Shown: positions 1 through 64,000 of the stretch, in pieces | Position numbering within the stretch: position 1 is the first letter of the stretch | Layout of the letters: every line of letters begins with the position of its first letter | NCBI GenBank assembly: GCA_963681965.1 | Contig: OY820579.1 | Coordinates: forward strand, 3,136,001-3,200,000 | Direction of reading: 5' to 3' | Source of the DNA: a bacterium | GTDB taxonomy: Bacteria > Electryoneota > JAOADG01 | Length of the DNA: 64,000 nucleotides | Program-made: the position numbers and the translations under genes | The notes under the pieces: generated by a model | What the model was told of the DNA's origin: nothing | The model's input: the letters and a program-made list of their open reading frames with translations, nothing else | Databases searched by the model: none

Positions 1-2
1 CA

Positions 3-956
3 ACCCCCGGCTGGATTGCCAACTGGCAGAAATACATCCATGAATGGGGATTTACCTCGGATACAGTCGGAGAATTCCTGCGGGAGACTACTAAAAAAAT
101 AGTACTGCTTGATACCGGAATTGATCCCGACGCTGAAAAGAAAGCCCAGCGATTTGCCGCCTGTTGCGAACTCCCCTGCGAAATTCATCAGGTCGGCTTT
201 GAAGGTCTGATTGCCCACTTACGCGGATTATCTGCCGAAACGGTGTTAGCCCAGCGACAACAGGAACATATCGCACAATTGAAAGCCACCACTTCGCGCT
301 CCGCCGAATACGCCATGATCTTCGATCTCTTTGCCGACCTCTCCAGCATGGATACGGAAGAAAATGTAATCGATCGCTTTCTGATGATGTTCCAAGGATT
401 ATTTGCACCACAGACGTTACGGTTTTACGCCTTGCATTCATTTATCAACGATACGATCTATTCAATTGGAGAAACCACGACATCGGCGGAGAGCTGCAAA
501 CAAATTCAACAGGAACTACCTTCCGGTTTCGAAGATAAAATTCTCGATAACCGTCTCTTGATAGAAATCCGCTTTAAGGATGAGCGACTCGGTATTCTCG
601 AAATCGATCATTTCACTTTTCCGGAATATATCCATCGCTATCGCGATCTTGCCAGAACCATCGGTACCGTCTTTGGATTGGCATTGGCAAATTCACGCAA
701 CTATTACCGGTTGGAAGCGACGAATACCGAACTCATCAATACTTTGGATCAGGTGAAAACGTTGCGGGGATTGCTTCCAATCTGCGCCTCCTGCAAGAAA
801 ATCCGCGACGACACCGGGTATTGGAACAGTATCGAAGCCTATTTGTCGAGTCATTCAGAAGTCGAGTTTACTCACAGTCTGTGTCAGGATTGCGTCGAAA
901 AACTATATCCGGAATTATTTCATAAACAAATCGATCGAACTGTAGAAGACGATTAA
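3..956 (+). CDS. 5'-partial signalling protein: DUF1638-like N-terminus, GAF-like region and C-terminal LPICASCKKIRD Cys domain
   Basis: The frame of ORF 243..956 stays open back to the window edge (TPGWIANWQKYIHEWGF...IVLLDTG, DUF1638-like). The C-terminal LRGLLPICASCKKIRDDTGYW...FTHSLCQDC module is common on GAF/PAS/REC proteins. Confidence 0.7.
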   Translation, partial: TPGWIANWQKYIHEWGFTSDTVGEFLRETTKKIVLLDTGIDPDAEKKAQRFAACCELPCEIHQVGFEGLIAHLRGLSAETVLAQRQQEHIAQLKATTSRSAEYAMIFDLFADLSSMDTEENVIDRFLMMFQGLFAPQTLRFYALHSFINDTIYSIGETTTSAESCKQIQQELPSGFEDKILDNRLLIEIRFKDERLGILEIDHFTFPEYIHRYRDLARTIGTVFGLALANSRNYYRLEATNTELINTLDQVKTLRGLLPICASCKKIRDDTGYWNSIEAYLSSHSEVEFTHSLCQDCVEKLYPELFHKQIDRTVEDD

Positions 957-1029
957 TAGACTAAATGTCTGTTTTTATACACAAACAATACCAAATTCTT
1001 TCGCCCAATATTTACTTAAATTCGACCCG

Positions 1030-1058
1030 TTGCATTTCGCAGAAAAAAAACATAAATT
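1030..1058 (+). promoter_or_regulatory. sigma70-like promoter of tRNA-Leu
   Basis: TTGCAT-N17-TAAATT, ending 16 nt before the tRNA. Confidence 0.6.
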
Positions 1059-1074
1059 ACTGCCCTACTGTTCA

Positions 1075-1161
1075 GCCGGGGTGGTGGAACTGGTAGACGC
1101 AGTGGACTCAAAATCCACCGAGCGCAAGCTCATGCCGGTTCGAGTCCGGCCCTCGGCACCA
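1075..1161 (+). tRNA. tRNA-Leu (anticodon CAA)
   Basis: Acceptor GCCGGGG/CCTCGGC followed by ACCA; D-loop TGGTAGAC; anticodon arm GTGGA-CTCAAAA-TCCAC; long variable arm; T-loop GGTTCGAGTCC; CCA encoded. Confidence 0.97.
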
Positions 1162-1164
1162 ATC

Positions 1165-1196
1165 AGACGTATCGATCCATCGATACGTCTTTTTTC
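1165..1196 (+). terminator. intrinsic terminator after tRNA-Leu
   Basis: AGACGTATCGAT-cc-ATCGATACGTCT followed by a T run. Confidence 0.8.
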
Positions 1197-1370
1197 TTGA
1201 CTTCGATTTGTCCATCCATCACATAATTCCTCACCGATTCTGCTATGAATCGTTGCAAAATCTTGCCATAAACCATTATTATATATTGTTAGATTCTGTT
1301 CATACTTGGATTCGATCAATAACTTAATCTAAGTAAAGAATCAATAGTCATTTAACAAGGCGGTATCGCT

Positions 1371-4300
1371 ATGCAACTCCGAACGCGCTCAGTGAATACG
1401 GATCCCTTCGATCGATCGATCCGGGATCATTCATTGACCTTTGGAAAATCCGGTAGCTGTGATTTCGGCACCGTGGGACGGTTTCTGATCGCAGCTCTGT
1501 TGGCGTTGTTGAGTACAGTTTCGATAGCATCGACCAATTCTGTCGATGAGATCAATACTGTTCTATTCAGCACCGGATTTGAAAGCACCTTTCCCCCTCC
1601 CGGCTGGGTGATCGGCGACGGTGGTGTACCGAATAACACCGGCTATCATTGGGGTCTAAATACCGTAAATGCGCAAACTGGAACCTATAGCGCATTCTGT
1701 GCGAGCAACGACGATACCGGCGCTTGGACTTACTTGCACAGTATGCGCAAAGTACTGCAAACACCGACCTTCGATCTTTCCGCCGCAGTGGCATCGATGT
1801 TGCATTTCTCCGTCTGGATGAATACCGAAGCTGATAACGATCAACTCATTGTTGCGATCCGCGATCCTCGCGGAATATGGCAGAATTTGCGGATATTAAG
1901 CGGTTCGGCACAGTCGTGGCAAACCTTCGATGTTTCATTGTGGAATTACATCGGTCAAAATGGTGTGGCGATTCAATTTGTGTTCACTTCCAACGGGAGT
2001 ACAATCCCTACCGGTAATGCCGGTGTCTGGTTGGACAATGTTTCGCTTGAAGCCAACCTCGCTACAGTTGGTGTGACACTTACCAACCCGACCGGTGGTG
2101 AAAACTGGGGCGTTGGGTCGAGACAGGAAATTACCTGGTACGCTAACGGATTCGGTGCCAATGACAATATGAATGTCGAAATCAATCGTGAATATTCCGG
2201 CGGCACTTGGACGTTACTCGGTACGGTTCCGAATTCCGGTTCTTTTCCTTGGACAGTCACCAACCCGATTGGATCGACCAATCGCATCAAAGTCTATCCG
2301 CAAAGCAATGCATCGATCTATGGAATGTCGACGAGCAACTTTACCATTTCCGGCGGTGTGACTCCAGTTATTCAAGTCACTACCCCGGCTGGAGGCGAAC
2401 ATTGGTATACCGGCGAGCAACATACGATCCAATGGACATCGACCAACTTAACCGATAATGTTCAAATCGATCTGAAAGCCGATACGACAACAACAGTTCA
2501 TATCACGAATTCGACACCTAATTCCGGTTCTTACACTTGGTCGATACCGACTGGACTAGTAGCTAGCACTGCTTATCGGATTTACATCAGTAACGCCACC
2601 TCCCCGGTTACCGCTGATGATTACAGCAGTTACTTCTCAATTGCTGCCGGACAGGTGAATTACACAATTTCCGGGTATGTACGCGATTCGCAATCGAATG
2701 GTATCAGCGGTGTTTCGATTTCCGGTATGACGAATACCGTGACCACAGATCAGAACGGATACTATTCAGGATCGGTCTCCTCCGACTGGTCGGGTACATT
2801 AACACCGTCGCTTACCGGATATACTTTCTCGCCGCAAACGATTACTCTATCCCACGTCACATCCAATCAGACATCGCAGAATTTTACTGCAACACCAACA
2901 GGATCTTCAATAACTATTTCGGGATATGTTCGAAATTCGGCTTCGAATGCGATTAGTGGTGTAACAATCTCCGGACTACCGGGTATCGTCCAGACTGATA
3001 ACAACGGTTTCTATAGTGCCACCGTCTCAAGCGGGTGGTCAGGTACGGTCACACCATCACTATCCGGATGGACATTCGCCCCGACGAATCGAACCTATAA
3101 CGGTATAACGGTATCGCAGTCAAGCCAAAACTACACTGCGACTCAAGTATCGATCACGTATTTTATCAGTGGGTATGTTCGCGATACCAATTCACAGCCG
3201 ATTGCGAATGTCGTGATGTCAGGCTTCCCAAACTACGTTACAACTGATGCCAATGGATTTTATCAAACTTTCATGGCGACCGGTTGGAGCGGAACAGTAA
3301 CACCGCAGTTAACCGGTTACTCATTTGTCCCGGACCATTACACCTACACCGCTTTAACAGGTAATCTATCGGGTCAAAATTACACTGGAACGCTTGCGAC
3401 TTCGGTAATAATCTCCGGGTACATCCGCAATTCCTCGTCGAATCCAATCAGTGGTGTGACGCTTTCGGGTCTGCCCGGAACAATTCAATCGGATAATGAT
3501 GGATTTTATAGCGCAACGGTCTCGAGTGGATGGTCGGGAACAGTCACACCGACGCTGTCCGGATGGTCCTTCGCACCCACTAACCGTACCTATAGCAGTG
3601 TAACGACATCGCAATTCAATCAGAATTTCACTGCCACGCAAGTATCCATCACATATTTTATTAGTGGTCATGTCCGAAACAGTAGTTCTCAACCCATCGC
3701 GAACGTCGTGATGTCCGGTTTTCCGAGTTACGTTGCCACCGATACCGCCGGTTTTTATCAAACGTTCTTAGCAATGGGCTGGAGTGGTACGGTAACACCA
3801 CAACTGACCGGTTATACTTTTTCACCCGATCATATCACGTTCTCGGCGTTGACTGGTAACCAGACTGCCCAGAATTTCACCGCGACGCTCAGCACCACCG
3901 CAATCATTTCCGGAATCATTCGCGATCAAAATTTAATTCCCATTGCCGGCGTAGCCATGGCAGGATTCCCCGGATCCATTGTTACCAATGCATCGGGAGT
4001 ATATACCGTCACCCTTAGTCGGGGATGGTCGGGAACTGTTACTCCGCAATTAGTCGGTTGGAATTTCACTCCGTCGGGTCGAACCTATTTCAATGTCTCT
4101 GGATCGCAAACCACCGAAAATTATTCCGGGACGCCAAACGGACTAGCTTTTACGATCTCCGGTTTTATCCGCGATGTAAATTCGGTGCCCATCTCCGGTG
4201 TTGCGATGACCGGTTTTCCATCGACCATCCTTAGCGATACTTCCGGATACTATATCGGCACAGTACCGCGAAATTGGTCGGGTGCGATTTCACCACAAGC

Positions 4301-6503
4301 GACGGGGCGTAACTTTGAACCGGTATCGCGTAGCTATTCGAACATCACGTCCAATGTGGTAAATAACAATTATACTGCCGTATCGGCAATCCAGTATATC
4401 GTCTCGGGACACGTTTTAACTTCATCTGGCACAGCCGTATCGGGTGTAGAGCTTACCGGCTATCCATATTCGGTCGTAACCGATCAAAATGGTTCTTATT
4501 CCGCATTAGTGCATTCCGGTTGGAACGGTCTCATTGTTCCGCGATTGACGGGATACTCGTTCACACCGGTTTTCCGAAACTACACGGGCGTTGTCGCAAA
4601 TATGGCGAATGAAGATTTCGTTGCGACTGTAATTCCAACATTCACTATTTCTGGATATGTCCGGTATGCTTCGGGACGAGCACTTCGTAACGTCCAGTTG
4701 AAAGGTCTACCGAGCACTGTTCGCACCGATTCGACCGGATTTTATACCGCGACGGTCAGTTCTGGTTGGTCGGGCGCAATCTCGCCAACTCGAAGTGGAT
4801 GGATTTTTCAACCACCTTCTCGGGGATACACGAATCTGACCACGGGAAGAAGCGATCAAAATTATACCTGTTTGGAATCGTCACTGGATATCGGCGGGTA
4901 CATCCACAATTCTCGATCGGAACCATTGGCAGACGTTCGGTTATTTGGGTTACCCGGAGTTGTCGTAACCGATTCAAATGGCGATTACACCATCACGATT
5001 CCCCAGAATTGGACGGGAACAGTCACACCCCAACTTGAGGGGTGGAACTTCACTCCCTCTTCGCGAAGCTACACCAACTATGACACTTCGCATTACAACG
5101 AAGGTTTCGCTGCGACCGCCACAAGCAATGTAATCGTCTCCGGATATATTCAGGAGGCGAATAATCTGGGTACCCGCAATGTTTCGATCTCGGGTTTCCC
5201 AATGACTGTCTATTGTGATCAAAGCGGGTATTACTCTTGTGCGGTTCCCAATAATTGGAGTGGAACCATTTCACCGCAATCACAGCATTGGTCGTTCTTC
5301 CCACCGACACGCGCATTTTACTTATTGACCAGCAGCTCCCCGTATGAGAACTTCACAGCATCGCGAACCGAGTATGAAATTGCCGGAACAATCCTCGATA
5401 CAGCAGGAGAGGCGATGGCAGGATTGTCGATCAGTGGCTTTCCTACGACCGTGGTCACGCAAAATGATGGTACCTATTCGGTATTCATTTCAAACGGCTG
5501 GAGTGGCGTCGTAACGCCAGCATCGATGCGTCACTCATTTGCCCCGGTTACGCGAACTTATACCAATGTTCAAAGTGACATATTGACCGAGGATTATGTT
5601 GCGACACCATTATTCATCAGCATTGATTATCCAAATGGACCCGGTATCACCTGGAGTACCGCAACCAATCAATTTATCTCCTGGTTTGGAGGAACCCCGG
5701 GTGGGACGGTTACAATCGAATTGAATCGCAATTATCCCACCGGCACTTGGTCGACAATCCGTCAGGGCACTGGAAGCAGTTCCCAGATTTCCAACACCGG
5801 TCGTTTCGACTGGCTGGTATATGGTCCACGGTGCGAAGCATCGGCGCGGTTCCGCATTACCGACAATACGACGCAACTCCAAGCGATGAGTAATTTCAAT
5901 CTTCAGATCAACGATGTATCGATCAATCGACCGACGGCATCCGATATTTGGCTTTACCATGGCACTGGAATCATCGATTGGGATATCAACCAGCAACCAA
6001 ATTTACCGGTCGATATTATTCTCGTACGGGATGGTACTTGGATTCCTATCATTCGCAATACCGCGAATTCCGGTCATTACGAATGGTTTGTCACGGCGCA
6101 GCAATCGGCGAATTGCCAAGTGTACGTCAAATCGGTCGGCGACAATGACTATACACGTTTCGCCACATCGCCAACATTTACGATCCTCGGTTTTGATGCC
6201 GGTGCAAATGAAACATCCCTACCGAAGCAGTTTGCCATGCATCCCGCCAGTCCAAATCCGTTCAATTCCACCGTCTCTTTCCGGGTCGATCTCCCGACGC
6301 GTGCCGTGACGGAATTCGTGATCTACGATGTTCGCGGAGCAACGGTTAGGGAACAACGCCTCGGAACGATGAATCCGGGAACATACCAGTTCCAATGGGA
6401 TGGCAGAAATCAAACCGGAAACAGTGTCCCTTCCGGGCTGTACATCGTGCATCTGCGCAGTGGCGAACACCAAGCCTTACAGAAAGTAGTACTTGTAAAG
6501 TAG
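1371..6503 (+). CDS. large secreted surface protein: N-terminal jelly-roll/MAM-like domain, Ser/Thr-rich (Kre9-like) Ig domains, 12 tandem carboxypeptidase-regulatory-like repeats, T9SS/FlgD-type C-terminal sorting domain
   Basis: Hydrophobic signal stretch (FLIAALLALLSTVSIA; true start may be GTG ~1473); PxGGExW..G...I.W domains; repeated ISGYVR..GWSGTVTP..F.P units; C-terminus ASPNPFN..IYDVRG..WDGRNQTG..SGLYIV..KVVLVK. Confidence 0.85.
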   Translation: MQLRTRSVNTDPFDRSIRDHSLTFGKSGSCDFGTVGRFLIAALLALLSTVSIASTNSVDEINTVLFSTGFESTFPPPGWVIGDGGVPNNTGYHWGLNTVNAQTGTYSAFCASNDDTGAWTYLHSMRKVLQTPTFDLSAAVASMLHFSVWMNTEADNDQLIVAIRDPRGIWQNLRILSGSAQSWQTFDVSLWNYIGQNGVAIQFVFTSNGSTIPTGNAGVWLDNVSLEANLATVGVTLTNPTGGENWGVGSRQEITWYANGFGANDNMNVEINREYSGGTWTLLGTVPNSGSFPWTVTNPIGSTNRIKVYPQSNASIYGMSTSNFTISGGVTPVIQVTTPAGGEHWYTGEQHTIQWTSTNLTDNVQIDLKADTTTTVHITNSTPNSGSYTWSIPTGLVASTAYRIYISNATSPVTADDYSSYFSIAAGQVNYTISGYVRDSQSNGISGVSISGMTNTVTTDQNGYYSGSVSSDWSGTLTPSLTGYTFSPQTITLSHVTSNQTSQNFTATPTGSSITISGYVRNSASNAISGVTISGLPGIVQTDNNGFYSATVSSGWSGTVTPSLSGWTFAPTNRTYNGITVSQSSQNYTATQVSITYFISGYVRDTNSQPIANVVMSGFPNYVTTDANGFYQTFMATGWSGTVTPQLTGYSFVPDHYTYTALTGNLSGQNYTGTLATSVIISGYIRNSSSNPISGVTLSGLPGTIQSDNDGFYSATVSSGWSGTVTPTLSGWSFAPTNRTYSSVTTSQFNQNFTATQVSITYFISGHVRNSSSQPIANVVMSGFPSYVATDTAGFYQTFLAMGWSGTVTPQLTGYTFSPDHITFSALTGNQTAQNFTATLSTTAIISGIIRDQNLIPIAGVAMAGFPGSIVTNASGVYTVTLSRGWSGTVTPQLVGWNFTPSGRTYFNVSGSQTTENYSGTPNGLAFTISGFIRDVNSVPISGVAMTGFPSTILSDTSGYYIGTVPRNWSGAISPQATGRNFEPVSRSYSNITSNVVNNNYTAVSAIQYIVSGHVLTSSGTAVSGVELTGYPYSVVTDQNGSYSALVHSGWNGLIVPRLTGYSFTPVFRNYTGVVANMANEDFVATVIPTFTISGYVRYASGRALRNVQLKGLPSTVRTDSTGFYTATVSSGWSGAISPTRSGWIFQPPSRGYTNLTTGRSDQNYTCLESSLDIGGYIHNSRSEPLADVRLFGLPGVVVTDSNGDYTITIPQNWTGTVTPQLEGWNFTPSSRSYTNYDTSHYNEGFAATATSNVIVSGYIQEANNLGTRNVSISGFPMTVYCDQSGYYSCAVPNNWSGTISPQSQHWSFFPPTRAFYLLTSSSPYENFTASRTEYEIAGTILDTAGEAMAGLSISGFPTTVVTQNDGTYSVFISNGWSGVVTPASMRHSFAPVTRTYTNVQSDILTEDYVATPLFISIDYPNGPGITWSTATNQFISWFGGTPGGTVTIELNRNYPTGTWSTIRQGTGSSSQISNTGRFDWLVYGPRCEASARFRITDNTTQLQAMSNFNLQINDVSINRPTASDIWLYHGTGIIDWDINQQPNLPVDIILVRDGTWIPIIRNTANSGHYEWFVTAQQSANCQVYVKSVGDNDYTRFATSPTFTILGFDAGANETSLPKQFAMHPASPNPFNSTVSFRVDLPTRAVTEFVIYDVRGATVREQRLGTMNPGTYQFQWDGRNQTGNSVPSGLYIVHLRSGEHQALQKVVLVK
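2661..5610 (+). repeat. 12 tandem ~82-aa (~246-bp) intragenic repeats; units 2-3 and 4-5 form a duplicated dimer
   Basis: Manual alignment of the translated units: ISG(Y/H)(V/I)R...TD.NG.Y...GWSG.V.P...G(W/Y).F.P..RTY...N(Y/F)TA. Confidence 0.9.
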
Positions 6504-6528
6504 TAAATTAACACCATTTCAGGAATTT

Positions 6529-6557
6529 AAACACCGAAGCAATTCGGTGTTTTTTTT
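6529..6557 (+). terminator. intrinsic terminator
   Basis: AAACACCGAA-gcaa-TTCGGTGTTT followed by a T run. Confidence 0.85.
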
Positions 6558-6566
6558 CTCTATAAT

Positions 6567-6622
6567 CGATGTCTTGACATCGGTGACAGGATAATATATA
6601 TTATTAACTAACTGGTTAGTTA
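6567..6622 (+). promoter_or_regulatory. sigma70 promoter of tetR with palindromic operator(s)
   Basis: TTGACA (6574) -N17- TATATT (6597). Perfect inverted repeat TAACTAAC-tg-GTTAGTTA at 6605-6622. A second palindrome CGATGTC-tt-GACATCG overlaps the -35. Confidence 0.8.
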
Positions 6623-6640
6623 TTTATAACTGGAGGAAAT

Positions 6641-7273
6641 ATGCCCCGTACCGGTGGAGAAAAATCACGATTGAAAATCTTGCACGCTGCTGAATATCTG
6701 TTTTCCGAATACGGATTCGACGCCACAAGTGTCGATAAAATCGCGGAAAAGGCTAATGTGAATAAGGCAATGATCTATTATCATTTCAAAAACAAGGATG
6801 ATCTGATTGCTGCACTCTTTACAAGTGTCATCGAACAGATTACTGCGGCTAGTTCTTCGGCTCTTGTCGCTTCCCGAACCACCGGAGAAGCATCGATTGC
6901 TAAAAAAGTAGAATCCGAACTCATCCAAATGACTCGATGGAAGAAAATCCTTTCGGTTCTTCTGATGGAAGCACTAAAAGGGAAGAAGAGCAGCACTGCT
7001 TTGTTTCGATGTGCCGATTTGGCATTAGCCAATGAACGTGAAACTCAACAGTCTGATGACCATACTTCGTCGCCAATTGCACCAAGCGTTAGAAACCATA
7101 CCTTCGAATTCTTTTCTGGATTTATTCCGATGATGACGTTCATTGTGATGCAGGACGCTTGGTGTAAATACTACCATTTCGAGAAATCGAAAGCAACCGA
7201 AGCGTTTATCGACGTCTTCATCGAAACGCATTTGAGGGCACATCGTCAATTCGACACTACCACAAATATCTGA
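6641..7273 (+). CDS. TetR/AcrR family transcriptional regulator
   Basis: N-terminal HTH ILHAAEYLFSEYGFDATSVDKIAEKANVNKAMIYYHFKNKDDL; SD GGAGG. Confidence 0.95.
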   Translation: MPRTGGEKSRLKILHAAEYLFSEYGFDATSVDKIAEKANVNKAMIYYHFKNKDDLIAALFTSVIEQITAASSSALVASRTTGEASIAKKVESELIQMTRWKKILSVLLMEALKGKKSSTALFRCADLALANERETQQSDDHTSSPIAPSVRNHTFEFFSGFIPMMTFIVMQDAWCKYYHFEKSKATEAFIDVFIETHLRAHRQFDTTTNI

Positions 7274-7280
7274 GGCAATA

Positions 7281-8417
7281 ATGTCAACTACCATTCATAA
7301 CGAGACCCGCACGACATTCTGGACGCTTTCGGTATTTTATTTTCTAATTGCGTTCGAATTTTTTTATATGGCTTCTCCCTTTGCGCTCTATTTTTATTCG
7401 GTTTATGGTCCCAGTCTGAATTTTATCAACCGATCGCCTCTGCTAAGTTGGCTTAGTTCGGTATTTCTGCCGCATATCACAATTGAAACGAAATCGACTT
7501 TGCTGAATTATCACAATGAGATTGGTGGAACAATATTCCTACTTGGTCTGCTTGGTTTTATGGTCGGCGCAATACAGGTATATGCGAATAAGATCCTTAA
7601 ACGCGGAGTTGCGATCTCTGGGATCTATCAGGTTATTCGACATCCACAATATGCATCACTGGCAATATCGAGTTTTGGCTTATTAATTCTCTGGCCGCGA
7701 TTTATGGTTCTTGTCATCTATATCGCGATGCTGTTCGCATATTACTCTTTGGCGAAGATAGAGGAGGCTGAGTGTGAACGGAAATTCGGTCAGGATTACC
7801 TCACATACAAAGCACAGACCAATATGTTCTTACCGTTCCGAATTCCAATTCCTAATTTCCTTATTCTTTCGAGTCAGAAACGGTGGCAACAAATAGCATC
7901 CGTTTTGGTTCGGTACATCGTTATTACGACTTGTGCCATCGGCGGTGCATTATTATTGCAACGATGGTCGATCCGTCAACTATATACCTATGAAAACCAG
8001 GATCATTGTGCAATTTCAGTATCACAAATCGATCATGATCGGATGTCGCGAATATTCCAAATCGCATCTTCCGATTCGACAGTCCTAACGACGATTCTAA
8101 CGCAATCCAACAACAAATATTTGGATTACATTTTGCCCATCTGTTGGTCGATCCCCGAGATCCCGATGAATGCTGTCAACGGTAATCACGACCATTTGTT
8201 TCCTGCTGATTACGATCGTAACAAATACAAGATCATTTTTACCAAAGCTACGCTTCGAACGAATAAACTTGTGTTCGGTTTGGATATTATTTCCAATACC
8301 ATTCAAAGATCCGCAGTAGGCGAAGTGTGGATCGATCTGGTCACAAACAAGGTCACTGCGATCAAAGCACCGCCCAGCCAGATCATGTACGACAATATTC
8401 CCGTACCCTTATTTTAA
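7281..8417 (+). CDS. isoprenylcysteine carboxylmethyltransferase/PEMT-family membrane methyltransferase with C-terminal soluble extension
   Basis: GIYQVIRHPQY...EEAECERKFGQDYLTYKAQTNMFLP motif; several TM segments. Confidence 0.8.
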   Translation: MSTTIHNETRTTFWTLSVFYFLIAFEFFYMASPFALYFYSVYGPSLNFINRSPLLSWLSSVFLPHITIETKSTLLNYHNEIGGTIFLLGLLGFMVGAIQVYANKILKRGVAISGIYQVIRHPQYASLAISSFGLLILWPRFMVLVIYIAMLFAYYSLAKIEEAECERKFGQDYLTYKAQTNMFLPFRIPIPNFLILSSQKRWQQIASVLVRYIVITTCAIGGALLLQRWSIRQLYTYENQDHCAISVSQIDHDRMSRIFQIASSDSTVLTTILTQSNNKYLDYILPICWSIPEIPMNAVNGNHDHLFPADYDRNKYKIIFTKATLRTNKLVFGLDIISNTIQRSAVGEVWIDLVTNKVTAIKAPPSQIMYDNIPVPLF

Positions 8418-8434
8418 CGAATGCCGATTATAAT

Positions 8435-8465
8435 AAAAAAGCACTGGATCGCTCCAGTGCTTTTT
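8435..8465. terminator. bidirectional intrinsic terminator between convergent genes
   Basis: AAAAAAGCACTGGA-tcgc-TCCAGTGCTTTTT. Confidence 0.85.
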
Positions 8466-8487
8466 CATTGATACCAATTTCTGTTGT

Positions 8488-9261
8488 TTACGGCTTGAAC
8501 TTAATCGGTTGCGTGTACCAGATCGATACCGGTTGACCGTTGTTGATCGCCGGTTTGAACTTCCACCCTTTAACCGTCGTCGTTGTCGCCTCTTCAAAAC
8601 CAAACCCACTCGGTTCGGCTTTCAAGATCTTCACCTGTGCGACTTCGCCTTTTTTGTTGACGAGAAACTGAACCACTACATTCCCGGGTACCCGTGCCGT
8701 CATTGCTTGCGCTGGATACTTCGGAGAAGGTGTCGAAATTGGTTCGGCATCTTTTTCAACAAATGTGACTTCATCCGGTTTCGGGATGTAATCGTCGTCG
8801 GCTGGAGGTGCCACCACCACATTGCCACTGCTAACGTCGCCCGAAGATACTGACGTTCTGCCGGCATCGATGTTCTTGGCAATGTCCTGAACCGTCAAGA
8901 TCTTCACGGTATCGGCTACTTTCGAGTCTTCGACTGCCTGAACTTTAATCGCAGCAGGTGGCGGTGCATCGAGCGATTTAATCTTAATCTGAACGATTTC
9001 TTCCTGAGTCAGCGATGGCGGTGCCGCCAATTTCGTCAAATCGATATAGCGCGGTGGTAATGGCGTATCGTTTTCACGCAATTTCTTGATATACTCAACA
9101 CCCCACCAAATCCCAAGAATAGACCAGATTGATATCGATGCGATCAAAACACCACGCATCATATTTTTGCCGACAACGGTTCGGAGAACCAGCGCGCCAT
9201 ATTCCCGAGCTAGCAGTTCGTCGTATATAGCTACATTGGCATCGGCTGTCTTAGTTTGCAT
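8488..9261 (-). CDS. tonB: energy transducer TonB
   Basis: Single TM helix, Pro-rich linker, TonB_C domain (PKYP..A..VPGNVVVQFLVNKKGEV..WKFKPA..NGQPV). Confidence 0.92.
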   Translation of the reverse strand: MQTKTADANVAIYDELLAREYGALVLRTVVGKNMMRGVLIASISIWSILGIWWGVEYIKKLRENDTPLPPRYIDLTKLAAPPSLTQEEIVQIKIKSLDAPPPAAIKVQAVEDSKVADTVKILTVQDIAKNIDAGRTSVSSGDVSSGNVVVAPPADDDYIPKPDEVTFVEKDAEPISTPSPKYPAQAMTARVPGNVVVQFLVNKKGEVAQVKILKAEPSGFGFEEATTTTVKGWKFKPAINNGQPVSIWYTQPIKFKP

Positions 9262-9277
9262 TCTCTGTCCTCCCCGG

Positions 9278-9826
9278 TTATCTCGTTGCTACTGGAGAAA
9301 CCAACGACATCACTGAATCATCGTTCATATCGGCATTCCATTTCGCAACAGAGTAGCGAGTTACTGAATCGACATTGAACATATCGAGCATATCGACCAT
9401 CGAATGGAACGGAGCCTGCGGTTGTAATTTACTGACTACGATCAATTCTTGACCAATTAGTGTTCCCATATCGTCTTTACTTTTTTTCCGGTCGATAATT
9501 TTGCTGTTGAGTGAATCCCACGGCAAGTATGCCGGTACTTCGTTGCCAACATTGAAGAACAACTGGTTACTATTGTTGATCCGGAAGGTCAACATCCGGG
9601 ATTCTCGAACTTTTGTATCAGTGACATCCTTATTCTCCGGCGGCAGATTGATTTCCATCGCCTGAGGAAGCCGAAAGACTGTTGTGACCATAAAGAAGAT
9701 CAATAACAAGAATGCGACGTCGACCATCGGAGTCATATCGACCCGAACAGCCATACGGGGCTTCTTGAAACTCTTCTTACCTTTTTTACCGTGGCTTTTT
9801 TGTTCGCCACCGACCATTCCACCCAT
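9278..9826 (-). CDS. exbD: biopolymer transporter ExbD/TolR (copy 2)
   Basis: VDMTPMVDVAFLLLIFFMVTTVF motif. Confidence 0.92.
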   Translation of the reverse strand: MGGMVGGEQKSHGKKGKKSFKKPRMAVRVDMTPMVDVAFLLLIFFMVTTVFRLPQAMEINLPPENKDVTDTKVRESRMLTFRINNSNQLFFNVGNEVPAYLPWDSLNSKIIDRKKSKDDMGTLIGQELIVVSKLQPQAPFHSMVDMLDMFNVDSVTRYSVAKWNADMNDDSVMSLVSPVATR

Positions 9827-9851
9827 GCTTCACTCCCAGAGCGGTTCGCGT

Positions 9852-10367
9852 CTATTTCTTTTTCAAGTCCGTGACTAAGTAAAATCGTAAAAGATTGACT
9901 GACTCCATCTTGAGCAGGTCAGTAATCGATTCGATCGTTGCGTAATCAGCATCTTTGTCGGCCTTGATGATCAGTCGATAATTCGGATTGATGCTGCGAG
10001 CACGGTTGATATTCTGCGGTAATGTCTCTTTCGTCTGAGGCACTAACCGGAACATCCCGGTTTTCTCGTTCAATGCACTGAATCCCAATTCCTGATCTTT
10101 TTTACCGAGACCGGATGAAATCAATATCTTCGAACTATTCGCGACCAGTTTGCCATCCGCGGTTGCTGCGTTGGTGATCGTAATCGTCAAGATATCCGAT
10201 TCCGGCAGCTTGATATTGCTGTGACTATCCGGAAGTCGCACCGGAGTATCCTCCGGCGGTTTGAATTGTGTGGTGGACATAAAGAAAATCAGCAAGAGGA
10301 AGGCGACATCGACCATTGGTGTCATGTCGATGGCAACCCCCATGCGTTTCGCCTTTGGTACCGCCAT
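9852..10367 (-). CDS. exbD: biopolymer transporter ExbD/TolR (copy 1)
   Basis: IDMTPMVDVAFLLLIFFMSTTQF and IIKADKDADY motifs. Confidence 0.92.
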   Translation of the reverse strand: MAVPKAKRMGVAIDMTPMVDVAFLLLIFFMSTTQFKPPEDTPVRLPDSHSNIKLPESDILTITITNAATADGKLVANSSKILISSGLGKKDQELGFSALNEKTGMFRLVPQTKETLPQNINRARSINPNYRLIIKADKDADYATIESITDLLKMESVNLLRFYLVTDLKKK

Positions 10368-10470
10368 AAATGCTCCTATCCGTTTCGAACGGTAATGAAT
10401 TTCTCTGCTGTCCGATTAGTCGCTTCAAATCAGAAGCAATCGACTCGGACCAACTTCGAAATGGCGGTTT

Positions 10471-11190
10471 TTAGATCTCGTCCTTCAACAGTTCGAGCGT
10501 CATATACACGGCTTCGTCGATCGAGTAGTTGAAATTGTCGACGCGTGTCGTAAAGATATTGTAGGTGAAGATACCGACAATACCACCGAAAATACCGAGT
10601 GCGGTATTGATCAAGGCTTCGGAAATACCTAACGCTAACTGGGCGGCATCAGGGGTACCGGCTTTCGCCATGGCGCGGAATGAACGAATCATACCGACGA
10701 CCGTACCTAACAAACCGAACATCGTCGAGGTCGAGGCAATGGTCGACATACCAATCAGATTTCGTTCGAGGAACGGAACTTCCAACAAACGCGCTTCATC
10801 CATCGCCCGTTGCGTTTCGGTCAATTTCTTCTCGCCAACGATGTGGGTGTCGCTCTGAATACGGATCCACTGTTCCATACCGGCGCGAAGCACCGACGCG
10901 GCGCTACCCTTCTGCTTGTCGCAGAGTTCGATTGCCTGCTGATACTTCTTTTCGCGAACGGATTTGAGGAATTCGTTGAAGAATATCGGCATCGCACGTT
11001 GACCCTTGGACTTCTTCAAAGTCAACAAACGTTCGATCACGAAAACCCAAATCATGAGGTTGATGGCAATCAAAATTGCTACGATCGGACCACCGTCCTT
11101 GATGAATGACGGTAAGACCTGAAAGACCGCGATAGCAACGACGACGCAAATAAGACTGGCGACTAAGACAAAAGCACCTTGCTTCTTCAT
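10471..11190 (-). CDS. exbB: MotA/TolQ/ExbB proton channel
   Basis: TIASTSTMFGLLGTVVGMIRSF...GISEALINTALG motif. Confidence 0.93.
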   Translation of the reverse strand: MKKQGAFVLVASLICVVVAIAVFQVLPSFIKDGGPIVAILIAINLMIWVFVIERLLTLKKSKGQRAMPIFFNEFLKSVREKKYQQAIELCDKQKGSAASVLRAGMEQWIRIQSDTHIVGEKKLTETQRAMDEARLLEVPFLERNLIGMSTIASTSTMFGLLGTVVGMIRSFRAMAKAGTPDAAQLALGISEALINTALGIFGGIVGIFTYNIFTTRVDNFNYSIDEAVYMTLELLKDEI

Positions 11191-11376
11191 GGATTGATCT
11201 CCTGGTGACTAAGGACGGGGCGAAATAACATCGCCCTTCGAAATAAACAAAAATTGTCAATTGCTTCAGAAAAAGAAATATAATACACGAATTCGAAACC
11301 TGCGAATTTTGCTTGGATAAATTCGACTGGCAGTCGAACGCTAGTGTTTACTTTTTACCCGAACTCATGAAATAGG

Positions 11377-13050
11377 TTACTTATTTAGTTGCTTTAAGTA
11401 ATCTTTCGCTTCGGCGTTGTTCGGATCGAACTGCAACGCTTTCTGAAATGCCGACTTCGCTTTCGATAAATAACCGGTATTCCCCGGCTCGGCAGCATAG
11501 CGCATATACCAGTTAATTCCCGACCATAGCCAAACATTCGCTGAATTCGGGAATGCGGCATCGGCTTTCTCAAGTACCGATAGGGATTTGCTGTATTGCT
11601 TGGCTCCGTAATGCAAGCCCGCCAAACGGATATACATATTCAAATCGAAATCTTTCCGCGTCGAAATCGAATCGAGCAGCGATATAGCATCTTTTTCCCG
11701 CTTCGATTTCTGCAAAATATCGACAATAACACCGTATGGGGCTATATTGGTATTGTTGATCGCCAATCCAGTGCGAATTGCCGCAATGGCGTCGTCGCTG
11801 CGGTCAAGTTCCTTTAAGGCGTATCCTAGATTGATCCACGTCGTGTCGTTTTTCGGTTCGAGTGCAAGCTTCCTGCGATACCAACTGGCGGCAGAATCGT
11901 ATTGGTCGATCGTGTAATATAGCAAACCGATTTTGCCTAGGAAATTCCGCTGAGTCGTGTCTGCCAGATATACTTGCTTCATTAAACCGATTTGATTGAT
12001 AAACACAATCCGCTTCGACGTGTCTTGACTCCAAAATCGAGTAGTAATATCGACTAACCGCAAAAACCGGTTGGCATCGAAATCCGGAGTACCAACCAAC
12101 GGTTTCCACAAATCAGAAGCCAGATCGAATTTTTTGCCTGCCATTAGAATATCTGCCAGCAACTTTCGGACACTAGCGTCTTCCTTCTTTGCCAATGCCG
12201 CTCGTAATACCGTTTCAGCTTCCGAAATCCGATTCAATTTCAAATAGGCTTCACCCAACATTCGGAACGCTTCGGCGTTCGGCTTCTCTTTGATCGAAGT
12301 TTCCAAATACGGTACAGCTTCTTTCAACTTTACCGAATCGCTGCGAGCATTGTAATACAAAATTTTACCGATTTGATAGTTTACTCCGGGATAATTCGGT
12401 TCGGTTTGATTAATCTTCTGCAACGCTTCCAATGCTTCATTGCCGCGTTTACCCGAAAGCAGTGCCATTGCCATTTCATAGCGGATATCGTTGTCTTTCG
12501 GATCGTAAATCAGCGCTTTGTTAAACGCATCGATCACAAAATCAAGCACGCCTTCCTTGCGGGAAATCAGACCCTGAATCTTGTAATAAGTGGCATTGGT
12601 CGAATCTTTACTTACGACGCTCCAAATCAACGTGGAAGCGGCACTGATCGAATCGGTATAAGCCAGAACCAATGCCCGTGAAGCTTGCATATCGAGATTT
12701 TTACCGGCGGCTTTCGTCCCTTCGTTAGCCAGTTGTCGCGCATCGATAATGTTGTTCATCCCGATGTAGATACCGGTCAATGCCAATACCGCTTTACCGT
12801 CTTTCTTGGAAATCGAAATCGCGCGTTTCAGATTATCGACAGCAGCAGCAGTGTCCCCGGTAGCAGCTTTGGCGATACCCAGATAGCGATAACTGTCCCC
12901 ATCCTTGGAATCCTTGGAAATCCCATCGCTCGCCAGTTTGATCACATTACCCCATTCCCGGTTCCGAACGGCATCATCCAAGGGTCCGGCGATAAGCATC
13001 GTCGAATAAGCTAGTAACAGTAAGAGGGATAGAATAAAACGTTTCTTCAC
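11377..13050 (-). CDS. exported tetratricopeptide-repeat protein
   Basis: Signal peptide and multiple TPR units (A..YLG..A...L.DP.N); GTG start with SD GAGGAG. Confidence 0.88.
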   Translation of the reverse strand: MKKRFILSLLLLLAYSTMLIAGPLDDAVRNREWGNVIKLASDGISKDSKDGDSYRYLGIAKAATGDTAAAVDNLKRAISISKKDGKAVLALTGIYIGMNNIIDARQLANEGTKAAGKNLDMQASRALVLAYTDSISAASTLIWSVVSKDSTNATYYKIQGLISRKEGVLDFVIDAFNKALIYDPKDNDIRYEMAMALLSGKRGNEALEALQKINQTEPNYPGVNYQIGKILYYNARSDSVKLKEAVPYLETSIKEKPNAEAFRMLGEAYLKLNRISEAETVLRAALAKKEDASVRKLLADILMAGKKFDLASDLWKPLVGTPDFDANRFLRLVDITTRFWSQDTSKRIVFINQIGLMKQVYLADTTQRNFLGKIGLLYYTIDQYDSAASWYRRKLALEPKNDTTWINLGYALKELDRSDDAIAAIRTGLAINNTNIAPYGVIVDILQKSKREKDAISLLDSISTRKDFDLNMYIRLAGLHYGAKQYSKSLSVLEKADAAFPNSANVWLWSGINWYMRYAAEPGNTGYLSKAKSAFQKALQFDPNNAEAKDYLKQLNK

Positions 13051-13135
13051 GGTTCTCCTCGGTCTTAGCGTCTTAATAAATTCATATGGTTCTTACAACT
13101 CGATCAATTCATTACTTCAGCAGGGATAAAATACA

Positions 13136-13999
13136 CTATTTCGGTTTCGAATCCACTACTTTCAATGGAACCATCGCCGGGAGAACGCCATTGTTAGCCA
13201 ATAACCGTTGTCCCATATTGGACGAGATGTAATTCAGAAAACTTGTTCCGACATCCATTTTTTCGCTGGTGGTGATATAAACGATCGGAATCACCCACGG
13301 ATATCGTCCTTCATGGATGGCGCGCAAGGTTGGGCGCTGTTTCTTGCCATCGAACATCACCCCGATCGGTTTCACATTTTCCGGAATAACACCAGTCATC
13401 GCACCTAAAGCATCGGGATCCTCGGAAACGCGAATCGCAATCGAATCGCTTGGAACCACAAATGCAACGATTTTTGAAGGTGTCTTGAACAGTACCTGTA
13501 GCAACTCCCATACACCTTCACCCTGCAACGGTAAATACATCCGAATCGGTCGATCATGCCCTTGCCCGACCTGATTCCAGTTGTCAAATCGACCGGTTAG
13601 GATACTGGCAATTTGAATTGAATCGAGATCGTCAATTTTATTGGAAGGATGAACGATAAATGCCATCGGACTACGCGCCAGTCGAAAGACGAGCAGCTCT
13701 TTTTTCGCTTGTTTAAATGCCAGCGATTCCGGTTGGGTCAACGGTCGATCGATCACGATCTGATCGGTCTTGCCGGAAATGAGCGAATCGATTGCTTGAC
13801 GGGTGTTGCGCCGGCTGATGTTAATTCTGGCTTTGGGATATTGAGATTCGAAATCTGCCACTCCGCGAGCAATAATCGACGCTACTGCCGGGGCACAAGG
13901 CAATTGCGCGGTGCCTTCAAACGGGTGTCGATCCGGTCCGCAGGCAGACAAGAGCAGTAAGGGGACGATAAAGAGAAGATTATTTTTGATCCAGTTCAT
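13136..13999 (-). CDS. PstS-like substrate-binding lipoprotein
   Basis: Start reassigned to ATG 13999 (MNWIK..LLLSAC lipobox); FIVHPSN..I..ILTG...W and YP...IVYI...FLNYISSNMGQRLLANNG match the PstS/PBP2 pattern. Confidence 0.75.
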   Translation of the reverse strand: MNWIKNNLLFIVPLLLLSACGPDRHPFEGTAQLPCAPAVASIIARGVADFESQYPKARINISRRNTRQAIDSLISGKTDQIVIDRPLTQPESLAFKQAKKELLVFRLARSPMAFIVHPSNKIDDLDSIQIASILTGRFDNWNQVGQGHDRPIRMYLPLQGEGVWELLQVLFKTPSKIVAFVVPSDSIAIRVSEDPDALGAMTGVIPENVKPIGVMFDGKKQRPTLRAIHEGRYPWVIPIVYITTSEKMDVGTSFLNYISSNMGQRLLANNGVLPAMVPLKVVDSKPK

Positions 14000-14273
14000 C
14001 GATCTGCTCCCGTAACGTTTTCTGCCGCTCTTCACGCAATTTGGGAAGAAAGGTGACGATACGATAAATCCCAAACAGAATCACTGTAATGCCGAGAATC
14101 AAGCGAACTCTGGGTTCTACCCACCAATGCGATCCCAGCACATTTGTTACTATTAAAACGCCCGCGACTACGAAAACGATCCCGACAAATGTACCAATCT
14201 GTGGCGACCAAGTGATATATCGTTCAGTCGGTTCGTCATTCAGAATCTGTCGACGTGGCTTGAAAATAAGCAT
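13980..14273 (-). CDS. small two-TM membrane protein
   Basis: Two hydrophobic helices (..ILFGIYRI); overlaps the start of the PstS-like gene. Confidence 0.6.
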   Translation of the reverse strand: MLIFKPRRQILNDEPTERYITWSPQIGTFVGIVFVVAGVLIVTNVLGSHWWVEPRVRLILGITVILFGIYRIVTFLPKLREERQKTLREQIDELDQK

Positions 14274-14391
14274 ATTCAGTTGACCTGCAGCGATGAGATT
14301 TGGGTCGGATTAAGCGACTTTGCTATTGTACACAAATATCAAATCCGGAGCAAATCGACTAAATCAGTTACTCATTCGCAGTAGACGATGC

Positions 14392-14509
14392 TATAGTCTC
14401 TCTTGAAAATCATTTGTTATCGGTAGTAGGGGCTGATCCCCACATCCGCCCGCAGGTCAGGCGAAGCCTGATACCGAATCATGACAACTTATTTTCAAGA
14501 ACCACTATA
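14392..14509 (+). repeat. dispersed MITE/REPIN-like element, copy 1
   Basis: Imperfect TIR TATAGT..TCTTGAAAAT..TTGTTAT / ATGACAA..ATTTTCAAGA..ACTATA; internal GTAG-GGGC..GCCC hairpin and TCAG-GCGAAGC-CTGA hairpin. Confidence 0.8.
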
Positions 14510-14515
14510 TGTACA

Positions 14516-14543
14516 GAAAAAGGCGGGAATTCCCGCCTTTTTC
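14516..14543 (-). terminator. intrinsic terminator of the nuo operon
   Basis: GAAAAAGGCGGG-aatt-CCCGCCTTTTTC. Confidence 0.85.
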
Positions 14544-14562
14544 CTGCTTAAATTCTAAGACT

Positions 14563-16014
14563 TTACATTTTACCGACAAAACCTTCTGCCGCCCAATTGA
14601 CCCACTTGATCACCAATCCGGGGAAAGTACCAAGAATGAACGTTGGAACGGCGCAAGTAAGCAACAGCGCATATACTTGACTGGAGACCGGTTTCGTATT
14701 TAACTCCTCAGCGCTATCGGTCAGGAACATCTCTTTGGCAATCTTAGTATAGTACACTAAGCTCACTACCGTGTTGATCACTGCGATTAACGCTAACGAA
14801 GTCTGATTAGCTTTAATCAGTGCATTGAATATCATATACTTACCGACGAAGCCAGCAAGTGGTGGAATACCAACCAAACTGAATAAGAAGATCGCAAACA
14901 TCACAGCCGTGAACGGATCCCGCTTTCCCAATCCTCGATAAACTTCGAGATTTACGCTTCCGTACGTTCGCTCAATCCATTCCACCACGGCAAAGGCACC
15001 AATGTTCATGAATAAATAAGCGATCAAGTAAAATGATAAACCAGCGTAGCCATCCGTCGAATTGACAGTAAATACCGTAAAAATATATCCTGCATGCGCA
15101 ATCGAGGAATACGCTAACAGTCGCTTCAAATTCGTCTGCGGAAGTGCGGCTAGATTTCCCAAAGTCATCGTTGCGACTGCGATCCACCAGAACAACTTAT
15201 CCCAGCCAAATTGAACCAAGGCGGTGTCGGGAACTGCATTAATCAAAAATCGGGCAAGCGCGGCAAGACCTGCAGCTTTTGGTGCTACCGAAAAGAATGC
15301 CGTCATCGGAGTTGGTGCGCCTTCGTACACATCCGGACACCAAAAATGAAATGGCACTGCGGCGATCTTGTAACCAAATCCGGCAACCATCAACACCATT
15401 GCGACAAATGCGACCAATTCGTAGCCGTTCCCCTGGGCATCAAGCATGTCGCGCAGACCGGAATAGGTTGTTTCGCCAGTGATTCCGTACAAAAAGGAAA
15501 AACCGAATAACATCATTCCGATCGAAACTGCACCATACAGAACGTATTTCAGCGCCGCTTCACCCGATTTGCGGTTAGCACGGTAATAACCGGCTAGGAT
15601 ATACGATGGTACCGACACAGTTTCCAAACCGACAATCAGTACGATGAAATCGGAAGCGCTGGCGACGATATACATCCCGAATACAACTGCCGCCAACAAT
15701 AAATAATATTCACCGTTCTTATGGAATCGTGGAAGCGACATCCATATCCCGAAAATTCCGGCTGCGCTGGCAAACAACTTGATAAAGGTAGAGAAAGGAT
15801 CGATCCGGAAGGTCCCGGCAAAGTACAAACCGTTGGGCGTAAAGACTACCGATACACCGGCAGCGATTACAAACAACAAGCTTGTTACCCATGCTAACGC
15901 AGCGCGATCCTTGTCTTTGGATGTGACATCCCAAATGAGTAGGATGACGAACCCAAGAGCAAGCGTCATTTCGCCCGCAGCGCCGATGAAGTCGTTGAGT
16001 GAGAGCATCGTCAT
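14563..16014 (-). CDS. nuoN: NADH-quinone oxidoreductase subunit N
   Basis: EAALKY, KIAAVPFHFWCPDVYEGAPTP and KRLLAYSSIAHAGY motifs. Confidence 0.95.
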   Translation of the reverse strand: MTMLSLNDFIGAAGEMTLALGFVILLIWDVTSKDKDRAALAWVTSLLFVIAAGVSVVFTPNGLYFAGTFRIDPFSTFIKLFASAAGIFGIWMSLPRFHKNGEYYLLLAAVVFGMYIVASASDFIVLIVGLETVSVPSYILAGYYRANRKSGEAALKYVLYGAVSIGMMLFGFSFLYGITGETTYSGLRDMLDAQGNGYELVAFVAMVLMVAGFGYKIAAVPFHFWCPDVYEGAPTPMTAFFSVAPKAAGLAALARFLINAVPDTALVQFGWDKLFWWIAVATMTLGNLAALPQTNLKRLLAYSSIAHAGYIFTVFTVNSTDGYAGLSFYLIAYLFMNIGAFAVVEWIERTYGSVNLEVYRGLGKRDPFTAVMFAIFLFSLVGIPPLAGFVGKYMIFNALIKANQTSLALIAVINTVVSLVYYTKIAKEMFLTDSAEELNTKPVSSQVYALLLTCAVPTFILGTFPGLVIKWVNWAAEGFVGKM

Positions 16015-16015
16015 C

Positions 16016-17569
16016 TTAGAATCCGTTCATTGCGATCACTGCCGCCGGTTTCACGATGGTAATTAAATGGTTGAGCGAACCACTGATCATGTTTAAAATC
16101 GGGTGCGGATAAACACCCAGAACTATTACAATGATTGCCAGCGGTACGAGGGTGAACATTTCTCGCCCGTTAATTTCCGGAAGATCTTTATATTTTTCGT
16201 TCAACGGTCCAAAGAAGACCCGTTGAATTGTCCAGAGTAAGTAGCCCGCAGTAATAATGATACCGAATGCGGAAATCATCGTGTATACCGGCCAAGTCTG
16301 ATAACTTCCCATGAATACCAGGATTTCGGAAATGAAGCCGCTCAAACCCGGCAAACCTAACGAAGCAAAGAACGCAAAGGCGGTCATACCCATATAGCGC
16401 GGAACCACCGAACCGATACCGCCGAAACCGTTGATTTCACGGTGGTGAGCACGATCATAAACCACACCCACCAAGAGGAACAACATGGCTGTTATCGTAC
16501 CATGGTTGAACATCTGGAGCACTGCGCCGTTGATACCGGCAGGCGTCAATGCGCTCATACCAAGTAGCACATAACCCATGTGAGAAATCGAACTGTATGC
16601 CACAAGCTTCTTGAGGTCGGTTTGCGCCATCGCGCAAAATGCCCCATACAGAATGTTAATGACACCCAAAATCGCCATCATATTGCTGAAGTAGTAAGAT
16701 GCATCCGGGAAGATCCCAAAATTGATTCGCAACATACCGTAAGTACCCATTTTCAAAAGGATACCTGCTAGGATCACGGAGATTGCGGTGGGAGCTTCCA
16801 CGTGGGCATCCGGTAACCACGTATGGAACGGGAATACCGGCACTTTAATGGCAAAGCCGATAAACAAGGCAATCCACAGGACATAACGGATACTGTATCC
16901 CAAAAACATACCAGTATTCCGCAGCCACTCGGTTTGACTCGTCTGCTGCATCATCGTAACCATGTCGAAAGTATGCTGTCCGGTAAGTGGATCGATGGTA
17001 TTCTGATATAGAATGATCATTGCCAGCAACATCAGCACTGAACCAGCCAGTGTATAAAGGAAGAACTTGATTGCGGCATAGATTCTTCGCGGTCCACCCC
17101 AGATACCGATTAAGAAATACATCGGTAACAGCATGACTTCCCAGAACACATAGAACAGGAAGAAGTCAAGTGAGATGAAAGTTCCCAGCATACCTGTTTC
17201 AAGCAACAGGAACAGCGTCATGTAACCTTTGACCTGTTTCGCGATTCCCCACGATGCAAAGATGCAGAGGAAGCTTAACAACGTCGTAAGCCAGACCATC
17301 GGGAACGAGATGCCATCGACACCGACATACCAGAAAATATTGTATCCCGGAATCCAGACGGCGCGCTCGACAAATTGGAACGTCTTCGGATCGTTCACAC
17401 CGATGCTGCTGTTGTTGTATTGAAAGAGCAGGACAGTGGCAATAACCAACGGCACAAATGTTGTCGCCGCAGCCAGCCAACGCATGATATTCAGGCGCTC
17501 TTTTGGAACCAAGAGGATGATCAACGCTCCCACCAGTGGGAAGAAGGTCATGATCGAAAGCGGACCCAT
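16016..17569 (-). CDS. nuoM: NADH-quinone oxidoreductase subunit M
   Basis: FYVFWEVMLLPMY, KVPVFPFHTWLPDAHVEAPT and LLKMGTYG motifs. Confidence 0.96.
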   Translation of the reverse strand: MGPLSIMTFFPLVGALIILLVPKERLNIMRWLAAATTFVPLVIATVLLFQYNNSSIGVNDPKTFQFVERAVWIPGYNIFWYVGVDGISFPMVWLTTLLSFLCIFASWGIAKQVKGYMTLFLLLETGMLGTFISLDFFLFYVFWEVMLLPMYFLIGIWGGPRRIYAAIKFFLYTLAGSVLMLLAMIILYQNTIDPLTGQHTFDMVTMMQQTSQTEWLRNTGMFLGYSIRYVLWIALFIGFAIKVPVFPFHTWLPDAHVEAPTAISVILAGILLKMGTYGMLRINFGIFPDASYYFSNMMAILGVINILYGAFCAMAQTDLKKLVAYSSISHMGYVLLGMSALTPAGINGAVLQMFNHGTITAMLFLLVGVVYDRAHHREINGFGGIGSVVPRYMGMTAFAFFASLGLPGLSGFISEILVFMGSYQTWPVYTMISAFGIIITAGYLLWTIQRVFFGPLNEKYKDLPEINGREMFTLVPLAIIVIVLGVYPHPILNMISGSLNHLITIVKPAAVIAMNGF

Positions 17570-17702
17570 AGCGTAGTGCTTCCTTTCTGACTACCTAATT
17601 CAGGATCGATAACAAATCAAATCAATGCGGATAATCGGCATCAGTTGAGCCAATCTCAATCGCCGGAAATAAGCGATTAGATCCGATCAAGCGAAAAAAT
17701 TA

Positions 17703-19850
17703 CTATAAAATCGTACCAGCGACGATGACAATGAGAATTGCCCCGATCGCCAAAACTGTTACTAACAAATACCGCTGAAGATTGCCAGTTTGAACCAATC
17801 GAACGCGATCGCCCGAGCGACCGACAACCCATGCCAAACCATTTACTGCGCCATCAATGACACTATTGTCGAACTTGCCGGTACCGAATGAGAAATTCCG
17901 GGTTAACCATGCGGTACCATTCACGATACCGTCAATAACGTATTGGTCGAATAGTGCCATTGTCTTGGAAAACAGTAGAGTGAATGCGATCACCGTCTTA
18001 TCGTACAACTCATCCATCCACCACTTATTGAGCATACCCTTGTAGAATAGACCCAACTTAATTTTCCAGGCATCGGTATCGACCTTCTTCTTCAAGAATG
18101 TCGTCCATGACAGCCAGATGCCACCACCCGCGACACATACCGACAAGATCATTGCCAATAAGTGCGCGAAATGCTCGGTGTGTTCCTTCTCGGCATCCAT
18201 TGCCTCGCTGCCACCATGTTCTGCTGCCGGTTTGGCTTCGCCTGTGGCATGTGCTACTGCCGGTTCACCCTGTTTAACCATTTCTTCGTGCGGCGCAGGT
18301 ACTGTTAGCATTGCCGCATACGCGCGCGGAGGAGTTGCTACTTGCGAATTAAACCACCCCTTCGTCGAGAACGGATTCACGTTGGGTAACGTAAACCAGA
18401 AGAAAACCGATAATGTCGCCAAGGTAATTAGCGGGATAGTCATTGCCTTCGGTGATTCGTGCAGGTGTCCTTCTGCTTCCGAACCACTCAGGAATTTTCC
18501 AAAGAATGTCTTGTAAATAATCCGGAACATGTAGAATGCGGTCATTCCGGCAGTCACAAAACCGAATAGCACCAAAATCCAGCTAATACCGCCATTCTCC
18601 ATCGCATACGCCAGTGTCGCGCCAAGGATAGCATCCTTCGACAGAAAACCGCTAGTAAACGGGACACCGGAGATTGCCAGTGTCGCTATCAACATCGTCA
18701 AGTATGTCACCGGCATTGCACGCTTCATGCCGCCCATATTCCGCATATCCTGCGGATCGGCATGGCTGTGGATGTGATGCAAGGCAATGTGCATCGCGTG
18801 GATCACTGATCCGGATGCTAGGAACAAACAGGCTTTGAACATCGCGTGGGTGACCAAATGGAATAATCCGGCGGTGTATGCACCGACACCCAGACCCATA
18901 ATCATGTAACCCAACTGCGAAATCGTCGAGTACGCCAACACCTTCTTGATATCGTATTGCGCTACGGCGATCGTCGCAGCAAAGAACGCCGTAAAACCGC
19001 CAACCAAGGCAATCACCAGACCGGCATCCGGAGTGATAATCGGGAAAATTCGTGCGACCAAATAAACACCCGCCGCCACCATCGTTGCAGCGTGGATCAA
19101 GGCACTAACCGGTGTCGGACCTTCCATTGCATCGGGCAACCAGACGTGTAACGGGAATTGTGCTGACTTACCGACAGCGCCACAGAACAGCAACAAGCCA
19201 ATGACTGTGAGCGTACCCATCGAAATCGAACCGTGAGCAACCGCAGCATACACTTTTTCGAGATTCAATTCACCCAGCAAAGCAAAAGTGAGAAGGATAC
19301 CGATCAGCATCCCGAAGTCGCCGATCCGGTTCGTAATGAACGCTTTTTTCGATGCTTGCGCGGGTGCATTCTTCTCGTGCCAGAACCCGATTAGCAAGTA
19401 GCTGGAGAGACCAACTAGTTCCCAGAAGATATAAAGACCGAGCAACGAATCTGCCAGCACCAATCCGAGCATCGAGAAACTGAATAGCGACAGATATGCG
19501 AAAAATCGACCGTACTTTGGATCACCTTTCATGTACTGAGTACTGAACAGGTGAACTAGCGAGCTGACCAAAGTCACCACGATCAACATTACCGAAGTCA
19601 AGACGTCGAAGTGAACACCAACTTGAACCGCGGCGGATCCGAGCGGTATCCAATCGAAGACCAGATTTTCGGAATACCCCACAGGTTTCATCATGATGTC
19701 GATGAACAACTTCAGTGACAGGATTAACCCGGCAAAGATGGTTGCAAGCGATAGAAAGTCGCCGTTGCGCGGAAGTCGTTTGCTGTTCAGCAAAACGATT
19801 GCGAAACTGGCAAGTGGCATCAGCCATACGAATAGGGCAAGAGTAATCAT
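17703..19850 (-). CDS. nuoL: NADH-quinone oxidoreductase subunit L
   Basis: GKSAQFPLHVWLPDAMEGPTPVSALIHAATMV, HAMFKACLFL and C-terminal VIDGAVN..QTG. Confidence 0.96.
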   Translation of the reverse strand: MITLALFVWLMPLASFAIVLLNSKRLPRNGDFLSLATIFAGLILSLKLFIDIMMKPVGYSENLVFDWIPLGSAAVQVGVHFDVLTSVMLIVVTLVSSLVHLFSTQYMKGDPKYGRFFAYLSLFSFSMLGLVLADSLLGLYIFWELVGLSSYLLIGFWHEKNAPAQASKKAFITNRIGDFGMLIGILLTFALLGELNLEKVYAAVAHGSISMGTLTVIGLLLFCGAVGKSAQFPLHVWLPDAMEGPTPVSALIHAATMVAAGVYLVARIFPIITPDAGLVIALVGGFTAFFAATIAVAQYDIKKVLAYSTISQLGYMIMGLGVGAYTAGLFHLVTHAMFKACLFLASGSVIHAMHIALHHIHSHADPQDMRNMGGMKRAMPVTYLTMLIATLAISGVPFTSGFLSKDAILGATLAYAMENGGISWILVLFGFVTAGMTAFYMFRIIYKTFFGKFLSGSEAEGHLHESPKAMTIPLITLATLSVFFWFTLPNVNPFSTKGWFNSQVATPPRAYAAMLTVPAPHEEMVKQGEPAVAHATGEAKPAAEHGGSEAMDAEKEHTEHFAHLLAMILSVCVAGGGIWLSWTTFLKKKVDTDAWKIKLGLFYKGMLNKWWMDELYDKTVIAFTLLFSKTMALFDQYVIDGIVNGTAWLTRNFSFGTGKFDNSVIDGAVNGLAWVVGRSGDRVRLVQTGNLQRYLLVTVLAIGAILIVIVAGTIL

Positions 19851-20155
19851 TGTTTCATATCCGAGGCATGGTCGACGAAAACAGTTCCGCGCTGACGGTA
19901 CAACCCGAGAAAGATCGACAGCGCCACGGCAGCTTCGGCAGCGGCAAGCAAAATGATAAACAGCGCGACCAAGTGTCCGCGCAGGTTACCGGTGCTGAAA
20001 TGAGAAAAGATAATGAAGTTTAATCCCGCGCTGTTGAGTATCAGTTCGATTCCCATCAGAATGGAAACGGCATTCTTGCGAGTCAGTACCGCCAGAATCC
20101 CAAGAATAAACAATCCGCAAGATATGCAGAGGAAAACGGTGACGTTATTCAGCAT
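19847..20155 (-). CDS. nuoK: NADH-quinone oxidoreductase subunit K
   Basis: ILMGIELILNSA and AAAEAAVAL motifs. Confidence 0.93.
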   Translation of the reverse strand: MLNNVTVFLCISCGLFILGILAVLTRKNAVSILMGIELILNSAGLNFIIFSHFSTGNLRGHLVALFIILLAAAEAAVALSIFLGLYRQRGTVFVDHASDMKQ

Positions 20156-20657
20156 CTTCGTCGCTCCGTTCCCGCCCTAAGCGAACTGCACCGATCAATG
20201 CTGCAACCAACAGGATCGAGGCGGCTTCGAAGGCGATCACATAAGTGAAGATCAATTCTCGACCAATCGCGGCAGTGGTTGGTTGTGCGGCTAATTGATT
20301 GACCAGCCACGGTGTGTAAATAATCATCACCATCAATGCAATGCCAACAGCACCAACTGGGATCAGTGCCAAATAGCGCTGTTGCGTTTGTTCAAAAATA
20401 TCGAGGTTCGTGATCCGGGAAGTGAGCAATACGCCGAAAATGATCAGGATCAGAATACCACCGACGTATACAATCACTTGCGTTGCAGCCAAGAAGTCGG
20501 CAGCCATCAACACATAAAGTGCCGCGACACCGATAAACGTAAACAGCAGTGCAAACGCCGAGTACAGAATTCGCGGTGAAAACGTGACGACCGATGCCGA
20601 TGCCAACGTTAACAATCCGAAAAATCCGATCGCGATATCAAGAAGGAGCGATTCCAT
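20145..20657 (-). CDS. nuoJ: NADH-quinone oxidoreductase subunit J
   Basis: ADFLAATQVIVYVGGILIL and FEAASILL motifs. Confidence 0.93.
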   Translation of the reverse strand: MESLLLDIAIGFFGLLTLASASVVTFSPRILYSAFALLFTFIGVAALYVLMAADFLAATQVIVYVGGILILIIFGVLLTSRITNLDIFEQTQQRYLALIPVGAVGIALMVMIIYTPWLVNQLAAQPTTAAIGRELIFTYVIAFEAASILLVAALIGAVRLGRERSDEDAE

Positions 20658-21379
20658 TATTTATCTCCTCCATCGGGACCAGGACACTGGTCATTAAAAG
20701 GTTCTTCCGGCGGTTTCGGCGCTTCGACTGGTTTTTCCGGCACTGTTGCTACCGGCGGTTTCGGCGTTGCTGGTGCTGCAGTCGGAGCAGCGGCTACCGG
20801 TTTCGGTGCTGCGGCTTTGGCGGCTTTTTCAGCGGCGGCAGCTGCGACCAGTTCATCGCGTTCGGCAGCATTATGCCGTGAATAATTCACAAATAAATCG
20901 TCGCGATTTTGTGCGATATGATGAAAATCGGGAATCATAAAGATTGCGTCGTCGTTGCACACAGTGGTGCAAAGTCCGCAATACAGACACTTCGAATGAT
21001 CGATCGTAAATTCGGCAATATGTAACGGACGGCGTTTGCCATTCGGTCGAGTACCAAGATCTACACCAGCGACCGGCTTCGCTGTGACAATCGTGATGAT
21101 ACCGGGCGGGCAAATCTTGTCGCACTGCATGCAGCCACCACACAAATCGATATCGACCTGAACGCGCTGACGCGATCGTTCGGCAATCGGAATGGATTCA
21201 TGCGGATACTGTACTGTATGACGTTTGATAAAGTAGTGACCGCCAGTGATGCTCAAACCGACAAGTGTCGTATAAAAGCCATCCCAGACTTCCACTAGCC
21301 ATTTTATGAATGGGTTGCGCTTTTCGGAAGATACCGTGTATGAAATCGGTATCCCCAGCGCAGTTCTCATTTGGGCCAT
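20657..21379 (-). CDS. nuoI: NADH-quinone oxidoreductase subunit I (2x[4Fe-4S]) with Ala/Pro-rich tail
   Basis: [17 protein letters not shown] and [11 protein letters not shown] motifs; position between nuoH and nuoJ. Confidence 0.9.
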
Positions 21380-22419
21380 AACATCGCCACCGTTGCAATC
21401 GCAATGAAATTAACAAGCGCGAGTGGAAGGAACACCTTCCAACAAATGTGCATCAACTGGTCGACACGCACGCGCGGAAGCGTCCAGCGAAGCCACATCT
21501 GTACAAACACTATCACTAATGATTTTAGGACTAACCAAATCGGACCGGGAATAATGCTGAGCCAAGGTGCCGGTGCCAAAGGACCGCCCAAAAAGACGAC
21601 CGAAGCAATCGCAGCAACGATGAACATATTGGCATATTCCGCAAGGAAGAACATCGCGAACCGAATACCGGTATATTCCGTGTGGTAACCCGCAACCAGT
21701 TCCGATTCCGCTTCAGGAATATCGAATGGGGTACGGTTGGTTTCGGCAAGCGATGACCAGAAGTAGATAATAAAGGCAATGATCGTGAAGGGTGGAACCC
21801 GGAACAGATACCAATTCCAGAAGTACCCTTCGCCCGGAAAGCCAACCCTCTGTGCTTCGACGATATCGATAAACGACAGCGATCCAGCCAAAATCACTGG
21901 TAGCATCAATGAAAGCGATACCGGAATTTCATAGCTGACGATCTGAGCAGCGGAACGCATCGCACCATATAGCGCCCACTTGTTGTTGCTAGCCCAGCCA
22001 GCCATCAAAATACCGATCACTGCAGTGCTGGAAAGCGCTACCGCATAATAGACACCGATATTCAAATCACTGCCGATTAAACTGGCACCGAATGGAATAA
22101 CCGCCAATACACCAAGCGAACCGGCAAACACGACATAAGGCGCCAATTTGAACAGTTTCCGGTCGGCTAATGCCGGAATAATGTCTTCTTTAAGGAGCAG
22201 TTTCAAAGCATCGGCTATCGTCTGCGCCCACCCTTGAAAACCGAAACCACCCGTCTCCATCGGACCGTAGCGATCTTGGGCATATCCCGAGACTTTACGT
22301 TCTAACCACACTGCAAACAACGCGAAAACAATCACGAACCCAAGCACAATCCCCATCCAGACGGTCTGCCAGACGATCAAGGGAAGGTTCCATGGGGCTA
22401 AAGGATTGAATACTTCCAT
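21367..22419 (-). CDS. nuoH: NADH-quinone oxidoreductase subunit H
   Basis: [20 protein letters not shown] and [25 protein letters not shown] motifs. Confidence 0.96.
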
Positions 22420-23588
22420 TATCGATCCACCTCCCCAAGCACGATGTCAATTGAGCCAAGGATAATAACGAGGTCGGCGATTAACTGATCGCGAGCCATA
22501 TACGGTAACGCCGATAGATTGCAGAATGCCGGACTGCGAACTTTGATGCGCCACGGATTTTTCGTTCCGTCGCTGGCAATAAAGAAACCGATCTCGCCAC
22601 GTGGCGTTTCCGAACGCATATACACATCGCCGATCGGCATCTTCATAAAGTTTTTCGGAACAGAGGCTTTTACATCTTCTTCAGGAATACCATTGAGTGC
22701 TTGGCGAATAATTTTCACACTTTGCATCATTTCCAGTGCTCGGACGATATGCCGATCCCACGAATCTCCAACCGTCCCTTTGGCACCTTCACCGACACAG
22801 ACTTGGAAGTCATACTTCTCGTAGCCTGAATACGGTTCGTCTTTGCGAAGATCCCATTTCACACCACTTCCACGAAGCATCGGACCGGTGCAACCACACG
22901 CGATCGCGACTTCTGGCGGCAATACCCCGACGTTCGCTGTACGGTCAATAAAGATCTTGTTGTAAGTTAGAAGATCGTTGTATTCGCTGACTTTAGTTTC
23001 AAAATAGTCGCAGAATTTCAAACATCGATCGATCCAACCGTCCGGTACATCGTCAACCAACCCGCCGACCATCATATAAGAGTAGAGGAGACGACCACCG
23101 CTCGCTTGCTCAAAGAGGTCCAGAATGATTTCCCGATCACGGAAGCAATAAATAAATGGGGTGGTAGCACCGGCATCCAATCCAAAAGTACCGATGGCGA
23201 TCAGGTGCGAAGCAATTCGATTTAATTCAGCCATCACTACCCGTAACCGTTCGACGCGGTCGGGTAGTTTCAATCCCATCAATTTTTCAACGGCGAGAAC
23301 ATATCCGAAATTCATATTCATCGCGGCACAATAATCGAGTCGATCGGTATACGGCAATACTTGATTGTATGGCAACCCTTCGCAAATCTTCTCAAAGCAT
23401 CGATGCAAATAACCGAGGTGCGGGATAGCTTCATGCACTACTTCACCGTCGGTATGCAGCTCGACACGTAGTACACCGTGTGTCGACGGGTGCTGCGGAC
23501 CCATGTTCAGCGTCATGCTTTCACCGGTAACGCGAACGATCTTGTCCGGTGATGGTCCTAGCGGAATATCGAGTTCGTGTACTGGCAT
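22419..23588 (-). CDS. nuoD: NADH-quinone oxidoreductase subunit D
   Basis: [19 protein letters not shown] and C-terminal [12 protein letters not shown]. Confidence 0.96.
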
Positions 23589-23589
23589 A

Positions 23590-24099
23590 TCAATTCACCG
23601 GTCGAGCGGTACGATGCTCTTCTTCAGCAGCAATTTTCCACTCTTGATAGAATTCGGGTTGCACGTAATCCTTGCGTAGTGGATGTCCCTGCCAATCGTC
23701 AGGCAAAAGAATTCTGCGCAAGTCGGGATGATTCAAGAAAAATACTCCGAACAGATCGAACACTTCGCGTTCATGCCAGTCGGCAGAAGGGTAGAGTTCT
23801 ACGATCGAAGGAACTTCCGGTTTTTCGCGTTGAACGCGTACTTTCAAATTCAACCGTTCGTTACGGGAAAACGCATACAGTATATATACAACTTCGATGC
23901 AATCTTTTCGATCGATTGCAGTGAGACAGTGTAGTGAATCGAAGCGGGCAGCGTCATCGGTTCGTAATGCCCGAACGATTTTTTCGAAACTTATTGCTGG
24001 CAATAGAACTGCTTTTTCACTCTCGAGTGCTTCAACAATCCATTCCGGATTCGCAGTCGGGAATTTGGCAGCGATCCATTCTTTCCAATCGGTCGCCAT
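23590..24099 (-). CDS. nuoC: NADH-quinone oxidoreductase subunit C
   Basis: ADWHEREVFDLFG..HPDLRRILLPDDWQGHPLRKDY. Confidence 0.95.
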   Translation of the reverse strand: MATDWKEWIAAKFPTANPEWIVEALESEKAVLLPAISFEKIVRALRTDDAARFDSLHCLTAIDRKDCIEVVYILYAFSRNERLNLKVRVQREKPEVPSIVELYPSADWHEREVFDLFGVFFLNHPDLRRILLPDDWQGHPLRKDYVQPEFYQEWKIAAEEEHRTARPVN

Positions 24100-24593
24100 T
24101 ATGCCCTCCGCTTCCTGTTTTCAGGATGTTTGATCATTTCCTGCAGTTCCATGATGCCATCAATCAACGCCTCGGGTCGTGGCGGGCAGCCGGGGACATA
24201 CACATCCACCGGAACGATCGTATCGACCCCTTTAAGAACATGATACCCGTTCTGCCAATACGGTCCGCCGCTATTGGCGCATGATCCCATCGAAATCACC
24301 CATTTCGGGTCGGGCATTTGTTCGTAAAGCCGGATCAACCGCGATGCCATTTTAAAAGTCACTGTGCCCGAAACAATCATCGCATCGGACTGACGCGGGC
24401 TTGGGCGAAGAAACACACCGAAGCGGTCTAGATCGAATCGGCTGGCGGCAGTTGCCATCATTTCGATTGCACAGCAAGCAAGACCGAAGGTCTGTGGCCA
24501 AATCGAAGAGGCACGTGCCCAACGGAATAATTTGTCGACACTGGTAATCCAGATCGTGCGTTCGTAAACGCCTTCATCAGGAGGAATAATCAC
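24099..24593 (-). CDS. nuoB: NADH-quinone oxidoreductase subunit B
   Basis: [23 protein letters not shown] and VPGCPPRPE motifs. Start reassigned to the GTG overlapping the nuoA stop (GTGA), with SD GGAG. Confidence 0.95.
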
Positions 24594-25024
24594 CGTTTCT
24601 CCGCGCGCGGATTGGTTCGTGTTTCGGCACGAGGTGCATGGAGCATCTCGTGTGCGGTTCGAGGTGCAAGTGGACGAATCCATTCGAGATCGCCACGCTT
24701 CCAAACATAAACTAAACCCGGAATCAATAATAACAGGAACAACATCGCTTCAATCCAGCCAACCAAACCGATTTCGCGAGCGATTGCGGCGTATGGGAGT
24801 AGCAAGACAATTTCGATGTCGAAGATGAGGAAGATCAAACCGATGATATAGAAACGGCTATTAAACCGGACCCAGCTTTGTCCTTTGATTTCTTCGCCGC
24901 ATTCATAAGTCGACAGCTTTAAATCGTTCGGGCGTTTCCGAATCAACAACCAATTCAGAAACACAGAAACACCCACAACGACTACGGCTGCGACAATAAA
25001 CAGCAGAACTGGAATGAAATCCAT
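24590..25024 (-). CDS. nuoA: NADH-quinone oxidoreductase subunit A
   Basis: [23 protein letters not shown] and [10 protein letters not shown] motifs. Confidence 0.95.
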
Positions 25025-25139
25025 AAGTTCTCTCTTTAACTCAGCTTTACTCAGCTATTGAATTTACGAAATCAACTCGATTTCGCTTTGATGAAACCGC
25101 CATAAACTTATCAGTTTTTTGCGTCCATTCCAAGCGGGA

Positions 25140-25155
25140 TGTGATACTCTTCACA
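25140..25155. promoter_or_regulatory. CRP-type (or Rex-like) operator upstream of nuoA
   Basis: Perfect TGTGA-tactct-TCACA, 115 bp upstream of the nuoA start. Confidence 0.6.
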
Positions 25156-25299
25156 ATTCCAAGAATTTGAAGAATATACTTGTATAAGGACGATTATTTG
25201 TACCATAAATCGACCGAATTAACGTAATATGACAGGAAATCGTGATTTTCACTTAATTTCACGCTTGTAGTCGGTATCGACAGGGCTTTCAATCCAATT

Positions 25300-26121
25300 C
25301 TAACATCGAACCGAGGAAAATGCTTCCTTTTCCCACTCCTTGACTTTTCGATACTCCGGGTGCATCCGTTCGGCATCGCGAAATGCCTTGTCATGCGGGT
25401 GATGCGTACCCGGCGGTTGGATACTGTGTAATAACTCGTGATAGATCACAAATGAGAGGACATATTCCGGTACCTGTGGTGTATCGAGCAGCGGGTGAAT
25501 TGAAATTCGGTGTAACGCTGCCGAATAGCTCCCTAAATGTCTGGATCGCGCTCGGTTTACCGGTTTCTTACCCCACCCGATTGCGACTTTGCAGGTTCCC
25601 CCAAAAAAAGTATCGTTAACTGTTCGGTACAACTCCTCTAAATTGTAATGCTTCCCCAGTGTTGGCAAATCTTCCCTAGGCTTGCGGAGGCGTTGTTCTG
25701 CTGCTGAGAGCGTCGACAACTCGTGGATGTACTGAGTAATCAATTTCGGAGGTTTCCGACGCGGTCCTTTCAACCACCCTACCAACGCCTCGCACACCGG
25801 GTCTGGCGCATCGATGAAACGTCGGTGAATACGCAACACGATCTCAAGCCCCTCTTGTTTCATTGCCACATAGCGTGTTTTTCCGTACATCCGCTTCACA
25901 ATTAAGGGCTTAGCAAGAAATGGTTGTAGGGAGCGTTGAAGCCAAGCGGCAAACTCGGTAAATCGTTCGGCTTCGAGTTTTTGCTGAGAGCGAGGAACGT
26001 GATCGCTCGAAGCTTGATTGGAGACAACAATCTCTGTGCCTTCGCTGTGAAAAGGCTGAAATACTGGTGGAGATGGAGGATTTTCCTCTTCAAAGAGAGA
26101 GAGTTGTTTTAATCGAGCCAT
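25300..26121 (-). CDS. SprT/YgjP-like zinc metallopeptidase domain protein
   Basis: LGSY...ISIHPLLD..VPEYVLSFVIYHELLH...HDKAF (HExxH plus a third His). Confidence 0.75.
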   Translation of the reverse strand: MARLKQLSLFEEENPPSPPVFQPFHSEGTEIVVSNQASSDHVPRSQQKLEAERFTEFAAWLQRSLQPFLAKPLIVKRMYGKTRYVAMKQEGLEIVLRIHRRFIDAPDPVCEALVGWLKGPRRKPPKLITQYIHELSTLSAAEQRLRKPREDLPTLGKHYNLEELYRTVNDTFFGGTCKVAIGWGKKPVNRARSRHLGSYSAALHRISIHPLLDTPQVPEYVLSFVIYHELLHSIQPPGTHHPHDKAFRDAERMHPEYRKVKEWEKEAFSSVRC

Positions 26122-26194
26122 GAAGACAAATTAAACGATTTTAAAGGTTTATTCAATTCTGATAATTGCCAGAACTGACCTGAAATGGCTAAAA

Positions 26195-26983
26195 TTAGAC
26201 GATCTTATCTGGCTTTCGCTCGACAGCGGCATCGCAAATGGATAAAAACGAATCGGGTTTGAGCGAAGCCCCACCCACTAATCCACCATCGACATCGCGG
26301 CATCGGAATAACTCGTTTGCATTTGCCGGTGTGACACTGCCACCGTACAAAATCCGGAGTACGTTAGCCCACTCGGTACCCCACCCCTCTTTCATCGATT
26401 TCCGAATATACGCGTGTGCTTCTTGCGCTTGTGCAGGCGTGGCTGTAACACCAGTTCCGATCGCCCAAACCGGTTCATAAGCAATGATGATTTTTTCACG
26501 CAATTCTTCCGGTAGCGGGAGTAAATTTTGAAGTTGCTTTGACAAAACTTGGAATGTGTTCTCCGCTTGACGTTCAGCAAGGGTTTCTCCTACACAATAC
26601 ACCACTGAGAGTTGGTGTTTCAGTGCAATTTCCAATTTTCGAGCCAAAAGTGCTTCATCTTCGCCAAAGAGCTGCCGTCGCTCGGAGTGTCCGATCAAAA
26701 CATACCGACAACCGGCATCCACCAGCATCGCAGCCGATACTTCCCCGGTAAAAGCGCCGGATTCGCGATCGGAAAGGTTCTGTGCGCCAACCAAAATATC
26801 TCGTCGCCGCAGCAGATTGCCGATTACAAAGGGAATATCCAGAAAGGCAGGAAACAAGCCAACATCGTAGGTTCGGTCAGTTGGGAGTTTATTAGTGAAA
26901 GCATCGATGAATTGGATCGCTTCACTGGGAGTGAGATTCATTTTCCAGTTTCCAGCTACAAACGGCGTCCGATGAGTACTCAT
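26195..26983 (-). CDS. tpiA: triosephosphate isomerase
   Basis: AGNWKMN, GHSERR, AYEPVWAIGTG, LYGGSV and LVGGASL motifs. Confidence 0.98.
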   Translation of the reverse strand: MSTHRTPFVAGNWKMNLTPSEAIQFIDAFTNKLPTDRTYDVGLFPAFLDIPFVIGNLLRRRDILVGAQNLSDRESGAFTGEVSAAMLVDAGCRYVLIGHSERRQLFGEDEALLARKLEIALKHQLSVVYCVGETLAERQAENTFQVLSKQLQNLLPLPEELREKIIIAYEPVWAIGTGVTATPAQAQEAHAYIRKSMKEGWGTEWANVLRILYGGSVTPANANELFRCRDVDGGLVGGASLKPDSFLSICDAAVERKPDKIV

Positions 26984-27279
26984 TTCGTCTCCTTTTCACA
27001 CATTCCAAATAGTAGATGATTCGTAGCTTGACTTCAATATCAAAGAATACGAATGAAACTTTTTTTTAACAGTGATTAAACATATTTTATTTATCGCTAT
27101 TTAATTTATCGTTACTATTCTAATATATAAACTATATTTCCCTTTTTTAAATTCAATTCCCTCAAATCGTATCAATTGTATCATTCTATTACTTTCTCGT
27201 CATCTATCGGTTTTCCTCAAATTGTTTGCAGACAGGTTTCACCGTACCTTTTTGTTGTTTTAAGTCCCTGAGGCAGAAC

Positions 27280-28119
27280 GTGATTCATCATCTTAATGCG
27301 TTGTTACCGAATCCGCCAGCGCTTGATTTACCTACTACCGAGCGTCTGTTGACGGCTTTTATCCGAACCGAAGTCGAACGTTCCAAATTCAGCCATGTCT
27401 TGTTCGGCTTAAGTGGCGGAATCGACAGTGCTGTCGTAGCGGCACTCTGTGTGCGAGCATTCGGATCCGAAAATTGTCGCGGAATACTGATTCCTTACCG
27501 CACGTCCTCCCCATCGAGTGAAGGCGATGCGCGACTGATTGCCGAAACAATCGGTTTACCGATCGAGAAAATCGATATCAGCGCGATGGCGGATGGCTAT
27601 CCGCTTGAGCTGTCACCTTTGCGTAAGGGTAATTTACTGGCGCGACTTCGAATGACGACTCTGTTCGATATCGCTGCTCGCGACAATGCACTGGTGATTG
27701 GAACTTCTAATAAAACCGAGCTGTTATTAGGATATTCGACTTGGTTCGGCGATGGTGCGTGGGCACTCTGTCCCTTAGGCGATCTATACAAACAACAGAT
27801 TGTAGCACTGGCGAAACATCTGGATTTACCACCGATTATTTGGGAAAAAGCCCCTTCCGCGGATCTCTGGGAAGGTCAGACCGATGAAAGTGAATTAGGT
27901 TTCTCGTACGACGAAGCCGACCAATATCTCTGGATGAGAATCGATCTGCGAATGAAACCGACAACGATCATTGAACAGGGTTTTGATAAAAATATTTCCG
28001 ACCGAATCGAACGGAAGATAGCATTGACGCACTTCAAGCGAAATCAACCGCCAATCGCGAAATTACAAATTCGCTCGGTTGGTACGGATTATTTGTATGC
28101 CCGCGATACCGGTACCTGA
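27280..28119 (+). CDS. nadE: NH3-dependent NAD+ synthetase
   Basis: GLSGGIDSA, GNLLARLRM, GTSNKTE..GYSTWFGDG and KAPSADLW..QTDE motifs; GTG start at 27280 after GAGG. Confidence 0.95.
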   Translation: MIHHLNALLPNPPALDLPTTERLLTAFIRTEVERSKFSHVLFGLSGGIDSAVVAALCVRAFGSENCRGILIPYRTSSPSSEGDARLIAETIGLPIEKIDISAMADGYPLELSPLRKGNLLARLRMTTLFDIAARDNALVIGTSNKTELLLGYSTWFGDGAWALCPLGDLYKQQIVALAKHLDLPPIIWEKAPSADLWEGQTDESELGFSYDEADQYLWMRIDLRMKPTTIIEQGFDKNISDRIERKIALTHFKRNQPPIAKLQIRSVGTDYLYARDTGT

Positions 28120-28861
28120 TTCGCAAGTGACAGGTCGATTGATTTTGGTACCAACACCCATTGGGAATTTGGGTGATATTACTGATCGGGCGAAATTAAT
28201 CCTTCAAACGGCAGATCTGATTGCGGTAGAAGACGCCAACCATTCGCGACCGTTATTGAGTAATCTCGGATGCACCGCACCGCTACTGGTCTATCACGAG
28301 CAAGGATCTTACAAATTTCGTATTGAAAAATTACGACAAGCTCTACTCGATGGTAAAAAGGTTGCGTTGATTTCGTCGGCTGGCACGCCGGGTATTTCCG
28401 ATCCCGGATTTGCGATTGTGCGGGATGCGATCGATCATGATATTCCGGTTGAATGTCTTCCCGGTGCGACTGCGCTAATTCCAGCTCTCGTCGTTTCCGG
28501 ATTGCCCTCACACCGGTTTCTGTTCGAAGGATTTCTACCTCACAAGGGACGACAAACAAGATTGAAAGAAATTGCCATCAACCCTTGCACGACAATTTTA
28601 TATGAATCGCCACAACGACTAGTAAAATTATTGGAAGAATTAATTACTGTCTGTGGTCCCGATCGAAATGGCTGTGTAGTTCGAGAGTTGTCCAAAGTAT
28701 TTGAAGAAGTCACCCGGGGTTCATTGACTCTTCTTAAAAATCAATATGAACACCGTATTATCAAGGGTGAAATCGTTGTTTTACTTTCCGGGTACGACGA
28801 ACCACCAAAACAACGCAATCGATATCAGAGCAGCAATTGTAATCTGCAAGATAAAACTTGA
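28097..28861 (+). CDS. rsmI: 16S rRNA (C1402-2'-O)-methyltransferase
   Basis: PTPIGNLGDIT, AGTPGISDPG, FEGFLP, YESP.RL, RELSK.FEE and KGEIV motifs. Confidence 0.95.
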   Translation: MPAIPVPDSQVTGRLILVPTPIGNLGDITDRAKLILQTADLIAVEDANHSRPLLSNLGCTAPLLVYHEQGSYKFRIEKLRQALLDGKKVALISSAGTPGISDPGFAIVRDAIDHDIPVECLPGATALIPALVVSGLPSHRFLFEGFLPHKGRQTRLKEIAINPCTTILYESPQRLVKLLEELITVCGPDRNGCVVRELSKVFEEVTRGSLTLLKNQYEHRIIKGEIVVLLSGYDEPPKQRNRYQSSNCNLQDKT

Positions 28862-28889
28862 TTTATTTTCAGCTAATTAGAGAGAATTC

Positions 28890-29723
28890 ATGCATCCGGA
28901 GTTATTTCGATTAGGACCATTCGCACTTCACAGTTACGGTCTGATGGTTTTTCTGGGATTTGCCAGCGGCATTTTGTTGGCAGCTAGACGTGCCGATTCG
29001 TATGGGTTTCCACGCGAAATTGTGTACGATGCGTCGCTGTGGATCTTAATCTCTTCATTACTGGGAGCTAGACTTCTCTATATCGTTACACACACCGCCG
29101 AATTTCGGGGTCGCTGGTTAGATACCATTAATCCGATTCAAAGCGATGGTACGATCGGGATTGCCGGATTGGTTTTGCTCGGTGGAGTAATTGCTGCGAT
29201 TGCTGCAATATTACTCTTTTGTCGAGTCAAAAAAATTCCGGTAATGAAGCTTACCGACCTACTGATTCCCAGTCTTGCATTAGGTGAGTTTTTTGGACGA
29301 ATCGGTTGCTTGCTCAATGGTTGCTGCTTCGGATTACCAACCAAATTGGCATGGGGAATTGTTTTTCCCAGTACCTGTATGGCTGGTGAACACTTTCCCG
29401 ATACGACGATTCATCCCACGCAAGCCTATATGTCGCTTGCGGCACTCGCGACCGTGTTCATATTGTTGATGGCGCAAAAACGGTTACACCGTCCGGGTCA
29501 ATTGTTCGGTCTCTACTTGACGATTTACGGTCCTGTTCGCATCGTAATCGAATCGTTGCGCTGGTATGAATCAAGTATGAAACCATTCGAAACTATGGGT
29601 TGGGGAATTACAATTTCGCAGATGTTGTCGGTCGCAATAACGATTGCCGGATTAGTACTACTCTTTGCAAAATTACCGGAAACCCGAGTCAAACCAGCTC
29701 GAAAAGCCTTGGATAAACGATGA
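28890..29723 (+). CDS. lgt: prolipoprotein diacylglyceryl transferase
   Basis: HSYGLM, GARLLY, GRIGCLLNGCCFG and HPTQAY motifs. Confidence 0.95.
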   Translation: MHPELFRLGPFALHSYGLMVFLGFASGILLAARRADSYGFPREIVYDASLWILISSLLGARLLYIVTHTAEFRGRWLDTINPIQSDGTIGIAGLVLLGGVIAAIAAILLFCRVKKIPVMKLTDLLIPSLALGEFFGRIGCLLNGCCFGLPTKLAWGIVFPSTCMAGEHFPDTTIHPTQAYMSLAALATVFILLMAQKRLHRPGQLFGLYLTIYGPVRIVIESLRWYESSMKPFETMGWGITISQMLSVAITIAGLVLLFAKLPETRVKPARKALDKR

Positions 29724-30370
29724 TCATTCAAAACGGTTTGTTTGTAGTCTTCGAAGGTGTCGATGGATCCGGAAAGAGTACACAAATTGAAATGTTGCAA
29801 ACTCGAATGCACACTCAGGGTATTGATCCCTTAGTCGTTCGGGAACCCGGTGGAACGGAATTAGGCGAGAAAGTTCGCGATATTCTTCTATCACATCAAC
29901 AAACCGGAATGCATCCACGTGCGGAAATGTTTCTGTTCTGTGCGTCGCGCTCGCAACTGGTTGCCAGCAAGATTATTCCAACCTTGGAAAATGGTGGTGT
30001 TGTTATTGCCGATCGGTACCGATTATCGACTGAGATTTATCAGGGTATCGGACGCGGACTCCCGTTGGATGATGTAAAGCATGCGCTAGACTTTGCCACG
30101 CAAAATTTGCTTCCCCAGTTTACTTTTATTTTCGATTTATCCTATCAAGATGCACTAACTAGAAAAAACAAAATTGGCGATCAACTTGATCGAATGGAAG
30201 CTGCGGGTGCAGATTTCTTTAGTAGAATTCAAAAAGCATTTGCTTCTGTTAATGATGTTGGGTGCGTCCATATCGATGCCCTGCAAGATGTAAACCAAAT
30301 TCACAACCAGATCTGGCAAACGATCGTTTCACATCAATGGTGGATGAATCGTTCCGGATCACTTAGTTAG
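29720..30370 (+). CDS. tmk: thymidylate kinase
   Basis: FEGVDGSGKSTQ, REPGGT, ADRY..S..YQG and DRME motifs. Confidence 0.96.
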   Translation: MIIQNGLFVVFEGVDGSGKSTQIEMLQTRMHTQGIDPLVVREPGGTELGEKVRDILLSHQQTGMHPRAEMFLFCASRSQLVASKIIPTLENGGVVIADRYRLSTEIYQGIGRGLPLDDVKHALDFATQNLLPQFTFIFDLSYQDALTRKNKIGDQLDRMEAAGADFFSRIQKAFASVNDVGCVHIDALQDVNQIHNQIWQTIVSHQWWMNRSGSLS

Positions 30371-30457
30371 TATCGATCGATTCTTGCTTTCTGACGGAAG
30401 ATGTTACTTCTAATGGATCGTTATTCAGTTTCTAATGGATAAATTCACGAGTGTGTT

Positions 30458-32104
30458 ATGACGAAAATGAATCGAATACTGCTGCTTATTTTCGCCTCTT
30501 TGATCTCGATTGCTGCCGCAGCAACTGAAAATAAGGTTGACGAATACCGACAAGTACGGGATGGAATCACCCGTCTTGGAGTTGTCTATCGGGAATTATC
30601 GTCGGGATATGTCGATGAGATCAATCCCGATTTAATCCTGCGCGCCGGCATCGATGGCATGCTTTCTAAACTCGACCCCTATACGGTTTATCTCGACAAA
30701 CAGGAAGCAAGCGACTTCGATGTGATGGCAAGTGGAAAGTACGGTGGTATCGGTGTAGAGATGGGACTTCGCGGACCCGAACGAGAATTAACGGTTATGT
30801 CGGTCTTCGATGGATATCCTGCAGCTCAAAGTGGAATGCGTGTCGGCGATGTACTGCTCCAAGTCGATTCCAACAAAACTACCGGTTGGTCGACGGGGAA
30901 AGCGTCGACATTTCTTCGCGGTGCGCCGAACACTCCGATTGTGGTTACTGTTCGACGATCCGGAACGAAAGAATCGGTGCTTCGATTCGAAATGAAACGA
31001 GCGCAAATTGAAGTGCAGGAAGTAGCCTATAGCGGTATTATCGATGATAGTACCGGCTATATTCGATTGGTTCGTTTCGGACACAACGCGAAACGCGATC
31101 TCGCAATTGCAATCGATTCGCTGCTATCGAAAGGGATGAAACGTTGCATTCTCGATCTTCGTCAGAATCCCGGTGGACTGCTTAATTCCGCAATCGACGT
31201 ATCTCAGGAATTCTTAAATGGAAACGATTTGATCGTCTCTACCCGGGGTCGAGATAGCATGGATGTCCAAGAATTTCGATCATTTCATGCCCCGCATTTC
31301 ACCGGTCCGATGGCAGTTCTGGTCGATGAAGGATCGGCTAGTGCTAGTGAAATTGTTGCCGGTGCCCTTCAGGATCAGGATCGAGCCATTATTCTGGGTT
31401 CGCGCTCTTTCGGTAAAGGGCTGGTTCAAACCATCCGCCGATTACCGGGTGAGGTTAGTTTGAAAATGACTACCGCCAAATATTACACCCCATCGGGTCG
31501 ACTAATCCAAAAAACTGATTACTTTCACGGAGTCGATAGTATCGCCGATGTCGGGAAGAAATATTTCTCGCGGAATGGTCGCTTGATGTCTGCGCATGGC
31601 GGGATCACTCCCGATGTCGAAATAGCGGCTGCCAAACCATCGGCAATGGTCACAGAATTACTTCGATCCGGTCACATTCCGGCATTCGTCAATGAGTATT
31701 TGAGCAATCTTGGATCCAACAAGAAACAGCGGTCAGTTGACGAATCCATGCTTTCCAAATTTCAAGACTTTCTTAAGACGAAAGGCTTCAGTGTTCCGCT
31801 CGAAATCGATGCCGAGTGGATCGCAATCAAAGATTGGTTACAGAAAAAAAATCACGCGACAGACACTTCACCCCAATTGGAATCGGTAGGACAGGTGATC
31901 GATACCGAACGTGCTTCGATCTGGAATAACAATCGCAATGAATTGATTCGCCTGCTGTCAATCGAAACGACTGCCTGGTATGAAGGCAATCGGGGACGTT
32001 ATCGCGCAGCAATGGAACGTGATACCGTAGTATCGAAAGCAACTGAATTGCTGAAACAACCGCAACGTATCCGCGAATTGCTGGCTACGAAATCGGCACA
32101 ATGA
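30458..32104 (+). CDS. ctpA: carboxy-terminal processing protease (S41A, PDZ domain)
   Basis: LDPYT, YGGIGV, LDLRQNPGGLL, SASASEIVAGALQD, SFGKGLVQ and YYTPSGR motifs. Confidence 0.93.
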   Translation: MTKMNRILLLIFASLISIAAAATENKVDEYRQVRDGITRLGVVYRELSSGYVDEINPDLILRAGIDGMLSKLDPYTVYLDKQEASDFDVMASGKYGGIGVEMGLRGPERELTVMSVFDGYPAAQSGMRVGDVLLQVDSNKTTGWSTGKASTFLRGAPNTPIVVTVRRSGTKESVLRFEMKRAQIEVQEVAYSGIIDDSTGYIRLVRFGHNAKRDLAIAIDSLLSKGMKRCILDLRQNPGGLLNSAIDVSQEFLNGNDLIVSTRGRDSMDVQEFRSFHAPHFTGPMAVLVDEGSASASEIVAGALQDQDRAIILGSRSFGKGLVQTIRRLPGEVSLKMTTAKYYTPSGRLIQKTDYFHGVDSIADVGKKYFSRNGRLMSAHGGITPDVEIAAAKPSAMVTELLRSGHIPAFVNEYLSNLGSNKKQRSVDESMLSKFQDFLKTKGFSVPLEIDAEWIAIKDWLQKKNHATDTSPQLESVGQVIDTERASIWNNNRNELIRLLSIETTAWYEGNRGRYRAAMERDTVVSKATELLKQPQRIRELLATKSAQ

Positions 32105-32922
32105 GTCTTTTCGAGCTGGTTATATTTATTTGTTCCGGCTTCTGTGTCGGTATCTTGGCTGGTTTTATCGGTATCGGCGGTAACATCATTCTCATCCCGA
32201 TCACCTTGGAAATGCTTCGCGCAAAAGGTGTACCGGAATCGGTTCGAACCCACTTGACTTACGGTTCGATGTTGGCGGTTACAGTGGTCACTGCGCTGTC
32301 ATCGACCATTCGTCAATCGATGCACAAACTTGTACTCTGGCGATTAGTCCCTTGGTTTGTTGTCGGAAGCCTAATCTCGACCCAATTGCTCGGACGATTC
32401 TTAAAGCAAATCAGCGGATCGACACTTCTCTTTTTCTTTGCGACCATGATTCTGGTGCTGGGAATTCAGTGGTTTGTCACTCGCAATCGTCCAGAGCATC
32501 ACGAACCTCGGTTATTGACTTGGTGGATCATGCTCAGCGGTGGTTTTGTGATCGGTGCAGTCGCCTTAATGACGGGGTTAGGCGGTGGTGTGATCCTGAT
32601 TCCATTGCTGGCAACACTCCATCGCGTACCGACGAAAAACCTGGCTGGAACTAGTAGTGCCGTTCTAATTTTTACTGCTGCTTCGGCAGCGACTGGATAT
32701 CTGATCGGTGGGTTAGGTGTACCGGATCTACCTAGCGATGCGATCGGTTTCATTTGGCCGAAAATTACTCTAGCAGTGATTGTCGGTACGATTCCCGGAG
32801 CGCAAATCGGTGCCATTCTAAATAAGAAATACTCGAAACAGTGGTTCCGGATTACATTTGCGCTAGTACAAATTATTATGTCGTTTTGGATGTTTTCGCG
32901 TGCCTTTGCGGAGCTGCCATGA
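32101..32922 (+). CDS. TSUP (TauE/SafE) family membrane transporter
   Basis: Two GxGGG-containing halves (GFIGIGGN, GLGGG), AGTS and GAQIGA; ~8 TM helices. Confidence 0.88.
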   Translation: MSLFELVIFICSGFCVGILAGFIGIGGNIILIPITLEMLRAKGVPESVRTHLTYGSMLAVTVVTALSSTIRQSMHKLVLWRLVPWFVVGSLISTQLLGRFLKQISGSTLLFFFATMILVLGIQWFVTRNRPEHHEPRLLTWWIMLSGGFVIGAVALMTGLGGGVILIPLLATLHRVPTKNLAGTSSAVLIFTAASAATGYLIGGLGVPDLPSDAIGFIWPKITLAVIVGTIPGAQIGAILNKKYSKQWFRITFALVQIIMSFWMFSRAFAELP

Positions 32923-35579
32923 ACCACCGGTATTCGATTATCTTGCTTATGAGCTGCTTGCTTGCCGGAATCTCCTTTGCCCGACCGATAGCGATAAAAC
33001 TCACCAACCGCACAAACAAATCGTCGGTACTATCTCACTACAAACGCGCTTCGATTGCTTGTAACGATGCTTTCCCGAATGCAACTCCCCAATCGGGATT
33101 GGCACAATGGATCACGATCGATGATCGCGCAATTTCGATTGACTCGTTACGTATGATCGGCGCTGTCGAAATCATCGATTCTTTGGTTCCCCGACAAATC
33201 GATGTCATTCACTCGGTTCCAAAATTTCTTCCCCAACCTCCCCCCTCTTCCGAAGATCAAGCACCCGATGTCGAACCCTACCGTTACATGCAATGGCATC
33301 TTGATCGAATTTGTGCCGATGCCGCATCAGTTTATACCCATGGCAGCGAATCGCTTATCGTCGCAGTAGTGGATATCGGTACCGATATTCACCATCCCGA
33401 TCTGGAAGAGCGCTTGTATATCAACGCATCGGAACGGAACGGCTTCGAGGGAATGGACGACGATCAAAACGGGTATATTGACGATTGGAGTGGCTGGGAT
33501 TTCGCTGATCACGACAATGATCCTTCGCCTCCATCAGGTAGTGATGAAGAACATGGCACTCACATCGCCGGTATCATCCTCGGCGCGATGAATTCCCGCT
33601 TCGGAACCGGTATCGCACCCCATGTCAAATTATTGGCTGTTCGAGTGGGCAGCCTTACTAATGTGTATTACGGATATCAAGGCATCTATTACGCGGTTCA
33701 ACGCGGTGCGAAACTAATTAACTGTTCCTGGAGTAGCGATAACTATTCACCGATCGAAGCCGCTGCCGTTCAATACGCCATCTCGCAAGGCGCTGTTATC
33801 ATCGCCGCTGCCGGAAATTTGGGAGTCAATCATCTGACCTTTCCGGCTATTTTACCCGGAGTGATTTCAGTCGGTGCTACAGATCGGAATGATCTTAGAG
33901 CATCTTTCAGCAATTATGGTTCGGGAATAACGACGTGGGCACCCGGACTTGATATTCCCTCCACCCTCCCCAATTCTTCATTCGGATTGATGAGTGGTAC
34001 TTCGATGGCAGCTCCGGTGGTCACTGGCGTCGCAGCGCTTGTTATGTCGATCAATCCCAATCTGACTCCCGCTGAATTCCAACAAATTGTCGTGGGTAGT
34101 GCCGATCAAATTCATGCCATCGAATCGATACCCGCGTCTCGCGTGAATGCCTATCGCGCTGTTGCCGAAGCGCTTGCGTTACAGGGTACAACTGTTCCGC
34201 AATGGTCGGGCGACCCAAATCCCCGTGGAATAATTCGATTGACTATTCCGATCCAGCAAAATAATATTTCCGACGAGATCTTTTCTTTAGACGGTACAAC
34301 AATCTCGGGTGGTTCTTGGATTGGTTCTACAACCACAATGACCAATCTCGATAGCGGAAGATCGAAAACTGGAACGCTCTCGCTTTATTTGCCCGTTACT
34401 ATTGTTCGGGGACATTCAATTACAATTGGTTGGCGTGCTCGAGTCGATCAAAACACCCGTTTTACCGGAATCGCAACCACACGATTAGCACCCCCGGAAG
34501 TAACAATTGAAGATTCGCAGATGCGTTTGACATTTTCCGGAATTGGTGCACTAGGCGTTTTCGATAAGTACTCACCTTATCCGATTGGTGTATCACTCCA
34601 GTCCCCTCCCGGAGCGTATGGCGTTATTTATCACGGTTCCTTCTTATTAGCGGTCGCACCAGAAAACACTACGAACTGCGTTATTGACAATGTCTGGGGG
34701 GACGGTTCTACGAGTAATGATTGGGAAGTCTCTTTAATGCAACCAATCACAACAACCGGATCGCCTCCTACCCGCATGGAGACTATGGCACAACCATTGT
34801 TCACACGATCTACTCTGCCGGTTCAAGTCTATTGGACAGCACAAATGGCCAGTAGCGATGCGCGTACCCCTGCGGTCGACATTACCGCCCGAATTCACAA
34901 TTCGAGCCCTGTCCAAATCGAGAAGCTGATTGCCGGGTGGATCATCGACCTTGACGTTGGCGATTATTCGCATGATGTCGCATCGGCACAACTGGATAAA
35001 AAGTTGATCACGATTGGCGATACATCTGCGTCCGAACGGTATGGAATTTGGATCAATAATGGTAATGTCTCGGTCTTGCGGTCGATCAATCCACCCTCTC
35101 CTTACAGCTACACGTGGACTGATAAATGGAAATGCCAATTGTTATCCAGTACCGGATCGACTGGAACAACAATCGCACCTAGCGACTATGCATTGTTGTT
35201 TGCCACCGACTCGTTTTCACTTGCCGGAAATGCTGACTATCTTTTGTCGTTTCGACTGTTTAAGGCGACTTCACTGCAACAAGCAAACTATATGGTCACA
35301 GAGTGGAATGGTGGTTCTATGACCGGTTCTCAAGTACAACCGAAGAAATCGGAAATTAAAATTTCCAATTTCGGTTCGCGGCTGAATGTCAATTTGCCAC
35401 AGCACACATCGGCGACTGTCACTGTTTTCGATGTTTTAGGTCGTGAAGTGAAAAAAACGCGAATACAAGACGGTGCATCCAACATTTCGCTATTCGGTTT
35501 GCCGTTCGGCACCTACTTTATCGCGACACGTACCGCAAATACCGAGTTTCCGGTACATAAAATTGTCTATCTACCTTAG
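32919..35579 (+). CDS. secreted S8 (subtilisin-like) serine protease with T9SS-type C-terminal domain
   Basis: Catalytic VAVVDIG / HGTHIAG / GTSMAAP and oxyanion AAAGN; signal peptide from ATG 32919 (ATGA overlap); C-terminal VFDVLGREV..GTYFI..KIVYL. Confidence 0.9.
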   Translation: MNHRYSIILLMSCLLAGISFARPIAIKLTNRTNKSSVLSHYKRASIACNDAFPNATPQSGLAQWITIDDRAISIDSLRMIGAVEIIDSLVPRQIDVIHSVPKFLPQPPPSSEDQAPDVEPYRYMQWHLDRICADAASVYTHGSESLIVAVVDIGTDIHHPDLEERLYINASERNGFEGMDDDQNGYIDDWSGWDFADHDNDPSPPSGSDEEHGTHIAGIILGAMNSRFGTGIAPHVKLLAVRVGSLTNVYYGYQGIYYAVQRGAKLINCSWSSDNYSPIEAAAVQYAISQGAVIIAAAGNLGVNHLTFPAILPGVISVGATDRNDLRASFSNYGSGITTWAPGLDIPSTLPNSSFGLMSGTSMAAPVVTGVAALVMSINPNLTPAEFQQIVVGSADQIHAIESIPASRVNAYRAVAEALALQGTTVPQWSGDPNPRGIIRLTIPIQQNNISDEIFSLDGTTISGGSWIGSTTTMTNLDSGRSKTGTLSLYLPVTIVRGHSITIGWRARVDQNTRFTGIATTRLAPPEVTIEDSQMRLTFSGIGALGVFDKYSPYPIGVSLQSPPGAYGVIYHGSFLLAVAPENTTNCVIDNVWGDGSTSNDWEVSLMQPITTTGSPPTRMETMAQPLFTRSTLPVQVYWTAQMASSDARTPAVDITARIHNSSPVQIEKLIAGWIIDLDVGDYSHDVASAQLDKKLITIGDTSASERYGIWINNGNVSVLRSINPPSPYSYTWTDKWKCQLLSSTGSTGTTIAPSDYALLFATDSFSLAGNADYLLSFRLFKATSLQQANYMVTEWNGGSMTGSQVQPKKSEIKISNFGSRLNVNLPQHTSATVTVFDVLGREVKKTRIQDGASNISLFGLPFGTYFIATRTANTEFPVHKIVYLP

Positions 35580-35610
35580 TCTTATTCAAAGGATCTTGGC
35601 AACGAATTGT

Positions 35611-37374
35611 ATGACTGAAATTGACTATATCTTTCAACCTTTCCGACTAAAACGCAGTCGCCTCGTTTATTGCCTTTGGATCTCGATTGCGATTGCCGCT
35701 TGGACGATGTCCGGTTGTGCAAAAATTAAATCGCCACCCGGTGGACCCATCGACTTAAAAGGTCCGATACCGGTTACAACATCTCCCGAGCAGGGAGCGA
35801 CCAAAGTCAATGCTAGCAGTCCAATCGAAATCCAATTTGACTCGCGATTGCAGAAAATCGATCCTGCTGTTGTGTCGCTTTCCCCATTTCCCCATTCCGG
35901 ACTTCGGGTATACGGCAAAGGTAAAAATCTAATTGTTCAACCACTGGAACCATTATTACCGGCTACTACTTATCGTTTGACCATTTCCACTCAACTGATT
36001 AATGAACGCGGCAATCACATGTCGCAACCGCTGGAGCTGGTATTTAGTACCGGCGATAGCATCGCTACCGGTGTAATTCGCGGATGTGTGTTCGATAACG
36101 GCAACTCCCGTAACATCTGGATTTGGGGCTGGCGAATTGACGGTAAATTTGGTAGTCGATTTTCCAATTTCGTGCCCGAACCGTGGCTGGATGTTCCCGA
36201 TGTAGTCGCAGCACTAGACAGTATCGGACATTTCGAACTGGCAGGTTTGTCATCCGGAAAATATCGAATTTATGCAATCGACGATATCGACAAAGACCGC
36301 CGCTACAATCCCTCGGTCGACCGTCTCGGCATCACTTTCGGCGATCCAATTCTACCGCGGGATTCGGCAATCGTGTTTTCCTTCTTGCTCTTTACCCGCG
36401 ATACGATTGCTCCACAGATTCTATCGGCGAGAATGATTGCACCGCGAATTGCATCCATCCGTTTTACCCGACCAGTAATTGCAACACCCGGCAAAAACGC
36501 TGTGATTAGAACGGTTGATTCGACCAGATTGACTGGAATTTCTTATCAAGATCCCACGGACTCGACCCGATGGTATGCGATTTTCCCGGTAGTACCCGAT
36601 CGCGACTCATTGCAATTGCAGTTTTCTGCTCTACAGGATCGTCTGGGAAACATGATTCCCGATACCGTCGTTACGAAGCGTTTCCCCGCTCGAGTTACTG
36701 GCGAAGATACGCTCGTACCGCGAGTTCACACGATTACACCGGCGATGGGATGGGTGAATCGCAATCAGGAATGGATCATCACGTCAACGGCAACAGTGGA
36801 ACCGGGGGGATTTCAAAAAAGTATTACCGGTTTCAATGTGATCGATTCAGTCAAAATTCCTGTTTCTGTCCAGCAAATCGATGCGACCACTGCACGAGTA
36901 AAACCGGTATCCGATTTACCAGAACGTATTTGGTTTGAAATCGCGATTACCCCTAAAAGTTGGAAATCGTTAACCGGTATCGCCGGTACAGACACCACGA
37001 TCAAATATCGTTTTCAGATTTTACCGACCGATACGACTGGAACGGTTCACGTAAAAGTTGTCGATGAATTCTACGGGAACAAGGGTTCGATCGTTATCGA
37101 ACTCATACCATTCAATCGATTTTCTCAGATTCCCGGCTGGTCAAGCGAAGCAGTTCCCGCGACTCAAATCGTTAATACCGATGGTTCGATTGAATTAACA
37201 ACCTTACCGGGATCATATCGGCTGCGTGCCTTCTCCGATGAGAACAAGAACGGAATTCCCGATCCGGGTAGTTTACGCCCATTTCAGTTTGCCGAACCAG
37301 TCACCATTGGGAGTGATTCGATTCGAGTGCGAACACGCTGGACAAACGAAGGTATCCGTCTCAAATTGCGGTAA
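35611..37374 (+). CDS. Ig-like (Big_5) domain lipoprotein
   Basis: Lipobox MSGC followed by AKIKSPPGGP.D; Ig-like domains; DIDKDRRY and DENKNGIPD Ca-type loops. Confidence 0.75.
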   Translation: MTEIDYIFQPFRLKRSRLVYCLWISIAIAAWTMSGCAKIKSPPGGPIDLKGPIPVTTSPEQGATKVNASSPIEIQFDSRLQKIDPAVVSLSPFPHSGLRVYGKGKNLIVQPLEPLLPATTYRLTISTQLINERGNHMSQPLELVFSTGDSIATGVIRGCVFDNGNSRNIWIWGWRIDGKFGSRFSNFVPEPWLDVPDVVAALDSIGHFELAGLSSGKYRIYAIDDIDKDRRYNPSVDRLGITFGDPILPRDSAIVFSFLLFTRDTIAPQILSARMIAPRIASIRFTRPVIATPGKNAVIRTVDSTRLTGISYQDPTDSTRWYAIFPVVPDRDSLQLQFSALQDRLGNMIPDTVVTKRFPARVTGEDTLVPRVHTITPAMGWVNRNQEWIITSTATVEPGGFQKSITGFNVIDSVKIPVSVQQIDATTARVKPVSDLPERIWFEIAITPKSWKSLTGIAGTDTTIKYRFQILPTDTTGTVHVKVVDEFYGNKGSIVIELIPFNRFSQIPGWSSEAVPATQIVNTDGSIELTTLPGSYRLRAFSDENKNGIPDPGSLRPFQFAEPVTIGSDSIRVRTRWTNEGIRLKLR

Positions 37375-37474
37375 TCATCAGACAATGTTTTGAAATATTG
37401 ATGGTTATATTTGATTTGGGCGTCATGTGATCTTATTGTACATTTAGGCTTCCTTAGTTTCACTGGGTAAATTC

Positions 37475-38542
37475 ATGACCTATGCAGTAATAATGGCTGG
37501 AGGTATCGGTTCCCGCTTCTGGCCACTTTCAAGACGTACAAAACCGAAACAGTTATTGAAAATTTTCGGTGATCGCACTTTGATCCAAGAGACAGTCGAA
37601 CGGTTGTCTCCACTGATTTCCATCGATATGGTTCGCATCGTTACTGTTGAGGATCAAGTCGAAGGATTGCGTAAATCGGTACCTGCATTACAACGAAATC
37701 AATTTTTAACCGAACCCGATGGTCGCAATACAGCGCCATGTATCGCATTGGCGGCAATTCATCTTGCCAAAGTTGCTCCGCAATCGGTTATAATAGTGCT
37801 ACCTGCCGATCATCGGATTATTCGCGAAGCCGACTTCCGCGATATTCTTGCGACTGCGATTACTCAGGCACAGAATGACGATTGTTTAGTTACAATCGGG
37901 ATTCGACCCACCCGTCCTGAAACCGGTTATGGCTATATCCAGTATGAAGAAAACCCACCAATCGCACCCGGTGTCCATCGGGTACGCACTTTTGCCGAGA
38001 AACCGGAACGTACCGATGCCGAACTTTTTATTCGGTCAGGTGACTTTTTGTGGAATGCGGGTATCTTTGTTGCCCGGGTCGATACCCTCTTAGAGCAATA
38101 CGAACGTTACCTTCCCGATTTCTATCACGATTTGATCGAGTATTCGAACACGATTGGCACCCGCGAAGAGATGAAATCGCGCAAGCAGCTCTATGCTCAG
38201 ACCAAGCCCGTATCGTTCGATAAGGGCATCATGGAACATGCGAAAAACGTTTTGGTTATTCCTGCCGAAATCGGGTGGTCCGATGTCGGAAATTGGAATG
38301 AAGTGAAACGTTTGCACCCTGCCGATTCAAATAATAATGCAATTTTCGGTGATGGGGATTTCTTCGGCGCAAATGGATGTTATATTCACAGTACCGGACA
38401 TTTTACTGCTGTCGTTGGTTTGGATAATGTCGTTGTCGTACATACTGAGGATGCAACGCTCGTGTGTAATATTGATAAAGTACAGGATGTTCGCGATGTC
38501 GTTGCTGCCCTTAGTCGCGAGCGTCGAGATAAGTTGTATTGA
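37475..38542 (+). CDS. manC: mannose-1-phosphate guanylyltransferase
   Basis: MAGGIGSRFWPLSR..PKQ, EP.GRNTAP, PADH, PETGYGYI, FAEKP, WNAG and WSDVG motifs. Confidence 0.95.
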   Translation: MTYAVIMAGGIGSRFWPLSRRTKPKQLLKIFGDRTLIQETVERLSPLISIDMVRIVTVEDQVEGLRKSVPALQRNQFLTEPDGRNTAPCIALAAIHLAKVAPQSVIIVLPADHRIIREADFRDILATAITQAQNDDCLVTIGIRPTRPETGYGYIQYEENPPIAPGVHRVRTFAEKPERTDAELFIRSGDFLWNAGIFVARVDTLLEQYERYLPDFYHDLIEYSNTIGTREEMKSRKQLYAQTKPVSFDKGIMEHAKNVLVIPAEIGWSDVGNWNEVKRLHPADSNNNAIFGDGDFFGANGCYIHSTGHFTAVVGLDNVVVVHTEDATLVCNIDKVQDVRDVVAALSRERRDKLY

Positions 38543-38599
38543 TTTTTATCGGCTTTTTATCGATCTTTTAATTGTTTTGAATTGAGTTGACCTTCCGTT

Positions 38600-38830
38600 A
38601 TGAGTAAATCGCGTGAGTACGACCAATTACTGGATTCGGCTCGGTCTCGATTCCGAAGTGTCCGGCATCTGACCGGCGATTTTCGGGGTGGTGCGTGGAT
38701 TAGTCCCGACGGAAAGCATTTACTCATCAATAAAATGTTGCCGTTGGACGAACGTATCGAATTATTGCGCAGATTATTGTCGATCGAAAACCCGATCCCG
38801 GGATCGGAGCAATTGGAGCAGAACCGATGA
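38600..38830 (+). CDS. small hypothetical protein coupled to crp
   Basis: 76 aa containing GDFRGG..LLINK.LP.DER; its stop overlaps the crp ATG (ATGA). Confidence 0.6.
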   Translation: MSKSREYDQLLDSARSRFRSVRHLTGDFRGGAWISPDGKHLLINKMLPLDERIELLRRLLSIENPIPGSEQLEQNR

Positions 38831-39504
38831 AACAAGATTTATTACGCAATGTACCCCTATTTCGCGGGCTCGCGGCACACGATCTCGAACGCATCGCCGA
38901 ACTGATGGTGCCGAAAAAATTCAAGCGGAATAATCTCATCATCTTCGAAGACGATCTCGGACAGAATCTGTTTATCATTGAACGCGGTCGCGTCAAAGTC
39001 AGCGGCATCTCGAATGAAGGGGGCGAAGCGATCTTCGCAATCCTGGGCGACGGCGATATCTTCGGCGAACTTTCGATTTTAGACGGTCTGGCACGCAGCG
39101 CGACGGTAACTTCGATTGAAGATGTCGAGTTGTGGGTATTAAACCGCAATCAATTCCTGGACTTGCTGGACAAGTATCCCAGTATCGCAATCGAGCTATT
39201 GCGCGAATTAGCCAGCCGCCTGCGAAAATCCGACGCACAGATCAAGAGTCTGACGTTGAAGGATGCGCGTGGACGGGTTGCCAATACTTTGATTCGCATG
39301 GCGGAAGATATCGGTTCGATCCGCGACGGCAAGGTCGTCGTACAGAACCTCCCGTTGCAGCGCGACATCGCGAACTTGGCGGGTACCAGCCGTGAAACGG
39401 TATCGCGCCTCCTTTCCAAATTCGAAGAGGAAGGACTGCTGCATCGCCAAGGCTCGGCATTGGTCTTCAACGATTTCGAGGAATTTAAACGCCAATTGCG
39501 ATAA
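38827..39504 (+). CDS. crp: CRP/FNR-family cyclic-nucleotide-binding transcription factor (CRP-like)
   Basis: cNMP pocket FGELS..DGLARSA; HTH DIANLAGTSRETVSR; no FNR cysteines. Confidence 0.9.
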   Translation: MKQDLLRNVPLFRGLAAHDLERIAELMVPKKFKRNNLIIFEDDLGQNLFIIERGRVKVSGISNEGGEAIFAILGDGDIFGELSILDGLARSATVTSIEDVELWVLNRNQFLDLLDKYPSIAIELLRELASRLRKSDAQIKSLTLKDARGRVANTLIRMAEDIGSIRDGKVVVQNLPLQRDIANLAGTSRETVSRLLSKFEEEGLLHRQGSALVFNDFEEFKRQLR

Positions 39505-39524
39505 TCTGATTTTTTTTCAAAATC

Positions 39525-39553
39525 AAGCCGGACATCCTGTCCGGTTTTTTTTT
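39525..39553 (+). terminator. intrinsic terminator after crp
   Basis: AAGCCGGACA-tcc-TGTCCGGTTT followed by a T run. Confidence 0.85.
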
Positions 39554-39635
39554 GTATCAGAGGAGGTTATGCTTCAGCCTGACTTTTTTTTTCAAAATCC
39601 TTTTTCTTTGCACTCTATAATCAATCTCGAGGTTA

Positions 39636-39771
39636 TATAGTATCTCTTAAAAAAAAGTTGTTATCTGTAGTAGGGGCGGGTCCCCGCGCCCGCCCGCAAG
39701 TATTTGCATGTACCGACACTCATTTACTTGTTCGACACAATGTCACGATATCTTATTTTAGAGATACTTTA
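39636..39771 (+). repeat. dispersed MITE/REPIN-like element, copy 3 (diverged centre)
   Basis: TATAGTATCTCTTAAAA..GTTGTTATC.GTAGTAGGGGCGGG..CCCGCCCGCA...TTATTTTAGAGATACT. Confidence 0.7.
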
Positions 39772-39827
39772 TTGGTCAGTATTCCAGATTCTAGTTTTCG
39801 ATTGTACAAGTAGCAATCTTGATAAAT

Positions 39828-39855
39828 AAAAAAAGGCGGGGCTGAAGCCCCACCT
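39828..39855 (-). terminator. intrinsic terminator after the HIT gene
   Basis: Minus strand reads AGGTGGGGC-ttca-GCCCCGCCT followed by a T run. Confidence 0.8.
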
Positions 39856-39884
39856 CCGACACCAAAGATGATTGCTAATAATCG

Positions 39885-40376
39885 TTACTTTTGCTCCTGA
39901 AACAACGGGAAGAGCGCATCATATACCGCCTGCAGGCTTTCGCTGACGACACGCGTATCGGTCAGAACCGGCATAAAATTCGTATCGCCCGACCAGCGCG
40001 GAACGATGTGATAGTGCAAATGATCGGCAATTCCCGCACCAGCGACCAGTCCTAAATTCATCCCGACATTGAAGCCATGTGGATGAGCTGTCGTCGTTAA
40101 ATTCTCGCAGCACCGCGCGATCAGTTGTCCCAATTCGATATGCTCTTCAACGGTCAAATCCGAATACGAGGCGATGTGCCGATACGGAATCACCATCAAG
40201 TGACCGTTGGTGTATGGATATTTATTCAACATCACGAATGCCGATTTGCCCCGATGCAATAAATTATTGTCGGGGTCTTTATGCTCTTCCGGAATCTTAC
40301 AGAAAAGACATCCATCGACACTTTCGTGTGCAGCTTTGATGTATTCCATTCGCCAAGGTGCCCAAACCCGTTCCAT
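39885..40376 (-). CDS. HIT family hydrolase (Ap4A phosphorylase-like)
   Basis: WAPWR, CLFC, LNKYPYTNGHLMV, GFNVGMNLG..AGAGIADHLHYHIVPRW.GD.NF motifs. Confidence 0.92.
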   Translation of the reverse strand: MERVWAPWRMEYIKAAHESVDGCLFCKIPEEHKDPDNNLLHRGKSAFVMLNKYPYTNGHLMVIPYRHIASYSDLTVEEHIELGQLIARCCENLTTTAHPHGFNVGMNLGLVAGAGIADHLHYHIVPRWSGDTNFMPVLTDTRVVSESLQAVYDALFPLFQEQK

Positions 40377-40470
40377 ATCCTGCCTCAATCGTTAACGACC
40401 CATAATATACAACGAAACTTCCGGTTTCGTTTGAATTTCATTCAAGAATCACTGAAATCGAGCAAGCCCG

Positions 40471-40502
40471 AAAAAAAAGGCGGACGATCAAGTCCGCCTT
40501 TT
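40471..40502 (-). terminator. intrinsic terminator after the EF-G-like gene
   Basis: AAAAAAAAGGCGGAC-gatcaa-GTCCGCCTTTT. Confidence 0.85.
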
Positions 40503-40519
40503 CCAATGCTTCAATCAGA

Positions 40520-42604
40520 CTATTCTTCTTCAGCCTGACCTGCCTTCTTCGCGGCAAATGCTTCTTCAAGCTTCTTCTGGATGTCGCCCGGCACTTCTTC
40601 GTAGTGCGAGAACTTCACCCGGAACACACCCCGACCACCCGTCATCGAGCGGAGCGTCGTCGTGTACTTCATGATTTCCGCTTGTGGTACTTTCGCACGG
40701 ATTTCCTGCGTATGACCGACGGTATCCATGCCCATGATCTTGCCGCGACGGGAAGAAAGATCGCCCATCACATCGCCCATGAACTGCTCCGGAACTTTCA
40801 CTTCGAGATCGAAGATCGGTTCGAGAATGGTCGGACGCGCCTTCTTGGCGGCTTCGCGGAAACCCTTGATACCAGCCAACCGGAACGAGGTTTCGTCGGA
40901 GTCGACCGGGTGTTCTTTACCGTCGAACAGCGTGGCTTTCACACCGATCATCGGATAACCGGCAACAACGCCCTTTGCCATTGCTTCGGTAATACCCTTT
41001 TCCACCGCCGGGATAAATCGACCGCTGACCACACCGCCGACGATCGCGTCGACGAACTCGAGCGCTACCCCTTCGCGTTCCTTCGGTTCAATCCTGAGCC
41101 ATGCGACTGCGAATTGTCCACGACCACCGGATTGTTTCTTATGCTTCCCTTCCGCTTCGGAGTTGCCGCGAATCGCTTCGCGATACGGTAACCGTGGATC
41201 GGAGGTTTCGACTTCGACGCCGACCTTTTCCTTCAATCGCGCCAGCGCAATCTGAAGGTGAACATCGCCCTGACCACTGACGATGGTCTGTCCCAACTCG
41301 GCATCCTGATGATACAAGAATGTCGGATCTTCGAAGTGACACATCGTCAAACCGGTCGACAATTTATCTTCACTGCCTTTGTTCTTGCATTCGATCGCTA
41401 GATGAAATACTGGCGGTGGATAGTCGACGCGCTTCACTTTCACGACTTTCGAGGAATCGCACAGCGTATCGCCAGTCGCAGTTTCTTTCAGCTTGATCGT
41501 ACCGGCGATTTCACCGCATGATACCGATTCGACCACCTTGCGGTTCTTGCCGTTGAGTAAAAATATCTGGGCAATCTTCTCCGACTTGCCAGTATGGGAA
41601 TTGGTATATTCTTCACCAGTCTTCACCGTACCGGACCAAACACGGAAGATCGAAATATCGCCGACATGCGATTCATTGGCGGATTTGAAGATTTGCGCGA
41701 TAGCTTTGCCGTTCACATCCTGTTTGACCGAAGTGCCGTCTTCCAACACAACTGGTTGAGCATCGGCGGGAGATGGACAAAACTCTGTGATCATATCCAA
41801 CAGTAAATTGGCACCAATATTCTTGCGTGCCGATCCACTCAAAATAGGATATACTTTACCACGCAGAATGCCCAGTCGAAGACCGCGATTCAACTCTTCT
41901 TCATTCAGTTCGCCGGTATCGAAATACTTCTCGATCAGTTCGTCGTCGGCTTCGGCAGCGCTTTCAATCAACGCTTGGCGTAATTCATCGGCTTTATCTT
42001 TGTATTGTGCGGGAATATCCGAAATGACGCTCTTACCGGAACCATCTTTCCAGGTATGAAGCTTCATCCGCACGATATCGATAACTTCGGCGAACGTTTC
42101 CTTACCACTCCCGACCGGATAATTTACCGCAACGCAGCCAGTACCGTAGGTTTCGCGCAACTGGTCGTAAATCTTGTCGAAATTTGCGTTTTCACGATCC
42201 ATCGAATTGGCGAAAAAGATCGTGCCGATCCCCTGTGCTTTCGCTGCTTCATAGGCATGATCGGTACCGACTTCAACACCACCGACACCGTGAATCGTTG
42301 CAACGATTGCATCTGCGGCTTTAAATCCACTCAACATCTCACCAACGAAATCGGAGAAACCGGGAGTGTCAATCAGATTCACCCGATGACTTTCCCATTC
42401 CAAATTTAAAATGGTCGTGGCAATGGAAATCTTGCGGTCGATTTCGTCTTTACGGTAATCGGAAACTGTGTTGCCTTCGTCGACCGAACCTTGACGGCTG
42501 ATCGCACCTGAAGTGTGAAGCATTGCTTCGATAAGACTGGTTTTTCCGGATCCGCTGTGTCCTGCGAATGCGATATTGCGGATTTTCTCAACTGGGAACG
42601 CCAA
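40520..42604 (-). CDS. fusA2: elongation factor G-like protein (EF-G2/FusA2 paralog)
   Basis: Full five-domain EF-G layout (KQSGGRGQF, TILEP, MGDVMGDLSSRRG, LRSMTGGRG) with non-canonical G motifs GHSGSGKT, RKISI, DTPGF and NSMD; TTG start with SD GGAG. Confidence 0.9.
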   Translation of the reverse strand: MAFPVEKIRNIAFAGHSGSGKTSLIEAMLHTSGAISRQGSVDEGNTVSDYRKDEIDRKISIATTILNLEWESHRVNLIDTPGFSDFVGEMLSGFKAADAIVATIHGVGGVEVGTDHAYEAAKAQGIGTIFFANSMDRENANFDKIYDQLRETYGTGCVAVNYPVGSGKETFAEVIDIVRMKLHTWKDGSGKSVISDIPAQYKDKADELRQALIESAAEADDELIEKYFDTGELNEEELNRGLRLGILRGKVYPILSGSARKNIGANLLLDMITEFCPSPADAQPVVLEDGTSVKQDVNGKAIAQIFKSANESHVGDISIFRVWSGTVKTGEEYTNSHTGKSEKIAQIFLLNGKNRKVVESVSCGEIAGTIKLKETATGDTLCDSSKVVKVKRVDYPPPVFHLAIECKNKGSEDKLSTGLTMCHFEDPTFLYHQDAELGQTIVSGQGDVHLQIALARLKEKVGVEVETSDPRLPYREAIRGNSEAEGKHKKQSGGRGQFAVAWLRIEPKEREGVALEFVDAIVGGVVSGRFIPAVEKGITEAMAKGVVAGYPMIGVKATLFDGKEHPVDSDETSFRLAGIKGFREAAKKARPTILEPIFDLEVKVPEQFMGDVMGDLSSRRGKIMGMDTVGHTQEIRAKVPQAEIMKYTTTLRSMTGGRGVFRVKFSHYEEVPGDIQKKLEEAFAAKKAGQAEEE

Positions 42605-42847
42605 GGAGTACCTCCTCTATGAGTTTTCTGATAATTATAGACTGGTAAAGATAAGATTCGATTTTGTCTACAGCAAGTGGGAGTGTGAGTCAGGAAGAAG
42701 ATCGATCTCGTGCTTCAGATCGCAATCAATCCAAATCATCCGTTACATCATTAAGCATCTAATTTCTATTAATACAAATAATTAATAACTAGCAATGAGA
42801 GACTGCAACGATTATAAAAGAGTTTAGACTGACTGATCTTAGGAAGA

Positions 42848-44521
42848 TTATCGGTAGAACACATCCGAACGGAGCGACAAGATCATTTCCAGTTGTTGAA
42901 AGACAAAGCTGTTTGCGAGCACGATAATGCCGTATTCTCGTTTCAAATCGTCCACGAGTTTGGCAAGAGGAATGCTTTTCATTGCTTCGGTCGTCGGATT
43001 GGATCGCATTTCGCGGATTCGATTCCGGGCAAATAGCGGAACCTGTCGCTTGAGGAAATCGGAGGTTTTCGCCTTGCTGGCATATTGAGCTGGTGAGTAT
43101 CCTGCTGCCAATCGCGCCAGATACAGGTCATGGTTGTTGTTCTGTATCAGTCGATTGATCGAACTGTTATCGACAAAAAGCGGTGTATTCGATCGGACAA
43201 ATTGGAATAACGGGTAATTCACAAGTGGTGCAACAAAATTGCCATACTTGTTTTCAGCCGAGATCCGGTTGGAATAAAGTGTTGGAACGTAGATATGGCG
43301 GATGTACGATGCGAAAGTCGTTCGAGTCAGATGGTCGATTTGGGCAATCTCACCCATTTGCGAGGCGATACTCTCGATTAATTTCGTTCGATACTTCCGG
43401 TGCGTGAAGTCAACCGAATAGTGAATTAAGTAATAGTCGACATATTCGGACAGTGCCGATGAAAACCAGGGGAGATTGCATTTATTCCGAAGGATCTCGC
43501 CACCAATTCCACTCAGCGATAACTGCGAAGCACCGACGATTAAATTTTTGTAATGCTTCGAGTAATTGTATTTGCGTAAGTCAGTCGACAAGGCGATCTG
43601 GTAATCGAAATAGGAAAATGCATCCCGAATGGTTTCGTCGGTTCGATCGAGTGTCGTACCATCAATATAATTCAGTTTGAAATTCAACAGCTTCGATAAT
43701 TCTTGCGCGATCGTCAAATCGGGATCTTTGAGCTTGTAAATCGTGTGGAAATTGACGCTCGCGTGCAATTTCAGCAAATATGAAATCAATAATCGGCTAT
43801 CATATCCCCCTGAAGTTCCAATATCGCATAGCCGGTCGTTACTCGCGAGCAATAAACTTCGTTGAATGGAATTCTGCAGCAATTCGTGAAGCTCATCAAC
43901 CGTGTTAGATTTGTCATTTTGTGAATCTCGCGATGGCTTGGAAATGTCGATGACTGATATGTTACCAGTCGAATCTTTAAGATCGCTTTCAGTTAATTTT
44001 TTTATGCCGGAGATATAAGTCGAAGCACCAACCACGCCGCCAATCGTTACCAGTTCCGATACCGCTGCCAGATCGATTTCATTTTTCGAGCGTATGTTCA
44101 GCAACAGTTCGAACGAGTTCGATACTAGTCCAAATTCGCCTTCGAAAAATACCATATATCCGCTGGATCGATCGATGATTATTTCAAGTTGATTGGTCGC
44201 ATAGTGGAATGATACAATAGCAAAATGCCCAAAGAAGTTGTCCGGTTTTAATTGTTTCTTGTCGATATCGTCAATCAACTGCTCGGTAGCTGATTGAAGT
44301 AAATTCCCTTTGTAAAGACAAGAACCAAAAACAAATAAATTATCTGCGAAACGCGGATTGCGTTGTGAAAGATTCTGGTTTTCTTTTTCTGAATAAATTA
44401 ACGAATATTCGCCCAGCTTAACTTCAGTGACTTTTTGGGTGCTGTCGGAATTGTACTGTTGCTTGATCTTCTGTTGAATCGCTTCCGGTAGGTTTTGTCG
44501 ATATAATATGAATCTTTCCAT
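42848..44521 (-). CDS. asparagine synthase-related (PP-loop) protein
   Basis: TSGGYDSR PP-loop, SGIGGEILR, degenerate Ntn-like N-terminus (FGHFAIV..IIIDRSS); no N-terminal catalytic Cys. Confidence 0.65.
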   Translation of the reverse strand: MERFILYRQNLPEAIQQKIKQQYNSDSTQKVTEVKLGEYSLIYSEKENQNLSQRNPRFADNLFVFGSCLYKGNLLQSATEQLIDDIDKKQLKPDNFFGHFAIVSFHYATNQLEIIIDRSSGYMVFFEGEFGLVSNSFELLLNIRSKNEIDLAAVSELVTIGGVVGASTYISGIKKLTESDLKDSTGNISVIDISKPSRDSQNDKSNTVDELHELLQNSIQRSLLLASNDRLCDIGTSGGYDSRLLISYLLKLHASVNFHTIYKLKDPDLTIAQELSKLLNFKLNYIDGTTLDRTDETIRDAFSYFDYQIALSTDLRKYNYSKHYKNLIVGASQLSLSGIGGEILRNKCNLPWFSSALSEYVDYYLIHYSVDFTHRKYRTKLIESIASQMGEIAQIDHLTRTTFASYIRHIYVPTLYSNRISAENKYGNFVAPLVNYPLFQFVRSNTPLFVDNSSINRLIQNNNHDLYLARLAAGYSPAQYASKAKTSDFLKRQVPLFARNRIREMRSNPTTEAMKSIPLAKLVDDLKREYGIIVLANSFVFQQLEMILSLRSDVFYR

Positions 44522-44587
44522 CTTGCTCTCTAAATTAGTTTCTTCTTCGATTTATAAGCTATGTTCAATCAAAAGCGGCAGACGAAG

Positions 44588-45301
44588 TCAGCGTTTCTGC
44601 GCTTCCCGAATGACATCGCGAAAGAACCCGATCACTCCTGCACGTTGACCGAGATCGACAATAAACGCCGGAACACTTCCCCCGAGATTTAAATACACCC
44701 GGTAGGTAATTTTATAATTGTTGTTACCGCAGGGAACGCAGATCCAACTGCCGGCGCCGTAATCCATATACACTGGTTTACTGTGGATACTCGGGTCGTT
44801 GTGTTCATATTTTGCCAACTGTGGCGTTTCAGGAATCAGTACCCATTCGATCCGAGTCGTATCGGGGTGACCTAAGCTTGTGCGTGTATTCAATTGGAAA
44901 AAACAGTGTCGATCGGATATGATCGGTACTTTCATATAATGATACCCAACCACTCCGGTACTATCTGATGAAACTTGCCGAGCGTCGATTAAGTACTTGG
45001 AATTCGAGATAAATTCCCGATAGCGATTAATGTTCATAATCACTTCGGATATTTTGCCCGGTTGAATCTTAACAATACGGGAAACCTGCATTCCCCGAAG
45101 TGAGGAACCCGGAATTGGTTTCATCGCGACTACCATACCATCGGAATAAGTTTTGGTAATTTTCCAGCCGTCTTGATCGAAGATAGGAATAATGTCTTTC
45201 GAAAAAAGACTGGAAGCCCAACTTAATCCAACAATGATTGTCGAAATCGCAAGAAGAATGAGACGTCGCTTATGCAATGATTCAAGCTCAATCGATAACA
45301 C
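44588..45301 (-). CDS. exported START/SRPBCC-like lipid-binding protein
   Basis: N-terminal hydrophobic signal; GWK......DG.VV, VP.ISDR, GSW and Y...NLGGSVPAFIVD, typical of START domains. Confidence 0.65.
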   Translation of the reverse strand: MLSIELESLHKRRLILLAISTIIVGLSWASSLFSKDIIPIFDQDGWKITKTYSDGMVVAMKPIPGSSLRGMQVSRIVKIQPGKISEVIMNINRYREFISNSKYLIDARQVSSDSTGVVGYHYMKVPIISDRHCFFQLNTRTSLGHPDTTRIEWVLIPETPQLAKYEHNDPSIHSKPVYMDYGAGSWICVPCGNNNYKITYRVYLNLGGSVPAFIVDLGQRAGVIGFFRDVIREAQKR

Positions 45302-45309
45302 ACAAATAC

Positions 45310-45427
45310 TATATTCTCCCTTGAAAATGAATTGTTATCGGTAGTAGGGGCGGACCCCCGTGTCCGCCCGCAGGTCAGGCGAAGCCTGACTCCGAATCAT
45401 GACAACTAATTTTCAAGAACACATCAC
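45310..45427 (+). repeat. dispersed MITE/REPIN-like element, copy 2
   Basis: Nearly identical to 14392-14509; perfect GGGCGGAC/GTCCGCCC hairpin after GTAG; GTCAG-GCGAAGC-CTGAC. Confidence 0.85.
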
Positions 45428-45521
45428 TAGAGAATAACAAAAAAAAAGTTCGAGGCAAAATCGCGAGAATAAAGGCGACCAAAAACGCTTGATCGCCTTG
45501 TGAACAATGGAAAGCTAGAAC

Positions 45522-46676
45522 TTACCAGCCGATACTGATTTGTGCGAAATGCTTATAAGAAGGCAACTGTCCGGGCTGCGTCCCCAATTCTTCCCCGAAA
45601 TAGGTATAATCGAGTTTTAATACGAATAGGTCCAATCCAAATCCATATGTCGGATAACCTTGATTAAAACCGCCGCGAAATGCGAATCGTTTCAATAACG
45701 TCGCTTCTGTACCCATGTGCCATTTGTAAAAGAAGCTGGTTCCATGTCCGTTCAGTAAATCCGAGATTTCACCTACTGCAACCCAGCGCGAAACAATTTT
45801 GTCTTCCGGAATCAGTTGTTGTCGAACATCGTATTTACTTCCGATGACAATATTGGGTGTCAGGTATTTACCATCGAATATGCCGATTGCATCGTGCATC
45901 ACGGCAGCCAACTCTACTCGATCGTTGAGTTTGTGAATGCCGCCGATATCGAAACTAATTCCGGTCTTAGCATTCGAAAAATCGTCCTTGACTTGATTCA
46001 CCATTTCTTTGTCGCTATTCACTTTGGTACCACTCAACCATTTGATCGGAACATCGCGTTGATTGAGATATTTACCGGAAATACCGTATTCGATTGTTCG
46101 ATCTTTATCAAACAGATAGAACGTTTTTTCCGATCCATATCCAACGTAAAGAACACTCTGCGAAACACCTTGCAGTGCGACCATTGGATTGAAGATACCG
46201 CGATTCAATTTCGCTTGTGGAAAAGTCTGATTTGCGAAAACAATCCCAAAATGCGACCAGGTTACGCCAATTTGAGGTGCAATTCCTAGTTTTAACCATT
46301 GGTCGTCGAACTTCTCCATCGAATTTAGGAATTCGGCTTGCTTTTGTTGCGTTTCGAGTTTCCGTTGAGTAGGATCAGGATTGGAAGAAAGCGAGTCAAA
46401 GTGACCGAATTCCTCTTGATGATCCTTCACAAATTTTGCCATCTCGGTAAATTGATTATCGGCGATAAAACCGAGATTGACCAGATCGATGCCAAATTTT
46501 GCCCGATTCAATAGTGCTGGATTGTAAATCACCGCCGAAGTATTGTACCCATACAGCGAAGTGGCACCGCCCATCCCCATTTCAGCCGCACCCTTTCTAT
46601 AATTCGGCAGGCTCGTACCGCTGGAAATCGCTGATAACAAACAAATTAACGTAAATATTGCAAGGAGCTTCTTCAT
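45522..46676 (-). CDS. outer-membrane beta-barrel, TraF-like / FadL-PorV-related
   Basis: Signal peptide, GAAEMGMGGA and YNPALL N-terminal motifs, alternating beta strands, FRGGFNQGYPTYGFG, terminal aromatic (ISIGW). Confidence 0.75.
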   Translation of the reverse strand: MKKLLAIFTLICLLSAISSGTSLPNYRKGAAEMGMGGATSLYGYNTSAVIYNPALLNRAKFGIDLVNLGFIADNQFTEMAKFVKDHQEEFGHFDSLSSNPDPTQRKLETQQKQAEFLNSMEKFDDQWLKLGIAPQIGVTWSHFGIVFANQTFPQAKLNRGIFNPMVALQGVSQSVLYVGYGSEKTFYLFDKDRTIEYGISGKYLNQRDVPIKWLSGTKVNSDKEMVNQVKDDFSNAKTGISFDIGGIHKLNDRVELAAVMHDAIGIFDGKYLTPNIVIGSKYDVRQQLIPEDKIVSRWVAVGEISDLLNGHGTSFFYKWHMGTEATLLKRFAFRGGFNQGYPTYGFGLDLFVLKLDYTYFGEELGTQPGQLPSYKHFAQISIGW

Positions 46677-47713
46677 TTCGAACCTCCCGGGCGATGAGCG
46701 AAGAGAGTATCGATATATCCGGGACGGCGGACACGCATTGTATCAACCCACGCAATCGTCCAAGGTCGAAGCGGACGACCATTAAGTGAATCAATTACCG
46801 AGCCCGCGGCATCGTGTCCTTGAGTGACACCAGACACCGAACGGATATCATGGATATTGGAACCGAAATAGAATTTTACCCCTTCCATCCCAAGGATAGC
46901 GGCATCGATGTAACCATCATGGTCATTATCGACACCATCGGCGATTTTATACTGTGCGAGTGAGTTCTTCAACTCTTGAGCATTCTTTTTGAGATTTCCG
47001 GCACTATATCCCGTCGTATCGCCACCGAGGATGTTGTCGAGAACATCAACCAGGATGTCGGCTAGTTCTCCGGAATCATCGATCAAACCATTGACACCGG
47101 CTGCACCGCCTGATCGATACAAAGCAAAAATACTATCGATATTGAATGACCCAAGGTTGGCAATAATCCTGATACGAACATCTAAATCATTAATGGATTT
47201 ATCGCGATTGTTATCGCGAAATTGCATTAAACCTGTAACGATCTGTGAGATTCCGTAATCGAGAGCAATGTCTCTCTTGTGAATAGATCCTGAAGTAGTA
47301 CCCTGAAAGATCGGTTTCAACATGTAAATCACTTCGTCCAATGCTTGGTAAAGTGAATTGGCGCGCGGATTGGGCCAGTTGTTGTTATCCGTTAAAAAGA
47401 ACGGAACCGTTATCTGAGTACCCTGTATATCCAGTCGTGATAATGTCGTCAACACATCTAACGAATTGATCCCTGAAGTTAATAGTCGCGCTTTCGCAGC
47501 AGAGTACCTGGCTTCGGAGGAATTCGGATCTTCGCGAACGGCATTACGAAAATCGTCCAGAGCACCATTAAAATCGCCATCATTCAATTTACGGCGACCT
47601 TCGTTGAGATAGTCCCCGGCACTGGATGGTTTTGCCGACCATCCGAAAAGATTACAGCCTATTGCAGCAAACGACAGCGTTACCAATAGGCACCAAAACA
47701 CAAATCGTTTCAT
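46673..47713 (-). CDS. lipoprotein with N-terminal TPR and Ca-binding-like loops
   Basis: Lipobox AIGC; TPR (GDFNGA..F..A..DPNSSEARY); DNNRDKSINDLD and DGVDNDHDGYID; stop overlaps the barrel start. Confidence 0.75.
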   Translation of the reverse strand: MKRFVFWCLLVTLSFAAIGCNLFGWSAKPSSAGDYLNEGRRKLNDGDFNGALDDFRNAVREDPNSSEARYSAAKARLLTSGINSLDVLTTLSRLDIQGTQITVPFFLTDNNNWPNPRANSLYQALDEVIYMLKPIFQGTTSGSIHKRDIALDYGISQIVTGLMQFRDNNRDKSINDLDVRIRIIANLGSFNIDSIFALYRSGGAAGVNGLIDDSGELADILVDVLDNILGGDTTGYSAGNLKKNAQELKNSLAQYKIADGVDNDHDGYIDAAILGMEGVKFYFGSNIHDIRSVSGVTQGHDAAGSVIDSLNGRPLRPWTIAWVDTMRVRRPGYIDTLFAHRPGGSK

Positions 47714-47949
47714 ACTATTCTCCATATTATTTAACCTGAGTAATTTAACGAATCTCCTGTGAGTGTATCAACGAATTCTATCGAAATTGATTTTCTATGT
47801 GTCCCGTAACAAGTCTTAACTTAATAATTTACATTTCACTCGATTTGATATTTCAATTTGCCAGATTTTCCCGTAATATGGAAGGTTCATCATTCAACTT
47901 GGCTAGCCGATCGAAATTCAATGTTTTACATCAACCGATGGAGATTGCA

Positions 47950-48465
47950 ATGTCCAATATCGTTACGAAAGCCTTTGCTGAACACTACAAGAATATGACC
48001 GATTGGGTCAATTGGCAAGTCGAAGATCTCAGTGACGAAGAATTGAAACAGGCGCCTGCACCAAATTTAAATCACGGCGTATGGTTACTGGGACATCTAG
48101 TGGTTTCCGATGATGATCTGGGGGTCATGTTAGGAAAAGGAAATCGCCTCTTTCCTGAGCTATTTCCAACCTTCGGGATGAATTCACCCTGTCTTGATCC
48201 CAATAGTTATCCTCCAGCTAGTGAATTAAAGAAGCTCTGGAAACAAGTCTATGAGCGGAATATTCAACTTCTGACCGATCTGTCCGATGAAGAACTGGAA
48301 GAACCTCATGCTCGAGTCAAAGATCCTGAGACCGATTTCTTCAAAACGAAAAAAAAGGTAGTTTCCTTCTGGATCCTGCACCAGCAATATCATGCAGGAC
48401 AGTTAGGTTTACTTAATGCGAAAATTGTCAAAGAACGACCGCAAACCGAAGGAAAACCCGAATGA
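47950..48465 (+). CDS. DinB-family protein (copy 1)
   Basis: NHGVWLLGHL and HQQYHAGQL His motifs; ATG 47950 with SD GGAG. Confidence 0.85.
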   Translation: MSNIVTKAFAEHYKNMTDWVNWQVEDLSDEELKQAPAPNLNHGVWLLGHLVVSDDDLGVMLGKGNRLFPELFPTFGMNSPCLDPNSYPPASELKKLWKQVYERNIQLLTDLSDEELEEPHARVKDPETDFFKTKKKVVSFWILHQQYHAGQLGLLNAKIVKERPQTEGKPE

Positions 48466-48971
48466 GTTGGGAACAAGACAATCCGGTTACATATCGCTTC
48501 TTTCTACAATGGAAAGACATGATCCAATGGGGTTCGAACTATCTGAACCTTCTTACCGATGACGATTTATTACTACCGATCGCACCGGGTCGAAATCACG
48601 CGCTCTGGGTTCTCGGTCATTTGATTGAATCCGAAGATGAACTATCGAAATATCTCGGACACGGCGAAATGCGCTTTCCCGAATATGAAACACTATTCGG
48701 TATGAACAGTCAACTGCTGACTCCCGACCAATACCCATCGCCCAAGCAATTACGCGAACAATGGGTAAAAGTAATTCATAAGAATACCCGACTTTTCCAT
48801 GCTATTCGCGACGCCGAGTGGGATGAACCCCACGCGCTAATCAAAGGAAAACCGGAAGACGATTTCTACGGCTGGAAAGGTCGTTGTATCCATTTGTGGA
48901 TCATTCATTCACATTATCACTTCGGTCAGATCGCGATTCTTCTTGCAACATTGAAGAAATCGAAATACTGA
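48462..48971 (+). CDS. DinB-family protein (copy 2)
   Basis: NHALWVLGHL and HSHYHFGQI; ATGA overlap with copy 1. Confidence 0.85.
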   Translation: MSWEQDNPVTYRFFLQWKDMIQWGSNYLNLLTDDDLLLPIAPGRNHALWVLGHLIESEDELSKYLGHGEMRFPEYETLFGMNSQLLTPDQYPSPKQLREQWVKVIHKNTRLFHAIRDAEWDEPHALIKGKPEDDFYGWKGRCIHLWIIHSHYHFGQIAILLATLKKSKY

Positions 48972-48984
48972 CCCCGGAATCAAG

Positions 48985-49007
48985 CAAGGGCGCAATTTGC
49001 GCCCTTG
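48985..49007. terminator. hairpin between convergent genes
   Basis: CAAGGGCGCA-att-TGCGCCCTTG. Confidence 0.6.
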
Positions 49008-49029
49008 TAAAATTTCTGGATATTTAAAA

Positions 49030-49881
49030 TTACTTCAGAAAAACCAGCTTCAAATCCTCGCGATAAGAGTTACCGACGATTCTTACAAAGTACAATCCAC
49101 TATGCATATTTCGACCACTCAATTGAAAAGTCTTGACATCGGTTGATAACGATCCGCGGTATAATTCTTGTACCAATCGACCAGTCAAATCGTAAATAGC
49201 GATCGATGCATCTTGCGAAATCGGCGCTTTTACCCGAATCGTTGTTGTCGGATTGAATGGATTGGGATATGCTGACAGGATCGAATAATTTTTTGGCAAA
49301 TCACCGAAATCATCGCGAACCGAATTAACCTGCGTTTCACTCACTGTCGCAGTTCGGGTGTAGATATAGTCGCTTCGACTCGAGTTGTCGTTATTTGCCG
49401 CATTTCCTGCGAAATAGAAAATTACCGGACCGGAACCAGCCGCTGGTGCTGTCCAAGCAAACTGCCAGGATACTGGACCATTCTGAGTACCCCCAAATGT
49501 ACCTTGAGTAGTATGTTTCAAATATTCGGGTGAAGTACCCGTCGAAGTGGATAACTGAGTCAGAGTTCGAAATGATACATTCAATGTACCGCCCCGTGCA
49601 GAAGGTCGACTCTGTAGCACCGGAGATAGTTCGAATCCCCAGCGTGATTGACCGGATTGACTTAGCGACAAGGTTAAATTATATACTTCACCGGGTGTAT
49701 ATCCGGCACTTGGAAGACCCGATAAGATCATAGAACCACTACCGGAATTAACCGGGAAGGTTCCGTGACACGAGACGCAAGACGTTGGATTGCCGACCAT
49801 ACCATCGGGCGGACCATCCGGATAAGCGAAACTAACAGTGGCGATAACGAGAACGATTAATATGAACCCTACTACTTTCAT
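49030..49881 (-). CDS. secreted Reeler/choice-of-anchor V-like protein with CxxCH and T9SS-type C-terminal domain
   Basis: Signal peptide from ATG 49881; CVSCHG; Y.PG..Y.L; WTAP..G.G.V.FY.AGNAAN; AYPNPFNP..IYDLTGRLV..SGLYFV..KLVFLK. Confidence 0.8.
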   Translation of the reverse strand: MKVVGFILIVLVIATVSFAYPDGPPDGMVGNPTSCVSCHGTFPVNSGSGSMILSGLPSAGYTPGEVYNLTLSLSQSGQSRWGFELSPVLQSRPSARGGTLNVSFRTLTQLSTSTGTSPEYLKHTTQGTFGGTQNGPVSWQFAWTAPAAGSGPVIFYFAGNAANNDNSSRSDYIYTRTATVSETQVNSVRDDFGDLPKNYSILSAYPNPFNPTTTIRVKAPISQDASIAIYDLTGRLVQELYRGSLSTDVKTFQLSGRNMHSGLYFVRIVGNSYREDLKLVFLK

Positions 49882-49993
49882 GGTCTCCCCCAATAATATA
49901 TATCTCTCGAATATACATAATGTAAACACAGTAATTTGAAAAGTTGTCTAAATATATTACGACAAGCGACTAGCAATCTGTTGGTGAAATGGT

Positions 49994-50018
49994 AAAAAAA
50001 AAATGGTGCCGAAGCACC
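49994..50018 (-). terminator. intrinsic terminator after the folE-like gene
   Basis: Minus strand reads GGTGC-TTCG-GCACC-a followed by a T run. Confidence 0.75.
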
Positions 50019-50063
50019 TCAAGATTTTTTTCGAATGATTAACAACATCGTGTAAGTAATACT

Positions 50064-50651
50064 TCAATGAATATTCTTATCGTCAGTCATTTCTTGTTGC
50101 GTTAACAGTCGTTGAGCGTAGTTTCTCCAAGTGTCGTTGCCTCCGACCAAAGAGGATGATAGCATTTCCAATCCAACAGTTTTCACACCACGCATCTCCG
50201 TGCACAATTGCCGTGCCTTCACCTCGACATACACCGCTGTACCATTCAATCGACGATCAATATCCTGTGCGATCGATGATGCCAGAATCTCCTGTAAAGT
50301 TGGACGCTGTGCATGATATCGAACCAATCGAACGATGCCCGAGAAACCTAATACTTCATCGCGCGGGGGGATATATGCAATCGAAATCGAACCGAAAAAC
50401 GGGAGTAAGTGATGCGAGCAGAATGAATAAAAGGGGATGTCTCGAATCGCGATCGTTTCTTTGCTGGCATCGGGAACTTTGTAAAGTGATAACTGCGGTT
50501 CAGGTTCATGCATCGATCCAAAAAAATCTAAGTAAAATTCCGCGATCCGAGCAGGAGTCTTGGCGAAATCTTCGTCAGGTTCAATGCCTAAACCCTCAAT
50601 CAGCATTGTTATCGATTCATTGATCTTTGTGCAATCAATCGCGCCTTTCAT
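50064..50651 (-). CDS. folE: GTP cyclohydrolase I (FolE)-family protein, divergent
   Basis: TPARIA, SFCSHHLLPFFG..IAYIP, RPTLQE and LCTEMRGV motifs. Confidence 0.8.
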   Translation of the reverse strand: MKGAIDCTKINESITMLIEGLGIEPDEDFAKTPARIAEFYLDFFGSMHEPEPQLSLYKVPDASKETIAIRDIPFYSFCSHHLLPFFGSISIAYIPPRDEVLGFSGIVRLVRYHAQRPTLQEILASSIAQDIDRRLNGTAVYVEVKARQLCTEMRGVKTVGLEMLSSSLVGGNDTWRNYAQRLLTQQEMTDDKNIH

Positions 50652-50700
50652 ACTTCCACCTTCTTTGTACTTCACCGATCGAGCGTACTTGCTTCGATGT

Positions 50701-50731
50701 AAAAAACGGGCGACCGATTGTCCGCCCGTTT
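50701..50731 (-). terminator. intrinsic terminator after the PEGA gene
   Basis: AAAAAACGGGCG..CGCCCGTTT. Confidence 0.65.
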
Positions 50732-50750
50732 AGTATTCATCAAAATGTTT

Positions 50751-51518
50751 TTACCGTTTGACAACCGTGTCGGCGAGAACCGAATCGATCTGCGTATTCA
50801 TCTTCATTCTCGCATTTCGTTCTGCTTCATTCTTGCGTAAACGTTCGTAAAGCGTGTCGGGTTCTTGTCGGGTACCCGGAAATCCTTTTTGCTGCTCAAC
50901 CGGTGCTGGTTCTAAATCGAAATACAAAATCGCATTTTCGCCGCGATGTAAATTTACTTCCTGCCATTGCGGTCCCTTAAGTCGATATCCCGCTTTATGG
51001 ACTGAGATGAGATGACGACCGATCGGAATTTCGGAAATTACCGAATCGGTTAAAAACGAAGTGGTATCGTTGTTGAAGATAATGCTGGCACCGCGAATAT
51101 TCGATGCGACACGGATTGAGCCGGGATTCGGTCGGAAAAAGAAAATCAAGATCCCACCGGTTAACAACACGATTACAATCAATCCAGTTAAGATCCAGCG
51201 GACTTTACGTTGCCCCCCTTCAATGTCGTCAATCTCTTCGCCAATTTTATCCTCAAGGGCTTGTGCGCGATCCCTAGGATACCATTCAACCGTGCCATCC
51301 TCGTCGACTACGCGAACATAGCCCAGATTCGTGTAATATTTATCACGCTCTTCTTCGACGATGCGTCGAATTCGTTCTGCTTCAACGATTTTCTGTTCGC
51401 GGACTTCCAACGATTTCACTTCGTCTTGAAGTCGTTCGGACTGTTCCATCAAACGCTTGCGAATTTGCTCTCGCAAAATTTCATCTTTTGAGTCTCGCTC
51501 GCGATCGGATTGATTCAT
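50751..51518 (-). CDS. PEGA-domain membrane protein
   Basis: Coiled-coil N-terminus, one TM helix, GSIRVASNIRGASIIFN..IPIGRHLISVHKAGY. Confidence 0.75.
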   Translation of the reverse strand: MNQSDRERDSKDEILREQIRKRLMEQSERLQDEVKSLEVREQKIVEAERIRRIVEEERDKYYTNLGYVRVVDEDGTVEWYPRDRAQALEDKIGEEIDDIEGGQRKVRWILTGLIVIVLLTGGILIFFFRPNPGSIRVASNIRGASIIFNNDTTSFLTDSVISEIPIGRHLISVHKAGYRLKGPQWQEVNLHRGENAILYFDLEPAPVEQQKGFPGTRQEPDTLYERLRKNEAERNARMKMNTQIDSVLADTVVKR

Positions 51519-51580
51519 TTGGGGTTCTCCACCCGATATTTCAATGCATTAATAGTTAATCGTAAGTTACTACAATTAAA

Positions 51581-53518
51581 CTACGAATTCGAATTAAGTT
51601 TTTTCAATGGTGGTAACTCGACACCGGAAATTACTAATTCGATCTCTTCCGAATCAAGTATTTCTCGCTCAATCAACGCTTTCGCAATGCGATGCAATTG
51701 CTCCATGTTGTCCGAGAGAATTTGCTCCGCTCGATCCGAGGCATACTGAAGAATACGCCGGACTTCCTTATCGATCTTAACCGCGGTTTCTTCGCTATAG
51801 GCGCGATGACGCGTCATTTCGCGACCGAGAAAGATTTCCTGTTCATTGGCACCGTATGCCAACGGACCCATTTCGTCCGACATGCCCCATTCGCAAACCA
51901 TCTTGCGCGCATATTCAGTGGCTCGTTCAATATCGTTTCCAGCACCAGTGGTCACTTGATTCAGAACTAGCCGTTCTGCCGCACGACCACCCATCAGATG
52001 GATCAATAACCCTTCAATATAGGATCGCGAGTAGTTGTGCTTTTCATCAACCGGTAAATAGTGCGTCAATCCCAATGCACGCCCACGCGGAATAATTGTC
52101 ACCTTGTGCACGGGATCGCTGCCCGGTGTAAATCTCGAAACCAATACATGACCCGCTTCGTGATAGGCTGTCGATTTCTTTTCTTGATCGGAAATCAACA
52201 TACTTCGACGTTCTTTGCCCATCATGACTTTGTCTTTGGCTTCTTCGAAATCTTCCATCACAACTTTATCGGCACCGCGACGAGCTGCATTCAACGCCGC
52301 TTCATTAACCAAATTCGCTAATTCGGCACCAGCCAATCCTGGCGTACCTTTCGCTAAAGTGGATAGATCGACATCGGTACCGATCGGCACTTTCCGAGTG
52401 TGTACCCGGAGAATTCCTTCTCGACCGCGCACATCGGGACGATCAACCACGACTTGCCGGTCGAATCTTCCCGGACGCATCAATGCCGGATCGAGTACGT
52501 CGGGACGGTTCGTTGCCGCCATCAGGATGACGCCTTCGTTCGACTCGAAGCCATCCATTTCCACGAGCAGTTGATTCAACGTCTGTTCGCGCTCGTCGTG
52601 TCCTCCCCCTAATCCTGCCCCGCGATGTCGCCCTACCGCGTCAATTTCATCGATAAAAATGATACACGGCGCGTGTTTCTTGCCTTGTTCGAATAAATCA
52701 CGCACGCGGCTTGCACCTACACCGACAAACATTTCCACAAAATCGGCACCACTCATCGAGAAAAATGGAACATCGGCTTCGCCAGCGATAGCCCGTGCCA
52801 ACAGAGTTTTACCAGTACCCGGAGGACCCAGCATCAATACACCCTTGGGGACACGTCCACCCAAACGGGTGAATTTCTTGGGATCGCGCAAGAAATCGAT
52901 GACCTCGCGCAACTCTTCTTTCGCTTCATCGGCACCGGCAACATCTTCAAACGTTACGCGATTCTTATTTTCAATAACCAACTTGGCACGCGATTTACCG
53001 AAATTGAAGACACCGCGACTCGATCCGCCTCCCTGCATCCGCTTTAAGAGATAGATCCAGACTGCTAGCAAAATAACCCAAGGAAGCATTGTACTGAGAA
53101 TAACATAAAACCAGCTAGTGGTCTTTTCCTTGAATTCGTACTCAACGCCTTGTGCATCCCACAGATCGGTGGTCTCGACCGGAACTTCCTGAAACGGAAG
53201 GATCGTCTGAAACTTGCCATTGGGGATCATTGCCGCACGCGCGGAAGCATTTGGTTTCAATTCGCCGGTAAAGATCCGGTCGACAATCGTTCCTCGGGCT
53301 ACTTGACCGCTTTCGACCAATTCCTTAAACCGAGGATAAGCGATCGTCGATGCTTCATCCTTCGATTTATCGAATGTGTTATAAAGTAACACAGTCATGA
53401 TAACGAAGAGCATCAATATGAAGAAGCCGCGACTAGCTTTCTGCCAGTCGAATTTATTGTCACCCCTTGGTTTCGGTCGTCGAGGCGTTTCCGGTTCTCG
53501 AGACGATGGTGATTCCAT
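51581..53518 (-). CDS. ftsH: ATP-dependent zinc metalloprotease FtsH
   Basis: Two TM helices, [19 protein letters not shown] motif RPGRFDR and HEAGH. Confidence 0.98.
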
Positions 53519-53563
53519 GATTTTTTACACTTTCGCTAAGAAATATGAATATGGATGAGAATA

Positions 53564-54583
53564 TTAATGATACGTAGCAAAATCAATTGGTGTATTGCCG
53601 GTAATACGAATGCTCGATTGAAACGTACAATGCAGTTTCGTTAGCCGATAGGTAATATCGATTCCCAGTTTCCCTACTGATCCCCATCGTCGATCGGAAA
53701 TCGTTCTGGTAAATTGAGTCCGGTTACCGCCGGGGATGCCACCCGGTTCGATTTGATAGTAAAGAGCGACACGGTCAATAAAGACTTGTAGGGTCTCGTC
53801 ACGAAATTCGACCAATATCCGACTATCTGCGACTAGCAGCGAATCGTGAATTTCGACTAAGTCCGACCAAATCCGGTCTAATTCTGTGGCTGCTTCATCG
53901 AGCTGAGAACGAGCCGATGCGGCAATCTGTTCCATTTGCACGATTGTAGCTTCATACTCGACTGGACTCAATTTCATCCAATCGGCACGGATCGAGTTGC
54001 GCAATCCGTGATTTCGATCATCGTTGGTTGGATCTTCCAGCCATGTTTCGTGATTTGTCCGCAACCAATCGCGTAATGTTGCCCGCGTAAGCTGTAAGAA
54101 TGGTCGATAAACCTCAAGCTCATGCTGTGAATCGATTCGGTGCACTCGCCGTTCAGGAATCCCGGATAGTGCTTTCAAACCCTGTTTTCGATGTAATGCG
54201 ATGGCTACCGTTTCGGCAAAATCATCCCGGGTATGTGCCGTGACCAATTGCTTCATGTTACTTGCGATAGCGATCTCGCTCAATGCGAGATACCGCAATT
54301 TTCGACACTTCGCCTCATAACCGGCACCACCCCGCGATACTTCGGCGATTGCTTTGACTGACGCGACCATTCCCAACCGAGTCGCCAAATTGACAACAAA
54401 TAATTCCGATTGGTGCTGCCACAATGAATCGCCATGACGGACATGCCCGATGACAGCCTCGACGCCGCGAATTCGATACCAAAGAGCCAGTGCGACACTA
54501 TCTCCGCCTCCAGATACACCCAATAGGCTGGATTCCGGACAACTAGGATAATATAACATCTCGAAGGGGTATTCGAAATTCAT
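53564..54583 (-). CDS. tilS: tRNA(Ile)-lysidine synthetase (short form)
   Basis: GVSGGGDS, E..CR.LRY, TAHTRDD.AET, RPFL and EDPTN motifs; adjacent to ftsH. Confidence 0.85.
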   Translation of the reverse strand: MNFEYPFEMLYYPSCPESSLLGVSGGGDSVALALWYRIRGVEAVIGHVRHGDSLWQHQSELFVVNLATRLGMVASVKAIAEVSRGGAGYEAKCRKLRYLALSEIAIASNMKQLVTAHTRDDFAETVAIALHRKQGLKALSGIPERRVHRIDSQHELEVYRPFLQLTRATLRDWLRTNHETWLEDPTNDDRNHGLRNSIRADWMKLSPVEYEATIVQMEQIAASARSQLDEAATELDRIWSDLVEIHDSLLVADSRILVEFRDETLQVFIDRVALYYQIEPGGIPGGNRTQFTRTISDRRWGSVGKLGIDITYRLTKLHCTFQSSIRITGNTPIDFATYH

Positions 54584-54602
54584 GAATTAACAAGCTTTTG
54601 CA

Positions 54603-57125
54603 TTATTGATTGAGAAATCTATGAATAAAGATTACAGTACGATCGTCGGACGGGGGCGCATTGGCAGTAACTGAAGTTACATCGATAAATAGTTGATCCA
54701 GTGCTTCCTGTGCAGTTTGTTCGCGGGAAGCAAGCAAAGTCGATTGCAATCGATCATGTCCATAAAAGTTGATTGAATCCGCTGTCGCTTCGGAAATACC
54801 ATCGGAGTAGATCAAAAGTCGATCACCATAATCTAGTTTCACTTCGCCATTGCTGTACTTCATTCCGGTGAATGCACCAACTACCGCTCCCCCCTCTCGA
54901 AGCTCTTGGATTTTTCCGTGGCTTAAGAGTAGCGGGTTTTCGTGACCGGCATTGACATACTTTAACACACCCGTTTCGCAATCCAATACAGCCAGGAATA
55001 GTGTCACAAACAATTCTGATGATGTCGTTCGGTATACCGCCTCATTCAATTTGGTGACGACGATTTCCGGATTGTCGAACATCGAGCAGAGTGTTCGAAG
55101 TGTTGCTTGTACATTCGACATTAATAGTGCCGCCGCCATCCCCTTACCTGAAACATCTCCGAGTGATATGACAATTCTATTCTCAGATAATGGTTGAAAA
55201 TCGTAAAAATCGCCGCCCACATCTTCGGCAAATTCATTACGAGCTGACAGTTCCCAGCCCGGAAGTACCGGAGGGGAATTAGGCATCAAATTCTTCTGGA
55301 TCGATCGTGCTATCTGAAGATCGGCTTTGATTCGTTCTTTGATTTGGATCTCTGCCAGCATTTGCTTGATATCTTCAGCCATTAGATTGAACGAATAGGC
55401 AATTTCACCTAATTCGTCTTTCGATTCAATTGGAATTCGATGGCCAAGTTCACCTCGTCGTAATGCTAAAGTTCCGGTAATCAACCGATCGGCACTCGAT
55501 GAGATTAGTCTAGTAATTTGAAATCCAATATTTATCGCAACTAACCCAATAACAAATAATATTGTCGATAAGCCTAATTGAAGGATGGTGATAAACCGCA
55601 ATACCGGATTCTCTCGACCCGAAAACGTGATATAGATCCGATCGATCGAACTGTATAGCGTAACCAATGTTGACCAGGTAATTGCATGTTGATCGAAAAC
55701 AATCGTTTGATACGGTATAAATCCAATTGGAAAGGACTGGGCTAAAAATCCGTTCGTACTATCTCGACCCACAGTAGACAGCAAAACATCCTTTTCATCT
55801 TCTTTTTTTGGCGAAACTGGTAGCGGATTATTCGTATTAAAGACAATCGCATCGGGATTTTGCTGTGGAATGGAAGTGACTTGGATATCTACATCGGCAA
55901 TCGATTTGCTGTGTAAGAGATCCCTCTGTGTGATCGGGTGCGCCATGCAGTACAGCGAACCTTCCCGCTCCACAAAGACCAACCACATCATCCGATTCAT
56001 CGCCAGTCCGAGACTGGAATATGGCGGAGATAGGATCTCTTTGGTCAGAAAATGCTTAAATAACTTGTTACTATCGGCGACCGGCGAATAGCGATAGAAA
56101 GTTTGCTTCGATTTGGTGACTACTTTTTGCCAATGATACCTCATCACATAGTTTTCAGCATTGGAAACACGCTGAACTGCCACACTATTGTCTTCAATCT
56201 GTTTCAGATCCTCAAGCGGCATATTACTCAATTTTAAAATCATATCTTTCGTCGGTTCAAGTACTAACGAGTTCGCGACCCGGCTGGAAAATCCCGATAA
56301 CCAAACGAAACCCACGAGTGACATGATAAAGATCAGTAGCACGGTTGGAAGAAGACTTGTAAATAAAAAAGAAATAACGAGTTTCGACCGAATCGGTGAA
56401 TTTTCGCGAATATTGCGAATGATCGGTGTTCCGACCAAACGGATAATCGCTAGCATCGAGCCGCAAAGCAGTAATAAGCGATTAAATTCCAGCGCTTCAC
56501 TAAAATATTTCGGCAAAAAGAGTTCACGATAGATCGAATTATCGGAAATATTACTAATCAGAATAGAAAAGGTAATCGAATAGATAAAGATTGTTAAAAT
56601 AAGTTTAATCAAACCCTTCGTTCGATCTGTCGCGTCACCACGCACAAATAAAGTCAATATCACGATTACTGCAATTAGATGTAGAATAGTGTGATGATAG
56701 ACTAAAAACGGGGCACCGATAACAACAAATGGCAGCAACCATTCCGGTTGTACGCTTTGCTTGAAGAGCGGCCACGACGGTCGAGGTTCTAGAATTAGTC
56801 GAAGCGAGTAAAATTGAAGCGACAGCATTAAAAATAGAACGACTATCGCAAGTAACGGGCGTGACGCGATGGGTAAGATTGACAATATTCCCGATGCGGC
56901 AAGTAAGATCCACAACCATTTCGGACTCAAACCCCGAGCCTCGACACCCCATGCAATACAGATTGAAGCGACAAATACAAAATGAAATGTACCCCAAACA
57001 CTCGTGCCATTCAGTAAATAGAGTACAGTAGCTAAGACAAAAAAGATGCCGCCGCATAATAGAATTATCCTGCGGGTAACATTCGAAACTGGAATGGAGA
57101 TCAATTTTTGGAGATAATTAGACAT
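54603..57125 (-). CDS. membrane PP2C/SpoIIE (RsbU-like) phosphatase with HAMP domain
   Basis: Multi-TM N-terminus, HAMP (SKDELGEIAYSFN.M), GGDFYD, GDVSGKG, NAGH, SDGI.EA and DDRT motifs. Confidence 0.92.
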   Translation of the reverse strand: MSNYLQKLISIPVSNVTRRIILLCGGIFFVLATVLYLLNGTSVWGTFHFVFVASICIAWGVEARGLSPKWLWILLAASGILSILPIASRPLLAIVVLFLMLSLQFYSLRLILEPRPSWPLFKQSVQPEWLLPFVVIGAPFLVYHHTILHLIAVIVILTLFVRGDATDRTKGLIKLILTIFIYSITFSILISNISDNSIYRELFLPKYFSEALEFNRLLLLCGSMLAIIRLVGTPIIRNIRENSPIRSKLVISFLFTSLLPTVLLIFIMSLVGFVWLSGFSSRVANSLVLEPTKDMILKLSNMPLEDLKQIEDNSVAVQRVSNAENYVMRYHWQKVVTKSKQTFYRYSPVADSNKLFKHFLTKEILSPPYSSLGLAMNRMMWLVFVEREGSLYCMAHPITQRDLLHSKSIADVDIQVTSIPQQNPDAIVFNTNNPLPVSPKKEDEKDVLLSTVGRDSTNGFLAQSFPIGFIPYQTIVFDQHAITWSTLVTLYSSIDRIYITFSGRENPVLRFITILQLGLSTILFVIGLVAINIGFQITRLISSSADRLITGTLALRRGELGHRIPIESKDELGEIAYSFNLMAEDIKQMLAEIQIKERIKADLQIARSIQKNLMPNSPPVLPGWELSARNEFAEDVGGDFYDFQPLSENRIVISLGDVSGKGMAAALLMSNVQATLRTLCSMFDNPEIVVTKLNEAVYRTTSSELFVTLFLAVLDCETGVLKYVNAGHENPLLLSHGKIQELREGGAVVGAFTGMKYSNGEVKLDYGDRLLIYSDGISEATADSINFYGHDRLQSTLLASREQTAQEALDQLFIDVTSVTANAPPSDDRTVIFIHRFLNQ

Positions 57126-57521
57126 GTAACGATTCCGGACACCGAAAGATAACTATTTCGATGACGACCCCCAAAGTAATTTGTTTATATATTTATTTAC
57201 ATCTAAATGTTACATTGATTAATATTCAATGCATACAAAGTAAAATACTTGATAAAGCTATCCCCCTCGGAGCAGTCTAAGATAACTCAGAAACACTTCT
57301 TTAACTAGAACGAATTCATAACTATTTATAATATGTTTCACGAAAGTCACATTGTGAATTTTTGTACTCTGTCGGATAACTTTGTATACTTTCACCGTTG
57401 TATTAGTATCTTCATTTCAATCAACAAATCGATGTTTTCTTGGTGTATTAGCCATGCTCCTGACACAACGTATCAGGAGCATTTTAAGCCCCAACGAGTG
57501 TTATTTTATTCGGAGGAATCA

Positions 57522-60152
57522 ATGAAACCACTGCGAAACATTCGCATTTCTGTTTTATTCTTATCGGTTGTTCTCTGCATTTTATCGCTGGTTTCATTCG
57601 CCAGCGCAATCCAATTTGCCGAGAATTTCGATGTCAGTGCCAAAGCTGCCTATGCTGCAGCCGATGTAACTATACATGGCAATACTTGGAATTTAGACGA
57701 TGTGCTTACCGGCAATATCGCGGGAGACAAGAAAAACGGAACTTACTCGTTACGTATGCGTGCTCCTGCTGCAGGTCAAGGCGTTACGATGAAGTTCGAT
57801 TACCCCTATGGCGCCAGCACCGTTCTAGTTTCCAGTGCAACTTATGGCAGTGATGCTGCAAGTTCTTGGAGTTTTTGGAAATCTACCGATCAGGGTGGAA
57901 CATGGACTCAGGTTGGTTCGGCAGTCACAACAACTGGAACCTTAACTGCAACGACATTCACAGTGAATGTATCGGGCAATATTCGATTTCAGATTCGTCG
58001 TGCTTCGGGTTCTTCCTCGACTCGCATCAACTTTGATGATTTCACGATTAATGGTTACGGTACTCCCACAATTGCAGTTACCCAAGGTAGCTCGATTGCC
58101 AACGGTGGTTCGAAAAGCTTTGGAAGTGTCAATCTTGGTTCATATACCGATTTAACATTCACAATCAACAACACCGGTAATGGCGCTTCTGCCCTGAGCT
58201 TCAACGATTTAACCGGTACCGATTTCAGTTTCCAAGGGACCAACCCCGCAGTCGTAACTGCCAGCGGATCTGCGACATTTACCGTTCGCTTTACTCCGAC
58301 TGCAGTCGGTTCACGAACCGCTACTGTCAATGTAACCAACGATCAAACTGGGAATACACCCTATGTGATCAACTTATCTGGAACTGGTGTTGGCGTTCCA
58401 AATCTAATGGCCAATATAGGTATCGATGTTCCCAATGGTGGCACGATTAATTACGGCGAATGTCTTATCGGAACAGCTTACGATTATCCAATCACGATCA
58501 ATAATAGCGGTACCGGTGCATCGGCATTGAGCTTCAGCGATCTTTCCGGTGAATTCACTTATTTGAATGCCAATCCTGCAACTGTTGCTGCCGGTAGTTC
58601 AGCAATCTTCACCGTTCGATTCATTCCGACTGCTGTTGGTCTGAGAAGCGGCTCCGTTAGCATTACGACTGACCAAGTCGGAAACACACCTTATGTAATC
58701 AATTTACAGGGTACTGGTACAGGTTCACCATCGCTATCAGTCGCAGTGGTTTCGACACCTGTCGCCAACGATGGAACGCAAGATTTCGGAACAGTGACAC
58801 TTGGTTCTTACTCCGATATCACTTTCAACATTCAAAATGTCGGCACCCTGCCCTCTAGCCTGAGCTTCAACTCGCTTTCAGGCGATTTCAGTTACCAAGG
58901 CTCTAATCCTTCCAGTATTGCTGCTAACTCCGGGCTAGAGTATTTTACCGTTCGCTTCACCCCAACAGCAATAGGTGCCAGAACTGCTACTATAAATATC
59001 ACGAACGACCAGTCGGGTAATTCTCCGTTTGTCATTCACCTAACGGGTACTGGTGGAAGTTATGCGACACCACCAATTGCGAATCCCGATCCAAATCCGG
59101 CTCCGCAAACACCGTGGACACCGACCATCCCGACTGATCCGACCATCGGTGATGTCCCGACGGCTCCAGTAGTGATCGACTTCCCGGCACAAGCTGGTCC
59201 GTATTCGAATCCGACCTCGATCACGGTAACACAGACCACGACCCCACCAGCAAGTCTGCTCGGTTCCGGCTTAGTGGATGCGAACCATACCATTGCGCGT
59301 TTTTGGACGATTACTCCAAATTCGGAAAACTTCGTCAATGCAACTTTGACACTGCATTTTGGATTGGCTGACCTCCCCGCCGGAATCGTTGATCCGATCA
59401 CTGCAGTTCCGCGATTGTATGCATTATACTCATCCAATGGTGTCAACTGGCACATTATGGATGGTGTAATCACCGGTCCCGATGCCAATGGCGTATACAG
59501 CTATACCGTCAGTGGTCTAAACCACTTCTCTGAATGGGGTGTTGGCAATGGCGCTTTGTTGCCCGTTCAACTTGCCACCTTCAATATCACATCATTCGAT
59601 AAAGGGATCCGCCTCAACTGGACGACTGAATCCGAATTGAATGTCAAGCGCTTCAAGATCGAGCGCTGGGCAAACGGTGACGAAAACAACGTTCAGACGA
59701 TTCTGCATGAGAGTAAGTCGGTCAACGGTAACAGCTCGACTACCCTGAATTATTCGGTGGAAGACAAATTCGCAGCGGTTCAGGGTCAGTACTATCATTA
59801 CCGGTTATCCGAAGAAACATTGGACGGTACGGTTACTGAACTCCGTTCGCGAGTAGTTGAGTACCGTGTGAAAACGTTCGAACTGCCCAAGGGCTTCGGT
59901 TTGTTAAAAGCATATCCGAATCCATTCAACCCCACCACGACGATTCGCGTTCAGCTTCGCGAAACCGCCACTGCTACCGTGTCAATTTACAACACGAATG
60001 GTCAGTTGGTTAGCACGCTATATCGCGGTCTTGTTGGAATCGAACCGATGAACCTCCAGTTCAATGCCGCAAATCTTCCCAGTGGCGTATACATGGTTCA
60101 AATCAGCAGCCCGAAATTCACGACCCAAAAGAAAATCGTTCTGATGAAGTAG
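57522..60152 (+). CDS. secreted protein with three choice-of-anchor D (ASH-like Ig) domains, Pro/Thr linker, beta-sandwich and T9SS-type C-terminal domain
   Basis: Start reassigned to ATG 57522 (SD GGAGG); three (F/Y)G....G....(F/I).I.N.G...FTVRF.PTA.G.R units; LLPVQL..F; AYPNPFNP..KIVLMK. Confidence 0.85.
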   Translation: MKPLRNIRISVLFLSVVLCILSLVSFASAIQFAENFDVSAKAAYAAADVTIHGNTWNLDDVLTGNIAGDKKNGTYSLRMRAPAAGQGVTMKFDYPYGASTVLVSSATYGSDAASSWSFWKSTDQGGTWTQVGSAVTTTGTLTATTFTVNVSGNIRFQIRRASGSSSTRINFDDFTINGYGTPTIAVTQGSSIANGGSKSFGSVNLGSYTDLTFTINNTGNGASALSFNDLTGTDFSFQGTNPAVVTASGSATFTVRFTPTAVGSRTATVNVTNDQTGNTPYVINLSGTGVGVPNLMANIGIDVPNGGTINYGECLIGTAYDYPITINNSGTGASALSFSDLSGEFTYLNANPATVAAGSSAIFTVRFIPTAVGLRSGSVSITTDQVGNTPYVINLQGTGTGSPSLSVAVVSTPVANDGTQDFGTVTLGSYSDITFNIQNVGTLPSSLSFNSLSGDFSYQGSNPSSIAANSGLEYFTVRFTPTAIGARTATINITNDQSGNSPFVIHLTGTGGSYATPPIANPDPNPAPQTPWTPTIPTDPTIGDVPTAPVVIDFPAQAGPYSNPTSITVTQTTTPPASLLGSGLVDANHTIARFWTITPNSENFVNATLTLHFGLADLPAGIVDPITAVPRLYALYSSNGVNWHIMDGVITGPDANGVYSYTVSGLNHFSEWGVGNGALLPVQLATFNITSFDKGIRLNWTTESELNVKRFKIERWANGDENNVQTILHESKSVNGNSSTTLNYSVEDKFAAVQGQYYHYRLSEETLDGTVTELRSRVVEYRVKTFELPKGFGLLKAYPNPFNPTTTIRVQLRETATATVSIYNTNGQLVSTLYRGLVGIEPMNLQFNAANLPSGVYMVQISSPKFTTQKKIVLMK

Positions 60153-60176
60153 TTACATTCAATCATCTTTTTACAG

Positions 60177-60209
60177 AGTGGGGTGCCCAAACGGCACCCC
60201 ATTTTGTTT
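60177..60209 (+). terminator. intrinsic terminator
   Basis: TGGGGTGCC-caaac-GGCACCCCA-TTTTGTTT. Confidence 0.85.
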
Positions 60210-60488
60210 GCCATAGACTTCGACTATGAATTTGTTATTCCGACGACTTACGATTATTAGTAGGTTTGAATACAATCATTATCTCTCAGAGAGAACGTTA
60301 GATCCCCCATAAATAACGGCTATTTTCCCAATTAATCAATTCTTTATTAAACATTTGGATCGATATCTCCGGAATTCAAGGGGAATTGAAATCAAAGATC
60401 GCGGGCTTTGGATTGTGGTTATAATAAACTCGAGCTAACTTTAAGCGATTGTCTCTCATTTTTTTTCTATAACTGGAGGATTAAATAA

Positions 60489-62819
60489 ATGAAATCATTG
60501 CGACTGTTTTTTCTCGTAATGGTTGTTGCAATACTCGCAACAACAGTATTCGCTGTTGCACCTATCACCATGCAGGAAGATTTACTGCCACGTTACATGA
60601 CTCATGGTGCAGGCTCTCCAACTGTTCGCGTTCCGTTTGCATATAGGTTGACACTAAATGGCTTGAATTCAGCTGCAACATACAGACTGATCAACATGAT
60701 GGACTCCGCTGGCGGTAGCGCCAATGGCGCTTGCAACGCGTTTGAGGTACCCCCGACTAATTTAACCGGCTGGACGTATTCTTCTAGTCCGGATACCAAC
60801 ACTGTCGGCAAATATATCACTTTTACCGGCGTGTCGAGTCTTTCGAATTGGTTCATTACCGAACCTACTGCCAACCGTCGATTGATTGGTCCGTTGGCAA
60901 ATCAAGCCGCTCGGGCTGCGTTTGTTAAAATTACCATGTCTTCGCAGCAGGTTTGGTCGACTAGTTCCGTGAAATCTCTCGGTATCAACACCACTTACAA
61001 CTCGACTGATACCGCTGGTTCCTTCCTTTACGGTATCCTTCCCGACGCATCGATGGACAAGAACTTTGTATTTGTTTATGACAATGCCGAAGGAACCGGT
61101 CGTCCGATCGGTGGCAGCTTTGTCGAGAGCACTGGATTATCGGGATTGCCGGCAAGCTATCTGCTGAAGTACAAAGACAGCGTTCGCGCTTTCTCCGGTC
61201 GCTTTGGCGTCGTTATTCCGAATTACAATGCCAATGGCGTGAAGCGCATCGAAATTCGCTCGCTGACCGATGGCAGCATCATCCGCACCTACTCTACATC
61301 AAATGCAGTTTGGCCATCCGGCGCCAATACCATTTTCGATGCGACCACCAACATTCCCGTTGGAACCGTTGGTCTGCGTCTTGCCGGTAGCGACTTTGCG
61401 ACCGTGCTTGCCGCGTCCACTCCCGCTGGTGGATGTCCGAATACTGGAACCGTCGATTTCGGAACGATCAATCTGGGTCAGAATTCGGACATCGTGTTCA
61501 CGTTAGCGAACCATGGTGCGAGAAATTCCAATCTAACAGTTGTCAGTTCGAACAATACCGAATTCGCGGTTACGAACAACAACGCTACCAGCATCGGTGG
61601 CTATAACAACACCAAGACCTTTACGATTCACTTCGCCCCGACCAATACTGGCGCGCGAACGTCGACGATTACGATAACTAGCGACGATGTTAGTTCACCG
61701 TACACGATTTCGTTAACCGGTACTGGCGATCAGTATACTTCATTACCAGTTCCGAATCCGGCAGTCAACCCGCAAGATCCGTGGGTACCGACGATTCCGA
61801 CCGACCCAACAATCGGTACGACACCGACCGCACCAGTAATTTTGGACTTTCCGCCTCAGATTGGACCGTTCTCCAATCCGACTACAGTTACTGTCACTCA
61901 AACCACAACTGTACCGCCAGCATTGATTGGTTCCGGATTGGTCGATGCCAATCACGTTATCAATCGCTTCTGGACTATTACACCCGATGCCGAGAATTTC
62001 CAGAATGCGACTTTGACATTCCACTTTACCGCGGCAGATCTTCCGCTCGGTATTGGCGATCCAGTGACGGTCTCTCCGCCACTTTATGCGATCTTCTCGA
62101 ATGACGGTGGTATTACTTGGCATCCGGTCGCCGGCGTTGTTACCGGTCCCGATGGCAATGGTGTCTACAGCATGACGGTCAGTGGTTTGAATCACTTCTC
62201 CAAATGGGCTCTTGGTAGCGGCGCATTATTGCCCGTTACCTTGTCGACCTTCGACGTGATTCCGGTATCGCAGGGTACACGCCTACGTTGGACTACCGAA
62301 ACTGAAATGAATGTGAAGCACTTCATCATCGAGCGCTGGGCACAAGGTTCCGAGAATGTTGTTCAACGGATTCAGACTCCCAGCAAGGCACCGAATGGCA
62401 GCAGCCCGACTCCATTGTCGTATGCTGTGGAAGATAACTTCTTGGCAATCCCGGGAACATTCTATCACTATCGTCTGTCCGAAGAAACGCTGGACGGCGT
62501 TGTCAATGAACTCCGCACCCGCGTTGTGCAATTCCCGACTGCTGCACAAGTACCGACTGGATTCGATTTATTGAAGGCGTATCCAAACCCCTTCAATCCA
62601 TCTACTCGAATTCGCGTACAGCTCAGCGAACCCGGTTTTGCTACCGTATCCGTATTCAATATCAACGGTCAATTGGTTACCGAGTTGTTCAAGGGTAACA
62701 TGACGACCGATGCGAAGAACTTCAATTTCGACGGTTCCAATCTGCCGAGCGGCGTGTATCTGGTTCAGGTTTCCAGTACACAATTATCGATGCAGAAAAA
62801 GATCGTTCTGATGAAGTAA
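60489..62819 (+). CDS. secreted paralog with a different N-terminal domain, one choice-of-anchor D domain and the shared C-terminal module
   Basis: Signal peptide; SD GGAGG; the C-terminal ~360 aa align with 57522..60152. Confidence 0.85.
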   Translation: MKSLRLFFLVMVVAILATTVFAVAPITMQEDLLPRYMTHGAGSPTVRVPFAYRLTLNGLNSAATYRLINMMDSAGGSANGACNAFEVPPTNLTGWTYSSSPDTNTVGKYITFTGVSSLSNWFITEPTANRRLIGPLANQAARAAFVKITMSSQQVWSTSSVKSLGINTTYNSTDTAGSFLYGILPDASMDKNFVFVYDNAEGTGRPIGGSFVESTGLSGLPASYLLKYKDSVRAFSGRFGVVIPNYNANGVKRIEIRSLTDGSIIRTYSTSNAVWPSGANTIFDATTNIPVGTVGLRLAGSDFATVLAASTPAGGCPNTGTVDFGTINLGQNSDIVFTLANHGARNSNLTVVSSNNTEFAVTNNNATSIGGYNNTKTFTIHFAPTNTGARTSTITITSDDVSSPYTISLTGTGDQYTSLPVPNPAVNPQDPWVPTIPTDPTIGTTPTAPVILDFPPQIGPFSNPTTVTVTQTTTVPPALIGSGLVDANHVINRFWTITPDAENFQNATLTFHFTAADLPLGIGDPVTVSPPLYAIFSNDGGITWHPVAGVVTGPDGNGVYSMTVSGLNHFSKWALGSGALLPVTLSTFDVIPVSQGTRLRWTTETEMNVKHFIIERWAQGSENVVQRIQTPSKAPNGSSPTPLSYAVEDNFLAIPGTFYHYRLSEETLDGVVNELRTRVVQFPTAAQVPTGFDLLKAYPNPFNPSTRIRVQLSEPGFATVSVFNINGQLVTELFKGNMTTDAKNFNFDGSNLPSGVYLVQVSSTQLSMQKKIVLMK

Positions 62820-62838
62820 CGACGTCTTGATTCTATTG

Positions 62839-62872
62839 AAAAGGGGCACAGCAATGTGCCCCTTTTTATTTT
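62839..62872 (+). terminator. intrinsic terminator
   Basis: AAAAGGGGCACA-gcaa-TGTGCCCCTTTTT. Confidence 0.85.
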
Positions 62873-62887
62873 AGTCAATCTCATGCG

Positions 62888-63021
62888 TTAGTTGTCATCG
62901 GTAGTAGGGGCTAGCTCCCACGCCCGCCCGCAAGTTTTTGTAGGTTCAAACACTCCTGTCTGTACATGTTCGGCGAAGCCGAACACTGAATTTTGACAAC
63001 TTATTTTTAAGAACCACAATA
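62888..63021 (+). repeat. dispersed MITE/REPIN-like element, copy 4 (degenerate left end, longer centre)
   Basis: GTTGTCATCGGTAGTAGGGGC..GCCCGCCCGCA...TGTTCG-GCGAAGC-CGAACA...TGACAACTTATTTTTAAGAACCAC. Confidence 0.75.
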
Positions 63022-63055
63022 ATTTTTCAAGAGCACCGATATTAACGGGTCTTTG

Positions 63056-64000
63056 TTATCGGGTTTCGGAATCGGCAAATAGCAGCGAGAGATACGATTG
63101 ATACCGGGATGGTGCGATTTTGCCCTGCTCGACTGCCTCGCGAATCGCACACCCCTGATCTTTCCAGTGCCGACAATCGGCAAACTTACATTCGGCAGCA
63201 TAACTCTGGAATTCGGGAAACAGGTCAACGAGATTTTCGGCGACACCATCCAGAATATACGATTTAACTCCAGGCGTATCGATGATTTCAATCGTGTCGG
63301 ATAACCGGTACAGATGCGCGTTGGTGGTCGTATGAACCCCTTTACCACTGGTTTTGGAGATTGGATTGGTTGCCAATTCCAAATCCGGTAGCACACGATT
63401 CAGCAAGGACGATTTACCTACTCCCGAGGCACCGATGATCAGCGTTCGACCTGCTGGAAATAAACCGGTCAATTCGGTAATCGACATATTCTGAACGCTA
63501 ATTCCCAAAACTTTGTAGCCGATCGCATGGTAAATCGTGTAGAATTCCGTTTGCATAAAATCGGTTTGTGGAGGCAGCAGATCAATTTTATTCCACAAGA
63601 TTGTGATATCGACCCCTTGACAGCACTGCGAAGCTCCGACCAGCCGATCGATTAATCCCAATGGCGTCATTCGTTCTTCAACGGCACCAAGTACGATCAC
63701 ATGATCGAGATTGGCGGAAATTCCTTGCGGTTGATGAAGCATTGCCGGATTGCCGCGGAAAAAGGCATTCTTTCGTGCCGATACTTCAACAATGTTGGCT
63801 TCGCCTTTGACGATGTCGACTGGCAATGTGTCGTCGATCGTGTCGATCGCTATCACAACATTGTCACCAACCAGTACACCGCCTTTTGTCGCGTGATGAA
63901 ATCGAAGTTTCTTTGGACTACTGCAAGTAAATAGACCCAGTTCCGTCTCTACTACGATGCGATCGCCGGCGCGGTGAGTAACTAGTCCCTTAATTTCGTA
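63056..64000 (-). CDS. rsgA: ribosome small subunit-dependent GTPase A (5'-partial)
   Basis: Circularly permuted GTPase (NKIDL, GASGVGKSS, GVHTTT, DTPG) with Zn finger CKFADCRH...GC; the frame is open to the window edge (..LVGDNV, OB fold). Confidence 0.95.
   Translation of the reverse strand, partial: YEIKGLVTHRAGDRIVVETELGLFTCSSPKKLRFHHATKGGVLVGDNVVIAIDTIDDTLPVDIVKGEANIVEVSARKNAFFRGNPAMLHQPQGISANLDHVIVLGAVEERMTPLGLIDRLVGASQCCQGVDITILWNKIDLLPPQTDFMQTEFYTIYHAIGYKVLGISVQNMSITELTGLFPAGRTLIIGASGVGKSSLLNRVLPDLELATNPISKTSGKGVHTTTNAHLYRLSDTIEIIDTPGVKSYILDGVAENLVDLFPEFQSYAAECKFADCRHWKDQGCAIREAVEQGKIAPSRYQSYLSLLFADSETR

Follow-up and report, generated by a model that had tools for sequence, protein, structure and literature searches.

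The four intergenic repeats in the window, by which we mean the whole 64,000-nucleotide stretch of DNA analysed here, are members of one family of short, non-coding mobile elements, a young family restricted to its species. The family is large, its ends are sharp and resemble those of an IS630-family insertion sequence (IS) in the same genome, it was not found in the relatives searched, and its terminal arms and its GTAG-tagged REP core have evolved in unlike ways. The best reading is probably that of an IS630-type MITE carrying REP modules, one known kind of selfish DNA nested inside another, and not that of a new kind of element. The first-pass annotation put forward a non-autonomous repeat family in which a GTAG-plus-hairpin REP is combined with terminal inverted repeats ending in TA, and this is supported. 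The novelty claimed for it holds in part: the MITE family is new and restricted to its lineage, but REPs inside TATA-ended palindromes have already been described in print (PMC3733652).

Four copies in the window

All four copies previously recognized were confirmed; each is intergenic, and all lie on one strand. Their extents and parts, together with neighbouring hairpins called by a terminator scanner, are as follows.

14392..14509, + strand: copy 1, intact 118-bp short form with ends TATAGT...ACTATA, 93% identical to the family consensus
14392..14422, + strand: left terminal inverted repeat of copy 1, ~31 nt
14426..14451, + strand: REP module of copy 1, GTAG head followed by a GC-rich hairpin
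14456..14472, + strand: second hairpin of copy 1, stem GTCAGGC/GCCTGA(T) with a GAA loop; GCGAAGC at 14461-14467
14479..14509, + strand: right terminal inverted repeat of copy 1
39525..39547, + strand: terminator-like hairpin upstream of copy 2, outside the element (scanner)
39636..39771, + strand: copy 2, decayed long form; REP at 39670-39695
39832..39857, − strand: terminator-like hairpin downstream of copy 2, outside the element (scanner)
45310..45427, + strand: copy 3, short form; REP at 45344-45369, second hairpin at 45374-45390
62837..62868, + strand: terminator-like hairpin immediately before copy 4, outside the element (scanner)
62870..63021, + strand: copy 4, long form with a decayed left arm; REP at 62904-62929
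62940..62965 and 62968..62984, + strand: second GTAG hairpin and GCGAAGC hairpin of copy 4

Several details of the first-pass annotation were revised. The near-identical pair consists not of copies 1 and 2, which are only 66% identical, but of copies 1 and 3, both 118-bp short forms with 104 matches in 120 aligned columns (87%). The hairpin GGGCGGAC/GTCCGCCC and the hairpin GGGCGGG/CCCGCCC had been assigned to copies 2 and 3, respectively, with the labels swapped; the former lies in the copy at 45310 and the latter in the copy at 39636. Copy 4 had been started at 62888, but a decayed left arm extends it to 62870, giving a span of 152 nt. Copies 2 and 4 represent a longer form with an extra GTAG-headed hairpin, intact in copy 4 and degenerate in copy 2, between the REP and the GCGAAGC hairpin. 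The motif GCGAAGC was correctly placed in three copies (1, 3 and 4); copy 2 is without this hairpin, and its right arm resembles a left arm. In copy 3, mutation of the right terminus has removed the terminal TATA.

As DNA, each of the four copies folds better than its shuffled counterparts (z = −5.1, −5.9, −3.9 and −2.1). Terminator-like hairpins had been reported near every copy; the scanner found them at copies 2 and 4 but not at copies 1 and 3. Visual inspection shows a GC palindrome and, after it, a T run next to copy 1, at ~14518-14545. The window contains no cognate transposase, in agreement with the earlier description.

Family size, ends and distribution

The genome-wide BLASTN count proposed earlier confirmed the family: the 4.24-Mb genome holds 243 related loci, among them 77 non-overlapping full-length members (~57 short and 20 long, drawn from 61 short-form and 20 long-form blast loci) in addition to partial copies. 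These numbers, together with folds better than those of shuffled sequences, place the family far beyond chance. The short form measures 118 bp and the long form ~150 bp. Short loci have a median identity of 94% (maximum 98%) to their own consensus, and column conservation stays at 0.7-0.9 from TATAGT to ACTATA before dropping to 0.3-0.4 just outside. When family hits were classified by location, 83 of 87 were intergenic by crude ORF calls and the other 4 fell inside an ORF. Paired arm motifs are spaced by 66 nt in 38 of 55 pairs and by 100-104 nt in 8, and no REP-less version of the element was found among the pairs genome-wide. At least six truncated copies retain the left arm and the REP and lose homology 0-3 nt from the REP 3' foot.

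Copy orientation is clustered along the chromosome (29 runs against 38.7 ± 4.3 expected, p = 0.015), and the clusters follow neither GC skew nor gene strand. Plain cut-and-paste transposition of an element with symmetric ends does not predict such clustering. With respect to neighbouring genes orientation is unbiased: 20 copies are co-directional, 25 opposed, 25 convergent and 13 divergent.

Searches of 40 relatives, the same genus included, recovered no member of the family. In the same-genus genome (G001; 720 contigs, only 73-75% identical to the present genome), REP cores are present and no arm matches were detected. The empty-site check succeeded to this extent: at the locus of copy 1, the orthologous G001 spacer retains the terminator without the element, but at 73-75% identity it gave no empty site at base resolution. 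Paralogous empty sites sought for 61 copies gave none, and public contigs from four runs break at the copies with no joint across any of them; the MITE family accounts for these interruptions in short-read assemblies of the lineage. No match was obtained by blastn against 72,556 plasmids or with the exact pattern in three public collections of genomes, metagenomes and viruses. The family can also serve as a species-specific marker.

Terminal arms and the REP core

The terminal inverted repeats, ~31 bp long and ended by TATA, match each other at 25 of 31 positions. Of the two enzyme types named in the first-pass annotation, both are encoded in the genome, the IS630 type by five identical 1,094-bp copies of an IS with TATA at both ends of each and the RAYT type by three RAYT-like genes. 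The assignment of the IS protein rests on NCBIfam transpos_IS630 (229 bits, cut-off 100) and Pfam DDE_3 (E = 1.4e-30). Aligned without gaps from the tip, the MITE arms and the IS ends agree at 17-20 of 31 positions, including TATA, and have the 11-mer TTCTTGAAAAT in common at the same offset; among 2 million random genomic 31-mers, 19 matches were reached by a fraction of 5e-5 and 20 by 1e-5. TATAG is likewise the start of related IS630-family elements from two further genomes of the phylum. The search for an IS630 partner yielded an IS with similar ends but none with identical ends, and no gene flanked by identical arms, or autonomous element with identical ends, was found in this genome. As the resident IS and the MITE arms are only 55-65% alike and differ in the inner arm sequence, this IS may not be the enzyme source that mobilizes the MITE.

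One IS copy has inserted into the terminal TATA of a MITE at G000 762045-762162, providing a paralogous empty site for the IS: deletion of the IS plus one TA restores the consensus MITE end. This arrangement is compatible with a TA (or TATA) duplication for the IS itself. For the MITE, TATA occurs at both ends with column frequencies of 0.7-0.8, and a duplicated TA is indistinguishable from a TA belonging to the element.

The arms and the core carry different substitution patterns, and a covariation check on 56 short copies gave opposite answers for the two. Across the 30 arm pairs, 1-23 broken cells and 0-3 double changes were observed per pair, so that the arm stem is uncompensated. At the REP apex the pattern is compensatory, with 8 double changes against a single broken cell in each of the two pairs. 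Because arm substitutions break pairing without compensation, the arms appear to evolve as sequence and to behave as transposase-binding ends rather than as a selected stem. The REP hairpin, on the other hand, seems to be maintained by compensatory change, as are the free REPs of the genome, where 481 of the 573 GTAG-plus-hairpin sites lie outside the family and 92 within family hits of at least 100 bp. Since G001 has REP cores but no arm matches, sequence comparison indicates that the REP predates the MITE.

The three RAYT-like genes have model scores of 94, 79 and 67 bits (cut-off 80), and two of them are flanked by inverted GTAG REPs. Those of the gene at G000 1138250-1138804 are inverted GTAGGGGCG...CGCCC REPs at 1138240/1138819, a sister variant with head and stem foot in common with the MITE-borne REP; those of the second gene, at G000 529651-530124, are of another GTAG REP type. 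None of the three is flanked by the exact hairpin variant of the MITE. The head of the element's second hairpin, GCAG, differs from GTAG by one base. Backbone differences within and between REP variants do not differ significantly (12.7 vs 13.6, permutation p = 0.20), and the variants may have arisen by stepwise mutation or by exchange.

Mechanism, alternatives and known systems

In the mechanism that we favour, the ~31-bp terminal inverted repeats would be the working ends, bound in trans by an IS630-family DDE transposase that would excise the element as double-stranded DNA and paste it into TA, duplicating the TA. The enzyme could come from the resident 1,094-bp IS with related ends or from a closer relative since lost. 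The interior would be cargo recruited from the resident superfamily of GTAG-tagged REPs. It comprises a GTAG head with its GC-rich hairpin, a second GTAG hairpin in the long form, and a further hairpin based on GCGAAGC, a very stable DNA mini-hairpin. The embedded REP is a breakpoint for truncated copies and would be swapped between REP variants, and it may remain a substrate of the resident RAYT (HUH, Y1) enzymes or of REP-REP recombination. If RAYT still processes it, one 118-bp element would harbour natural DDE-HUH cross-talk and offer REPs a route of spread without an enzyme of their own.

A larger role for RAYT can be proposed, in which the enzyme would copy the entire 118-bp unit, a BIME- or REPIN-like composite derived from REPs, as single-stranded DNA, with the long arms as mere palindromic context or target, in line with the account of Anabaena by Di Nocera et al. 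Such an origin would suit the GTAG-plus-hairpin core, the RAYT-like genes with their inverted flanking REPs, the truncations at the REP foot, the clustered orientation and the GCAG-headed GCGAAGC mini-hairpin, which is suited to a single-stranded DNA intermediate (PMC13037366); the palindrome, moreover, is never without a REP, as is also described for Anabaena (PMC3733652). We nevertheless consider it unlikely: the unit is bounded by arm tips and not by REP feet, the arms themselves are not REPs but show, at equal offsets, a resemblance to IS630-family ends, and the 481 free REPs of the same superfamily have spread without these arms. IS200/IS605-type single-strand transposition shows a replication-strand bias, to which orientation clusters independent of GC skew and gene strand give no fit. 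It is similarly doubtful that the element is a dual substrate, moved as a whole through its arms by an IS630-type DDE enzyme while RAYT (HUH) acts on the single-stranded embedded REP, so that variants are exchanged, copies are cut short at the REP foot and one orientation survives preferentially in a given region. REPs would then gain a second spreading route aboard a cut-and-paste MITE, and the Anabaena REPs inside TATA-ended palindromes would represent the same phenomenon.

Selection by the host would explain copy number by function instead of mobility, the element serving either as DNA to which a nucleoid protein binds or as an RNA that, at the 3' ends of transcripts, works as a terminator, a stabiliser or an RNase target. 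Strong folds are predicted for both strands (RNA z = −5.4 to −2.3), terminator-like hairpins adjoin copies 2 and 4, and convergent spacers, as judged by crude ORF calls, are over-represented among the sites (25 of the 83 intergenic copies that were classified vs 273 of 1,711 spacers genome-wide); effects on mRNA are described for other MITEs, involving RNase III for Correia and RNase E for ERIC (PMC10969869). However, no Rfam family matches: in an Rfam 15 scan of the window the gathering score was reached only by a tRNA elsewhere in it, and the copy regions gave only weak, chance-level hits on the neighbouring terminator. The unbiased orientation relative to genes and the uncompensated decay of the 30 long-stem pairs speak against the structured RNA near transcript 3' ends that the first-pass annotation had entertained, and ~94% uniformity with no copies found in 40 relatives fits a recent burst better than a function under conservation. 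Host selection is accordingly very improbable.

The IS630-type MITE reading places the family beside RUP of Streptococcus pneumoniae and Correia/NEMIS of Neisseria, bacterial MITEs described as derived from IS630/Tc1-mariner (PMC2817692). As those are described, they too are ~100-150 bp long, non-coding, intergenic and present in tens of copies, with terminal inverted repeats ending at TA, a long-hairpin fold and an IS630-family transposase with related ends in the same genome. Compared by description rather than by sequence, the present family differs in that its interior consists of GTAG-tagged REP hairpins and in the limited agreement between its arms and the resident IS (17-20 of 31 positions). 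In Anabaena variabilis, GTAG-15 REP dimers lie within long palindromes TATAGGA...TCCTATA, which the account of these repeats treats as an insertion target, naming no transposase (Di Nocera et al. 2013, PMC3733652). In both systems the inverted repeat around the GTAG REPs is long, opening with TATAG and closing with CTATA. The Anabaena palindromes enclose REP dimers, the present arms a GCGAAGC hairpin together with either a single REP or two GTAG hairpins of like orientation; the phylum is another, the arm sequence diverges past the first five bases, and the arms here resemble IS630-family ends. The present reading offers a testable explanation of the published arrangement, namely that the palindrome consists of IS630-type MITE ends.

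With GTAG REP/RAYT systems the family has in common the GTAG head, the GC-rich imperfect palindrome and compensatory stem changes (PMC2817692, PMC3733652, PMC3116915), as well as abundant free copies and RAYT-like genes with inverted flanking REPs; unlike the units described for those systems, the repeated unit here is bounded by inverted repeats that are not REPs. A BIME is defined by a regular alternating cluster, which this element is not. Assignment as a REPIN, defined by an inverted REP doublet that is missing here, was rejected: the arms are not REPs, the short form carries one REP, and the long form carries two GTAG hairpins in the same orientation.

The repeat in the window and across the genome

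A shared element occupies four intergenic spacers of the window, always on the + strand, as the first-pass annotation had proposed and as sequence reading, alignment and the ORF list bear out (window coordinates):

14392-14509, + strand, copy 1, short form
39636-39771, + strand, copy 2, long form
45310-45427, + strand, copy 3, short form
62870-63021, + strand, copy 4, long form

Which of these copies are alike had been mislabelled. Copies 1 and 3 form the 118-bp pair, 87% identical, and the long form (about 150 bp) comprises copies 2 and 4, which are 57-66% identical to the other copies and to each other. Reading the sequences at the four sites also showed that hairpins had been assigned to the wrong copies, and the decayed left arm with which copy 4 starts at 62870 had been missed. 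The heptamer GCGAAGC does occur, as stated, in three copies and not in the one at 39636. The terminator-like hairpin reported beside all four was found by a terminator scanner at copies 2 and 4 and not at copies 1 and 3; visual inspection places a GC palindrome and a T run next to copy 1. Separately, the right arm of copy 4 contains an outward promoter-like match (window 62993-63020; TTGACA, 16-nt spacer, CACAAT; 10/12). We do not claim an outward promoter as a feature of the right arm, given that the scanner reports copy 4 only and the consensus arm reads below its threshold.

With the four copies as blastn queries, 243 related loci were detected in the source genome G000, a single contig (C1) of 4.24 Mb and 47% G+C, and iterated nhmmer returned 326 matches, both strands and bare cores included. 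At least 100 of the 118 positions are covered at 61 loci (median identity to the consensus 94%, maximum 98%), and the long-form insert is present at 20; the union of short and long loci gives 77 separate full-length copies. Between TATAGT and ACTATA, both included, the alignment columns are highly conserved; directly beyond, conservation is at background level. In the predicted fold, which is obtained for DNA or RNA and for either strand, the arms, TATA-ended terminal inverted repeats of about 31 bp, pair as a long stem with two hairpins on top. The arm motifs lie 66 nt apart in 38 of 55 pairs and 100-104 nt apart in eight, and no arm pair lacking a REP was found in the genome. At G000:C1:108078-108448, three long-form units stand head to tail; each breaks off past its second hairpin, and the left arm of the next one adjoins the break.

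The REP core and the evolution of core and arms

The GTAG head with its GC-rich stem occurs at 573 sites in G000, 92 inside family matches of at least 100 bp and 481 elsewhere, with many stem variants. The long form carries an additional GTAG-headed hairpin, found 32 times in the genome and 13 times outside the family. In the last hairpin the head reads GCAG and the loop is the GAA of GCGAAGC, a heptamer reviewed as a very stable DNA mini-hairpin (PMC13037366). The heptamer was rejected as element-specific, since only 44 of its 1,058 genomic occurrences (both strands) lie within the family, whereas the extended hairpin that encloses it is almost confined to the family (37 occurrences within it, 9 elsewhere). 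Free REPs at several loci (G000:C1 near 11201, 681048, 3486832 and 3765274) are followed by C-rich tracts of about 40 nt, in which short C runs are separated by A or T and which resemble a further repeat module; at G000:C1:2281581-2282472, two REP types alternate in an array of about ten units with a 99-bp period.

Three genes match the model for RAYT, the REP-associated HUH (Y1) transposase, at 94, 79 and 67 bits (cut-off 80). Two inverted REPs, with the head and stem foot of the MITE's REP, border the gene at 1138250-1138804. Around the gene at 529651-530124 (L001) lie five inverted copies of a GTAG REP of a different type, which occurs 79 times genome-wide. In the gene at 526633-527121 (L002), by-eye reading finds the catalytic tyrosine missing from its usual place. 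The latter two lie 2.5 kb apart, and L002 has other small hairpins on its flanks, one of which combines the stem of the MITE's second hairpin with a different loop.

Arms and core differ in their mode of change. Across 56 short copies, the 30 arm pairs each show 1-23 single-sided cells that break pairing and 0-3 double changes, while the two apical REP-stem pairs each show eight double changes and one broken cell, with a G-T intermediate in 10-16 copies. Arm pairs are thus broken without compensation and REP pairs compensated, suggesting that the arms are kept, or are decaying, as sequence, and that in the REP it is the hairpin that is preserved. Judged from these alignments, the arms would be evolving as expected of transposase-binding ends. 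One copy carries a different REP type at the same position, and at least six partial copies retain the left arm and REP, their homology ending 0-3 nt from the REP 3' foot, past which they run on into the kind of sequence seen in free REP clusters. Both the copy with the different REP and the partial copies are compatible with an exchange at the REP, whether a RAYT or ordinary recombination carries it out. Backbone similarity and REP variant showed no significant tie (p = 0.20).

The arms and a resident IS630-family element

G000 contains five identical 1,094-bp copies of an IS630-family insertion sequence (IS), all outside the window, and one diverged fragment:

G000:C1:613488-614581, IS copy
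G000:C1:762159-763252, IS copy
G000:C1:1714244-1715337, IS copy
G000:C1:3574508-3575601, IS copy
G000:C1:3406881-3407974, IS copy
G000:C1:3369043-3369255, diverged IS fragment

The identity of the five copies indicates that the IS moved very recently, and in public contigs it is covered about five times as deeply as its flanks. The encoded protein (334 aa) contains a DDE_3 domain and reaches 229 bits with NCBIfam transpos_IS630, for which the cut-off is 100. Every IS copy has TATA at both ends. Aligned without gaps from the tip, MITE arms and IS ends match at 17-20 of 31 positions, including TATA and the 11-mer TTCTTGAAAAT at an identical offset; in the same comparison, random genomic 31-mers attain 19 matches at a frequency of 5e-5 and 20 at 1e-5. 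Cognate MITE/IS pairs usually match well above 55-65%. Because the arms match at just that level and no gene in G000 is flanked by identical arms, the enzyme acting on the MITE can only be inferred.

In the collection searched (79 genomes of the phylum), two other genomes carry related IS630-family elements (proteins 41-46% identical) whose ends also start with TATAG, and the nearest transposases among the 78 other genomes are 39-50% identical. Searches with the IS transposase found no relatives in genome_contigs (pattern plus tblastn) or, at E <= 1e-30, among plasmids. One of the five IS copies sits within a MITE, in the terminal TATA of the copy at G000 762045-762162. Removal of the IS with one TA restores a consensus MITE end, as TA duplication predicts; a TATA duplication is also compatible.

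Distribution, precedents and orientation

A search of 40 relatives did not find the element. In G001, the sole same-genus genome (720 contigs, 96% complete), REP cores are present and no arm matches were found, and the spacer orthologous to the copy 1 site keeps the terminator and lacks the element. Orthologous sites in G001 are only 73-75% identical, so that the insertion point is not placeable to the base. Exact IUPAC patterns, seeking other hosts or an autonomous element that shares the ends, gave 0 matches in metagenome_contigs, viral_contigs and genome_contigs, and blastn found nothing in plasmids. Within G000, blastn with the 80-nt flanks of 61 copies returned no contiguous paralogous empty site, the matches being to the IS and other repeats only. 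Nor was a joint across any copy found in Logan contigs of four public sequencing runs (X1, X3, X4, X5) over a 20-kb stretch with three copies and one IS; these contigs end at every copy and the listed joints connect repeats with one another, which makes them uninformative on polymorphism. No empty site was readable to the base, so that the TA duplication at the MITE is presumed. The genome has a single 16S rRNA gene (G000:C1:286435-287959, minus strand).

Nunvar et al. (PMC2817692) count Correia and RUP among the IS630-derived MITEs and note inverted REPs on either side of RAYT genes. In Anabaena variabilis, Di Nocera et al. (PMC3733652) describe many GTAG-15 dimers inside long palindromes that start with TATAGGA, end with TCCTATA and are never found without a REP, an architecture the same as that of the present element. 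There the palindrome is described as a target and no transposase is assigned, whereas the present arms resemble IS630-family ends. In light of these precedents, the present family is a variation on known kinds: a MITE family that has a REP as its cargo and is new and restricted to its lineage. Most simply, a REP that was already present would have come to form the interior of a MITE, and that MITE would have spread recently in the lineage.

Copies of like orientation cluster along the chromosome: the 77 full-length copies form 29 runs where 38.7 +/- 4.3 are expected (p = 0.015), and every one of the first 15, from 128 to 268,670, lies on the minus strand. Regional runs of a similar kind are seen among free REPs. 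A replication-strand cause was rejected, as the blocks track neither GC skew (minimum near 0.75 Mb, maximum near 2.8 Mb) nor gene-strand bias. Among 87 classified family matches, 20 are co-directional with both neighbours, 25 opposed to them, 25 in convergent and 13 in divergent spacers, and four inside crude ORFs. Convergent spacers hold more than their share of copies (25 of 83, when 273 of 1,711 spacers genome-wide are convergent), an excess usual for repeats tolerated away from promoters. The suggestion that the element is a structured RNA was not supported: these orientation counts speak against an RNA function, and Rfam gave no match to the element. The sole Rfam match within the window is a tRNA gene at 1075-1158, after which lies a 1,710-aa ORF (window 1371-6503).
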